Assembly (NCBI GenBank): GCA_903813345.2
Contig: CAIIXF020000001.1
Coordinates: forward strand, 186,001 to 250,000
From: Owenia fusiformis
Taxonomy: Eukaryota
DNA length: 64,000 nt
Direction of reading: 5' to 3'
The position numbers were made by a program, and so were the translations under genes. The notes under the pieces were generated by a model. The model ran no database searches and was not told the origin of the DNA. It saw only the letters and a program-made list of their open reading frames with translations. This document shows, piece by piece, positions 1 through 64,000 of this stretch (the stretch's first letter is position 1; each line of letters starts with the position of its first letter).

Positions 1-339
1 GGATTTTGATAAGTTTCAAAATCTAACATGGCTCTCGAAGTGAGTAACTATGCTTACTATAATCTAGGGATTACTGAACACATTTGGCTCAAATCTGCCA
101 GGTCGGAAGAGTTATATAGGGATCTGAATTATTCCATTTGTGTCCAGTGGCAATTTGTACCTTAGGGAAACCCCTGGTCAGGGGGGTTTCACTAGAATAG
201 TGAAAAACAACATGCAAAATCAATGGAAATCATTTATTTAACATGGAAAATTTGAAACGTCCCTGAAAAACAACAGCAGATTTTGTGAAAACAACATGAA
301 AATCGCCTGTTGCTAATGAAACCCTTGAAATGAAATACA

Positions 340-640
340 TGTAGGTACACCCCCTCCAAAAAGTTTGTAAACAATTGCAATCTAGTTTCAGTCCCCTCCA
401 ACATAATATACTGTATAATGGTTATATGCGCACTCCCCTCCAAAAGTTTTTTAGAACAATTTTAATAGGTAAATTCCCCTCCCAAAAGTTTGGAAACAAT
501 TGTATTAGGAATACTACCCTATAAAAGTATGGAAACAGTTATAAAGGAACACTCCCTAAAAAGTTTGGAAAGAAATGTAGTAGGTACACTCCCTCCAAAA
601 GTTTGGAAACAATTGTAATAGGTGCACTCCCTTTCAAAAT
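340..640. repeat. Degenerate ~38-bp minisatellite
   Basis: Recurrent ggtacactccctccaaaagtttggaaacaattgtaata. Confidence 0.75.
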
Positions 641-2019
641 TATTTCTTATCTGACATATCTTGTGGCCCGCACTAGGTTTAACATCCGTGCCTATTCGGC
701 CCTTGATGCAAAAATTTTAATTGTGGCCTATGGCAGCGCATGAAATTCAATTCGCGTTTTATTAATAACTGAGAATTTGCTACCAATGAAAGCTTAGCAC
801 GGAAGTTAAACCCAATCATGGCAACAAGAACATTCAGATTAATAAATAATAAAAACTGTGGTATTGGGTTTACTTGTTGAACTATGTTCAGCTCATGCTT
901 TAAGATGCAGTGGTTCATAATTGACTGTTCCGCCTTATCTTGCACCAAGACCATCTCTTCGTCCTGGTTTTGGAGTTAGTCTATATCCAACAGACTGAAT
1001 ATCTTGAGAATTCAGTCTATTGATCATCATGTCACTCCTGTGGGAAAAAACATGGAATTTTCTGCACAAAATTGTCGAATTTAGGAAGCTTCACTTCCCA
1101 AAAATAAACATAATAACAATTTAGGTACAATTAGATGCTATAAGAAGTAACACATCATATTGTTAAATGGAAATAAAGCTAGGGGAAGTAACAAATATGC
1201 AAATTAACTTACTCCATCGTCCATTTTGAATGACACTTCCTATATAAACAAATATTTTTCGATCCCACATTTTAACATATGTGGGCTATAGTCTGAATAT
1301 TTTCAATCCAAATTTCAAAAAAAATTCAGACAAGAGGCAAGAAGCACACATTATATTTTCAAAATTCAAAATTTATCGGTGCTAGCTTAACGCATATATT
1401 TCTTACCTCTATTGATTCTTGACTTCACAAGAAGGAGTCTTGCCCTAGACTATATCCTATTCACTCTGAATATATTCAGACTATAGTCTGTTAAACTGCC
1501 TCAAGACAATAAGTTGAACCAAATAGATAAGAAGTAGTGCCTTACGGTAATGCCGGGTTGTCGGCAGCGGCAGTAGATACTCTCAATTGCTGGCAATAAA
1601 ATCCATTGCCGATAATCGCCACGCTGCTGCAACATGATGATTGGCATTGCGATCCATTGTCAAATTTACGAAACAATGTTCGTTTAAGAATGTTTTATCA
1701 TGATATTTCAATCTCCACATTTGAAGAGCTAATCTGTCAATCAACTGCACAGCAATCGTAAAAGGCGGAAGGATAAGCAAAAACCCACCCACTTCTGTCA
1801 ATCATCGCCCATGCCGCGAGATTTACAAAACACATGACATTAGATTTCGGCGAAGTAAAAAACAAACACAAATAGTTTGATCAATTTTAATCGAATTCAC
1901 TCTTTATTATCGTTTCAAAGACTTCCTAACAATACACAATCACACACAAGATACTACGAGGTTATATAATGGGTCATTTTGTATATCGTATTTATACTCG
2001 AGTGAGTGCCACTCTTACC

Positions 2020-2833
2020 ATTCCAAACTAGCAAATTTCGACCTTAAAGTACTTGGCTCATATTCCCAGGCCTGTCAACTTGGGAACACCTAACATGAGT
2101 GACTTGGAAATGTTGAACACCTCCCCTCAAAATCTGGACACCTTGGTCCAAATCTGGACACCTTGATCCAAATTTTGAACACCTTGGTTTAAATTTGATT
2201 ACATCTTGCCAAATTTTGAACACCTCAAATTTTTCGCGCTCACTACGCTCGCGTTTCATACATCCGTCAACGGGGGGGGGGGGGAAGGGACGAAAAATTT
2301 CGAACGGAATGCGTGACATATACGTAATTCGCGTGAAAAGTCCGAACGGAATGCGTACATTTTTTTCCGGCGTTCGTATTTTTGCTGTGTAGACGATCTT
2401 TTTTAGAAATTTTTCTACAGAAATATTTTTGCTTGACAATTACCAGGTAAAATGCGTATTTGCGTGACATTTTCTGTCACGCAAAAATAACTGGCGTGAC
2501 TTCAAATTCTTCAGCAAATGGGTGACAAATACGCAAATTGCGGGACAGTTGACAGGCCTGTATTCCTCTCCGTTCTCTTGTCTCACTGTAATGATGAATT
2601 CTGATACAAATCCATTTAAATCTTTTGGTTCAATGTTTTTGGGCTTTCTCAGTTCCCCTTTCAACCTCAGAAAGTCTAGGAAATGATTAATGTCAGATCT
2701 GTCTTTTTTTTACAGTGTTCAGGTTTCTCTGATCCATTATAAATTCATTCACATCAACCTTTGATTCCTCGATGCCTCCTACTTCTACCAGTTCACTTTC
2801 TCCGGTCGAAAGTTTTCCAACGACATCTGCCAT
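2020..2833 (-). pseudogene. Crypton-type tyrosine recombinase (DUF3504-associated) N-terminal remnant, frameshifted and split by a MITE
   Basis: FIMDQRNLNTVKK/..DINHFLDFLRLKGELRKPKNIEPKDLNGFVSEFIITVRQENGEEY, and after removing the MITE EPSTLRSKFASLE; matches the recalled F..VRK..G.EYEP.TL motif of Crypton/ZMYM/KCTD1/QRICH1-like proteins. Confidence 0.7.
2067..2560. mobile_element. hAT-like MITE with 6-bp TSD
   Basis: TIR CAGGCCTGTCAACT...AGTTGACAGGCCTG; TATTCC on both sides. Confidence 0.85.
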
Positions 2834-4106
2834 TGTTGTTTTTGCAGGAGATCAATGCAGGCAGAGATATCCCGTGAACTTCTAGTACATTTTAACCTAT
2901 GCGCCTGCGCAGATCGCTAGTCTTTATGGGTAGACTGTAGCTAGTTGTCACTATGATGCACAACCACGCCATCTTTCAATAGCAGTAAAAGTTTTTTATA
3001 TTGATTAGTTCCCAAAATGCACTTCTACAGTGGTATACGCTAGAGTGGTATACGGTGGAGTGTATACGATGAAAGTGATTTGAGACGTTTTCTCATCTAA
3101 GGGTACTTTTAAAAGATATAATTTGAATCTTGAATTCTTAATGCATTAAAAGAAATAAAAGAAATTGTACATTTGGAGTATGATACTCCAGCGCCGTTTT
3201 CAATAGCTTTTACTCTTAGCGTTGTTGGACTTCAAACAGAAGTTAGTTACCCGCAAATGATATATCCATTGCATGGAGTAAGTAATTTTCTTTGGTATAG
3301 CGAATGATATGAGTAAAAAATAAATTGTGTGGATTTCTTAATGTTTCTATGCAAAATAGCACGCTCCGTCACAGCGGACAACTTTTTCGATACCGGCCTG
3401 TGAATATGAAAATGTTTTTCCATATATTCTTGCACAATAATCTTTAGATTTCTTTTTTAGGTTCAACTGGTTGCCTTGAAGCAATTTAATAAACTACATA
3501 TCAAAGCAACCTATGTTAAGATTTGGGAATTCAAAATATTTGTTTATAAAGGAAGTGCTATTCAAAATGGCTGATGGAGTGTATTAATTTGCATATTTGT
3601 TACTTCAACTAGCTTTACTTCCACTTGACAATACGCTGTGTTACTCTTTAGCTCACATGGTGAGCTTTTGCAATCACTCACTTGTTATTGCATTTAATTG
3701 TACCCTACTACTTAATTGAAGTGTTATAATGTTTATTTTTATGAACTGATACTTCCTAAAATTGATAATTTTGTGCGAAAAATTTCGCTGCAATTTCCAC
3801 AGGACGGTAGTACATCATAACAGACTGACTTCTATTCAGTCAGTCTGTTTGATACATACTAGGTCTAGCCCTTATAAGGACTCTCGACAGGGGCATTTCC
3901 CCTCAGTAAAATTAGACCCTTCTCCAAGCTGCATATGATTTCTTGACATTGGGATATATGATGACAAGACGTTAATAGAGTAAGAATGTAATCAATTTTA
4001 TGAAAGAACTGAAATAATTCTGCCATTTCACCCTTCATTACAAGTTATTAATTTGTCTCTTTTTGCACTCATTATTAATTTGTCTCTTTTTGCACTCATT
4101 TTTCAG

Positions 4107-4185
4107 GTCAGAACATTCAAAGACAAATTAGAGAAAGAAAAGGGCAAAGAATTCCCTTCTGATGGACTGAAACTTATTTATGCAG
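4107..4185 (+). CDS. RAD23: RAD23 exon (UBL)
   Basis: tttcag|[26 protein letters not shown]|gtaaaa. Confidence 0.92.
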
Positions 4186-7100
4186 GTAAAAATGTTTCGG
4201 AGACAAATAATGTTATTATGTCACCACTACAGGTGTATGTAAATAATGGCAGGTGGTGACATTCTGCATGTTAATGCCTTGTTAATGATTATTGTTTTAT
4301 TCCATGGTCTTCTAACACTGGATCTATTGTTTTGGGATTGCTATATACATAGTATGTAAGTTTTCTTCCCTTTTCATTGTTTGGGTCTATTGTTTGGGAA
4401 CTGCATACATAGTATGTAAGTTTTCTTCCCTTTTCATTGCAGGAAAAATATTGGACAATGACAAAACAATCAAAGAATATAAGATTGAGGAGAAGAATTT
4501 TGTTGTTGTGATGGTCACAAAGGTAAGAAGATAATTTGGTTGCATTGTTGGCTTGTGCATTTGTCTAATTACTAGCCATTCAAATTTCAGAACAATCAGT
4601 ATTTTGTCAATTTTTGTGGAAATTTAATTCTGTTGTTGACCTTGGGCCTCATGTCAACCTTGGGCTTCAATCAGATTCAGATTCCATTTCGATCAGAGCT
4701 CTAATAAAATCTTATAAATAGTTTTCAAATGAATATCAGTTGTAACTCATCAACTCTATTATGCATGTACATATTTCAAGTATTTATTTCTTTATTTGAA
4801 TTAATAAATCCAAAGTTTCATATGCAATCTCAATAAATGTTTTTTATGCTCTCCATCATTGACCAGGGTCATGTTTGAATTGCATGTAGCAACCCATTCT
4901 TATGATGCACTCAGGCTTCACCTTCATGCATTATGTATAGGGTTAGTACATTCACTCGTATTTCTTATGATTTCCAATATAGAATGCAACAGGATTCTCT
5001 ATTCTTAAATATAAATGTATTTGCTAGTCAAAGCCTAGTGCAAGTAAGCCTACAGCTGCAAAACCTGCAGAGACTCCTGCATCCATTCCTGCAGCCACAC
5101 CTGCAGCTGCTACACCCGAACCACCCACACCTGTAGCTCAGCCTACTCCAGAACGAGATCCAAAGCCAGAGGAGAAGAAGACAGAAGACACTAATGTTAC
5201 AACAGAAAGGTATTATGTTTGAAATGGTTGAGTGAACCCATGTTGCTTTTGAATTTTCTGTACATTTTAACCTATTGATATGTACTTCTATAATACAGTT
5301 GTAAGCTTGTTCCATTTGAAATCTAAGGATATATTTAAAAGTACCCTGTTTACATATTCTTAGCCTTATGGATTACTATTCTTACATTATTACAATGGTA
5401 TTTTATACTATTAGATGCCATTTAAATCTGACTTCTCTATTTATTTATTTTTTTACTTGTAATTACAGCACAGCAAGTACAACATCAGAAACTGCAAGTA
5501 CGGCAGCATCTATATCTGACTCTGCCTCAACACTACTAGCAGCCCAGAGCACACTTGTGACAGGAGAGGAGTATGAGAAGATGATAAAAGAGATAATGAG
5601 CATGGGTTTTGAGAGAGACCAGGTGATTAGAGCGCTGAGGGCAAGCTTCAACAACCCAGACAGGGCTGTAGATTATCTTTTCAATGTGAGTGCCTTCTAG
5701 TTTGTTGTCAATTTGTATTGTTTCACTGTATTTTCACATAACTGATTGGCTTGCTGTATCTTTGTCTTTTTCACATTTGATACGTATGGTGATATCATTT
5801 GAAATGAGAACACAGACATTATATTGTAAAAATTCTTGATATGGTGAATATTGATCACTTAAAAGTGTAGTGCTTAAATCCATTAGGCTGCCATCTTTTA
5901 AGATTTCACTCAGGAAGTAATGTCATCAACTCTCAACTTTGCATATAGCATTAGATAAGGACCTATTAAGAGTGTTACAAGATCAACTGAATATTTTTTT
6001 CAATTTCGTCTATGATAAAAATCCTTCTTATAAACTCTTCTTTAATTCTAAGTTGACAAGCCCTGAAAATTTGGTCACTCTCTGTGGATCTGATTCTGCC
6101 TAAGGAAACGCTGATAATTATATCACACAAATTATAAACACAATGCAAGCTTGTAATTATGAACACAACCATGTAATTCTAAACACAACCATTTAATTAT
6201 TTACATAGGGCATACCTGAGGTATCAGAAGCTGTAGCTCCACCAGCACCAGCCTCAGCTCCAGCTGCTCCAACAGGTCAGGCTCCAGTTTCTGCTACAGG
6301 ACAGGCTCCAGTTCCTGCTACAGGACAGGCTCCAGTTCCTCTTGCTGTCCCAGACCTACCAGTTGCAGGAGGTCAGGTCCCAGCAGGCACTGCTCCCACA
6401 CCCCCACAACCTGCACCTGGAGGTTAGAAGTCTTAAATATTGGAGCTTTTAAGAGGCGAAACTTTAAGATTTACTATTTTATATACATCATAAAAGATAA
6501 ATAGAGTTCTTTCAAAATGGTGTCATTTAATCACTCTCAATCTTTTTCTGAGGCACAAGAATGAGCAACCCTCTGTATACATTTGACAATTATTCACTAT
6601 CCTTTTCTCAGGCACAAGAATGAGCAACCCTCTGCATACATTTGACAATTATTCACTATCCTTTTCTGAGGCACAAGAATGAGCAACCCTCTGCATACAT
6701 TTGACAATTATTCACTATCCTTTTCTGAGGCACAAGAATGAGCAACCCTCTGCATACATTTGACAATTATTCACTATCCTTTGCTGAGGCACAAGAATGA
6801 GCAACCCTCCGCATACATTTGACAATTATTCACTATCCTTTTCTGAGGAACAAGAATGAGCAACCCTCTGCATACATTTGACAATTATTCACTATCCTTT
6901 GCTGAGGCACAAGAATGAGCAACCCTCCGCATACATTTGACAATTATTCACTATCCTTTTCTGAGGCACAAGAATGAGCAACCCTCTGCATACATTTGAC
7001 AATTATTCACTATCCTTTTCTGAGGCACAAGAATGAGCAACCCTCTGTATACATTTGACAATTATTCACTATCCTTTTCTGAGGCACAAGAATGAGCAAC

Positions 7101-10100
7101 CCTCTGCATACATTTGACAATTATTCACTATCCTTTTCTGAGGCACAAGAATGAGCAACCCTCTGCATACATTTGACAATTATTCACTATCCTTTTCTGG
7201 GGCACAAGAATGAGCAACCCTCTGCATACATTTGACAATTATTCACTATCCTTTTCTGGGGCACAAGAATGAGCAACCCTCTGCATACATTTGACAATTA
7301 TTCACTATCCTTTTCTGAGGCATAAGGTTGAGCAACCCTCCGCATACATTTGACAATTATTCACTATCCTTTTCTGAGGCACAAGAATGAGCAAACCTCC
7401 GCATACATTTGACAATTATTCACTATCCTTTTCTCAGGCACAAGAATGAGCAACCCTCTGCATACATTTGACAATTATTCGCTATCCTTTTCTGAGGCAC
7501 AAGAATGAGCAATCCTCTCCATACATTTGACAATTATTCACTATCCTTTTCTGAGGCACAAGAATGAGCAACCCTCTGCATACATTTGACAATTATTCAC
7601 TATCCTTTGCTGAGGCACAAGAATGAGCAACCCTCTGCATACATTTGACAATTATTCACTATCCTTTTCTGAGGCACAAGAATGAGCAACCCTCTGCATA
7701 CATTTGACAATTATTCACTATCCTTTGCTGAGGCACAAGAATGAGCAACCCTCTGCATACATTTGACAATTATTCACTATCCTTTTCTGAGGCACAAGAA
7801 TGAGCAACCCTCTGCATACATTTGACAATTATTCACTATCCTTTTCTCAGGCACAAGAATGAGCAACCCTCTGCATACATTTGACAATTATTCACTATCC
7901 TTTTCTGAGGCACAAGAATGAGCAACCCTCTGCATACATTTGACAATTATTCACTATCCTTTGCTGAGGCACAAGAATGAGCAACCCTCTGCATACATTT
8001 GACAATTATTCACTATCCTTTTCTGAGGCACAAGAATGAGCAACCCTCTGCATACATTTGACAATTATTCACTATCCTTTGCTGAGGCACAAGAATGAGC
8101 AACCCTCTGCATACATTTGACAATTATTCACTATCCTTTTCTGAGGCACAAGAATGAGCAACCCTCTGCATACATTTGACAATTATTCACTATCCTTTGC
8201 TGAGGCACAAGAATGAGCAACCCTCCGCATACATTTGACAATTATTCACTATCCTTTTCTGAGGCACAAGAATGAGCAACCCTCTGCATACATTTGACAA
8301 TTATTCACTATCCTTTGCTGAGGCACAAGAATGAGCAACCCTCTGCATACATTTGACAATTATTCACTATCCTTTTCTGAGGCACAAGAATGAGCAACCC
8401 TCTGCATACATTTGACAATTATTCACTATCCTTTGCTGAGGCACAAGAATGAGCAACCCTCTGCATACATTTGACAATTATTCACTATCCTTTTCTGAGG
8501 CACAAGAATGAGCAACCCTCTGCATACATTTGACAATTATTCACTATCCTTTTCTGAGGCACAAGAATGAGCAACCCTCTGCATACATTTGACAATTATT
8601 CACTATCCTTTTCTGAGGCATAAGGTTGAGCAACCCTCCGCATACATTTGACAATTATTCACTATCCTTTTCTGAGGCACAAGAATGAGCAACCCTCTGC
8701 ATACATTTGACAATTATTCACTATCCTTTTCTGAGGCACAAGAATGAGCAACCCTCCGCATACATTTGACAATTATTCACTATCCTTTTCTGAGGAACAA
8801 GAATGAGCAACCCTCCGCAAACATTTGACAATTATTCACTATCCTTTTCTGAGGCACAAGAATGAGCAACCCTCCGCATACATTTGACAATTATTCACTA
8901 TCCTTTTCTGAGGCATAAGAATGAGCAACCCTCTGCATACATTTGACAATTATTCACTATCCTTTTCTGAGGAACAAGAATGAGCAACTCTCTGCATACA
9001 TTTGACAATTATTCGCTATCCTTTTCTGGGGAACAAGAATGAGCAACCCTCTGCATACATTTGACAATTATTCACTATCCTTTTCTGAGGCACAAGAATG
9101 AGCAACCCTCTGCATACATTTGACAATTATTCACTATCCTTTTCTGAGGCACAAGAATGAGCAACCCTCCGCATACATTTGACAATTATTCACTATCCTT
9201 TTCTGAGGCACAAGAATGAGCAACCCTCCGCATACATTTGACAATTATTCACTATCCTTTTCTGAGGCACAAGAATGAGCAACCCTCTGCATACATTTGA
9301 CAATTATTCACTATCCTTTTCTGAGGCACAAAAATGAGCAACCCTCTGCATACATTTGACAATTATTCACTATCCTTTTCTGAGGCACAAGAATGAGCAA
9401 CTCTCTGCATACATTTGACAATTATTCGCTATCCTTTTCTGGGGAACAAGAATGAGCAAACCTCTGCATACATTTGACAATTATTCACTATCCTTTTCTG
9501 AGGCATAAGAATGAGCAACCCTCTGCATACATTTGACAATTATTCACTATCCTTTTCTGAGGCACAAGAATGAGCAACCCTCTCCATACATTTGACAATT
9601 ATTCACTATCCTTTGCTGAGGCACAAGAATGAGCAACCCTCTGCATACATTTGACAATTATTCACTATCCTTTTCTGAGGCACAAGAATGAGCAACCCTC
9701 TGCATACATTTGACAATTATTCACTATCCTTTTCTGAGGCACAAGAATGAGCAACCCTCTGCATACATTTGACAATTATTCACTATCCTTTTCTGAGGCA
9801 CAAGAATGAGCAACCCTCCGCATACATTTGACAATTATTCACTATCCTTTTCTGAGGCACAAGAATGAGCAACCCTCCGCATACATTTGACAATTATTCA
9901 CTATCCTTTTCTGAGGCACAAGAATGAGCAACCCTCCGCAAACATTTGACAATTATTCGCTATCCTTTTCTGAGGCACAAGAATGAGCAACCCTCCGCAT
10001 ACATTTGACAATTATTCACTATCCTTTTCTGAGGCACAAGAATCCTTTTCTGAGGCACAAGAATGAGCAACCCTCTGCATACATTTGACAATTATTCACT

Positions 10101-13100
10101 ATCCTTTTCTGAGGAACAAGAATGAGCAACCCTCTGCATACATTTGACAATTATTCACTATCCTTTTCTGATGCACAAGAATGAGCAACCCTCTCCATAC
10201 ATTTGACAATTATTCACTATCCTTTTCTGAGGCACAAGAATGAGCAACCCTCTGCATACATTTGACAATTATTCACTATCCTTTTCTGAGGCACAAGAAT
10301 GAGCAACCCTCTCCATACATTTGACAATTATTCACTATCCTTTTCTGAGGCACAAGAATGAGCAACCCTCTGCATACATTTGACAATTATTCACTATCCT
10401 TTTCTGAGGCACAAGAATGAGCAACCCTCTCCATACATTTGACAATTATTCACTATCCTTTTCTGAGGCACAAGAATGAGCAACCCTCTCCATACATTTG
10501 ACAATTATTCACTATCCTTTTCTGAGGCATAAGAATGAGCAACCCTCTCCATACATTTGACAATTATTCACTATCCTTTTCTGAGGCACAAGAATGAGCA
10601 ACCCTCTCCATACATTTGACAATTATTCACTATCCTTTTCTGAGGCACAAGAATGAGCAACCCTCTCCATACATTTGACAATTATTCACTATCCTTTTCT
10701 GAGGCACAAGAATGAGCAACCCTCTCCATACATTTGACAATTATTCACTATCCTTTTCTGAGGAACAAGAATGAGCAACCCTCTGCATACATTTGACAAT
10801 TATTCACTATCCTTTTCTGGGGAACAAGAATGAGCAACCCTCCGCATACATTTGACAATTATTCACTATCCTTTTCTGAGGCACAAGAATGAGCAACCCT
10901 CTGCATACATTTGACAATTATTCACTATCCTTTTCTGAGGCACAAGAATGAGCAACCCTCCGCATACATTTGACAATTATTCACTATCCTTTTCTGAGGC
11001 ACAAGAATGAGCAACCCTCTGCATACATTTGACAATTATTCACTATCCTTTTCTGAGGCATAAGGTTGAGCAACCCTCCGCATACATTTGACAATTATTC
11101 ACTATCCTTTTCTGAGGCATAAGGTTGAGCAACCCTCCGCATACATTTGACAATTATTCACTATCCTTTTCTGAGGCACAAGAATGAGCAACCCTCTGCA
11201 TACATTTGACAATTATTCACTATCCTTTTCTGAGGCATAAGGTTGAGCAACCCTCCGCATACATTTGACAATTATTCACTATCCTTTTCTGAGGCACAAG
11301 AATGAGCAACCCTCTGCATACATTTGACAATTATTCACTATCCTTTTCTGAGGCACAAGAATGAGCAACCCTCCGCATACATTTGACAATTATTCACTAT
11401 CCTTTTCTGAGGAACAAGAATGAGCAACCCTCCGCAAACATTTGACAATTATTCGCTATCCTTTTCTGAGGCACAAGAATGAGCAACCCTCCGCATACAT
11501 TTGACAATTATTCACTATCCTTTTCTGAGGCATAAGAATGAGCAACCCTCTGCATACATTTGACAATTATTCACTATCCTTTTCTGAGGAACAAGAATGA
11601 GCAACTCTCTGCATACATTTGACAATTATTCGCTATCCTTTTCTGGGGAACAAGAATGAGCAACCCTCTGCATACATTTGACAATTATTCACTATCCTTT
11701 TCTGAGGCACAAGAATGAGCAACCCTCTGCATACATTTGACAATTATTCACTATCCTTTTCTGAGGCACAAGAATGAGCAACCCTCCGCATACATTTGAC
11801 AATTATTCACTATCCTTTTCTGAGGCACAAGAATGAGCAACCCTCCGCATACATTTGACAATTATTCACTATCCTTTTCTGAGGCACAAGAATGAGCAAC
11901 CCTCTGCATACATTTGACAATTATTCACTATCCTTTTCTGAGGCACAAAAATGAGCAACCCTCTGCATACATTTGACAATTATTCACTATCCTTTTCTGA
12001 GGCACAAGAATGAGCAACTCTCTGCATACATTTGACAATTATTCGCTATCCTTTTCTGGGGAACAAGAATGAGCAAACCTCTGCATACATTTGACAATTA
12101 TTCACTATCCTTTTCTGAGGCACAAGAATGAGCAACCCTCTGCATACATTTGACAATTATTCACTATCCTTTTCTGAGGCACAAGAATGAGCAACCCTCC
12201 GCATACATTTGACAATTATTCACTATCCTTTTCTGAGGCACAAGAATGAGCAACCCTCCGCATACATTTGACAATTATTCACTATCCTTTTCTGAGGCAC
12301 AAGAATGAGCAACCCTCCGCATACATTTGACAATTATTCACTATCCTTTTCTGAGGCACAAGAATGAGCAACCCTCTGCATACATTTGACAATTATTCAC
12401 TATCCTTTTCTGAGGCACAAGAATGAGCAACCCTCTGCATACATTTGACAATTATTCAACAAATTCAATTTTATATTCATATTGGGATTAAGATTTTCCT
12501 TGACTTAGATGCTCCGTATGAATCTGATATTTAACAGATGTTTTGTTTCTTTACTTTTCAGAAGACCCCTTGTCATTTTTAGCAACACAGCCGCAGTTTG
12601 ATCAAATGCGCCAATTGGTTCAGACAAACCCTCAGCTCCTTCCCACAATCCTGCGGGAAATATCTCAATCTAATCCACAATTATTACAAGTGAGTGCCAA
12701 TAATATCAATTTCTTCCCAGATTTATTTGGTAAAAGACCGCAGCATGAATGTAAAGAATTCTTTTTTTTCCATTATTCTATCAATGGACCAGTAGTAATT
12801 ATTATGATTTAGTCTTTGTAAATAAATTATTTTTTTCTAATGATTTTTTATGAAAAGTATAGAAATAACACCCAAATTAAATTATTAATATTCAAAAGAA
12901 TACATTTAAATCTACAATATGTAAAAATATCAAAATAGTCTGAAGCGGGCGTAACATGCAGTAGACCGATTTGATAAATGACATTCACTCGGTTTGGAGA
13001 ATGAAGTTCATAAGTGTAACTGCGCTAATAATTTTTTTATGAAATTTTTGGATTGGTTAGGTACCAACTCATTTACATGTTTTGGGAATATTGAAATGTG

Positions 13101-16100
13101 CATTAACACTCTCCCCCAAACTAAAGGATGAGTCAGGATATATGCGCTTTTGGTCCTTCAGAAATAGAAATCACTGCGTCCGTCCCATGGACGCAGTGCA
13201 TGTCATATGCCAAAAATCAACTTTGGATGAATGTATTGATAAAGATATCACTTTCAGTCTCTTTATTATTATGTCATCACCAAAAAGTGGTGACATTTTG
13301 TTATGGTATCCTTTTTTTGTGATGGCGGTTGGTGGTTGGCGATCGGCAGGTGGCGGTTGGCCTCTGTAACAAATTCTTAAAACTTCCAATAACTTTACAA
13401 GTACTCTTTAGACAGACTTCAGTTTTTTTCAAACTGATCTACAAGTTTTCAGAAGTTCAAAGCTAACTTTATATTTAAAATTTGACCTTCAGTGAGCAGG
13501 TCATAAAGGTATTTTTATAACTTGCTTCAAACTGACCAATTTGTTTCAAAATCATGTACAAGTTAATGGATGTTCAAATCTGATTTTAAATGGCAAATCA
13601 ACTTATAGATTTTCTAGAAAAATATAATATCTTCTGTGAACAGCAATTTGGCTTTAGAAAAAATAGATCTACATATATGGCTATTACCAGCTTCTTAGAA
13701 ACATTAATCCAGTCAATTGAAAAGAAAGATCTTAATATTGCTATTTTCATCGACTTGTCTAAAGCATTTGATACGGTTAATCATGAGATACTTCTTCAAA
13801 AATTTTACTATTATGGAATCAGGGGAATGCACATAAGTGGTTCATTAGCTATCTTTCAAACCGAACTCAGGAAACAGAATATACTGACAAGACTTCCAAA
13901 ATCAACACAGTCACCTGCGGGGTCCCACAGGGCTCGATCCTTGGACCTATTCTGTTTCTTATTTACATCAATGACATTGTTATGACATCTTCTATATTTA
14001 AATTTGTTATCTTTGCTGATGAAACAAACCTTCTCTGCTCACATAAAAACCTAAGTACTCTCATTAATCATGTCAACTCTGAATTAGAAAATCTTGACAA
14101 ATGGCTATGTGCAAATAAACTATAGCTTAAACAAATTAAAAGAATCTGAAATAAAAATGCTAAATATTAAAATTAGAAATAAACCTATTGAGAGAATTTC
14201 AAAGACTACTTTCCTTGGAGTTATTATCGATGATGAACTTAAATGGAATGAGCATATCTTGTCAAGGTCAAAAATAAGTTAAATCACACTGCAATGATGT
14301 CTATTTATTACTCTCTCTATAGCCATATAAATTATTGTATTCTTATCTGGGGAACAGCAACTAAAGCTCTATTGTTTCAAATTCTGAAAGTACAAAAAAG
14401 ATTCTTAAGACTAATTTCAAACAGTGTTAGAACAGACGATTCCTCTCTACAATTTAAGAAAATAAAGATACTTAAATTAGAAGATATTCATAAGCTAAAT
14501 GTTGGTATTTTTGTATTTAATTGTCTCAAACGACCTAAAGAATTTCCTCAAACTTTATTCTATGACTACTTCATATCAAATGCTCAAACTCATGGTCAAG
14601 AGACACGTTATAGATTCAATCTTAGAGCTAATCGATTTAAATCTACATTTGGACAAAGGAGCATTAAACACATAGGACAAACAACATTGAATGAATTACC
14701 TGAAACTTTTAAACATCTGAATTCTAGAAATAAATTTAAGTCAGATTTGAAAAAGTATTATCTGGACAAGTATTAAATTGTATAACATTTAGTTATATGT
14801 GCTTATATATATGTGCTTCTATTACTTTTCTCCTAACTTTCTATCTTTAAAAACAGTTTTATATCTTGTCATCTTGATTAATACAATTATGTAATATAAT
14901 CATATGTAACTATATACACCCGCATGGGTGTCAGTTGCCTGTACAATGAACATTGATATAATTGATGAATAAACAACTATGCAAACTGGTCAAAAAAGTT
15001 TTTTTTTCAACTTGCTTCAAATTGACTAATTTTTTGGGCTCAATATCATCTAGAAGTTCTCAAAAGTTCAAATCTGACTCTAGATTTGACATTCAGTGAC
15101 ATTCTCAAGGTCAAAAAATATTTGATCTTCAATGACCTTCTCAAGGTCAAAAAGGTCTTTTTTCAACTTGCTTCAAATTGACCATTTTTTAAGATTATCT
15201 ACAAGTTCTCAGAAGTTCAAATCTGACTTGAGATTTTACCTTCAATGACCTTTTCAGGGTTAAAAGGTCTTTTTTCAACTTGCTTCAAATTGTCCAATTT
15301 TTCTCAAAATTATCTACAAGTTCTCAGAAATTCAAATCTGACTTTTGATTGAACTAATAATATTGTGAGCAACTAGGTGGTGACATTTTGTCATGTTAAT
15401 GCCTTGTTTTGTCAAATCTACTAATTTATCAATATTCTATTTCTACAAGAAATAAAATTTTCTTTCGAAGTTTCCTTACCTGAAAGTTGATTTCCAATCG
15501 AAATAGTATGAGGCTTGTGATAAGACAATTAGTTGCTACAGTAATTGATTTCTGACCTGTAATCAGAACGAGTTCTATGATTGACCCTTAGCTGAAGAGC
15601 TGATTCAAACCATTTTCTATTGGTTAAAGTTGTACTAAAACCAATTTCAGAATCTCTTATTATCTCGTATTTAGCACAAATAACATCCCTTTTGTTATTT
15701 TGACTACAATGCTTGTGCTATTTCCCCACACCACACGATTTATTAAGATAAGGCTGTCACCCTCTGAAATGTTGTTAATTTTGCGCACTTTTTGAGGTCA
15801 CCTGACCATGAAAGTTTTGACGTACTGTGTGCCAAGTTATTCTGGCGCTAAATCGAAAAGTTGTTATTGCAAACTACTACAAAGACTGAACCAAAGTAGA
15901 AAAAGACATTAGTTTCATATTCGCACGCATTCCAATAGCCAAATAAACATTTTTATTTGATTGAACTTCACAAAAAGAAATTCTTGAGGAAAGAGCACTG
16001 CAATATTATTCATTACATATACAAGGAATTGATTGAAATGCATTTGTTAAACCATATATCGATAACTGAAAATGTTAACCCAATAATTATATTTTGGCCT

Positions 16101-18051
16101 TAGAGCATTACATTCGGGTTAAACAATTTTAATCCCCCAAAACTGGCAATGTTTGATGTTATATAACTTACATGCTTTCAATAGCCTCTCTGGTTGATTG
16201 ATTCTGCACTCAATTGCAAGTGGTATTATACCCTTCGCAAAATTGATGAGAATAGCTGTTTTTCAGACACTACAATTTTGGATATTTCTCAAGTCGATTT
16301 CCTAACTCATTCCCTGATTTATCCTTTATTTAGTTCTATCAGATACAATATTTTGATGCCACCCATAAGTTGTGTCTTCTGTCGATTCTCCTTGAGATAT
16401 GTGTTACAACTTACAAGTGACATCTATAAATGAACATGTATTATTTTATACCTTACCTGATAGATGTGTTTTATTTACTTGCTAGATTATTAGTCAGAAT
16501 CAAGAGCGGTTTGTGCAGATGTTGAATGAGCCAGCTGCAGGGGGAGGCCCAGGAGGGGTACAAGCTGGGGGAGTTCCAGCACACCCACAGCCACAAGGCA
16601 TCCCTGTAACTCCATTAGAAAAAGAAGCTATTGATAGGGTAGGTATAAAGAAGTCAAAGTAGATTGCATTTTTTAATGCAGCAACTTAATTGTTGAGAGC
16701 TTTTAAGAAAGGACAGGTGGTGGTAAGGCCTCCTTGTAGCCTCCCGAGAAAACAAGTGTAAATAGGCAAGGAATTGAAGATAGTATAACTTATTACTTAA
16801 AATCTGATTTTTGACCTTGACACCTGGGTCACTTTGGCAGATGCTATTTATTGTTCAAATTTCCAGTACAAAATATGAAAGCCATAGGATTAATTTATTT
16901 GTGACTGAAAATAAGACATGTGAATGGCAATTACATTAAAATTTGAATTGAAATGCTCATATGGGCATAATTCTGTGGACACATGTTATAGTCTCCAACA
17001 TCATTCATCATTGGAAAGCCAAAATAACACCAAAATTGAGATTAATACAATTTGTACAAGTTCTTCTCTCTGTTTGACACCATTCATTTTTCACTTCAGT
17101 TTTGCAACGGCAATATTTTTACAAACTGCAATCTTTTTCTGAATTAACGAACTGGAGAAAAAACCCCGAAAAACCGAACTGGAGAACTGATTTTTTGAAC
17201 TGAATGTACCGAGCCAGGCCTAAGAACCAATACAAGCAACACCGCTGTTTCGTCACACCGTTAGATATCAATATCGTTATTGCAGAGAAGTGTGCCAATG
17301 TTAACTTTTCAATGAAATGGGATGAACACCATATGATAACACAATAGACAAAAAATGACAATCTTTTACAGATTTGCATAAATGAATTACACACACAGCT
17401 GCATTTTGACAATGTTCTACTCTGAATGCCATACATTCTATGTACTAGTAATTAATTCCATAGTGTGTACCCATATTTTGACAACCCTGTAATGGGGCTC
17501 TTTCTGCTAATTTTTCAACAAAAGTTTTGGCACTTCTTGAAATTGAAGATCTCAAAACAAAAGGTTTTCTACAACATGCAATTCGTTTTAAAAGTAAATG
17601 GGAGAGTTTTTTGGAAAAAGGTTAAGTTGATTATTTATTGAACCATTATATCCAGTTATGCTTGATGCTAAAATTAAACTTAAATTGTATCTCAGAAAGC
17701 ACTAATATGATATGAAGTCATGTGTACAGTAAAACCTGTATATTAGAACACCTCTCTAATCCAAATCTCTCAATGTGAACTTGGTCCCAATTTATTATCT
17801 TCGATTAATATACATATTAAGGAATCTTAATATTTGAACAACTGCAAATCCAAACATTATACCAATCCTAACTTTACATTTGGATGAGACAGGTTTAGCT
17901 GTAATTAGTGTTAAGATATTTTGTTTTTCCATTCCAGTTAAAAGCATTAGGATTTCCGGAGGACTTATGTGTACAAGCTTATTTCGCATGTGACAAGAAC
18001 GAAGAACTAGCAGCAAACTTTCTACTTTCTCAAGGTTTTGATGACAGTTGA
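4107..18051 (+). CDS. RAD23: UV excision repair protein RAD23 homolog (spliced; exon 1 not in window)
   Basis: Exons 4107-4185, 4443-4522, 5028-5209, 5469-5685, 6209-6422, 12562-12689, 16486-16638, 17938-18051; all GT-AG and phase-compatible. UBL ([18 protein letters not shown]), UBA1 ([28 protein letters not shown]), XPC-binding ([26 protein letters not shown]), UBA2 ([30 protein letters not shown]). Confidence 0.96.
4443..4522 (+). CDS. RAD23: RAD23 exon (UBL)
   Basis: tgcag|[27 protein letters not shown]|gtaaga. Confidence 0.93.
5028..5209 (+). CDS. RAD23: RAD23 exon (Pro/Ala/Thr linker)
   Basis: gctag|[17 protein letters not shown]...VTTE|gtatta; phase fits both neighbours. Confidence 0.85.
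5469..5685 (+). CDS. RAD23: RAD23 exon (UBA1)
   Basis: tacag|STASTT...[49 protein letters not shown]|gtgagt. Confidence 0.94.
6209..6422 (+). CDS. RAD23: RAD23 exon (linker)
   Basis: catag|[14 protein letters not shown]...PQPAPG|gttaga. Confidence 0.9.
6543..12458. repeat. 59-bp intronic satellite, ~100 copies (RAD23 intron)
   Basis: Unit ttttctgaggcacaagaatgagcaaccctctgcatacatttgacaattattcactatcc. Confidence 0.97.
12562..12689 (+). CDS. RAD23: RAD23 exon (XPC-binding)
   Basis: ttcag|[43 protein letters not shown]|gtgagt. Confidence 0.94.
13270..15410 (-). mobile_element. HINE/Helentron-like non-autonomous repeat with internal tandem units (hosts the LINE)
   Basis: Terminus aacaaggcattaacatgacaaaatgtcaccacc (also at ~4252, 22229, 44370, 50111); internal ttcaacttgcttcaaattgacc units; terminal hairpin atgtcaccactttttggtgatgacat. 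Confidence 0.6.
13590..14975 (+). mobile_element. 5'-truncated, decayed CR1/L2-clade LINE (RT domain)
   Basis: [33 protein letters not shown] and FADE read across frameshifts; [19 protein letters not shown]. Confidence 0.9.
16486..16638 (+). CDS. RAD23: RAD23 exon
   Basis: gctag|[16 protein letters not shown]...[13 protein letters not shown]|gtaggt. Confidence 0.93.
17938..18051 (+). CDS. RAD23: RAD23 last coding exon (UBA2)
   Basis: tccag|[37 protein letters not shown]. Confidence 0.94.
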
Positions 18052-18795
18052 TCTGCTTTAAAAACACTTTTTTATTATTTCATTATTAATTAACGTTATC
18101 TGAACATCCACTTCCTATGTGGTCTGTTTGGCTATCTAAAACTAGGACTGAAATAGCCTCAAACCTGTATGTAATAATGAAATAGCGCCACATCTGTTGT
18201 ATATTATAATGAAATTGCATCAGACATTTCTATATCTGCAATATGTATAAAACACATAAAGTGACAATATACCATAGCATTTATTTTAACATTTTTTTGC
18301 CAATTGTTTTTGGATGCAATATCATTTGTTCAAACAATTTTCATGGAAAGCAAGGCAAATAAGTGCACTCAATTTGGATTGCTATGAGAAATGCTTGTTG
18401 TTGGTGCTTTATTATAGATCTAAATACTATCTGATGAACCACTGTGGTCTCATCATTAGATCTATTAATGATGTGCCATAACTTTTGAACTTTTCAATTG
18501 TATAACATGAACCATCAGATGCATCTCTTTTAGTATAAAACAATAAAACATTTTCAGTACTGTTAAAACTTGGAATAAATGCTGCCAGTAGCTATATGAA
18601 TAAAGTTTGTAAAGCATATCTCAGTATATAATGTTTTTAGTTGATTGCTCAGGAGTAAATATCATATCCTTCCATGTATCTGGAAAATACATCAAATACT
18701 ACTTTTTTTTAAGTTGGCCACCATTTTTAAAGTGGAGGGAATATTTTTCGAAGATCTAATTTTTTCATTACCAACCAAAGTAATGACTAGTAATG

Positions 18796-19023
18796 CAGGG
18801 CTCTCACCAGGAAATATTTAGGGTGTGGTGCTAACATCTTCAGAATAACCGTTCAATCATGATAAATCATATTTATGTTATGTTTTATCCTTTTTACATG
18901 CTATTATTTTATATTCAGTCAAGTTTAGACTATGGAAACAGTCATGATTTGCCAATAGGGTGTGGAGGGAGCTAAATAGAGTGTGGTGCTGCGCCACAGT
19001 CTAAAAGCCTGGCAAGAGCCCTG
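18796..19023. mobile_element. hAT-like MITE with 5-bp TSD
   Basis: CAGGGCTCTCACCAGG...CCTGGCAAGAGCCCTG flanked by TAATG. Confidence 0.75.
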
Positions 19024-19448
19024 TAATGTATGGAATTTTAGTTGTGTATCCATAAATTGTATCTTTCATCCTGTCCCTCACGGGCCATGTATAGGTATCA
19101 AGAAAACAGCAATTTGAGACCTCTGTTAGAATGACTATGATAGTCAAATGAAAGGTGTTATCCAGTAGATTCTAATTACTGTATCGTTTTTATGATTTTA
19201 AGCTTCAGAAATTCCACAATGGTAACAAACCAGCTGTTGGAAATGATTTATGGGCAATTTAACTAATTAACTTCCCAGCAGTGGGTTTCAACACATCTGA
19301 AGACATGTTCCATTTAACTGTGTATAAGACAATACATGCATTTAAATATTCTTTGGATCTAATTTGAAAGTAAGTATTTTTCTGAAAATTCCATTTTGCC
19401 CATAAAACGTGTCAAAATTTGGTTGACACTCAATTTTTATAGGGTCCA

Positions 19449-20299
19449 TTAATTAATAGAGGATACATTTAATGATATCAACCACATTTTTCAAAAGTTG
19501 CAGAAAAAACAAAATTGGATTTCTGAATTTTATCAAGTTAACTCAAGTATGAATATTGCAAGAGGTTTTATTGATGTCAATAAAGCAAAATACACAAACA
19601 TCTCAAAATACAGATTGAAAGCAAATAATGTTTTATTCCAAATTAGAGACCAAAAATCAAAATTCTTTTATGAAATTTTGAAAAATAAGCAGTCTGAAAA
19701 ATGGTTCATGAAAAAGAAATGGGAACGTAAATTTTGCTTCTTAAATAATGAAACCTACTATGAAATAAATTGGCAAAACTTTTTCTTTACAAAGATAAAA
19801 TGTAAAGAAAAGAAGATTTCAACTATAAAATTATAAACAACATCCTTCCTAGTCTTAATGATTTACATCTATATGGAAAAAGTGAAACATATAATGGCAG
19901 TTTGTGCGGAGAAGTATGTACATTAAAACACTTGCTTATCGCATGTACACTCTCCCAAAATGTTTGGAAATATATCTTTAATGTATCAGGTTTAAAGATA
20001 ACATATAGAAAGTTGATAATAGGCTATAATGGAAATGATGACCAGACTACATTTTTGAACTACTTTATTAGTATTGTAACATTTGTGATATATAAAGCAT
20101 ACATTCAAGAATTAAATAATGGAATAAAACTGAATTTTGAGAGAATTGTTAAAACTCTAAAATTCGAAATTTATGTATGTAAAAATGTATTTTTTAAAAA
20201 CAACTGGAATATAAGATTGTAATTGATTTACTACTACTGTATCTGTACTTATTTTAGAAACTGAAATAAACTATATTGAAAAGGAAAAAAAAAAGAAAA
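19449..20299 (+). mobile_element. 3' fragment of Tx1/L1-like LINE
   Basis: C-terminal zinc-knuckle-like LCGEVCTLKHLLIAC..VW; AATAAA and A-rich tail; 10-bp TSD ATAGGGTCCA (19439-19448 / 20300-20309). Confidence 0.85.
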
Positions 20300-21810
20300 A
20301 TAGGGTCCACAATGCATCCATAAAAATCCAGTCTCATTCCATAAAGTCGCACCCCAATTGATGTACTAGATTAGATTAATTACTACTGTACTATTCTATA
20401 TATATCATCTACGTCTTGGCATCATCACTGGCAATGAGGACACTCAGGACAGTGATGCTAAACTAACGTCTATATATATATCTTTTATTGACTCTTTAGA
20501 TGTCATATCATGACATATTAGTCACTAAGGTAGAGCAGTTCTTCCCATTGTCGAGTTGAAGAACTGGTATCTCTATCCTGGCTAGAACCATAGACAATTC
20601 TTGCCAGCGCAAGCCTTTTATCGAGTTAGCAGCACTCTAGAGATCTGCTGACACTGACATGGGCAACGGAATAAGTTGCTATCTTCGGGCTGTCTTGGTG
20701 TCTTCAAGTGGTTAGCATATTATTACAGAATTTGTCAATGAAAATGTTACATTGTTGTATAATTGAGAAACCGTAACGCTACTAATGATAGGACAACATA
20801 TACCAGTGTATAATGTATAAATGTACTGGTACAGTACAGTATGGGGTGGCTTACATTATTTTTATTCTTTTCAATTTTTCGTGATTAGTGAGACTTTAAA
20901 GATGTAAAGCAATAGGAGACACTTTTTAACTTTTTAAAGGTCAACAAAAGCTAAAAATATCAAATATCAGATCTGATTTCTTGAAAAGTGTTTGATTTCG
21001 AAATAAATGACCAACGGTGAATGAATACATTGAATTATAGACCACATTATGTTTGGAAAGGATTAACATTGTACAGAAAGAACTCTTTTGGTCCAAATAA
21101 CATGAGTTAATAGCTAAGTCATTAAGTTACTCTTGCACATACAGCAACTACCACTTATTTGAAAGTTCTACCTTAACAGAGTGTCTGATATTTAAAGAAA
21201 ATTTGACTTTTCCACGCCAAACTCGGCGATGACAGGTCAAATAAGCTATACATAGCTATACATAAAATGAATGTAGATAATGATTGGAACACTGACCTTT
21301 GCCCTTTTTCAGTAACCACCTGATGGCATCTTCTCTACAATGAGGCTATAGAGAAGACAATGACATATTAAGCAAAAACATTTTATTATGTATTTAACAT
21401 TTTACTTTATTACAATAGTAATCTAGTACTGTACATTATTGCATTGTTTTACATTTTGGCACTTTAACATAAATATCACCTCACATGTTGTGAATATATC
21501 ATATACCTGTACAATTCAATTGTTTTAACAAACTGATCTTAAAATAGTTCCATTATTTGCATAATTAATATTCTATTCTGTACACAGCTAATGATGAAAA
21601 TATGTACATGAAAATGTCATGAAAAACATGGTATAAATTGCAATGTCCCAATTGAGCACATGTCGGCATGCTGCATGGAAAGATTTATAAAAAATATAAC
21701 AAGAGGGGGTATATCGTAAGTAGGGCCCTGAAAAATAATACAGGGACCCCATTAGACCCCTTCAATTTTAGAGTATCTTGAAAAGGTATTTTTTATTTGT
21801 AAGTTGAATG

Positions 21811-22715
21811 TTATGAGTCTGATGATCCAAAGTTCAGTTGGTTTAACTGCACCCCTCCATGACTGCTACTAGAAATGTCTGTTGTGAGGTTAGCTTCATA
21901 TGTTGGGTTCTCAAATGCTGGCTTCATTGGTATCTTCAATGGAGACCTCCTGCAGAAGAAACAAACTGGTTTAATAATTTCATACTCTACATTGAGGTTA
22001 ATTTCTGCTTTTTGTGAATATCATATATGGTGTAAAGAATTGTGGATAATCAACTTGTTAAATGTTTTGATATTGATGTACTTGTGTACAAGTTGCATGG
22101 AACTGGAGATTACTAGTGAAAAATATAACGAGAGCAAACTACAGTAAAGCCTGGCATTCCTAATGACCCTAGGACTGGCCAGACAAGCAGGTGTTTATAT
22201 TTTAAGTTTATTAACATGTTAATCTTTAAACAAGGCATTCACATGTAAAATGTCACAACCATTTGTTACAAACACCAACCAACGAGACCACCACAATGAG
22301 TCACCACTTTTTGATGGTGACATAAAAATTGAAATAAAGAGTTCACATTGAAAGGTGTTCAGATTACAGAGATGTGTGGTCTCATTGTATGTGTGGGATT
22401 GTCAACTTACAGCTTGCGTCTGAAGAGGAATCCCATCAAAACAATGATGATGACAACGAGGACTACAGCCCCAACACTGACGCCTACAATGACACCCGTC
22501 CTGTTGCTGCCACTATTTGACCCTGTCTGGCCTTGGGGAGCTTCTACAATACAACATCAAAAGTATGAGTCACAAATATCACATGGAATGAAGACTGGCA
22601 AAACCATAAATCAGTTATTAATAGAATATTTATCACTGCATGTTTAACTTACTTGGTGAGACTGATGGTTGACTGGATGAAGATTTTAATGTGCTGCCAA
22701 TAGAGCTGCTAGACC
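21811..22715 (-). other. Duplicate copy of stalk/TM/tail exons (22653-22715, 22411-22543, 21811-21949)
   Basis: Same sequence as the exons at 24128-25032, shifted by 2317 bp. Confidence 0.85.
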
Positions 22716-24127
22716 CTATAATGGTATGAGAAAAGATACTATACATGTTTTTTTTTATGATAACTGGTATATCTAATTTCTGAAGTTCTATTAAAAACAT
22801 TGATGTCTATGCTGATATCAGCAACATAAACTGTATGCTACCTTAATAACAACAGTTAATCATTACCATAAATTTTTTAATTATAGTTTATTTTTATTGA
22901 ATAGCGGCTTAAGATGGAATTTTAGTAAATAACATACTGGTAGTTTTGATTTTTGGGACTAACATAAACATTGACTTCTCAACAAATCATGCATCAATTA
23001 CTTTAATATTTTTTAAAGTATGAATTCAATGTGTTTGTGACCTGCTCCCTGTGGACAGTTCTTACTTCTTATCAATCATATAAAATATGTTTTACAACAT
23101 ATATATACAGGGTTGGCAAATAAAAATGGGACACTCACATAAATCCTAATGAAAATAGCAGATATGAACGAAATGTCATGAAAATTTGGGATGAACATTT
23201 GTGATTATTTATGTAAAATTTCAAATCAAACAATGCAAGTTTTCATTCTATTTCTCTTTAAGCAAGACATGTGACGCATCACCTCAAAAAACAGCTTTTG
23301 AAATTGCAGAATTTTTCGTAATTTCTATAATTTTAGGTACACTATTCTATTTCTCTTTATTTTCCCATCATTATATTCATATCTTGCCAAAATATCATTG
23401 CTATTTGTAGCCTAGACAGTCTCCTCTATGTGATAACATCGTGACCTTTCATAACAGAGCCTAACTACCACTTATTTGAAAGTTCTACCTTAACAGAGTG
23501 TCTGATATTTAAAGAAAATTTGACTTTTCCACGCCAAACTCGGCGATGACAGGTCAAATAAGCTATACATAGCTATACATAAAATGAATGTAGATAATGA
23601 TTGGAACACTGACCTTTGCCCTTTTTCAGTAACCACCTGATGGCATCTTCTCTACAATGAGGCTATAGAGAAGACAATGACATATTAAGCAAAAACATTT
23701 TATTATGTATTTAACATTTTACTTTATTACAATAGTAATCTAGTACTGTACATTATTGCATTGTTTTACATTTTGGCACTTTAACATAAATATCACCTCA
23801 CATGTTGTGAATATATCATATACCTGTACAATTCAATTGTTTTAACAAACTGATCTTAAAATAGTTCCATTATTTGCATAATTAATATTCTATTCTGTAC
23901 ACAGCTAATGATGAAAATATGTACATGAAAATGTCATGAAAAACATGGTATAAATTGCAATGTCCCAATTGAGCACATGTCGGCATGCTGCATGGAAAGA
24001 TTTATAAAAAATATAACAAGAGGGGGTATATCGTAAGTAGGGCCCTGAAAAATAATACAGGGACCCCATTAGACCCCTTCAATTTTAGAGTATCTTGAAA
24101 AGGTATTTTTTATTTGTAAGTTGAATG

Positions 24128-24266
24128 TTATGAGTCTGATGATCCAAAGTTCAGTTGGTTTAACTGCACCCCTCCATGACTGCTACTAGAAATGTCTGTT
24201 GTGAGGTTAGCTTCATATGTTGGGTTCTCAAATGCTGGCTTCATTGGTATCTTCAATGGAGACCTC
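24128..24266 (-). CDS. Cytoplasmic tail exon (stop)
   Basis: RSPLKIPMKPAFENPTYEANLTTD...FGSSDS*. Confidence 0.85.
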
Positions 24267-27200
24267 CTGCAGAAGAAACAAACTGGTTTAATAATTTCAT
24301 ACTCTACATTGAGGTTAATTTCTGCTTTTTGTGAATATCATATATGGTGTAAAGAATTGTGGATAATCAACTTGTTAAATGTTTTGATATTGATGTACTT
24401 GTGTACAAGTTGCATGGAACTGGAGATTACTAGTGAAAAATATAACGAGAGCAAACTACAGTAAAGCCTGGCATTCCTAATGACCCTAGGACTGGCCAGA
24501 CAAGCAGGTGTTTATATTTTAAGTTTATTAACATGTTAATCTTTAAACAAGGCATTCACATGTAAAATGTCACAACCATTTGTTACAAACACCAACCAAC
24601 GAGACCACCACAATGAGTCACCACTTTTTGATGGTGACATAAAAATTGAAATAAAGAGTTCACATTGAAAGGTGTTCAGATTACAGAGATGTGTGGTCTC
24701 ATTGTATGTGTGGGATTGTCAACTTACAGCTTGCGTCTGAAGAGGAATCCCATCAAAACAATGATGATGACAACGAGGACTACAGCCCCAACACTGACGC
24801 CTACAATGACACCCGTCCTGTTGCTGCCACTATTTGACCCTGTCTGGCCTTGGGGAGCTTCTACAATACAACATCAAAAGTATGAGTCACAAATATCACA
24901 TGGAATGAAGACTGGCAAAACCATAAATCAGTTATTAATAGAATATTTATCACTGCATGTTTAACTTACTTGGTGAGACTGATGGTTGACTGGATGAAGA
25001 TTTTAATGTGCTGCCAATAGAGCTGCTAGACCCTATAATGGTATGAGAAAAGATACTATACATGTTTTTTTTTATGATAACTGGTATATCTAATTTCTGA
25101 AGTTCTATTAAAAACATTGATGTCTATGCTGATATCAGCAACATAAACTGTATGCTACCTTAATAACAACAGTTAATCATTACCATAAATTTTTTAATTA
25201 TAGTTTATTTTTATTGAATAGCGGCTTAAGATGGAATTTTAGTAAATAACATACCGGTAGTTTTGATTTTTGGGACTAACATAAACATTGACTTCTCAAC
25301 AAATCATGCATCAATTACTTTAATATTTTTTAAAGTATGAATTCAATGTGTTTGTGACCTGCTCCCTGTGGACAGTTCTTACTTCTTATCAATCATATAA
25401 AATATGTTTTACAACATATATATACAGGGTTGGCAAATAAAAATGGGACACTCACATAAATCCTAATGAAAATAGCAGATATGAACGAAATGTCATGAAA
25501 ATTTGGGATGAACATTTGTGATTATTTATGTAAAATTTCAAATCAAACAATGCAAGTTTTCATTCTATTTCTCTTTAAGCAAGACATGTGACGCATCACC
25601 TCAAAAAACAGCTTTTGAAATTGCAGAATTTTTCGTAATTTCTATAATTTTAGGTACACTATTCTATTTCTCTTTATTTTCCCATCATTATATTCATATC
25701 TTGCCAAAATATCATTGCTATTTGTAGCCTAGACAGTCTCCTCTATGTGATAACATCGTGACCTTTCATAACAGAGCCTAACGTTTAATGGACATATTGT
25801 ATGAATTGTTCCAAAAATCCCTGAAAATCAGAGATTCTATGTGAAAATGAAACTACGTTATGACCTCAGATTATGATAGGTTGATTACGCAATGAAACTC
25901 GAAACAAATTGAGGTTAGAATGGTAGCAAAAGCTTTAGGAACGCATATGCAATTTACAGTAATGACCTCTTTGAGATTAAGCGCTATTATCGCAGACAGA
26001 GGCAGACATACCTTTCCATGCATTTCTTTATTATTTTTAGATTGTAAATTGTGACATAACAATCAAAAACATTTAAGATAAGTCACATAATATCATATCT
26101 TATTAAAGCTAAATGGATTCTCCATCATTTTGTATATAACACATGGTCGATCAGTTTGATCCTAATTACTTCGAAGAATGATACAACGTGTCCTATTTTT
26201 TATTGCCCACCCTGTATATGACTTGTCAAAAACATGTATCATCTGAAGCACTGGTTTTAAAAACATTCATTGCTACGCTAATAAATTGCAAGTGGTTTTA
26301 TACTCCAAATGAGAAATATTATTTTTGACCTATAAGATATCATAACATCTGATTTGTGAGAAATTTAACATAAACAATTGCACTCACCTTTAGTTGGTCC
26401 TGGTGTAGCAGAGTTTGCCATGCATGCGGCAGGATACGTTGACCAGGTGCCGTCATTCTGGCAAGTTGAGATGAATGTCTTCTCTCCGTTGGCAGTAAGT
26501 GGGTCGTTACAGGTGAATGTGGCAGTGTCACCTACAGAGACGCCTGTTAACACAACCTTGGCCCCTGTCACTTGGATAGGATCTCCACACGACTCCGCTG
26601 ATAGAAAATATCACATGATGTCATAATGTTACAAGGCAATAGGGCAGCCTGATGCTTGATTCAAGCGGAAACATCTAGCTCGCCAAAATATTACAGAACA
26701 GATATTTCCTTCAATTGAAACTTTGAAAATGAAGTCTTCTTGTTACTATGGGTACTTGAAGCGGATGCCTTCTTTATATACTGAAATGCAACAAGCATGA
26801 AATTGTGTTTCCTACCTATACAAATAGGAGGGCTAGCAGACCAGTCTCCTGTAGTTGTGCAGACAATGGTCTCTGCACCCTCCAAAATATAACCCTCCTG
26901 GCACTTAAAGGTGGCCACCCCATTGTAACCCAGAGAGCTGATTGTCACTGTAGACAGTGGGTGGATTATTGGTGTTCTGCACTGTGTCACTGCAAAAGAA
27001 ATTGCATTATACATACACTGATCCTCATAAGTTAGGCAACAAGTCTTCATTTGATAGCATGTTAAAACCTGTAAATGTAAGTGTAAAACCGTGTGTGTGT
27101 GTGGCGGTCATGCCATCTTTTATTTGATTAAAAGTACATAAATATGAAATCTAAAAAATAAAAGTTCGCTACAGGCGAACCTATGCACCAACAAGAACTT

Positions 27201-30200
27201 ATATTGTTATGTTTGATTAATAATCAATAGGTGGTAAACATAAAACCTGTTAATGTAAGTGTATCTTAAAGGAGGGGGAGTTGTTTGTAGAATGAATCAT
27301 GCATTTCACTTATGTTTTTCATCCAAAAACATCAATACACTTTAAAACATTTTATTGAATATCAAGATTGCACCATATAATCTCAAAAAATATTTCTCAT
27401 TTTCAAGGATTATTTATGGATTAGCACCCAGGTATTTTCATTTTCAAACTTCAGAGGACTGGGAATCAATGATCCTATTCGCTTTTGAATAATATAAATG
27501 CTGTTTGAAATAGGTTTCATGTATGCCAATAATCTCTCAAATTGTCTAAATGGTACCCATTCTTTGAACCCTAGAATTTGAGGAATACCCCATAGAAATC
27601 CAATTGTACAGTTCCAAGCATTATTTGAGATAACAGCAAAGTAAATCTTTAATACACACTTTTTGGGTTGCGATATAAACCAAAACAAGCCAATAAGGTG
27701 TGTATTAAAGATTTATTTACTTATAGACAAGCCTCAACAGACAAGATTTTAGGATGGAAATTCAAAAATCGCCTCCTTTACATTTACCCAAAATGCCAAA
27801 AAACTAATCAGTTTCAAACTTTCATATGTAGAAACTAGGGATGTCATGATTTCCTAATATTGTCCCTTCAATCAGGACCTAAGCGTAACCTATGTACTGA
27901 AGATTTTGGTCCATGTTGAGGATATACTAATCACCCTGTAACCCTAAAACTTCCCAAATACACGATGAATATGATTGACTTACAATTTTCTTTTGTATTA
28001 ACAAATTCCCTGCCGGATTACGTTCATGCGTAAATTCCATTTTGTTGCAATTGCTTACTATAATTGATTATATTAAACAAAAATTCCATTTTGTTGCAAT
28101 TGCTTACTATAATTGATTATATTAAACAAAAATTCCATTTTGTTGCAATTGCTTACTATAATTGATTATATTAAACAAAAATTCCATTTTGTTGCAATTG
28201 CTTACTATAATTGATTATATTAAACAAAAATTCCATTTTGTTGCAATTGCTTACTATAATTGATTATATTAAACAAAAATTCCATTTTGTTGCAATTGCT
28301 TACTATAATTGATTATATTAAACAAAAATTCCATTTTGTTGCAATTGCTTACTATAATTGATTATATTAAACAAAAATTCCATTTTGTTGCAATTGCTTA
28401 CTATAATTGATTATATTAAACAAAAATTCCATTTTGTTGCAATTGCTTACTATAATTGATTATATTAAACAAAAATTCCATTTTGTTGCAATTGCTTACA
28501 ATAATTGATTATATTAAACAAAAATTCCATTTTGTTGCAATTGCTTACTATAATTGATTATATTAAACAAAAATTCCATTTTGTTGCAATTGCTTCACTG
28601 GGGATGAACTGGAAACGAGGGAGGTTTTGCCTCGTATCAAAATGGCGGCGCGTGAAAAAATTTCATTCGGTAAGATTTTTGTTTTTTACAATTTTCGTGC
28701 TTTTATCCTTCAAATTAAAACTTAATATTTGGCAAGTAAATAGTTCATAAGTTCCGGTTTTATAATATTATTACAAATTAGAGATCAATACTGGCATTGC
28801 TGAGATATTTACATATCAATTCTCTCACTTAGGAAACGAGGCATGTTTCTCAAGGAAACGAGGCAGCTATATAGCATTCTTAAGAATGAAACGAGGCAAC
28901 CATATTTAATTAAAAATGTTTTGTTTTTATTACAGAACGGGGCCTACAAAAAGAAGCGTCCCTGTTCAAATGCTATTTCTGTAACACAGGAAACGACAAC
29001 GTTGCTGATATTGTATACCCACGGTTATGGGAAGTCCTCCATATATTACTTATATTATTTGTCAGGTTACGCAGCTTCCATCCAAAATAAAAAATATGTA
29101 TTTTAAAAATAAATTATTTGTCTAGTTTTCGCTAAACAAATATCCTGAGACACATAGGGCCTGTAGAAAACACTAAATAGAAAAATAAAAAATATTCATA
29201 CCTCAAAATCTGCTTTATTGGTCAGATAATGCACCAAATCATAATGGTTGTTCAAAATAAAAATTTAAGGGGACGGAGTGTCTTATCTCGCGAGAATAAA
29301 GCAAATCACGCAAAGGCGAGCATGCGCATAACGGTACCCGGAAACATGGCTCAGTTTTTTTTCGACCAATCAAATAGCTTGAAATTTACCAAACCATTTC
29401 GTCCAGTGTTTCACAACCTGAAGTAGGTCATGACACATGCGCAGTAGAAATTGTCAATTTACTGAGCGGACCTTTCAATGGCCTGGAGAAATTTTACTCA
29501 CGAGAATTGATGATTACTGAACACATATAGGCATAAGAGGTGAGCGACCCAGTTATTTTTGCGTATAAATGTTTCAAGAATAGCATGATATCAAATAATC
29601 TGTACAGTATGCTACGATTCATTCAAAAATTGAATCTAGAGGACAGGTGACCATATTTTTCATATTTTTTTAATTCTTAGTCGCATAACCTGGTGTATAT
29701 ACCTCCTAGATGGAGGACTTCCCACTATCCGTGTGTATTCCATATGATGCAACAGCATGATGGTAATCTCTCTGTACGGAAACGAACGTTAGATGAGAAA
29801 ACAGGTTCATTTGTATACACGTCTCATCATTTTGGCGTTGCCATTGAACGTGTAAGAACGCTTAAGAAGGAAGGGCATACTGTGATGATAAATTCTGATA
29901 TGCAGTTGAGAATAAAACGACGGATCGAGAGAGAATCAAGTAAATATATATTCAAATTATTAACAGTTTGATTGTGTTTTGTTGGTTAATAGCAACTGAG
30001 TTTCTATATGGTATGCCTTTGGGCGAATGTTCCCCTTTATAAAGGCGCACATGAGCGTTTATTTCCTTCTATTAACTTATGTCGCAAAACTTGTAAATGT
30101 TTTATACTTGATCGCAAATGGAGTTATGAATTGCCAGAAATGTAAAATTATTTTGACTACCCTGTACGAGGTATGCATATAAGGAGTTATTAATGTGCCC

Positions 30201-33200
30201 TAAACCAGGGTCCCTCTACATCCCGCTTTACATGTACATGTAGCAGTATAAGCTGCTATCAGATATATTCTTTATAGTAATGGCATTTTCTTTATTTTCA
30301 TTTTCAGGTGTAAACATCTCAAATTCTGATTCATTGTACCTGTATATGATGTGATTGCTTTTGCGTGCATTGGAACAACTTAACGCGCAAATAGTGTACA
30401 TGTAACATTTTATGTTATACTGTTGTAATCCGATCCTTTCAAAATGATGAACAAGGTATTGGTACTTTATTTGCTTGCATTCGACGCTCACCAGAACACC
30501 CCCCCCCACCCAATCAAAAGCTGGCTACACAACCCTGTAATACGCATGGCCCACATTTGAATTCAACCATGGAAATTAAGCTTCATCCATGTTGTCTTGC
30601 TCTGAAAGATAAATGACCAGTGTAGCGCTTTATGAACAATATGGTTATTCTTTTTAACTCTTACATATATAATCATGTATATCGTGTAAAACGTAATCGG
30701 TCGTATGTGACCAGAACGGTGGAAATAAGATCATTAAATGTAGACACTATCACAGAAAGAATAGTTGCCTCGTTGCAAGTCAAACATTGCCTCGTTTCAT
30801 TGTTACAAAATGTAGACAGGTGCCTCGTTTCCTAAGTGAGAGAATTGAAATGTAAATATCTCATCAATGTCTGTATTGATTTCTAATTTGCAATCATATT
30901 ATAAAACCGGAACTTATAAGCTATTTACTTGCCAAATATTAAGTTTTAATTTGAAGGATAAAAGCACGAAAATAGTAAAAAACAAAAATCTTACCGAATG
31001 AAATGTTTTCACGCGCCGCCATTTTGATACGAGGCAAAACCTCCCTCGTTTCCAGTTCATCCCCAGTGTGCTTACTATAATTGATTATATTAAACAAAAA
31101 TTCCATTTTGTTGCAATTGCTTACTATAATTGATTATATTAAACAAAAATTCCATTTTGTTGCAATTGCTTACTATAATTGATTATATTAAACAAAAATT
31201 CCATTTTGTTGCAATTGCTTACTATAATTGATTATATTAAACAAAAATTCCATTTTGTTGCAATTGCTTACTATAATTGATTATATTAAACAAAAAGAGC
31301 CAAATGAGCATAACTGAAAGTACGAAAAATGTTAGTTGTTGAACTCTTTTAAAGTTATTAAAGGTCGCATATAACGATAAAAGTGATTTTCACTCCATAT
31401 TAAAAGCTTTCATACAGCAATTTGCTGTGTATATAACACTTATTTGTACATACGCACTTAGAGTGAATATTCATCTTTCATTCCATATAAAGAGTACAGA
31501 AATTGATCAAATATTGATGGAGTGGGAGTTGTTACAATGACCCCCTACAGTTAGAGTTATTTTGTATATAAATGTGAAATAATTTGGGGAATCCACTAAC
31601 AGTTTGTCATCGTGACATTTGTTTTGGGGAATTCCTAACAACAGTCAAATACTTTCACTCTCATTATTAGAGCAAATAGCGTATTTATTGCATTTAATTG
31701 ATTGAAATGAATCTAATTGATGATATACTTAAAAAACTCATTTTTATTGTGTTCTTAGCCCTTGATAGTTATATACATCCTTTAACTATTTATTCGTTAT
31801 ATCCTGTCAAAAATGGATGATTCCCATCCTAACCCAAAATATTTTTGTCCCATGACATCATTACTAGAAACATCCCTGAAAATTTCAGATGAATCCAACA
31901 AAATGTTTAGCTGGAAACCTGTAGACAAGATTCATTGGGATACCCCTTCGCCCATCCACCTGATAAAAACTGATCACAATATAGCAACCCAAGGGTGCAA
32001 TAAAAATAACATTCATACAATTCTTTATAAATACCACAACATATACATAAAAAACAGGCACAGACATCCATATATTAAACCAGTCTCTCCCCATCATTAG
32101 TTTGGCAACCAGGAGTTTTCATTGAATGGCATATGAAAGTCATGTAAATGTTTGAATCTTCATTTTATTGAATTAGTGTTTAAAATCACCAAACATACAT
32201 AGGCTTTAATGAGTAATCAAAAAGGGGAATAACAGTTGGCAAACCTTTTGAAGGGAAGTGGTGAGAATGAGACATGACACATGTGAGCTAAGAATATGTT
32301 ATATATACAGTATATTATTATTATGTATGTATATGTCTAACCTGTGCAAGTTGGCGCCACATCAGGCATCCATGTACCATCCTGCCCACACTTTCTAACA
32401 TTGTTACCACTAACCATATAACCTTCACTACAGGAATATTGGGCCACATTGCCAAATGCATTACCATCTAATACCACACTGCCTTTATCTGGGGAATCAA
32501 GCTTATTGGGACACGTCACAACTGAAAATCAAAAACGCAATTAAGAATACTCCATTTTATAAACAATTGTAAAATATTAAAATTACTACAATTTGTTTGT
32601 TTCACAGATTGACTAATATTATGATACATGTACATGTATATTACTTAATCCTACCTGCATATGTCAATGTTATTTCAGTTGAAACTTTTTAATTCAAAAT
32701 GAGATACACATTTGTGACAATGGCATCATAAAAAATTTACAATAAAACCTGTCTAATCCAACCATCACTGGGAGCAGCCAGTGTTCAGCAGGTGTTCATA
32801 TTTCAAGGTTGTTTTTTAAAACATGTGGATCAATGGTAGGGATAAATAAACAAGGCACATGACGTGAACAAGATCACACCATCAAGAAACCTTCAAAATG
32901 GCCATCAGAAAACAAGATGGCCACTCAAAAGTCAATCAGCTCTAGAACTTGATATCCTCTATCATGTATGCAAATTTGAAGAAAATCTGATTTATCAGTT
33001 TTCCTGAAATCACGATGATAAGATTTATCAACAAAAACCTTCAAATGGCCACCAGAAAACAAGATGACCTCAAAAAAGTTAATCAGCTCTAGAACTTAAA
33101 ATACACTGAGGCTTCATGTCACCAAAGGTTCCACCTTGCATACGCTGCCTTATATCTTCATTCAATACAAAGCATCACTGTACTTACAGATACACTGAGG

Positions 33201-36200
33201 CTCCACACCACCCCAGGTTCCATCTAGCATATACTGCCTTATATCTCCCTTCAATACAAAGCATCACTGTACTTACAGATACACTGAGGCTCCACACCAC
33301 CCCAGGTTCCATCTTGCATATACTGCCTTATATCTCCCTTCAATACAAAGCATCACTGTACTTACAGATACACTGAGGCTCCACACCACCACAGGTTCCA
33401 TCTTGCATACACTGCCTTATATCTCCCTTCAATACAAAGCATCACTGTACTTACAGATACACTGAAGCTCCACACCACCCCAGGTTCCATCTTGCATAAA
33501 CTGCCTTATATCTCCCTTCAATACAAAGTATCACTGTACTTACAGATACACTGAGGCTCCACACCACCCCAGGTTCCATCTTGCATATACTGCCTTATAT
33601 CTCCTTTCAATACAAAGCATCACTGTACTTACAGATACACTGAGGCTCCACACCACCCCAGGTTCCATCTTGCATATACTGCCTTATATCTCCTTTCAAT
33701 ACAAAGCATCACTGTACTTACAGATACACTGAGGCTCCACACCACCCCAGGTTCCATCTAGCATACACTGCCTTATATCTCCCTTCAATACAAAGCATCA
33801 CTGTACTTACAGATACACTGAAGCTCCACACCACCCCAGGTTCCATCTAGCATACACTGCCTTATATCTCCCTTCAATACAAAGCATCACTGTACTTACA
33901 GATACACTGAGGCTCTACACCACCCCAGGTTCCACCTTGCATATACTGCCTTATATCTCACTTCAATACAAAGCATCACTGTACTTACAGATACACTGAA
34001 GCTCCACACCACCCCAGGTTCCATCTAGCATACACTGCCTTATATCTTCCTTCAATACAAAGCATCACTGTACTTACAGATACACTGAGGCTCCACACCA
34101 CCCCAGGTTCCATCTTGCATACACTGCCTTATATCTCCCTTCAATACAAAGCATCACTGTACTTACAGATACACTGAGGCTCTACACCAACCCAGGTTCC
34201 ATCTAGCATACACTGCCTTATATCTCCCTTCAATACAAAGCATCACTGTATTTACAGATACACTGAAGCTCTACACCACCCCAGGTTCCATCTTGCATAT
34301 ACAGCCTTATATCTCCCTTCAATACAAAGAATCACTGTACTTACAGATACACTGAGGCTCCACACCACCCCAGGTTCCATCTTGCATATACTGCCTTATA
34401 TCTCCCTTCAATACAAAGCATCACTGTACTTACAGATACACTGATGCTCTACATCACCTCAGGTTCCATCTAGCATACACTGCATTATATCTCCCTTCAA
34501 TACAAAGCATCACTGTACTTACAGATACACTGAGGCTCTACACCACCCCAGGTTCCATCTTGCATGCACTGCCTTATATCTCCCTTCAATACAAAGCATC
34601 ACTGTACTTACAGATATACTGAGGCTCTACACCACCCCAGGTTCCATCTTGCATACACTGCCTTATATCTCCCTTCAATACAAAGCATCACTGTACTTAC
34701 AGATACACTGAGGCTCCACACCACCCCAGGTTCCATCTTGCATATGCTGCCTTATATCTCACTTCAATACAAAGCATCACTGTACTTACAGATACATTGA
34801 GGCTCCACACCACCCCAGGTTCCATCTAGCATATACTGCCTTATATCTCCCTTCAATACAAAGCATCACTGTACTTACAGATACACTGAAGCTCCACACC
34901 AACCCAGGTTCCATCTTGCATATACTGCCTTATATCTCCCTTCAATACAAAGAATCACTGTACTTACAGATACACTGAGGCTCTACACCACCTCAGGTTC
35001 CATCTTGCATATACTGCCTTATATCTCCCTTCAATACAAAGCATCACTGTACTTACAGATACACTGAGGCTCTACACCACCCCAGGTTCCATCTAGCATA
35101 CACTGCCTTATATCTCCCTTCAATACAAAGCATCACTGTACTTACAGATACACTGAGGCTCTACACCACCCCAGGTTCCATCTTGCATATACTGCCTTAT
35201 ATCTCCCTTCAATACAAAGCATCACTGTACTTACAGATACACTGAGGCTCCACACCACCCCAGGTTCCATCTAGCATACACTGCCTTATATCTCCCTTCA
35301 ATACAAAGCATCACTGTACTTACAGATACACTGAGGCTCAACACCACCCCAGGTTCCATCTTGCATAAAGTGCCTTATATCTCCCTTCAATAAAAAGCAT
35401 CACTGTACTTACAGATACACTGAGGCTCTACACCACCCCAGGTTCCATCTAGCATACACTGCCTTATATCTCCCTTCAATACAAAGCATCACTGTACTTA
35501 CAGATACACTGAGGCTCTACACCACCCCAGGTTCCATCTTGCATATACTGCCTTATATCTCCCTTCAATACAAAGCATCACTGTACTTACAGATACACTG
35601 AGGCTCCACACCACCCCAGGTTCCATCTAGCATACACTGCCTTATATCTCCCTTCAATACAAAGCATCACTGTACTTACAGATACACTGAGGCTCCACAC
35701 CACCCCAGGTTCCATCTTGCATAAAGTGCCTTATATCTCCCTTCAATAAAAAGCATCACTGTACTTACAGATACACTGAGGCTCTACACCACCCCAGGTT
35801 CCATCTAGCATACACTGCCTTATATCTCCTTTCAATACAAAGCCAAAGTTGCATTCAAAGTTCACCATGTCACCAATCTCATAGAACTCTGTGGTTTTGT
35901 TGTAGTTTGTAATGAGTTTTCCATTGGCTGGGTAGCCAGGGTCACCACAGTATACTGGCTCACCTTCACCTGGAGAATCGACATGTTTTGTAGATATAAA
36001 TGGATGGAAAGACTTATGTTAAAAATATTAACTTGTACATTTCAATAAATGTATATGTACAAGGTGACACAAAAAATGCAACCCTCCATTTTTGCATTTT
36101 TGGTCACCCTATATATAAAATGAAGTTTCATTATCCTGAATTGTCATGAGTTGGGGATTTATAGATTCCTCCATCCTTATTATAAATAAAATGATACAAT

Positions 36201-39200
36201 TTTGACCTGGAAATTGATATACGTACAATGTTTTCCATGATTATTTCACCCTCCACAGCGCACGAACATGTATTAGGAAATGAAATGCTTACCCCCAACA
36301 CAGTTTGGTGTTGACCCTGACCATGTCTGATCAGCCTTGCATGTCCTGGTGTTGGCTGGGGTGTCCAATGCGTAGCCATCTAGGCAGCCATATGTAGCTA
36401 CACTGCCAATCTGAAATGAGACAGAATGTAGAATCTCTCTTGGCACACAATGGGCTTCATAGAGAGCCTATTGGCATTTGGCAAAATGATCAATTGATGT
36501 TAAATGTTGAATGTTATCTTTAATCTTTATCCTATTACCTATTTACATACATAGCTAGTTCCTTGAACTGTATATCATATGTGTATTTATCAATTGCCTT
36601 TTGTAGATGTGGAACAAATGGGATAATTCTTTATAAAAATGAATTTTTAAAACACAGGAACCAAGAATTTGAGAAAAAAACAAAATGATGAAAATAGGAA
36701 GAGAAGAAAGTAGATCTTACTTCAGCTCCACTTGTGAGGCGGAGATATCCAAAAGCAGGTACACCAGGGTCTCCACACTGTATAAACCCACAGCTATCAG
36801 ACTGACCCTCCCAGGTGCCATCTGCCTTACACACATAGCTATTCTCCACCCTCCCTGATCTCAGTGACAGGCCACCCTGACACTTTTGCTTAGCAACACA
36901 ACCAGTGCAGAAGTACTCATCCTTGTTGCTAAGGAAACCATTGTCAAGATTGGGAATTTTGGCAGCATCACATCCAACAACTATTTCAAAAAAAAAGAGA
37001 ATTAATTAATACAGTAAAATGTGTTTAGATATACAAGTTTTACTGTACACAAACCATTTTACAAACAATATTTAAAGGGATCTGCATTGTAATTGTTGGT
37101 CCATTTATTGTACCTTTGTAGCTGATCCAGAATCCTTTTTCCTTTCTGTTAGACAGAAACAGATTTGTTTTAAATAGAATGGTCACTTCATTACTGGTGC
37201 TCACATAGGGTGCCTGAGGGGATGATCCACAGTACCTGATAACATAAGAATATATAACAAAATAAAATATAGAAACAACCATCAAAATCAAATGTTTGTA
37301 AATATTTTACATGGATGCTGGGATTTCTGCATTCATCCCTGAAGGATATATTGAGAAAAATATGTTAATTTGAAGTGAAGTAGTTTCAAAGGCTTTTTAA
37401 ATCATTATTTGCTCCAAATGACAGTTGCCTTTCATGCATCCTAATAACACCAACACATTCATGAACATAGAGGCTAAGGAATCCACCAAACAAGCTCTAT
37501 GAATTACTTAATACACTAATCTCAGTACCTTTTAGATGTGCCATCTTTGTTTATTACATCCAAATAGTCAGCATCACCACATTTGCTCCCAGTATAGACT
37601 GCAAACTCATTAAAGGTGATGCGAACCCTCTGCCCTAGCCCTGCTTTGACCTTCCAAGGACAGTTTAGAAGAGCACTGTACTTCCTTGGGTAGTTAGGGC
37701 TGAATATATCACCCTCAGGGAGTGGCATCTGGTCTGACCCACAGGTGGCAAAAGCTAAAGATAACAAAGATAGGGCAGTAATATCTATGTATCAGTTATG
37801 TATATGTGTATGTTGTGAAAATTAAAACAGACAAAAAGCCCAAAGTTTATAAATATTTTTGCATTCTATTGTTCAGGTGATATACAAAAATTCATTGCAA
37901 TCTCTGTGTGTGAGAATAGTAATATGATATGCCATTAAGCCCATTACCTTTATATTTAAGTGAGAATCCTTTAGCACTGGGTACAGCACTCTTACGCTTC
38001 AACTCTAAACAGACCCAGACACCACTTGAGAAAAACACATCTGGCAGTTTGTCCTGAATTCTTGCACTTGACACAGAACTGGTAAAAGCAGGAGAAATGA
38101 AAAATGTACATGTACGTGGTTGGACATTAACATATTCTACTTGAATAAATGTACATATATATGGTTGACCTGATTAAAACATTCTACTTTCCATATTCTC
38201 AATAATTAGTGCCCAGGGTATTTAGCAAATTTAAAATACATCCTTCAGATCATTCTAATAAGCGCCCATATATGAAGTCAAAATTCCCCGGGAATTTCAT
38301 GCATGGCAATTTTTCCTGCCAAGAATGCCATATTTGCAACATCAAAACAAAGTAACAGCATAGTTTTACAATAAAAAGCAAGGATTTAAGTAGACAATAT
38401 AGACAGAGATTGAAGAAATCCCCAACAGGGTCCCTCAAATGGGAGGTATTGTTTTCCCCCGATTATCTTCCATATTTCCACTAGAGACTGTTGGATATAA
38501 ATCTCAAGTTATACCTTATCTTTTTAATTTGATGATAGTCTTTTTTGAAAGTCATGTTAAAGGCGAGAAATGTTAAAAAGAAACGTGAAATGTGACAATG
38601 TTTTAACGTGGGCAGACGAAACTATTTTGGTAAAATGCCGATCAGAATTCCTAACCTTGACCTAATACCCTTCATTCATTATAGACTATTTTGAGATAAT
38701 ATTAGTTTAGTATGATGAGGGGAGCACCCAATGATAGATTCATTGGGAGGATGCACCAAATTACAAAATGTGTCACGTTTACGGCAGTTTAGTATAAGTA
38801 CTCTAGTATTGCCCACTCAAAGGACGATTCTCGGTTTGGAGAACGAAGTTCATCAATCTAAATGAGCATTATCCCTGCTTCGGACAAATTTGATTTTTTT
38901 TACATAACATAGATTTGAGTGTCTTCTTTTGAATAGTCATAATTTAATTTGGGTAATATTTCTAGATTTTTCGCAAAAAAATATTAGCGCAGCACACTGA
39001 TGAACTTCTTTCCTCAAATCGAGACTTGTATTTTATTGAATCGGTCTAATTGAGCGTTATCCCTGCTTCAGACCAAGTTGTTATTTTTACATCTTGTAGA
39101 TTTAAATGTCTTCTTTTGAATATTCATAATTTAATTTGGGTAATATTTCTATATTTTTCATGAAAAAAATTATTAGCCCAGGAGACTGTTCTCCAAACCG

Positions 39201-41695
39201 AGAATCGTCCTTTCTTTGGAAATTCAATTTTTTCTGATGTACATGTACATGGTTGGCCATTAAAACATTCAACTTAATAACGCAGATGCGAGTAGGTAGT
39301 TACCAGTTTCACCACCAGGTGGCTCGTTCGGGTCAGATAGCATGGCGGGTATAGAAGAAAGTTCCCTTTAACTTAAATTACATCTGTTTTAGTGCTTCTA
39401 TTTTCATATAACCCTTATGTATCTAATAGTCATGCAAATTAAAATATGTCCAGTAAAAGAAAATGTTATCTGTCCAACACAAGAAAAGATATTTCACTTT
39501 TTCTGATTTTGTAACATGGGGTCTATGGGGAATCAACCCGAACAAGAAGTCACATTTTCAAAAAAAATTAAATTTTCAAAGTTGATAAACAACTTTCGAA
39601 ACCATATTTTTAGATGTACTTTAACATGTAGATTTCAAATATGATATCACTTTGACTGAATTTTGAATATTTAATGACGTAAATCAAGATTATTTCTACT
39701 TGCATCTAGTCTATTGTGGAGCTGGCTTCTCTGAAGTTGTGAGAATAATCTTTATGAATCTTGGAGTATTATCTTAATTTGGGACTTTAACCTTCTTGAA
39801 TTTAGAAACAAACGTTCCTGAATTTAAATGCATAATCTTCATAAATCTAAAAGGACCTTTCAGGAAGAATCTTGGAGTATTATCTTAATTTGGGACTTTA
39901 ACCTTCTTGAATTTAGAAACATAAACGTTCATGAATTTAAATGCATAATCCTCATAAATCTAAAAGGACCTTTCAGGAAGAATCTTGGAGTATTATCTTA
40001 ATTTGGGACTATAACCTTCTTGAATTTAGAAACATAAACGTTCCTGAATTTAAATGCATAATCTTCATAAATCTAAAAGGAGCATAATACAAGTATTCAT
40101 GAATGTAGGATCACATGTAATATTCCTGGATTTCCTCAATGTATTAGCCTGGGTTACACCGAAAATATGTAAGAGTAGTGATATGTTGAATCAATTCCTA
40201 TCAACTCATAATGTAAGTACTGGTATACAAGGGAAGTAATAGATTATGACATAATCTTACTTGTATCTCCTGAGTCTCCTGCTGGGAGCTACAAGGACAT
40301 TGTCACTGCAATATGGCCCATCATAGATGGTTAACACATCTCCCTTGTTTAGCTTTACATCAGTTAGATATAACCTGGAGCGGAACCCAGTTGGGACCCT
40401 AATCTATAAATTGAACATTTTGAGACATTACACTTTGGTTAAGTATTACATACTCTTAATTTCATCATGAGCAATTCAAGAGCTAGTTTGAAAGCCCATG
40501 ATTCCATTTCAAACATAATATATGTTAGAATTGGAAGACTGGTTGATAAATATTTTCAACATCCTGGTAGTGTAAAAGAGGTGATCATTTAATTTCTTAT
40601 ATGAGAGTGATATTTATGAACACCCCTCATATATTCTAAATCCTTATTATCATGTTTCATACCTTAAATTCCCTGAATCTTTCATGAAGTGGAATTATAT
40701 CCATTACAGTAATCATTTATAAATTAGTTCCCACCTTGTTAATACATAGATCTCCTGGTGTGTTGTAAGGTTTGGGGTAATTCTCTGAGGTGATTAGTCC
40801 TTCCATTCTATAGGCCCAGTTACTTCCACACTTTGACACTGAAATAGAGCAACATTGCAATGACTTTAGAACACATCCACTATTTACACGCCACAAAATG
40901 AAATACATGTGTTCATCATACAAACAAACATCCTAGGAACCTTATAAATGTGACTAATGGGTAACATTTGTCATTAACAGATGATATGACCAAAAACAAA
41001 CACCGTATATGTCAATAATGCTATTTTATAATCAACCTACCTACAGGTGGTGCTGTTGGAATAGTCCTTGGGATAAGTCTGGTTGTTGTAACTTGGACTA
41101 AAATAAATATTCAACATTCAGATAGAAAACATTTGGTTCAGATATGAAACATTCAAATAAAGTAAATCCTGCGAACCAGGAATGCCCTCCTGACTGACCA
41201 AAACTGTTAGACATGCGTTCCCTATAGAGAGGTTTCAAGTTTTGGGTTACCCCAAAATGAACCCCAGTGAAAAGTCGTTTGCGGGCCAAAAACGTCACAA
41301 AACATTTAAATATTGCTTGGCTACCATGTGTATTAAAATGAAACAGTTGCCATATTACTGATTAGATGACATGTCCAAATACATCCATTATTAATTATTT
41401 TGACCACGATGTCGACTGTATCATCCTATCGATAAGTGCGGGACGTCGACTATAGTCAACTTTGCACACATACTATTCTGTATACCCTATATAGCACACA
41501 TACAATTCTGTATTTTCATTCTATTCATAGATGTCAGGCTATGTCTAGCCCCATGGATTATATTTGTACTAGACGAAACAAGAACAAACAGGAAGTTAAT
41601 GATATTTTCATAAAATAAATCAATGTTTTCTCCAATATTATTAGACTCCAGATTGAAAATCTGGAGTCTATTGTTTTTGCCAGTTTTCCTATTAT

Positions 41696-41734
<39 letters not shown>

Positions 41735-44700
41735 GAACACTTTTTCTCAGCAACTAGAAGAATTTACTTTAACCTACTTACATGGCTAACATAGCCCATC
41801 AACCTAATTTCTGGGAAATTAGGTCAAATTTTTATCTAGGTCAAAAGTCAAGAACTAGGTCAAATTTAGGTCAAATCAACATTCTGTCAATTATCTTCGT
41901 TGTTGTTTGTCCTTGCTTCTTTATCTTTTTTTTCATCATGTAGCTTAGAAAAAAACAAATCGATAATGTGCCATCCGTTTTTTGATTACTCTTACCGATT
42001 TTGAGATATGGCGTCCGGAATGTAGGTCAAACTAAAAAGTTAACCAAATTTAACATATGAGCTATGAAATAAGTGTAGAATTTTCTCAGGAATCTGAATC
42101 TGTAAACCTCCGGTTCGAAAGTTATGGTGTTTTGAAAATTTCGAGAAAAATCGATCTGATGATATCCTGATAGAAAGTCAAGAGTAGCAAAGAAAATATA
42201 GAAAAAAAGATCCATCCTTCCTTCCTATCCTGTCTGATCATATCCTTCTCCTTTCTATCCTTTCCTTCCTATCCTACCCTTCCTTCCTATTCTATATCCT
42301 ATCCTATCCTAGAACTGGGTCAAATCTTACATTTTCAATATTCTATCAATTATCTTCGTCGTTATTTATCGAAACATCTTCATCTTTTTTCCATCATGTA
42401 GCTTATAAACAGCCCTTTTATAAGTGTGCCATCCGTTTTTTGATTACTCTTACTGATTTTGAAATATGGCATCTGGAAAGTAGGTCAAAACAAAAAGTTC
42501 TCCAAATTCAATGTATGAATTATGAGTTAGGGGTAGAATTTTGTCAGGAATCCGAATCTGCAAACCAAATTTCGATCCGATTTCCCGTTCGGAAGTTATG
42601 GCGTTTTGAAAGCTCAAAAATCGCTAAATTTGGTGCTTCATGTTAAGTCAATGGGAAAAAAGACTTTTTTGAATTGTAAAATATGAGATATAGACTGAGT
42701 GCAGCTTAACATAATGAATTCCTATAAAAGAAGGGATTTGGACACCAAAATCTTAAGGTCAAAATCTAGGTCAAATTCATAGTTTTTTCTAATTTTTACA
42801 CTACACTACACTTAAATGATTAGCCTAACTGTATATCACTTAGAACAACAATATTAGTTCAGATACCTTCACATTGTCTGTAGACTTTGTCCCATTGGCC
42901 ATCTTGTTTACACATGGACTTTACAGTGACTTCTCCATTTATGAAATATCCCAGGTTACACCTGATAGTCACAGTGTCACCATACATCTGAGCGCCGAAG
43001 TACAGCTTCCCATTCTTCACAGGAGGGTAATTTGGACACTTTACAGCTGGGAACAAATATAGGTTAACACAATATGTATCGTTTGATTATGTGAAGTAAA
43101 ATTAAAACAATTTTTAGAATTTTCAAATATTTTCATGATCTGTAATTAAAGAAACAATTCTGAACAAGACATTATTATAATATATACTATATATATAAGA
43201 AACATATTTAATGATCATTGAAAACAATCAAAATTCAAAATATTACAAAAATTGTCCATCAAGGTAATTTTAGCTTGAAAAGATTGTTAACATCACATTT
43301 TCTGTTTTCATTTTCTGGCTTCTTAGGCTTTCAGATATAACGTGCATTTTTAGTCGTTCAGATATAACATGTGTTCTTACCTATACATATAGGAGAATCA
43401 CCAGACCATGTGCCATCAGCCTGGCATTCTCTGAGAGAGAGGCCTCTGAGGACATATCCCTGGGTACAGCTGTAATATGCCTTGGTCTTGTACTGGTTAT
43501 AGTCTCCCTGTCTGTTGGTGGTCACTACGCCCTTCGGGTGCAAGTCTGGGGCGCCACAGGTAATATCTGTTATTTGGAGAAAACGTATGAAGATCATTCA
43601 AGAAGTACAGATACTTGTATAACTAGAAAACAGCAAATCCTACCAAACAAAATATGGTTTTGATCATTTTTTCTTGAGCAGAGCTCCTTTGTCCCTAGGT
43701 ATCAGCATGTAAAAAAACAGATCCATCCAATGGGATTTGAGTTATCAAAGATTATGTTTTTTCACGTTTTATCTATCTAGATATTCTGAAAAATTCTCTC
43801 ATTTTCAAAGCAGCAGTCATCTTGAAAAAATATTTACCAATATGCATCTCTCTACAAAATATTAAGAAAATTGATCAACTAGTATTTTAGTTATGCTCAG
43901 AACAGACGGATTAACAGACAGATAGATCACTATATCCCTACCAAATTTCATTCATTGGGATAATTACTCATATCTGTCATTTTGAAAAATGAGGTAAAGA
44001 GAAATACCCTACCTGAAGTAAAACTTACATGTTCATGTATCATAAAAATTTTAACAATAAAAATAATTAAAATCATTCTCCATAGCATAAGATTCTACTC
44101 TATGCAGGGCAGATCATTGATAGCCAAGCATGATGTTCTGGAAGGGGAGGAACTCTTCATCACTTACTCTCACAAGATGGTATTATGTCTCCCAGGTTCC
44201 AGTTGCCATCCTCTCCGCATTGCACAGTTGTAGTCCCACCAAGGAGGTAGGTACCAGGTACGGGGCAAGTGAACCTAGCAACACTTCCAAATGTGTCTCC
44301 ATCTATACTCAGTTTACCATTAGGCTCTGGGGCAAACAAAGGTCCAGGGCAGTGTGTAACTGAAAATTTAAACAAGGCATTAACATACAAAATGTCCCCA
44401 CCTGCCATTTGTTACACAAGCTGACTGCCGAACATCATCCACAAAAAGAGACATACATGTTGTACAATATGTCACCACTTGTCATCAGCTGCTTGTGGTG
44501 GTAACATAAAAACAAATATTAATATACTATTAGTTAATCTGTTACATTGATGATGATTGAATGCCCAAAACTGAAATAGTTTGAGATTTTCTTACATGAA
44601 TCATACATGAACATTTGAAATCAATCCATCAAATGGTTCACTTGGAAATGCATAGACAAGACTTTACAGACAAGATTTTAGAATGGAAAACACCAAAATG

Positions 44701-47700
44701 GCAGACAATAAAAAAAAAAGCAGACATAGGTTTTAGTCAATTTATTAAACAAAATTATCGCATACAACTACAGCAAACCTAATATTTTTAAAGCAACTAA
44801 ATAGTTTAATAATGACATCTCAAAAAGATCTTATTAATATGATAGAAAGTATTATGGCTTGCTGACTTTTTTAAGATGTTTATTGGAGTCAGAATTAGGG
44901 TTTAGGCGTGCATTCAGAGGGATCTGAATTATCAAACATATTTATGGAAACATTCCCACCAGCCTAAACCTAGCTCTACCAAGCCCAATACTGCATGAAT
45001 GAACTATGAATTTCAAGTAAATTCTAACCTCCAAAGTCTAATACAATACACAGATCTATTTATTTTTGAAGATCTGAAAAGATGATATCTGTACCTGCTT
45101 GAAAGTTATAGCATTTATAAACTGTGGAGGTCCAAATTCCAATAAAACCCTAGTTACCATGATAACCAATCAAATTTCAGCTCCCAAAGTCTGATCCAAT
45201 CATTGTCAAAGATCTGGAAAAATGAGACATGTATCTCCCTTATTTCAAAATTTATAGCATCCATCCAATGTGGGGGTCAGAATTTCTCAAAAACCCTGGT
45301 TACCATGGCAACCAATCATATACCAGCTCCCAAAGTACGTTACAATACTTAAAACTAGATAACGGCAACTCCGCGGAGTAGCAAATCCCAACGAACAAAA
45401 TATCAATTACTGAATTCCAATCAATTATACTCATTACTTTGGTTAAAATTGAAAAAATTAGATTTTAGAATTGCGAATTCCTGCAAAGCACCCATTTTGA
45501 ATTTTCGGAGATACAAATCTGAAAAATAATACCCTAATTGTGATCTACTCCAAAATTCCTTCAATTTGAGTATAATATAGGCATACTTTGAAGGGATCGA
45601 AAAATTATTGCGAAATCGTACATTAGACGGCCATTTTGAATTTTACGAGGCTCGAATCAGAAAAAAAATACAACATCTGCAATCTACTCTTAATTGCCTT
45701 TCATTTGAGTATAATAAAGCTATACTTCAGAAAGAAAATTTCTGTTTTCCTGTCCCCCCATGCACGGCCCCTGGGGGTCAGGATGAAAAACACGGAATAT
45801 ATGTGAAATAGATAAATGTTGTGAATATACTACCAAAATTTCAAACAATAATATTAATTACTTTGGTTTAGAATGAAAAATTTATGATTTTTGCGAAAAA
45901 GTCCCGTCATTTTTAAAGTGGCGGCCATCTTGAAAAACCTTTTTTGCATAAAACTATTCACCAATATACATCTTTCCACTAAATATGAAGAAAATCCATC
46001 TACTAGTATTTGAGTTATCTTCCGGACAGACGGACAGACTGACTGACGGATGGACAGATGGACGGACGAAGGGCTTCACTATATCCCTACCGAACTTCGT
46101 TCGTTGGGATAATCAACCATTTACGAAGATCTGAAAAAAATGAGACCTGTATCTCCCTTATTTTATTTTTTTAAAATTTATTTATTTCTTATTTCCTTCA
46201 AAATACAAATTATTTACAGTGGACACCTAAAATAGGTGTATATACTGCTTGATAAACATAAATTGAATATAATAATAGCGCAAATAAATAAATAGGTATA
46301 AATAAGAGCACATCAATAGTTGTTGGGTAGGAGCAGGAGGAGTGACAGTAAATTGAAGTAGAGTATGATATGGTGATAATCTTAGGACAAATATTGCTGG
46401 AGATGATTAATTGTAATTAAATGCCTTTAAGACCCAGAATGATATATTTGGTGATATAGAGTCTAATCTAAAGAAATTTTATCTATCAAATACTTTTTGT
46501 ATCTTATCTTAAAAATATTCAAAGAAGAACTTCCTCTTATTGGCCTTTCAATACTGTTCCATATCCATTGACCTTGAATCTTATTTCAAAAGTTAATGCA
46601 TCCATCCAATGTGGGGGTTCGATTCTGCGAAATAGACCCTTGTATAAGTCATGGACCCATATAAGGCCAAAATCTTAGATTCTGTGGACTGATCTTTACA
46701 TAAGATTGTTGATAGTACATCATAAAAGCTATCTATGAAGTTTTTCACCTTGAAGGAAATGTTGTTCATAATAGATGTTACCATAAACATCTCAGTTTGA
46801 TACTCGATCAACACTTGAAATTTGACGAGCACATGAAGTGCCTTGTAATAAAGATCAATAAATTGCTTAGTCCGTTGTGTGCTTTGAGGTTAAAGCTACC
46901 AAGTAAACATATGCAGAATATTTTCCAATCCTTTATACTACCTCACTTCGAGTACTGTGATATTGTCTTTGGGTGTGCAAGTGCTACTTGTTTGCAACTT
47001 CTGGACTCATTATATTACAGATCTGCAGTACATGTCTTTGGGGCTATGCATGGTTCAAGCACGGCAAAGGTCTTAAATGCATTAAACTGGTTACCACTTG
47101 AAACACGAAGATATCATCACAGAATGTACCTTATGTATAAAGTATCTAACTCACTGTCCGTCTCCTATGTTAACGAAATTTTTGAGAAATATGAGCATCG
47201 TAACATCAATGTAAATCTAAGGCACATTAGAAAGTACCAACTTCCGAGGAAGAGGGGCAGCTTATTGTCACGATCGTGTGTTTTCAGATGCATAACAGAA
47301 TGGAATGGTCTTAACGCCGACACTAGAAATTCTCAATCATTGACCTCCTTTAAAAGGCGTTTTAAATTGATGCATGGCAACTCATTGATTACAACCATGG
47401 ATATGGAAATTAAAAGGAGTCAAGAGATACCATTAAATAGAATCAGATGTGATTTATTCCTTCGCTCCCAGTTTCATGCTCACAACTTTACTACTGTGGA
47501 TTCGCCTGTTTGTTTATGTGGCGTTGAATCTGAAACGTTGAGACATTTTTTCTTCAGATGTAATCTTACAAAGACAACCATGAAAACTTTGTTCAGTGAA
47601 GTCCAGCATAATTTCCCAGAAATTAATTTTAAAGTTATGCCCCAACTTGAAAAAATACATACCCTGCTCTATGGTAGCGACATGTTGAGCAAAGCAAAAA

Positions 47701-50700
47701 ACATAGAATTGATAAAACTATTCGCATCTCACCTCGAAACCATAAGTAATCAAAGATTAGAATACTATACGGCCTATTGAACAGCCCCATTTTAGTCACA
47801 CACATACACATGAAGTGTTTTTATTTTGTATCTTTGATCTATTTATATTATTTATATCATATGTCATTTCAATATATACAAAGACATGGCTAGTAATGCC
47901 AGAATGGCACAGCCATTGAAATAAATTTATATAAAAAAAACAAAAAAAACTCCACTTATTCAAAATGGATGCTTTGATCGAGCCAACATGACCAAAACCT
48001 AATCAGATATAGAATGAAGTGAGTTGAAGAAGATGTTAAAAGTTTTAAGGGAACAGTGAAGCCTTGATATCTGTTTTTCTACTATATTTGGCATTTTATT
48101 CTTTACCCATGTGGTACCTCACTAATGTGCCATATCAAACCATTGTGTCCCGTGTCCATGGATGGACAGACAGACAGATGGCCTAGGCAGACAATATGTC
48201 CCCAAACTATGAGGGGAGGGAACATAAAGGAAATGATAAAGTATTGGAAAAGATATCAAATATCAGTTAAACACCATTTTTGGTGAGACAACAGTTGAAG
48301 CCTTCCACTTACTGTTACATATTGGATCTGCGTCTGTCCATGTGCCATCACTTAGACACGTCCTCTCTGCAGCACCAATCAGATTGTAGCCTTTGTTACA
48401 CTTGTACTTGACAACACTGCCAACCTTCCAGCTGTCAGCAATGATGTAACCATTCAAGGGATCTCCAGGATCTCCACATTCCGTAATAGCACCTGCACCT
48501 ACAGACAAACAAAATAACTATTCACGGGGCCTTGAGGATGTCCACACTCAGTGATAGCTCCATGACAACCATGTAAAGACAACAAATAGAACTGTCTATG
48601 GTCTCTGGCCAGGATAAAGATAGCAGGTCCTGTCAGATTAATATGGAGACCTGTTTCTACATATACCTTACAAATATCAATAGGATGGGGAAATTCAACC
48701 CCTAAAATAGAATAAGATGGGAAATTTAATCCTTTACAAATAAATAGAACAGATGGGAGAACATTACAGGCTAGAAAAACCTCCAACTCTCCTAAACTTG
48801 ACGATGATGAACAAAATTCGAGGGGTCTCCACACTCCACACTCAGTGATAGCTCCAGGACCCACAGACAACAAAATAACCATTTTAGTGACCTTTTATTT
48901 GCTCATCGTATAGGAAAAATTGTCCATTTTGAAAACTGTTTGGATGGTGTATAAATGGGCCAAATTAGGATGCAATGTATCTCTTTGCTGGTTAATATGT
49001 GAGTGTAAACTCTTGGGCAATAGGTAAAAGCTGAAAACATTTATGAAAAGATCGAATTATTTTTTGGTGGATATTTATGAGACGGATACAACGTAACTCT
49101 TTAAGGGGTATCCAGGATCTCCACACAGAGTGTTACATGTACTTGTTGTCCAGCCTCGTAGGTCCAGGACCTACAAAATAACCATTCATGGGTCTCCAGG
49201 ATCTCCAACCCCGGATATCCACACTAAGTTATAACTCCTTGTTTATAGCTCCAGGACTTGCAGACAACAAAATATCTTCATTCTACATTTATATCAATAT
49301 TTAGATGGATTTAGCCACAAAAGGCCATATTCACGGGAGACAATCAGACTGAAGACAAAGCAGCGGCTGTGACTTGCGCACTACAGTAGGTAACATTAAT
49401 TGGAAGCTAAGTCCAAATAATAAGATTAAAATTTTGGATATGACATTTAGTAGAACCACCAGTGTTACGGATCTTGTACAGGACAATTTTGAGCCAAAAA
49501 TACACTTAAGGACCCATGGCCTTGTGGTCATGAGACCTCAGTAGGTGTTTTGTGATTAAGCTGACCAAAATTTGAATCAAAAAAATTAATTTGAAAAACA
49601 AACTTTTTTGACCTTTTGGAGCCTACTGAAGGTCAAGTTAAGGTCAAATCTTAAATCTAAGGTCAGCTTTGAACTCCTGAGAACATGAAGATGATTTCTG
49701 AAAATAAATTTGGTAAAATTGAAGCAAGTTGAAAAATAACCTATTTTTACCATTTCTTGATGACAAATATCTCAAATATGGTAAAAATGTAATGATGGCA
49801 TACTCAGTTTTAATTAGTGCAGCCAATGCTGATGGGTGTATGAGGGACAAAATAACATTTTCTGTATAATTTATCCAAGGCAATGATTTATCCAAACCCG
49901 CCCTATTGGGTATTGTAGCCTCATTTTGAATTGCGCGAGTCAGAGTCTCAAGCTGTGTCTTTGATTTGATTGTCCACTGTGATATAGGACAACATTATTA
50001 CAACAGAGCAGCACAGTGCCTTCCATCTTATGCATACATGTTGCGATTGGGCGATGAAACAAGAAGCTCACTAGTTCAAGTCACTGGTGATTTACACTCT
50101 TCAGAAAAACTAACAAGGCATTAACATGACAAAATGTGACCACCTAGTTGCTCACAATATTATTGGTTCAATCTTAATGCACTTAGAGCATGCACTTAGA
50201 GTTTGCTTTTTCTTATTTTTGAGGTTATGAGCATTGGCTATCAATTTCTAATTTTTTCTTCAACATGAATTGTAATGACTTCAGTATGAATGAAATGTCC
50301 CTTGGTCTTTGATTGTGATATCGGTTCTTGAATGGTGGGGGGGAGGGGGTATTGGACATTGTTTCTTTTCACGTTAGATCATGGTTTTGGGCTATATGGG
50401 GTTTGTTTTTCTTGACTGGTATGCACTTAGAGTTTGCTTTTTCTTGCTAAGTTCCATTACAACTTTTGGTCCTTTCCCTTTGGCACTAGTGCTTATATAT
50501 TAAATCAGATTTGAATTCCTGAGAACTTGTAGATGATTTTGAGAAAAAAATTGTCAATTGAAGCAGGTTGAAAAAAGACCTTTTTGACCCCAAGAAGGTC
50601 ATTGATGGGCAATCATGGTGAAATCTCAAATATTTAAAGTCATCTTTTTTACCTTTTTTGACATTGAAAAGGTCACTGAAAAAGTGTAGATGATTTTGAA

Positions 50701-53700
50701 AAAAACTGAAGTCAGTCTAAACAGTATTTGTTAAGTTATTGGAAGTTTTAAGAATTTGTTACAGATCCCAACCGCCTACCACCAACCGCCGTCACAAAAA
50801 AACAGAGACCATAACAATATGCAGGGGCGGATCTGGGATCCAACAAGGGGGGGGCCCAAATTCCAGGTCATAGAAAAGATGTCCGCGCTTGCGAGAAAAA
50901 ATTTTTTGGGCCACTAAAACGCAAAAGTGGGCCCAAATTTTGAAATTTTGAGGCCCATTTTCTTCAAAATTTGGCCTGAATTTAAAAAATAAGGCCTTAA
51001 AAGGCCCAGTAATGACCAAAAAGGCCGACTTTAGGGGGCCTTTATTGGCCCAAATTTTTTTTTGGGCCCAATTTTTTTTTCTGGGCCCACCCAAGGGGGG
51101 GGGCCCGGGCCCCCAGGCCCCCCCCCCCCCTAATCCGCCAGTGATATGTCATCACTTTTTGGTGGTGACATAATGAGATACTGTATATTAGCATATTGAC
51201 AATTGAATTAAAGTATCAGATTAGTTTAAAAAAGTAGAATATGTCAACCCCAAATATTAAAACTCTAACTTGAATCTCTATCTGTAGAGTGTACATTTGT
51301 CAGATAGTCGATCTACTGCTTATCTACCTTTGATGGACAATGATGGTGAAATCTCAAAAATCTAAAGTCAGATTTGAACTTCTGAGAACTTGAAGATGAT
51401 TTTGAAAAAATTGGTCAATTTGAAGCAAGTTGAAAAAAGACCTCTTTGACCTTGAGAAGGATATTGAAGGTCAAATCTGGTGTAGGATTTGAACTTTGGA
51501 GAACTTGCAGATTATTTTGAAAAAAATTGGTCAATTTGAAGCAAGTTGAAAAATAACTTTTTTTTACCTTTTTTGACATTGAAAAGGTCACTGAAGGTCA
51601 AATCTTAAATATAAAGTCAGATTTCAACTTCTGAAACTTGCAGATGATTTTGGAAAAAACTGAAGTCAGTATAAACAGTATTTGTTAAGTTATTGGAAGT
51701 TTTAAGAATTTGTTACAGATCCCAACCACCGATCGCCAACCGTCATCACAAAAAAACGGAAACCATAACAATATGTCATCACTTTTTGATGGTCACATAA
51801 TCATAGAATGAGATACTGTATATTAGCATATTGACAATTGAATTAAAGTCTCGGATTAGTTTAAAAAAGTAGAATATGTTAACCCAAAATATTAAAACTC
51901 TAACTTGAATCTCTATCTGTAGAGTGTACATTTGTCAGTTAGTCGATCTACTGCTTATCTACCTTTGCATACTGGAATCTTTCCTGCCCACTGTCCTGTG
52001 CTGATACATGTCCTAGAGCTTGTCCCAGTCAGAGTAAGACCAGAGTTACATGAGTAGGTAGCGACACTGCTCACTTTCCTGTCCATGCTGAGTGATACCC
52101 TACCTCTGGCTGGGTACCCCGGATCTCCACATTGGATCTCTAGAAATAATAGCACATTGTAAATACTGTATATGTGACATCACATTTGTTAGTTCTTGTA
52201 CAATGACGTTATATCAAATGACATACTGAAAGTGTATCAATGACATAATATCAAATGACATACTGAAAGTGTATCAATGACATGATATCAAATGACATAC
52301 TGAAAGTGTATCAATGACATGATATCAAATGACATACTGAAAGTGTATCAATGACATGACATCAAATGACATACTGAAAGAGTATCAATGATGAATAATG
52401 GGAGATATTTCAAAGCAGTCAGAATTTTCATTGAGTATTCTCTTTTCCCATATTCACTACTGTATTGTCTTCTAACCTAGACATGTTTCCATGATTCCTT
52501 CCCAAGTTCCATCAGAGCGACAAGTGAGAGCATTTTCCACTCTGCTACTTGGGAACTTAAAGCCTGATGTGCACTTGTAGATGACCACATCCCCAGTCTT
52601 GTAGTTGGCCTTGCTGTTCTGTATCACTCCACTGGTGGATGTGGGGAGCAAATCGGTCCTGCAGCCAATAGCTGCAATATAAATATACAATAAGGGATAT
52701 ACTGGATAGAATAAAACTAAAATACAGCAACTTGACAGAGTAAGAAATCCCACCGAACAAAACATGTTCTGATAAATAGCAGCCATCTTGAAAATTTCTT
52801 CTTGATCAAAGCTCCTTTTTCAACATATCAACAAAACATTTGAACCAAATACATGAACTGGTATTTGAGTTATCAAAGATAGCATTTTTCTATGAATTAT
52901 GATGACCATTTTGAAATTCAGCTGCCATCTTAAAAATTTCTTCTTGAGCAAAACTTCCTCGTCCCTAAGTATCAGCATATAAAATTTGAATCAAATCCAT
53001 CAACTGGTATTTGGGTTATCAGAGATTACATTTTTAACGAGAAATGTTAGCCATTTTGATAAATAGTAGCCATTTTGAAAAAAACTTTCTTGGGCAGAGC
53101 TCCTTTATCGCTGGGCATCAGCATGTATAATTTGAACCAAATCCCTCCACTGGTATTTGAGTTATCGAGGATTACATTTTCTACAAAAAATTGGGGCCAT
53201 TTTGAAATTCAGTGGGCATCTAGAAAATGTCTTCTTGGGCATAGCTCCTTTATTTCAGGGCATCAGCACACCTCTATAAATTTCAACCAAATCTGCTCAC
53301 TGGTATTTGAGTTATTGAGATTACGTTCCTTTACAAAAAATGAAATTCATCTTGAAAATTACTTCTCAAGCAGAGCTCCTGTATCCTTAGGCATCAGCAG
53401 ATAAAATCTAAACCAAATCCATCTGTGGGTATTTGAATTATCAAAGATTACATTTTTGTTAGAAAAATAGCCGCCACTTTGAAATTCAGCAGCCATCTTA
53501 GAAAGTTCATCTTGACCAAAGCTCCTTTGTCCCAGTAGGCATCAGCAAATAAATTTTGAACCAAATCTGTCAACTAGTGTTTGAGTCATATTAAAAATTG
53601 CTTCTCGAGCAGAGGTCCTTCACACATAAGGTATAAGCCTAGGAAAATGTAATAATCTGTCAAGCAGAATTTGGGTTTCAACCCAGACAGGGCAACGTAC

Positions 53701-56700
53701 AAACGGATGAACAGACAGATGGTCAGCAGCTTCTCTACATCACATCAAACGAAGGGATAATAATTTCATTTAAATCAAAAATTAAAGCACTTTTTATTAG
53801 GACCACCTATCTGCACTCCCAGGACAGCAACAAACATTACTCTTACAAGAGAGAGATGTAGCACCTCTTGATTGATTATAACATAATAAATAGAGATTAT
53901 CCTATCTGAGGTTCAAGATATTGGGATTATCCTGAGGCCAATATAATATAAATGGTCGAGGGCCTTATTAATAGGTCCCAAGGGGATATATATAATATTG
54001 GCCGAGGGATAAACAGATCATCCCATACCAATCTTGCTCATCTGGTTCCCATTATTCAATTGACCAAAATTAAGAAGGAGTCTAAAGATTCTTTTCGAAT
54101 ATCCATGTCCAGCTTTATTTTCTTGGCCATGGCCAGATTTTCCTATCCTTTCAGATAAGATGGAAATATAAGTTTTTACAAACCTGCTTAATAATGTACA
54201 TGAAACATATTCAAGTATGGGATAATATAGCTAATTGTTAATTCCTTTACCTTTATATTCCATCCAGAATCCCTTGGCCTTTCTGTTGGCCAGTGTAGTA
54301 GACTTAAGTGTAATCTTTGCAGTGTTAGACACACTTGTCAGCTTATTCAGGATGTCTGTCTGAGGACCACATAGGTTAGGTACATCTCCAAATCCAGTGA
54401 AACCAACATTTTCTTCATTACATGCATCTGGCCTCATGTCCACTTCTAAGAAGAATAGTTCTATTTGTTGTCCTGGACCCACCTGGTGTCATTGAATATA
54501 TAATATTACTCAGACTTGAGGGAATGCTGATTTAAAATGTGTTATATCAATGTGATCATTTCATTAAATGATTGCTAATGGATTTGTATGGCTTAACTGT
54601 AATTTACTTGGAAAGCAAAATAACATGTAATATGCAGCTTTATTTAATGGTGTTGAACTTTCATATGATTTGATTGTTCCTTTTGATGTAAATATATCCT
54701 TTTATTTCATCCCACAATATTCAGAGGTGAAAAGCATTGGTAAGATTGTCCAGTAAACAATATATATAAAAATTACACAAACTGAATGATTTTGTTAGAA
54801 GAAATGGGCATACAAAGATATTATTGCCTCTGCAATAACAGTTAAAATATCAGTAGCTCTGGTGGCTCATTCCTCCTGTTTCTATGACAACCATAATTTT
54901 TTGCCATTTATGGTAATGTGCTTAAATGTGCCAAATTCCAATGGAAATGAACAAATATAAATATGAATAAAAATAGTACTGTGGGTACTTGGCTTATATG
55001 GTGCCTATTGGTAACCAGCACTTTCAGTAGGTTTGTCAAAGAGTGCGTTCCTGGGACGGATTGACTTTTAAAAGTGAGTCTTCCCTCAAAAAAGTGTGTC
55101 CCGTGAAAAAAGGTTACCGGTAATTCAAAGTCACATTTTAACAATGAACAAAAAAGTTTATGAAAAGTTTCAAATGAGTTTTGTTATTTATCAGCCTAAA
55201 TCAGTGTTCTACACACATCTTTTCGTATTTTGAAGCAATTTGCTTTTAATTTTGTATAGCTCAGAAAATTTCACTAAAGGCAATTTCTGCGAGGTTCCAT
55301 TTATTAGTTCCGTTTTATGCGCATGCAGCAACTTGGTTAGTTAAAATTATTAAGACGCATGTGCGATTAATAATCGCGGCTTACCATAGGACTTGTACCA
55401 ATTACCGCTCAGTACTGCCAGACTGTAGCAACTAGTGATTCTCCTTTCACCTGTACAATTTGAAGCAAATTGATGGAATACTTGTGCAATTATAACCAAA
55501 AAAACTAAAGCCATTTTGAATATTTACACCATATTTTGCTGCAATGTGTAGACATAATTCATAACCAAGAAATTAAGGTACCTGAACAATATCAAGCAAA
55601 TTGATGGAATACTTGTGGGGTTAAAATGAAAAAATAGTTAAAAATAATTTCAAGCAAATTGAGGGAACACTTGTGGAGTTATGGACCAAAAATAAGATGA
55701 AAACCTGATTTTTCTGCAATAAAAGTGGTAACCATTTTGCAAGTTTGCGATTTGTTTTGCCAAAACTTGTACGTAGGTATTATTGATAACACATAAATTA
55801 AGGAACTTGTACAATTTGAAGCAAATTAGTGAAAAACTTGTGGAGTTATAAACCAAAAATGAACTGAAAACCTGATTTTTGTGCAATAAAAATGGTCGCC
55901 ATTTTGAAACAAGGTGAGCTTTTGAGACACCGCTTATAGAACAATTAATTACCTCATGTAGACACATTTTAAAAGTGAAATCGTTCCAGTTGTCGTGGAG
56001 GATTTTGAATAAGGTGCCAATGTGTTGACAGACAGACAGATGGACGGACGGACAGAAGGACAGATAGACAGACAGACAGACAGACAGATGGACAGATGGA
56101 CAGATGGACAGACAAATGGGTGATATCAATTAATAGCTCACCCATGTGAGTTAATAAAGCAAAAAGTAGTGAACATATTGATGGGCCCTTGTATAGCACT
56201 TTTTAAAGTGCCATAAAAAATCATTGTTACCATGTACCTGTATATTCCATATGCAGAACCTGTTGTCCCCATATGTAATAGAAGGGTAACCAGGACTGAG
56301 AATTTCCCCTTTGTCTTTAGTGTATTTGCCTCCACAGTCAGGGAAGGCTGCAATAATGTAACATTTATAAATATAACATATAGTCTTCTTTGGGGTAGCC
56401 TAGACTTAGGATGTCTCCTGTATGTTCTGTATATTTGCCTCCACAGTCAGGGAAGGCTGCAATAATGTAACATTTATAAATATAACATATAGTCTTCTTT
56501 GGGGTAGCCTAGACTTAGGATGTCTCCTGTATGTTCTGTGTATTTGCCTCCACAGTCAGGGAAGGCTGCAATAGTGTAACATTTATAAATATAACATATA
56601 GTCTTCTTTGGGGTAGCCTACACTTAGGATGTCTCCTGTATGTTCTGTATATTTGCCTCCACAGTCAGGGAATGCTGCAATAGTGTAACATGTATAAATA

Positions 56701-58736
56701 TAACATATAGTCTTCTTTGGGGTAGCCTAGACTTAGGATGTCTCCTGTATGTTCTGTGTATTTGCCTCCACAGTCAGGGAAGGCTGCAATAGTGTAACAT
56801 TTATAAATATAACATATAGTCTTCTTTGGGGTAGCCTAGACTTAGGATGTCTCCTGTATGTTCTGTATATTTGCCTCCACAGTCAGGGAAAGCTGCAATA
56901 ATGTAACATTTATAAATATAACATATAGTCTTCTTTGGGGTAGCCTAGACTTAGGATGTCTCCTGTATGTTCTGTATATTTGCCTCCACAGTCAGGGAAG
57001 GCTGCAATAGTGTAACATTTATAAATATAACATATAGTCTTCTTTGGGGTAGCCTAGACTTAGGATGTCTCCTGTATGTTCTGTGTATTTGCCTCCACAG
57101 TCAGGGAAGGCTGCAATAGTGTAACATTTATAAATATAACATATAGTCTTCTCTAGGGTAACCTGGACTGACTCAATTATATCTAATTTGCTAGTCAAAT
57201 ACATGTGTTGGAGGATAACAATCATATGGACATATTAAAACTTATTCTATTTTATGAGTAAGAAATATCAAACAACCCCTTTTTGGGAGGTGGTCGCAAA
57301 CATACTTTATAAACACATGGAAAATTATCAATAGACTTGATACTACTGTACATAGCTTCGAGTTTATATTAGCAAACTTTGATTTTTGTCTAAAAAGTCA
57401 TCCTTATGCTATTTTTAAGAAAAGTAAGTAATATTTTCAACACATACATCATGGTTGTCTTGGCAAAAAAATGGAACAAAAAATTAACCTTTAATTACCT
57501 TTACTTTACCTATACTGTATCAATTATCATAAATAAGGCCACGATACAATGAGTAATATGTTAACAATCAAAGGCCTACTTGTATATTCCATATAGTATC
57601 CTCTGCTTGTCCTGTAGTTACTCTCCCTTGTCAGTTCAATGCAGACAGTTGTACCAGTCGAGTAGAGAATGTCCTCTGTATTTGGACTTCCAGGTTTAAT
57701 GGAATTCCTGTACCTCCGCAGACGTGGACTATGAGCAATGAAGAAGTTGTCATTACAGTTATTTCCATCATAAACTGTAAGTTTATCTCCTGGGTTGAGG
57801 TCGTAATCTTGGACACTGATGCGAAGGCGCATGTTGGCAGTGGGAGATTTCATACGCACTATACACTTGCTTCCTGGACCAGGATAAGAGTTAGGGTAAT
57901 TCGGAGAGCTTACGGCACCAAAGTTTGGCTGTTGGATTACACCACCACAGTTCGCAACTGGAAATAAACTAGAAGTTCAATATGACTGGTCCAATTCCTG
58001 TTCCGTTCAGTTTTTGAGAAAACAAAAACAAGTGCACCCACACATATAACTGTTAATACCAGAATTAGATATTCCTCAAAAATATTGTTTTGTTTAATAT
58101 ACAAAATTCTGTCACGAGACAGTATGAACTCTGTGTTCTACCTGTAACTATAGGTGGTGCTGGTGTTGAGCTAGGATAGACTCCGCCCCCACGTACACAC
58201 GGCTCTACTGCCTGTGACCATTTGCCATTGGACAGACATGTCACAGTGTAACTAGAGGCTCCCTTGGCCTGGAATCCTAATTTACAAGTGACAATCACAG
58301 TGTCACCATAAGTGTCCCCGTTAGACATGATATCTGCATTGGTCACATTCACAATCCTTCCACAGCTTTGGGCTTAAAAGGGAAGAGTTTAATTAAAGTT
58401 CAGTGCATGAGCATAAAAAGATCAAATAACAACAGATTAAGTTTATTTTGTATATATTGTACATTTTCTATAACTGTAGTGCACGCAAATAGGAATAATC
58501 AAACATTATTGAATTGTAAGGTACTACATGTTTAATGTATTAACACATAATTAAATGCTTACAGACACAAATAGGGGCATCTCCAGCCCATTTGCCATCA
58601 GCGCCACATTTCCTTGTTGCCACTCCACTCAGTCTGTAGCCCTTGTTACACATATAGAGGGCAGTGTCTCCAAAGTCCAGACCTGACACACTCACCGTAC
58701 CAAATGGATGTACATCGGGCTGTGTACAATGGGTCA
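24128..58736 (-). CDS. CUB and Sushi (CCP) multi-domain type I membrane protein (CSMD/SVEP-like architecture), 5' end beyond window
   Basis: 23 GT-AG exons in continuous phase, listed separately. 14 Sushi (C..P..G....C..GY.L.G...C...G.W....P.C), 4 CUB (CGG...SPNYP..Y...C.W...KGF...Y), Ser-rich stalk, TM GVIVGVSVGAVVLVVIIIVLMGFLF-RRK, tail with FENPTY. Confidence 0.92.
24728..24860 (-). CDS. Transmembrane exon
   Basis: APQGQTGSNSGSNRTGVIVGVSVGAVVLVVIIIVLMGFLFRRK. Confidence 0.88.
24970..25032 (-). CDS. Ser-rich stalk exon
   Basis: SSSSIGSTLKSSSSQPSVSP; 63 nt, phase 1-1. Confidence 0.72.
25425..26214. mobile_element. Tc1/mariner-like MITE (truncated duplicate at 23108-23462)
   Basis: TA-flanked imperfect TIR cagggttggcaaataaaaatgggacac / gtgtcctattttttattgcccaccctg. 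Confidence 0.8.
26388..26597 (-). CDS. Sushi exon + stalk
   Basis: ESCGDPIQVTGA...WSTYPAACMANSATPGPTK. Confidence 0.88.
26816..26989 (-). CDS. Sushi exon
   Basis: TQCRTPIIHP...WSASPPICI. Confidence 0.9.
28032..31295. repeat. 49-bp satellite (28032-28595 and 31069-31295) split by a transposon
   Basis: Unit aaattccattttgttgcaattgcttactataattgattatattaaacaa; repeat phase resumes after the TSD. Confidence 0.95.
28596..31068. mobile_element. Non-autonomous DNA transposon, ~247-bp TIRs, CAC...GTG ends, 5-bp TSD (Transib-like)
   Basis: TGCTT|CACTGGGGATGAACTGGAAACGAGG ... CCTCGTTTCCAGTTCATCCCCAGTG|TGCTT; subterminal GAAACGAGGC repeats. Confidence 0.9.
32342..32521 (-). CDS. Sushi exon
   Basis: VTCPNKLDSPDKG...WMPDVAPTCT. 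Confidence 0.9.
33100..35842 (-). repeat. 89-bp tandem array (~30 copies) of Sushi exon 3' end plus splice donor
   Basis: Minus-strand unit = 74 nt of exon 35769-35969 (FVLKGDIRQxMxDGTWGGVEPQCI) + gtaagtacagtgatg. Confidence 0.95.
35769..35969 (-). CDS. Sushi exon
   Basis: EGEPVYCGDPGYPANG...CNFGFVLKGDIRQCMLDGTWGGVEPQCI|gtaagt. Confidence 0.88.
36293..36410 (-). CDS. Sushi exon (C-terminal part)
   Basis: IGSVATYGCLDGYALDTPANTRTCKADQTWSGSTPNCVG. Confidence 0.88.
36721..36980 (-). CDS. Sushi + start of next Sushi
   Basis: VGCDAAKIPNLDNG...CKADGTWEGQSDSCGFIQCGDPGVPAFGYLRLTSGAE. Confidence 0.88.
37114..37235 (-). CDS. CUB exon part 2
   Basis: YCGSSPQAPYVSTSNEVTILFKT...KGFWISYK. Confidence 0.88.
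37529..37754 (-). CDS. CUB exon part 1
   Basis: FATCGSDQMPLPEGDIFSPNYPRKY...CGDADYLDV. Confidence 0.9.
37948..38078 (-). CDS. CUB exon part 3
   Basis: SVSSARIQDKLPDVFFSSGVWVCLELKRKSAVPSAKGFSLKYK. Confidence 0.87.
38819..39213. mobile_element. MITE with ~26-bp TIR
   Basis: aaaggacgattctcggtttggagaac / gttctccaaaccgagaatcgtccttt; related sequence at ~12835-13040. Confidence 0.7.
39756..40080. repeat. ~112-bp tandem repeat x3
   Basis: gaatcttggagtattatcttaatttgggac recurs at ~39756, 39868, 39980. Confidence 0.9.
40261..40403 (-). CDS. CUB exon part 2
   Basis: IRVPTGFRSRLYLTDVKLNKGDVLTIYDGPYCSDNVLVAPSRRLRRY. Confidence 0.87.
40735..40838 (-). CDS. CUB exon part 1
   Basis: SKCGSNWAYRMEGLITSENYPKPYNTPGDLCINK. 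Confidence 0.87.
41041..41097 (-). CDS. Thr/Pro linker microexon
   Basis: QVTTTRLIPRTIPTAPPV; 57 nt, phase 1-1; matches the linker at the end of exon 58142-58372. Confidence 0.7.
   Translation of the reverse strand, partial: SKLQQPDLSQGLFQQHHL
42867..43046 (-). CDS. Sushi exon
   Basis: VKCPNYPPVKNG...WDKVYRQCE. Confidence 0.9.
43381..43566 (-). CDS. Sushi exon
   Basis: ITCGAPDLHPKG...WSGDSPICI. Confidence 0.9.
44168..44359 (-). CDS. Sushi exon
   Basis: THCPGPLFAPEPNG...WNLGDIIPSCE. Confidence 0.88.
45353..46112 (+). mobile_element. HINE-like element
   Basis: aactagataacggcaactccgcggagtagc start, (GACG/GACA)n microsatellite, 3' hairpin ccctaccgaacttcgttcgttgggataa. Confidence 0.55.
46164..46579 (-). 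mobile_element. Short CR1-like LINE 3' end
   Basis: QGQWIWNSIERPIRGSSSLNIFKIRYKKYLIDKISLD*; A-rich tail; probable TSD CTTATTT. Confidence 0.7.
46740..47949 (+). mobile_element. CR1-like LINE 3' fragment (open 327-aa C-terminus)
   Basis: LILDQHLKF..H, ILPHFEYCDIVF, LNWLPLETRR, CLCGVESETLRHFFFRC zinc knuckle; AATAAA and poly-A at 47920-47949. Confidence 0.9.
48313..48498 (-). CDS. Sushi exon
   Basis: AGAITECGDPGDPLNG...WTDADPICN. Confidence 0.9.
50822..51143. mobile_element. GC-rich MITE with 5-bp TSD
   Basis: CAGGGGCGGAT...ATCCGCCAGTG flanked by ATATG; empty site visible in the paralogous copy at ~51770. Confidence 0.8.
51963..52139 (-). CDS. Sushi exon
   Basis: EIQCGDPGYPARG...WAGKIPVCK. 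Confidence 0.9.
52200..52392. repeat. 37-bp minisatellite x~5
   Basis: atcaaatgacatactgaaagtgtatcaatgacatgat. Confidence 0.9.
52477..52671 (-). CDS. Sushi exon
   Basis: IGCRTDLLP...CRSDGTWEGIMETCL. Confidence 0.88.
54251..54482 (-). CDS. CUB exon (C-terminal part)
   Basis: VGPGQQIELFF...LCG...KGFWMEYK. Confidence 0.88.
56238..56347 (-). CDS. CUB exon (N-terminal part)
   Basis: FPDCGGKYTKDKGEILSPGYPSITYGDNRFCIWNIQ|gtacat. Confidence 0.88.
56319..57165 (-). repeat. 109-bp tandem array (~8 copies) of splice acceptor plus CUB exon start
   Basis: Minus-strand unit ...tattgcag|CCTTCCCTGACTGTGGAGGCAAATA...; copies at 56328, 56437, 56546 ... 57091. Confidence 0.95.
57580..57957 (-). CDS. CUB exon
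   Basis: ANCGGVIQQPNFGAVSSPNYPNSY...SRGYYMEYT; 378 nt. Confidence 0.9.
58142..58372 (-). CDS. Sushi + linker exon
   Basis: QSCGRIVNVTN...WSQAVEPCVRGGG..PPIVT; 231 nt (AAG acceptor). Confidence 0.85.
58563..58736 (-). CDS. Sushi exon
   Basis: THCTQPDVHPFG...WAGDAPICV; 174 nt, phase 1-1. Confidence 0.9.
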
Positions 58737-61700
58737 CTACAAATGAATAACATTATTTAAACATGTACCAAATGGATGTACACCGGGCTGTGTACAATGG
58801 GTCACTACAAGTCAATAACATTATTTAAACATGTACAAAATGGATGTACATCGGGCTGTGTACAATGGGTCACTACAACTCAATAACATTATTTAAACAT
58901 GTACCAAATGGATGTACATCGGGCTGTGTACAATGAGTCACTACAAGTCAATAACATTATTTAAACATGTACCAAATGGATGTACATCGGGCTGTGTACA
59001 ATGGGTCACTACAACTCAATAACATTATTTAAACATGTACCAAATGGATGTACATCGGGCTGGGTACAATGAGTCACTACAAGTGAATAACATTATTTAA
59101 ACATGTACCAAATGGATGAACATCGGGCTGGGTACAATGATTCACTACAAGTCAATAACATTATTTAAACATGTACCAAATGGATGTACATCGGGCTGTG
59201 TACAATGGGTCACTACAAGTGAATAACATTATTTAAACATGTACCAAATGGATGTACATCGGGCTGTGTACAATGGGTCACAACAAGTGAATAACATTAT
59301 TTAAACATGTACCAAATGGATGTACATCGGGCTGTGTACAATGGGTCACTACAAATGAATAACATTGTTTAAACATGTACCAAATGGATGTACATCGGGC
59401 TGTGTACAATGGGTTACAACAAGTGAATAACATTATTTAAACATGTACCAAATGGATGTACATCGGGCTGTGTACAATGGGTCACTACAAATGAATAACA
59501 TTGTTTAAACATGTACCAAATGGATGTACATCGGGCTGTGTACAATGGGTCACTACAAATGAATAACATTGTTTAAACATGTACCAAATGGATGTACATC
59601 GGGCTGTGTACAATGGGTTACAACAAGTGAATAACATTATTTAAACATGTACCAAATGGATGTACATCGGGCTGTGTACAATGGGTCACTACAAATGAAT
59701 AACATTATTTAAACATGTACCAAATGGATGTACATCGGGCTGTGTACAATGGGTCACTACAAATGAATAACATTGTTTAAACATGTATCAAATGGATGTA
59801 CATCGGGCTGTGTACAATGGGTCACTACAAGTGAATAACATTGTTTAAACATGTACCAAATGGATGTACATCGGGCTGTGTACAATGGGTCACTACAAAT
59901 GAATAACATTGTTTAAACATGTACCAAATGGATGTACATCGGGCTGTGTACAATGGGTTACAACAAGTGAATAACATTATTTAAACATGTGCCAAATGGA
60001 TGTACATCGGGCTGTGTACAATGGGTCACTACAAGTGAATAACATTGTTTAAACATGTACCAAATGGATGTACATCGGGCTGTGTACAATGGGTCACTAC
60101 AAGTCAATAACATTATTTAAACATGTACCAAATGGATGTACATCGGGCTGTGTACAACGGGTCACTACAAATGAATAACATTGTTTAAACATGTACCAAA
60201 TGGATGTACATCGGGCTGTGTACAATGGGTTACAACAAGTGAATAACATTATTTAAACATGTACCAAATGGATGTACATCGGGCTGGGTACAATGATTCA
60301 CTACAAGTCAATAACATTATTTAAACATGTGCCAAATGGATGTACATCGGGCTGTGTACAATGGGTCACTACAAATGAATAACATTGTTTAAACATGTAC
60401 CAAATGGATGTACATCGGGCTGTGTACAATGGGTCACTACAAATGAATAACATTGTTTAAACATGTACCAAATGGATGTACATCGGGCTGTGTACAATGG
60501 GTCACTACAAGTGAATAACATTGTTTAAACATGTACCAAATGGATGTACATCGGGCTGTGTACAATGGGTTACAACAAGTGAATAACATTATTTAAACAT
60601 GTACCAAATGGATGTACATCCGGCTGTGTACAATGGGTCACTACAAGTGAATAACATTATTTAAACATGTACCAAATGGATGAACATCGGGCTGGGTACA
60701 ATGAGTCACTACAAGTCAATAACATTATTTAAACATGTGCCAAATGGATGTACATCGGGCTGTGTACAATGGGTCACTACAAATGAATAACATTGTTTAA
60801 ACATGTACCAAATGGATGTACATCGGGCTGTGTACAATGGGTCACTACAAATGAATAACATTGTTTAAACATGTACCAAATGGATGTACATCGGGCTGTG
60901 TACAATGGGTCACTACAAGTCAATAACATTATTTAAACATGTACCAAATGGATGTACATTGGGCTGTGTACAACGGGTCACTACAAATGAATAACATTGT
61001 TTAAACATGTACCAAATGGATGTACATCGGGCTGTGTACAATGGGTCACTACAAATGAATAACATTGTTTAAACATGTACCAAATGGATGTACATCGGGC
61101 TGTGTACAATGGGTCACTACAAATGAATAACATTGTTTAAACATGTACCAAATGGATGTACATCGGGCTGTGTACAATGGGTCACTACAACTCAATAACA
61201 TTATTTAAACATGTACCAAATGGATGTACATCGGGCTGTGTACAATGGGTCACTACAAGTCAATAACATTATTTAAACATGTACCAAATGGATGTACATC
61301 GGGCTGTGTACAACGGGTCACTACAAATGAATAACATTGTTTAAACATGTACCAAATGGATGTACATCGGGCTGTGTACAATGGGTTACAACAAGTGAAT
61401 AACATTATTTAAACATGTACCAAATGGATGTACATCGGGCTGTGTACAATGGGTCACTACAAGTCAATAACATCATTTAAACATGTACCAAATGGATGTA
61501 CATCGGGCTGTGTACAATGGGTCACTACAAGTGAATAACATTATTTAAACATGTACCAAATGGATGAACATCGGGCTGGGTACAATGATTCACTACAAGT
61601 CAATAACATTATTTAAACATGTGCCAAATGGATGTACATCGGGCTGTGTACAATGGGTCACTACAAATGAATAACATTGTTTAAACATGTACCAAATGGA

Positions 61701-63383
61701 TGTACATCGGGCTGTGTACAATGGGTCACTACAAATGAATAACATTGTTTAAACATGTACCAAATGGATGTACATCGGGCTGTGTACAATGGGTTACAAC
61801 AAGTGAATAACATTATTTAAACATGTACCAAATGGATGTACATCGGGCTGTGTACAATGGGTCACTACAAATGAATAACATTGTTTAAACATGTACCAAA
61901 TGGATGTACATCGGGCTGTGTACAATGATTCACTACAAGTCAATAACATTATTTAAACATGTGCCAAATGGATGTACATCGGGCTGTGTACAATGGGTCA
62001 CTACAAGTGAATAACATTATTTAAACATGTACCAAATGGATGTACATCGGGCTGTGTACAATGGGTCACTACAAATGAATAACATTGTTTAAACATGTAC
62101 CAAATGGATGAACATCGGGCTGGGTACAATGAGTCACTACAAGTCAATAACATTATTTAAACATGTGCCAAATGGATGTACATCGGACTGTGTACAATGG
62201 GTCACTACAAGTGAATAACATTATTTAAATATGTACCAAATGGATGAACATTGGGCTGGGTACAATGAGTCACTACAAGTCAATAACATTATTTAAACAT
62301 GTGCAAAATGGATGTACATCGGGCTGTGTACAATGGGTCACTACAAATGAATAACATTGTTCAAACATGTACCAAATGGATGAACATCGGGCTGGGTACA
62401 ATGAGTCACTACAAGTGAATAACATTATTTAAACATGTACCAAATGGATGTACATTGGTCTGTGTACAATGACTCACTACAAGTGAATAACATTATTTAA
62501 ACATGTACCAAATGGATGTACATCGGGCTGTGTACAATGGGTCACAACAAGTGAATAACATTATTTAAACATGTACCAAATGGATGTACATCGGGCTGTG
62601 TACAATGGGTCACAACAAGTGAATAACATTATTTAAACATGTACCAAATGGATGTACAGCGGGCTGTGTACAATGGGTCACTACAAGTGAATAACATTAT
62701 TTAAACATGTACCAAATGGATGTACATCGGGCTGTGTACAATGGGTTACAACAAGTGAATAACATTATTTAAACATGTACCAAATGGATGTACATCAGGC
62801 TGTGTACAATGGGTCACTACAAGTGAATAACATTATTTAAACATGTACCAAATGGATGAACATCGAGCTGGGTACAATGGGTTACAACAAGTGAATAACA
62901 TTATTTAAACATGTACCAAATGGATGTACATCGGGCTGTGTACAATGGGTTACAACAAGTGAATAACATTGTTTAAACATGTGCCAAATGGATGTACATC
63001 GGGCTGTGTACAATGGGTCACTACAAGTCAATAACATTATTTAAACATGTGCCAAATGGATGTACATCGGGCTGTGTACAATGGGTCACTACAAGTCAAT
63101 AACATTGTTTAAACATGTACCAAATGGATGTACATCGGGCTGTGTACAATGGGTCACTACAAGTGAATAACATTATTTAAACATGTACCAAATGGATGTA
63201 CATCGGGCTGTGTACAATGGGTCACTACAAATGAATAACATCATTTAAACATGTACCAAATGGATGGAGATTGGGCTGTGTACAATGAGTCACTACAAGT
63301 CAATAACATCATTTAAACATGTACCAAATGGATGTACATCGGGCTGTGTACAATGGGTTACAACAAGTGAATAACATTATTTA
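58697..63383 (-). repeat. 68-bp tandem array (~69 copies) of splice acceptor plus Sushi exon start
   Basis: Minus-strand unit gtacatgtttaaataatgttattcatttgtag|TGACCCATTGTACACAGCCCGATGTACATCCATTTG. Confidence 0.97.
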
Positions 63384-63869
63384 TCCCACGATTAATGTGT
63401 TATCTGTACAATAACAGCTATTGATATTTCTGATATTATTAAAATCCGTGTGATATTTTCCAGAAAATCGTTTATCAAACTCTTATGCGTGTGATATCGT
63501 TTATCTCACGCATATCCGTGTGATATCACATTTGCATTTCGCGCCACAATATTGTTGGAACTTAGGTCAGATAATTTATTCTCTTTTGGGAAAATAGGTC
63601 CGTTAATTTATTCTCTTTAAGTTTCATTGATGTATTGAATTACGATTGTGTATATAATTTGATTAGAAGGCTGCTAACTAACGATTAAAAATGGTATTTA
63701 TGACGAACTATATCATGTTATTTACTTTTAATTGTTAAAATAAAGTGTTTCAAATATTCAATTGATATTCTAATTTCTAGTTTATATTGTCTGCCAATGT
63801 CCTGGAAATTGGATCAGAACATCACAAGGTGATTGTAATCATGTGATAAACCCAATATGACATAATTTC

Positions 63870-63976
63870 TCGTGATATCATTTTATCGCCTCGTAGATAT
63901 CAAATATCAACACTCATTCGCTTCGCTCACTCGTGTTGATATTTGCTATCAACTCGGCGATAAAAATGATATCACT
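63870..63976. repeat. Imperfect ~105-bp palindrome, probably part of a non-autonomous DNA element
   Basis: gtgatatcattttatcgcc..aaatatcaacac [loop] gtgttgatattt..ggcgataaaaatgatatcac. Confidence 0.65.
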
Positions 63977-64000
63977 CAAAATGATGTGATATTCTGTATT

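Follow-up and report, generated by a model that had tools for sequence, protein, structure and literature searches.

The lancelet arrays known as mirages, in which an exon-intron border is reiterated as a minisatellite, are said to have been described originally by Canestro in 2002. In the excerpts of later papers on which we draw, their units of 10-160 bp join an intron end to part of the neighboring exon, lie at the 5′ or the 3′ borders of exons in genes that include the globins BflGb6 and BflGb9 (PMC3087553), and keep AG or GT in many, not all, copies (PMC3087553; PMC3902484). The same excerpts report concerted evolution that leaves out the boundary units, RT-PCR evidence of normal splicing (PMC3087553) and instability of array length, and mirages in Adh (Adh3), TnC (troponin C) and PGBD5 are reported there to behave alike (PMC3902484). 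Ebner et al. proposed that mirages are raw material for new introns (PMC3087553), and the Rogers model, as cited there, derives intron gain from a segment that carries proto-splice sites and is duplicated in tandem.

Border-spanning minisatellites are also described for a handful of human genes. Those named in the portion of PMC1557585 that we used are F7 IVS7 (37 bp, 5-9 copies), 6-16 (25 pseudo-sites), CBS IVS13 (15-20), LMNB2 (100 bp, 10-15 copies) and PDGF intron 4 (81 bp, 16-18 copies). According to that portion, F7, LMNB2 and PDGF use the authentic donor only, whereas in 6-16 and CBS the nearest two pseudo-sites are used too; the pseudo-sites of F7 can function but stay silent, since the choice falls on the donor lying furthest upstream (PMC1557585).

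The structures that we describe here are of this already known kind; what is new is the annelid host, the scale (68 extra acceptors) and the presence of several arrays in one gene. The literature that we searched, which is not all that is in print, contained junction-spanning arrays for lancelets and the named human genes and none for annelids. Our analysis covered a 64,000-nucleotide stretch of the Owenia fusiformis assembly (the window), for which the initial annotation had claimed three homogeneous arrays, each starting inside a real exon and crossing its splice site. Tandem Repeats Finder (TRF) located all three, and in each of them the authentic border is an end unit (Table 1).

The host gene of the three arrays is a minus-strand CUB/Sushi transmembrane gene; when one copy per local duplication is counted, it has 24 exons in 27.7 kb and is 16% exon. 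A Pfam scan of eight of its exon ORFs gave five Sushi (PF00084) and two CUB (PF00431) matches above cut-off, and a sixth Sushi match, in the ORF at 44163-44411, scored 19.5 bits, slightly under the 20.7-bit cut-off; the ORF listing contains further Sushi- or CUB-like exons. These matches give the gene an architecture of alternating or clustered CUB and Sushi domains, and the Sushi exons that flank arrays encode complete domains. In tblastn searches the best representative matches were 26-53% identical per domain, which did not amount to orthology with a named CSMD or cubilin protein, and "CSMD-like" would be a label for the architecture only. The start of the CUB exon at the 109-bp array is 50-53% identical to CUB/Sushi proteins, including P0125. 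Word-index searches found no match for the CUB exon-2 ORF among longer proteins of up to 2000 residues, nor for the single-exon CUB ORF among proteins of near length, and no annotated or transcript-derived product of the gene was found in the word index up to 2000 residues or among the representative proteins.

Table 1. Positions, within the window, of the junction arrays, their authentic exons and the related repeats.
Feature	Position	Strand	Details
68-bp acceptor array, TRF	58697..63383		68.9 copies, 94% matches
68 extra 68-bp units	58765..63388	-	AG intact in 54/68
Authentic Sushi exon at the 68-bp array	58563..58736	-	AG 58738-58737; donor GT 58562-58561; Pfam Sushi 1-56/56, E 4.8e-11
109-bp acceptor array, TRF	56323..57169		7.8 copies, 97% matches
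7 homogeneous 109-bp units, with a partial diverged unit before them	56380..57169	-	AG intact in 7/7
Authentic first exon of the CUB domain at the 109-bp array	56238..56347	-	AG 56349-56348
89-bp donor array, TRF	33094..35843		30.9 copies, 95% matches
29 regular extra 89-bp copies	33174..35754	-	GT intact in 29/29; TCTGTAAGT in 28/29
Terminal decayed 89-bp unit	33085..33173	-	19/89 positions off consensus; donor GT changed to TT
Authentic Sushi exon at the 89-bp array	35769..35969	-	GT 35768-35767; Pfam Sushi 1-56/56, E 6.7e-8
At least 4 decayed, no longer strictly tandem acceptor copies	48526..49277	-	acceptor plus ~55 nt from the start of the following Sushi exon
Authentic Sushi exon after the decayed copies	48313..48499	-	Pfam Sushi 1-56/56, E 3.2e-12
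Second copy of the 197-bp direct repeat	51144..51332	-	92% identical to 51771-51967; GT 51327-51326

In the largest of the three arrays, the 68-bp unit (read on the minus strand) joins the last 28 nt of an intron (...cacttgtag) to 40 nt from the start of a Sushi exon. Its 69 units are spaced by exactly 68 nt without indels, and the authentic acceptor with the first 40 nt of its exon is the 69th and last. The first unit is diverged, differing at six positions. The A of the acceptor AG, lost in 14 of the 68 extra copies, is among the commonest variant positions. The exon-derived part has five common variants, all of them synonymous and at third codon positions, and the same 12 residues are encoded by 51 of the 68 units. 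This pattern looks like coding constraint and counts against the neutral reading favored below; the synonymous variants may have been imported from synonymous alleles of the exon by unequal exchange. An internal G|GTAC lies 36 nt from the acceptor, a distance that preserves the reading frame, and 57 of the 68 units retain GGTAC.

The 109-bp unit comprises the last 32 nt of an intron and 77 exon-like nt (minus strand). Seven units, nearly identical to one another (five segregating sites in 109), precede the authentic start of the CUB exon, which forms the eighth. That exon matches the units from intron position -32 to exon position +28 only; over the following ~49 nt about half of the positions are identical. 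Derivation of the unit from a paralogous exon found no support within the window, where no other CUB exon is similar to it.

The third array reiterates a donor. Here the unit links the final 75 nt of a Sushi exon to 14 intron nt (GTAAGTACAGTGAT; minus strand); the array opens with the authentic copy, continues with 29 regular copies and ends in a single decayed one. The authentic copy reads TCT|GTAAGT at the junction, as do 28 of the 29 regular ones. Interior units depart from the consensus at 0-6 positions, compared with 19 of 89 in the terminal unit, and the authentic unit departs at only 3 of 89. The authentic exon end does join in the homogenization of the array, so sequence exchange with the exon is real. 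Cys-to-Tyr changes are frequent among the copies, Gln/Leu and Pro-to-Leu variants are also common, and stop codons occur in 4 of 30 copies; judged by these variants, coding constraint is lost in the 89-bp copies. The suggestion that the arrays are gene-conversion donor cassettes is not supported, as the Cys-to-Tyr changes and stops speak against selection for such a role, although the exon end does share in homogenization.

The initial annotation had also placed decayed acceptor copies at 48520-49270 and a duplicated donor near 51326, and both were recovered. The cluster contains at least four copies, AG is gone from most of them, and the best one scores z = 18 against 100 shuffles. The donor belongs to a 197-bp direct repeat (z 25) that begins 5 nt upstream of the donor that follows the Sushi exon ending at 51963, with a dispersed repeat between original and copy. 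A systematic scan found junction copies at 5 of 48 exon ends. The estimate of roughly 100 extra, mostly intact splice sites was also close, with 105 extra junction copies of which 90 keep AG or GT (54/68, 7/7 and 29/30); in the pre-mRNA the genuine sites must therefore be accompanied by some 90 further intact ones.

Of the other tandem arrays in the window, which had been described as purely intronic, the 59-bp one is separated by over 100 nt from either splice site in the RAD23-like gene, and the 49-, 113- and 37-bp ones lie outside the exon map. With 100 copies, the 59-bp array is the largest in the window; the RAD23-like gene that holds it is on the plus strand, has an exon 100% identical to Owenia fusiformis sequence and also contains a 61-bp duplication with an end within about 3 nt of an acceptor. 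Beside the junction arrays lies a 2.3-kb tandem duplication of 99.96% identity. The array regions have a GC content of 0.37-0.44, compared with 0.30-0.36 in the surrounding introns. Two possible sources of the junction units were tried and rejected: hairpin-driven slippage, because single units, taken as DNA on both strands, did not fold better than shuffled sequences (z -0.24 to +1.09), and a dispersed satellite or transposon, because each of the three units is confined to its own locus within the window.

Taken together, the arrays are probably neutral or slightly harmful minisatellites of the mirage type, by-products of a duplication-prone, exon-dense locus and not a device, with decoys that would be silent in splicing. 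Their units are minisatellite-like and combine an intron end with part of an exon, the authentic border is the end unit, AG or GT is kept in many copies and not in all, and concerted evolution leaves out boundary units (the 89-bp terminal unit, the 109-bp partial unit and the first 68-bp unit). The 89-bp array has in addition the form of the human donor-junction VNTRs, in that its first monomer spans the border and the donor is reiterated in the intron. Such arrays could have originated in small local tandem duplications, 68-109 bp long, that by chance took in an exon-intron border, and unequal exchange or replication slippage may then have driven their growth to 8, 30 and 69 units, a process that may still be homogenizing them. 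Units at the far end would share little in this exchange and hence diverge, the authentic border being the unit at the opposite end, and old arrays would decay, the cluster at 48.5-49.3 kb being a likely example.

Because the decoys are identical to the real sites over the whole unit, a difference can lie only in longer-range context. The authentic acceptor alone would be followed by the rest of an exon and then, about 110-175 nt away, a donor, and the authentic donor alone would be the first donor past its exon's acceptor. Given this context, splicing very probably picks the authentic sites, by exon definition and by 5′-to-3′ choice of the first donor, as the analogy with the known systems suggests. 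A transcript spliced at a decoy would be expected to meet an early stop and to be degraded or yield a truncated product. None of the unit lengths (68, 89 and 109) is a multiple of 3, and in-frame reading of array copies gives THCTQPDVHPFGTCLNNVIHL, ...GYPKEDYMLYL and ...EPQCICKYSDAFY, each ending at a stop codon. The ORFs place a stop within about 10-30 codons of decoy use, which leaves little room for the isoform diversification that had been suggested.

Whether the recurrence at junctions calls for more than chance was assessed by a placement test in the host gene, with one copy kept per local duplication. Five of the 12-15 local duplication events span a junction, where random placement predicts 2.4-3.0 (P = 0.07-0.16); the recurrence does not clearly exceed chance, and the earlier step from recurrence to a junction-targeted mechanism or a selected system finds no footing in these counts. 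Among arrays of at least 8 copies, all three unique ones span junctions (P 0.004; three of four with the dispersed 49-bp array included, P 0.011), an enrichment that is nominal, with a small sample and a threshold set after the data were seen; it hints that units with exon sequence may grow or last better than purely intronic units. This enrichment would suit a mutational bias, whereby a process at exon borders starts duplications there or expands exon-containing units more, producing a distinct class of arrays common to annelids, lancelets and humans. Candidate causes would be GC-richer exon edges in AT-rich introns, exon chromatin, or breaks linked to transcription or splicing, and the share of exon ends affected, the higher GC of the arrays and a sixth duplication, in the RAD23-like gene, that ends at an acceptor all lean the same way, as does the suspicion of "a more general phenomenon" voiced by the lancelet authors in the part of their paper that we used (PMC3087553). 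We nevertheless regard such a bias as unlikely: the excess over all local duplications is about two-fold and non-significant, the window was chosen because of these arrays, the breakpoints are scattered at 5 to 77 nt on from the junctions without a common position or motif, the largest array in the window is purely intronic, and the units have no unusual DNA secondary structure.

Selection could be invoked instead if the decoys competed with the authentic sites, so that copy number tuned productive mRNA through NMD or 36-nt in-frame mini-exons added 12-residue repeats. The retention of AG or GT in most copies, the in-frame 36-nt segment of the 68-bp unit with its conserved GGTAC and synonymous variants, and the fact that the exons of the host gene are still open although old arrays are present could all be read in this way, but every decoy read-through hits an early stop, AG is among the most variable positions of the 68-bp array and the 89-bp copies lack constraint. 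Mini-exons would moreover require 32-nt introns between adjacent units, and animal introns are normally longer than this. Published homologous structures, as far as the excerpts describe them, are silent or nearly so, and we hold a selected system to be highly improbable. An extended version, very unlikely in our judgment, would make the arrays a copy-number-tunable splicing decoy that turns part of the receptor pre-mRNA into NMD substrates, with array expansion and contraction setting expression per allele, exchange with the exon keeping the units exon-like, and a junction bias shared with lancelets feeding the system. It is more improbable still that the arrays or their copy numbers stem from mis-assembly of a repeat-rich, heterozygous genome. 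The copy numbers are those of the assembly, and the adjoining 2.3-kb duplication is the type of feature that mis-joining of haplotypes can create, but the arrays have the structure of real minisatellites, with recurring variant subtypes, diverged terminal units and a seamless run into intact exons, and assembly cannot account for the decayed cluster or for the dispersed copy of the donor.

Set beside lancelet mirages as the excerpts describe them, the mirage-type arrays of Owenia share the layout, the partial retention of AG or GT and the concerted evolution, and their units fall within the published size range. They differ in host, an annelid instead of a cephalochordate, in scale, with up to 68 extra copies compared with 3-6 in BflGb6 (as given in the excerpt), and in the accumulation of three live arrays, a decayed cluster and a dispersed copy in a single gene. 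The 89-bp array resembles the human donor VNTRs, as far as these are described in the portion of the source used here, in presenting an authentic donor followed by identical pseudo-donors and in its similar unit length and copy number; however, the human cases listed there are all donor arrays, whereas two of the three Owenia arrays reiterate acceptors, and sole use of the most upstream donor is experimental in F7 and assumed in Owenia. The published scanning model concerns mammalian donors, as presented in that portion, and an array with 68 extra acceptors is without tested precedent. As in intron gain by duplication, a duplicated junction brings ready-made splice signals, but the Owenia copies sit in a pre-existing intron, with no new intron or exon in evidence. 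Expansion, homogenization and decay are shared with ordinary intronic minisatellites, several of which occur in the window, although those have no exon part or splice site.

The locus offers a natural experiment, with 54 intact acceptors upstream of the authentic one that match it over the 68-nt unit apart from scattered variants and, at another exon of the same gene, 29 matching donors downstream of the authentic donor. How the spliceosome would disregard these decoys, or what fraction it would fail to disregard, bears on exon definition, the donor-scanning model and the part that such repeats are proposed to play in intron gain, and gene predictors can choose decoy sites in such arrays, which makes them a hazard for annotation. 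If confirmed with reads, the arrays would add a spiralian that evolves slowly to a group made up of cephalochordate mirages and a few human donor VNTRs, and would suggest that such structures are common among animals whose introns are rich in repeats and not a lancelet oddity.

Two animal genes are found in the window (G+C ~35%): a RAD23-like gene, one exon of which is 100% identical to a protein (P0001) source-labelled Owenia fusiformis, an annelid according to the available text of PMC9977687, and a CUB/Sushi gene of at least 24 small exons, in which Sushi- and CUB-coding exons precede a hydrophobic, transmembrane-like exon and a tail exon. Protein searches found no annotated or transcript-derived product of the CUB/Sushi gene, so its exon map is our own and approximate: accurate to a few bases, with the directly read junctions exact.

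Features of the two genes and their repeats (positions within the window)
Feature	Position	Strand	Basis or detail
RAD23-like gene	~4.3-18 kb	plus	UBA domains (Pfam)
61-bp tandem duplication	4321-4441	plus	RAD23-like gene
24-bp x3.5 coding repeat	6257-6340	plus	RAD23-like gene, Pro/Ala-rich linker exon; in frame (GQAPV[SP]AT)
59-bp x~100 array	6540-12458	plus	RAD23-like intron
Reverse-transcriptase-like open frames	13787-14773	plus	large RAD23-like intron
Dispersed repeat family copies	13264-13590, 14988-15350, 49588-49760, 50502-50821, 51335-51775		introns of both genes
CUB/Sushi gene	~63.4 kb down to ~21.8 kb	minus	ORF map and Pfam
2,320-bp tandem duplication	21146-23465 and 23463-25782		99.96% identity
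Transmembrane exon, doubled by it	24727-24873 and 22410-22556		CUB/Sushi gene
Cytoplasmic tail exon, doubled by it	24131-24337 and 21814-22020		CUB/Sushi gene
49-bp arrays, x11.5 and x4.7	28032-28843 and 30821-31296
89-bp junction array	33094-35843	minus	donor
Sushi exon with absent intron	36276-36900	minus
Decayed acceptor copies	48526-49277	minus	acceptor at 48499
Duplicated donor	51963; copy's GT at 51327-51326	minus
109-bp junction array	56323-57169	minus	acceptor
68-bp junction array	58697-63383 (units surveyed, 58765-63388)	minus	acceptor

Tandem Repeats Finder (TRF) recovered all the arrays listed in the initial annotation, including the three said to cross splice junctions of the CUB/Sushi gene; cut into units on the minus strand, with copy numbers as assembled, these could be read directly. 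The 68-bp array has 69 units spaced at exactly 68 nt with zero indels, each joining the intron's final 28 nt (they end in cacttgtag) to the initial 40 nt of a Sushi exon; unit 69 is the authentic acceptor, continuous with the remaining exon, which encodes a complete Sushi domain (Pfam profile 1-56 of 56, E 4.8e-11). The 109-bp array, whose units join 32 nt of intron to 77 exon-like nt, opens with a partial diverged unit; seven nearly identical ones (5 segregating sites in 109) come next, and the authentic start of a CUB exon follows as the 8th copy. The 89-bp array begins with its authentic copy, in which the final 75 nt of the exon are followed by GTAAGTACAGTGAT; after this come 29 regular copies and a single decayed one, with 19/89 positions changed and TT in place of GT. 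Of the 105 extra copies, 90 keep an intact splice dinucleotide (54/68, 7/7 and 29/30 for the 68-, 109- and 89-bp arrays), which bears out the earlier estimate of ~100 extra, mostly intact sites.

The arrays are homogeneous in the interior and diverged at the far end, the pattern classically left by unequal exchange or by conversion when array ends are spared. Against the array consensus, the authentic 89-bp copy has only 3 differences and the distal copy 19, so the functional exon end is being homogenised along with its copies. Agreement between the authentic CUB exon and the 109-bp units extends from intron -32 to exon +28; beyond that the two are only about half identical over ~49 nt without indels (CGGKYTKDKGEILSPGYPSITY in the exon versus CGGKYTEHTGDILSLGYPKEDY in the units). 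The founding duplications are therefore far older than the 94-97% homogeneity seen today would indicate.

Minisatellites of this kind, with an intron end plus part of an exon as the unit, were named mirages in lancelets. According to the available text of Ebner et al. (PMC3087553), which refers to previous examples from Adh3 and further loci, their units measure 10-160 bp and lie at 5′ and 3′ borders alike, AG or GT is present in many copies but not all, evolution is concerted with boundary units left out, haplotypes differ in length, and RT-PCR shows normal splicing. Human donor arrays (F7, 6-16, CBS, LMNB2 and PDGF) have 5-25 copies of units of up to 100 bp, with the border spanned by the first unit; as far as the accessible part of Borensztajn et al. 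(2006, PMC1557585) describes, the authentic donor is spliced alone or together with the nearest two pseudo-sites, and the F7 pseudo-sites are functional yet silent, 5′-to-3′ scanning picking the most upstream donor. All four structural features of mirages that we tested are present in the Owenia arrays, which are known here from DNA sequence alone, and we therefore file them under this published class. The novelty lies in the phylum, in the size of the acceptor array and in how many arrays a single gene carries; the literature searched held no report of junction arrays from annelids.

When each of the gene's 48 exon ends was compared by Smith-Waterman alignment with the adjoining 2 kb of intron (100 shuffles each), only five had clear junction copies: the three arrays (z 50-57) and two further sites, where decayed acceptor copies (48520-49270) and a duplicated donor (~51326) had already been noticed and proved real. 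The acceptor (z 18) has at least four decayed copies, a cluster at 48.5-49.3 kb that is the end state of an abandoned array; the donor (z 25) lies in a 197-bp direct repeat beginning 5 nt before the GT. Two more ends had marginal short matches (z ~4.5), which we disregarded, and the remaining 41 had no copies within the 2 kb.

Several other repeats lie in the two genes. The dispersed family has an internal tandem structure of ~115-150 bp, and one of its copies lies between the duplicated donor's two halves (51.1-52.0 kb). The two 49-bp arrays, whose adjoining 248-bp flanks are mutual inverted copies (95.6%), look like the two termini of a transposon-like element that encloses ~2 kb and has tandem repeats in subterminal position, and the open frames with reverse-transcriptase-like motifs (by eye, e.g. 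...FADETNL...) are probably a non-LTR retrotransposon fragment. The 61-bp duplication, at 88.5% identity, repeats the final ~61 nt of its intron, including the polypyrimidine tract, and stops ~3 nt or less from the acceptor cag/GAAAAAT, with TT in place of AG in the upstream copy; it is junction-adjacent, short of a full mirage. One exon of the CUB/Sushi gene holds a whole Sushi domain and continues for ~20 residues into the following one (IQCGDPGVPAFGY...), the usual inter-domain intron being absent and the remainder of the second domain lying in the next exon. The intron falls ~60 nt into a domain, the position where acceptor-type mirages end; the exon-end scan found no repeat remnants in it.

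With 12-15 local duplication events counted, the CUB/Sushi locus is generally duplication-prone; the 2,320-bp duplication is either very recent or a haplotype/assembly join. We placed events at random in the gene with each local duplication collapsed to one copy (27.7 kb, 24 exons, 16% exonic), discarding placements wholly within an exon; the junction-hit probability for a 68-200-bp unit was 0.12-0.31. Junctions were involved in 5 of the 12 unique-sequence events versus 2.4 expected (P = 0.067), and with the transposon-like arrays counted in (15 events) P was 0.16. Arrays of at least 8 copies nominally favour a bias, 3/3 (P = 0.004) or 3/4 (P = 0.011) being junction-spanning, at a threshold chosen post hoc in a window selected for these very arrays. 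Against it, the window's largest array, of 59-bp units (97% matches), occupies 5.9 kb, the greater part of one RAD23-like intron, yet starts >100 nt past the donor and ends ~100 nt short of the acceptor, purely intronic as first described; the DNA secondary structure of the units is unremarkable, and the breakpoints, 5-77 nt from the junctions, share no motif. These observations make a junction bias in duplication possible at most, and the junction-targeted mechanism proposed initially gains no support from them: a real bias in array formation or expansion seems rather unlikely.

A selected decoy or tuning role is harder still to credit. All extra copies run into an early stop: entry at the 68-bp acceptor gives THCTQPDVHPFGTCLNNVIHL*, entry at the 109-bp acceptor ...GYPKEDYMLYL*, and read-through past the 89-bp donor ...EPQCICKYSDAFY*. 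RNAs mis-spliced in this way would have premature stops and so would be substrates for NMD. None of the unit lengths is divisible by three; common variants of the 89-bp copies are non-synonymous, among them TGT to TAT, which removes a conserved Sushi cysteine, and 4/30 copies contain stop codons; within the 68-bp array, few positions vary as commonly as the A of the acceptor AG, which 14/68 extra copies have lost. These features argue against selection for intact decoys and against two suggested functions, isoform diversification and selected gene-conversion cassettes. One unexplained pattern points the opposite way: where the 68-bp units derive from the exon, every one of the five common variants (positions 30, 33, 42, 54 and 66) falls on a third codon position (chance ~0.003-0.008 by our own arithmetic), 51/68 units encode the dodecapeptide THCTQPDVHPFG, and the 36 nt from the acceptor to an internal G/GTAC are in frame. 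Synonymous alleles of the functional exon, imported by unequal exchange, would explain the third-position pattern without any function of the copies.

We consider it probable that the arrays are silent, by analogy with the published cases, and neutral to slightly harmful; that they or their copy numbers are an assembly artefact seems very improbable. The arrays, whose architecture, concerted evolution, decay and lack of coding potential are directly evident, would have originated in small local tandem duplications and grown through slippage or unequal exchange. Over the whole unit, bar scattered variants, the decoys match the real sites, and for acceptors this takes in the probable branch-site region, so discrimination would be possible only through context outside the unit: for acceptors, the rest of the exon plus its donor, and for the 89-bp donor, being the first downstream of the exon's acceptor. 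Exon definition fits such a context-based choice. The choice would also fit the donor scanning model, as outlined in the available text of PMC1557585. The initial description of the arrays and junction copies thus stands, and the targeted mechanism or selected function read into them is unsupported by the placement, stop and variant data. The locus is a striking example of such arrays and a good natural test bed for the choice of splice site.
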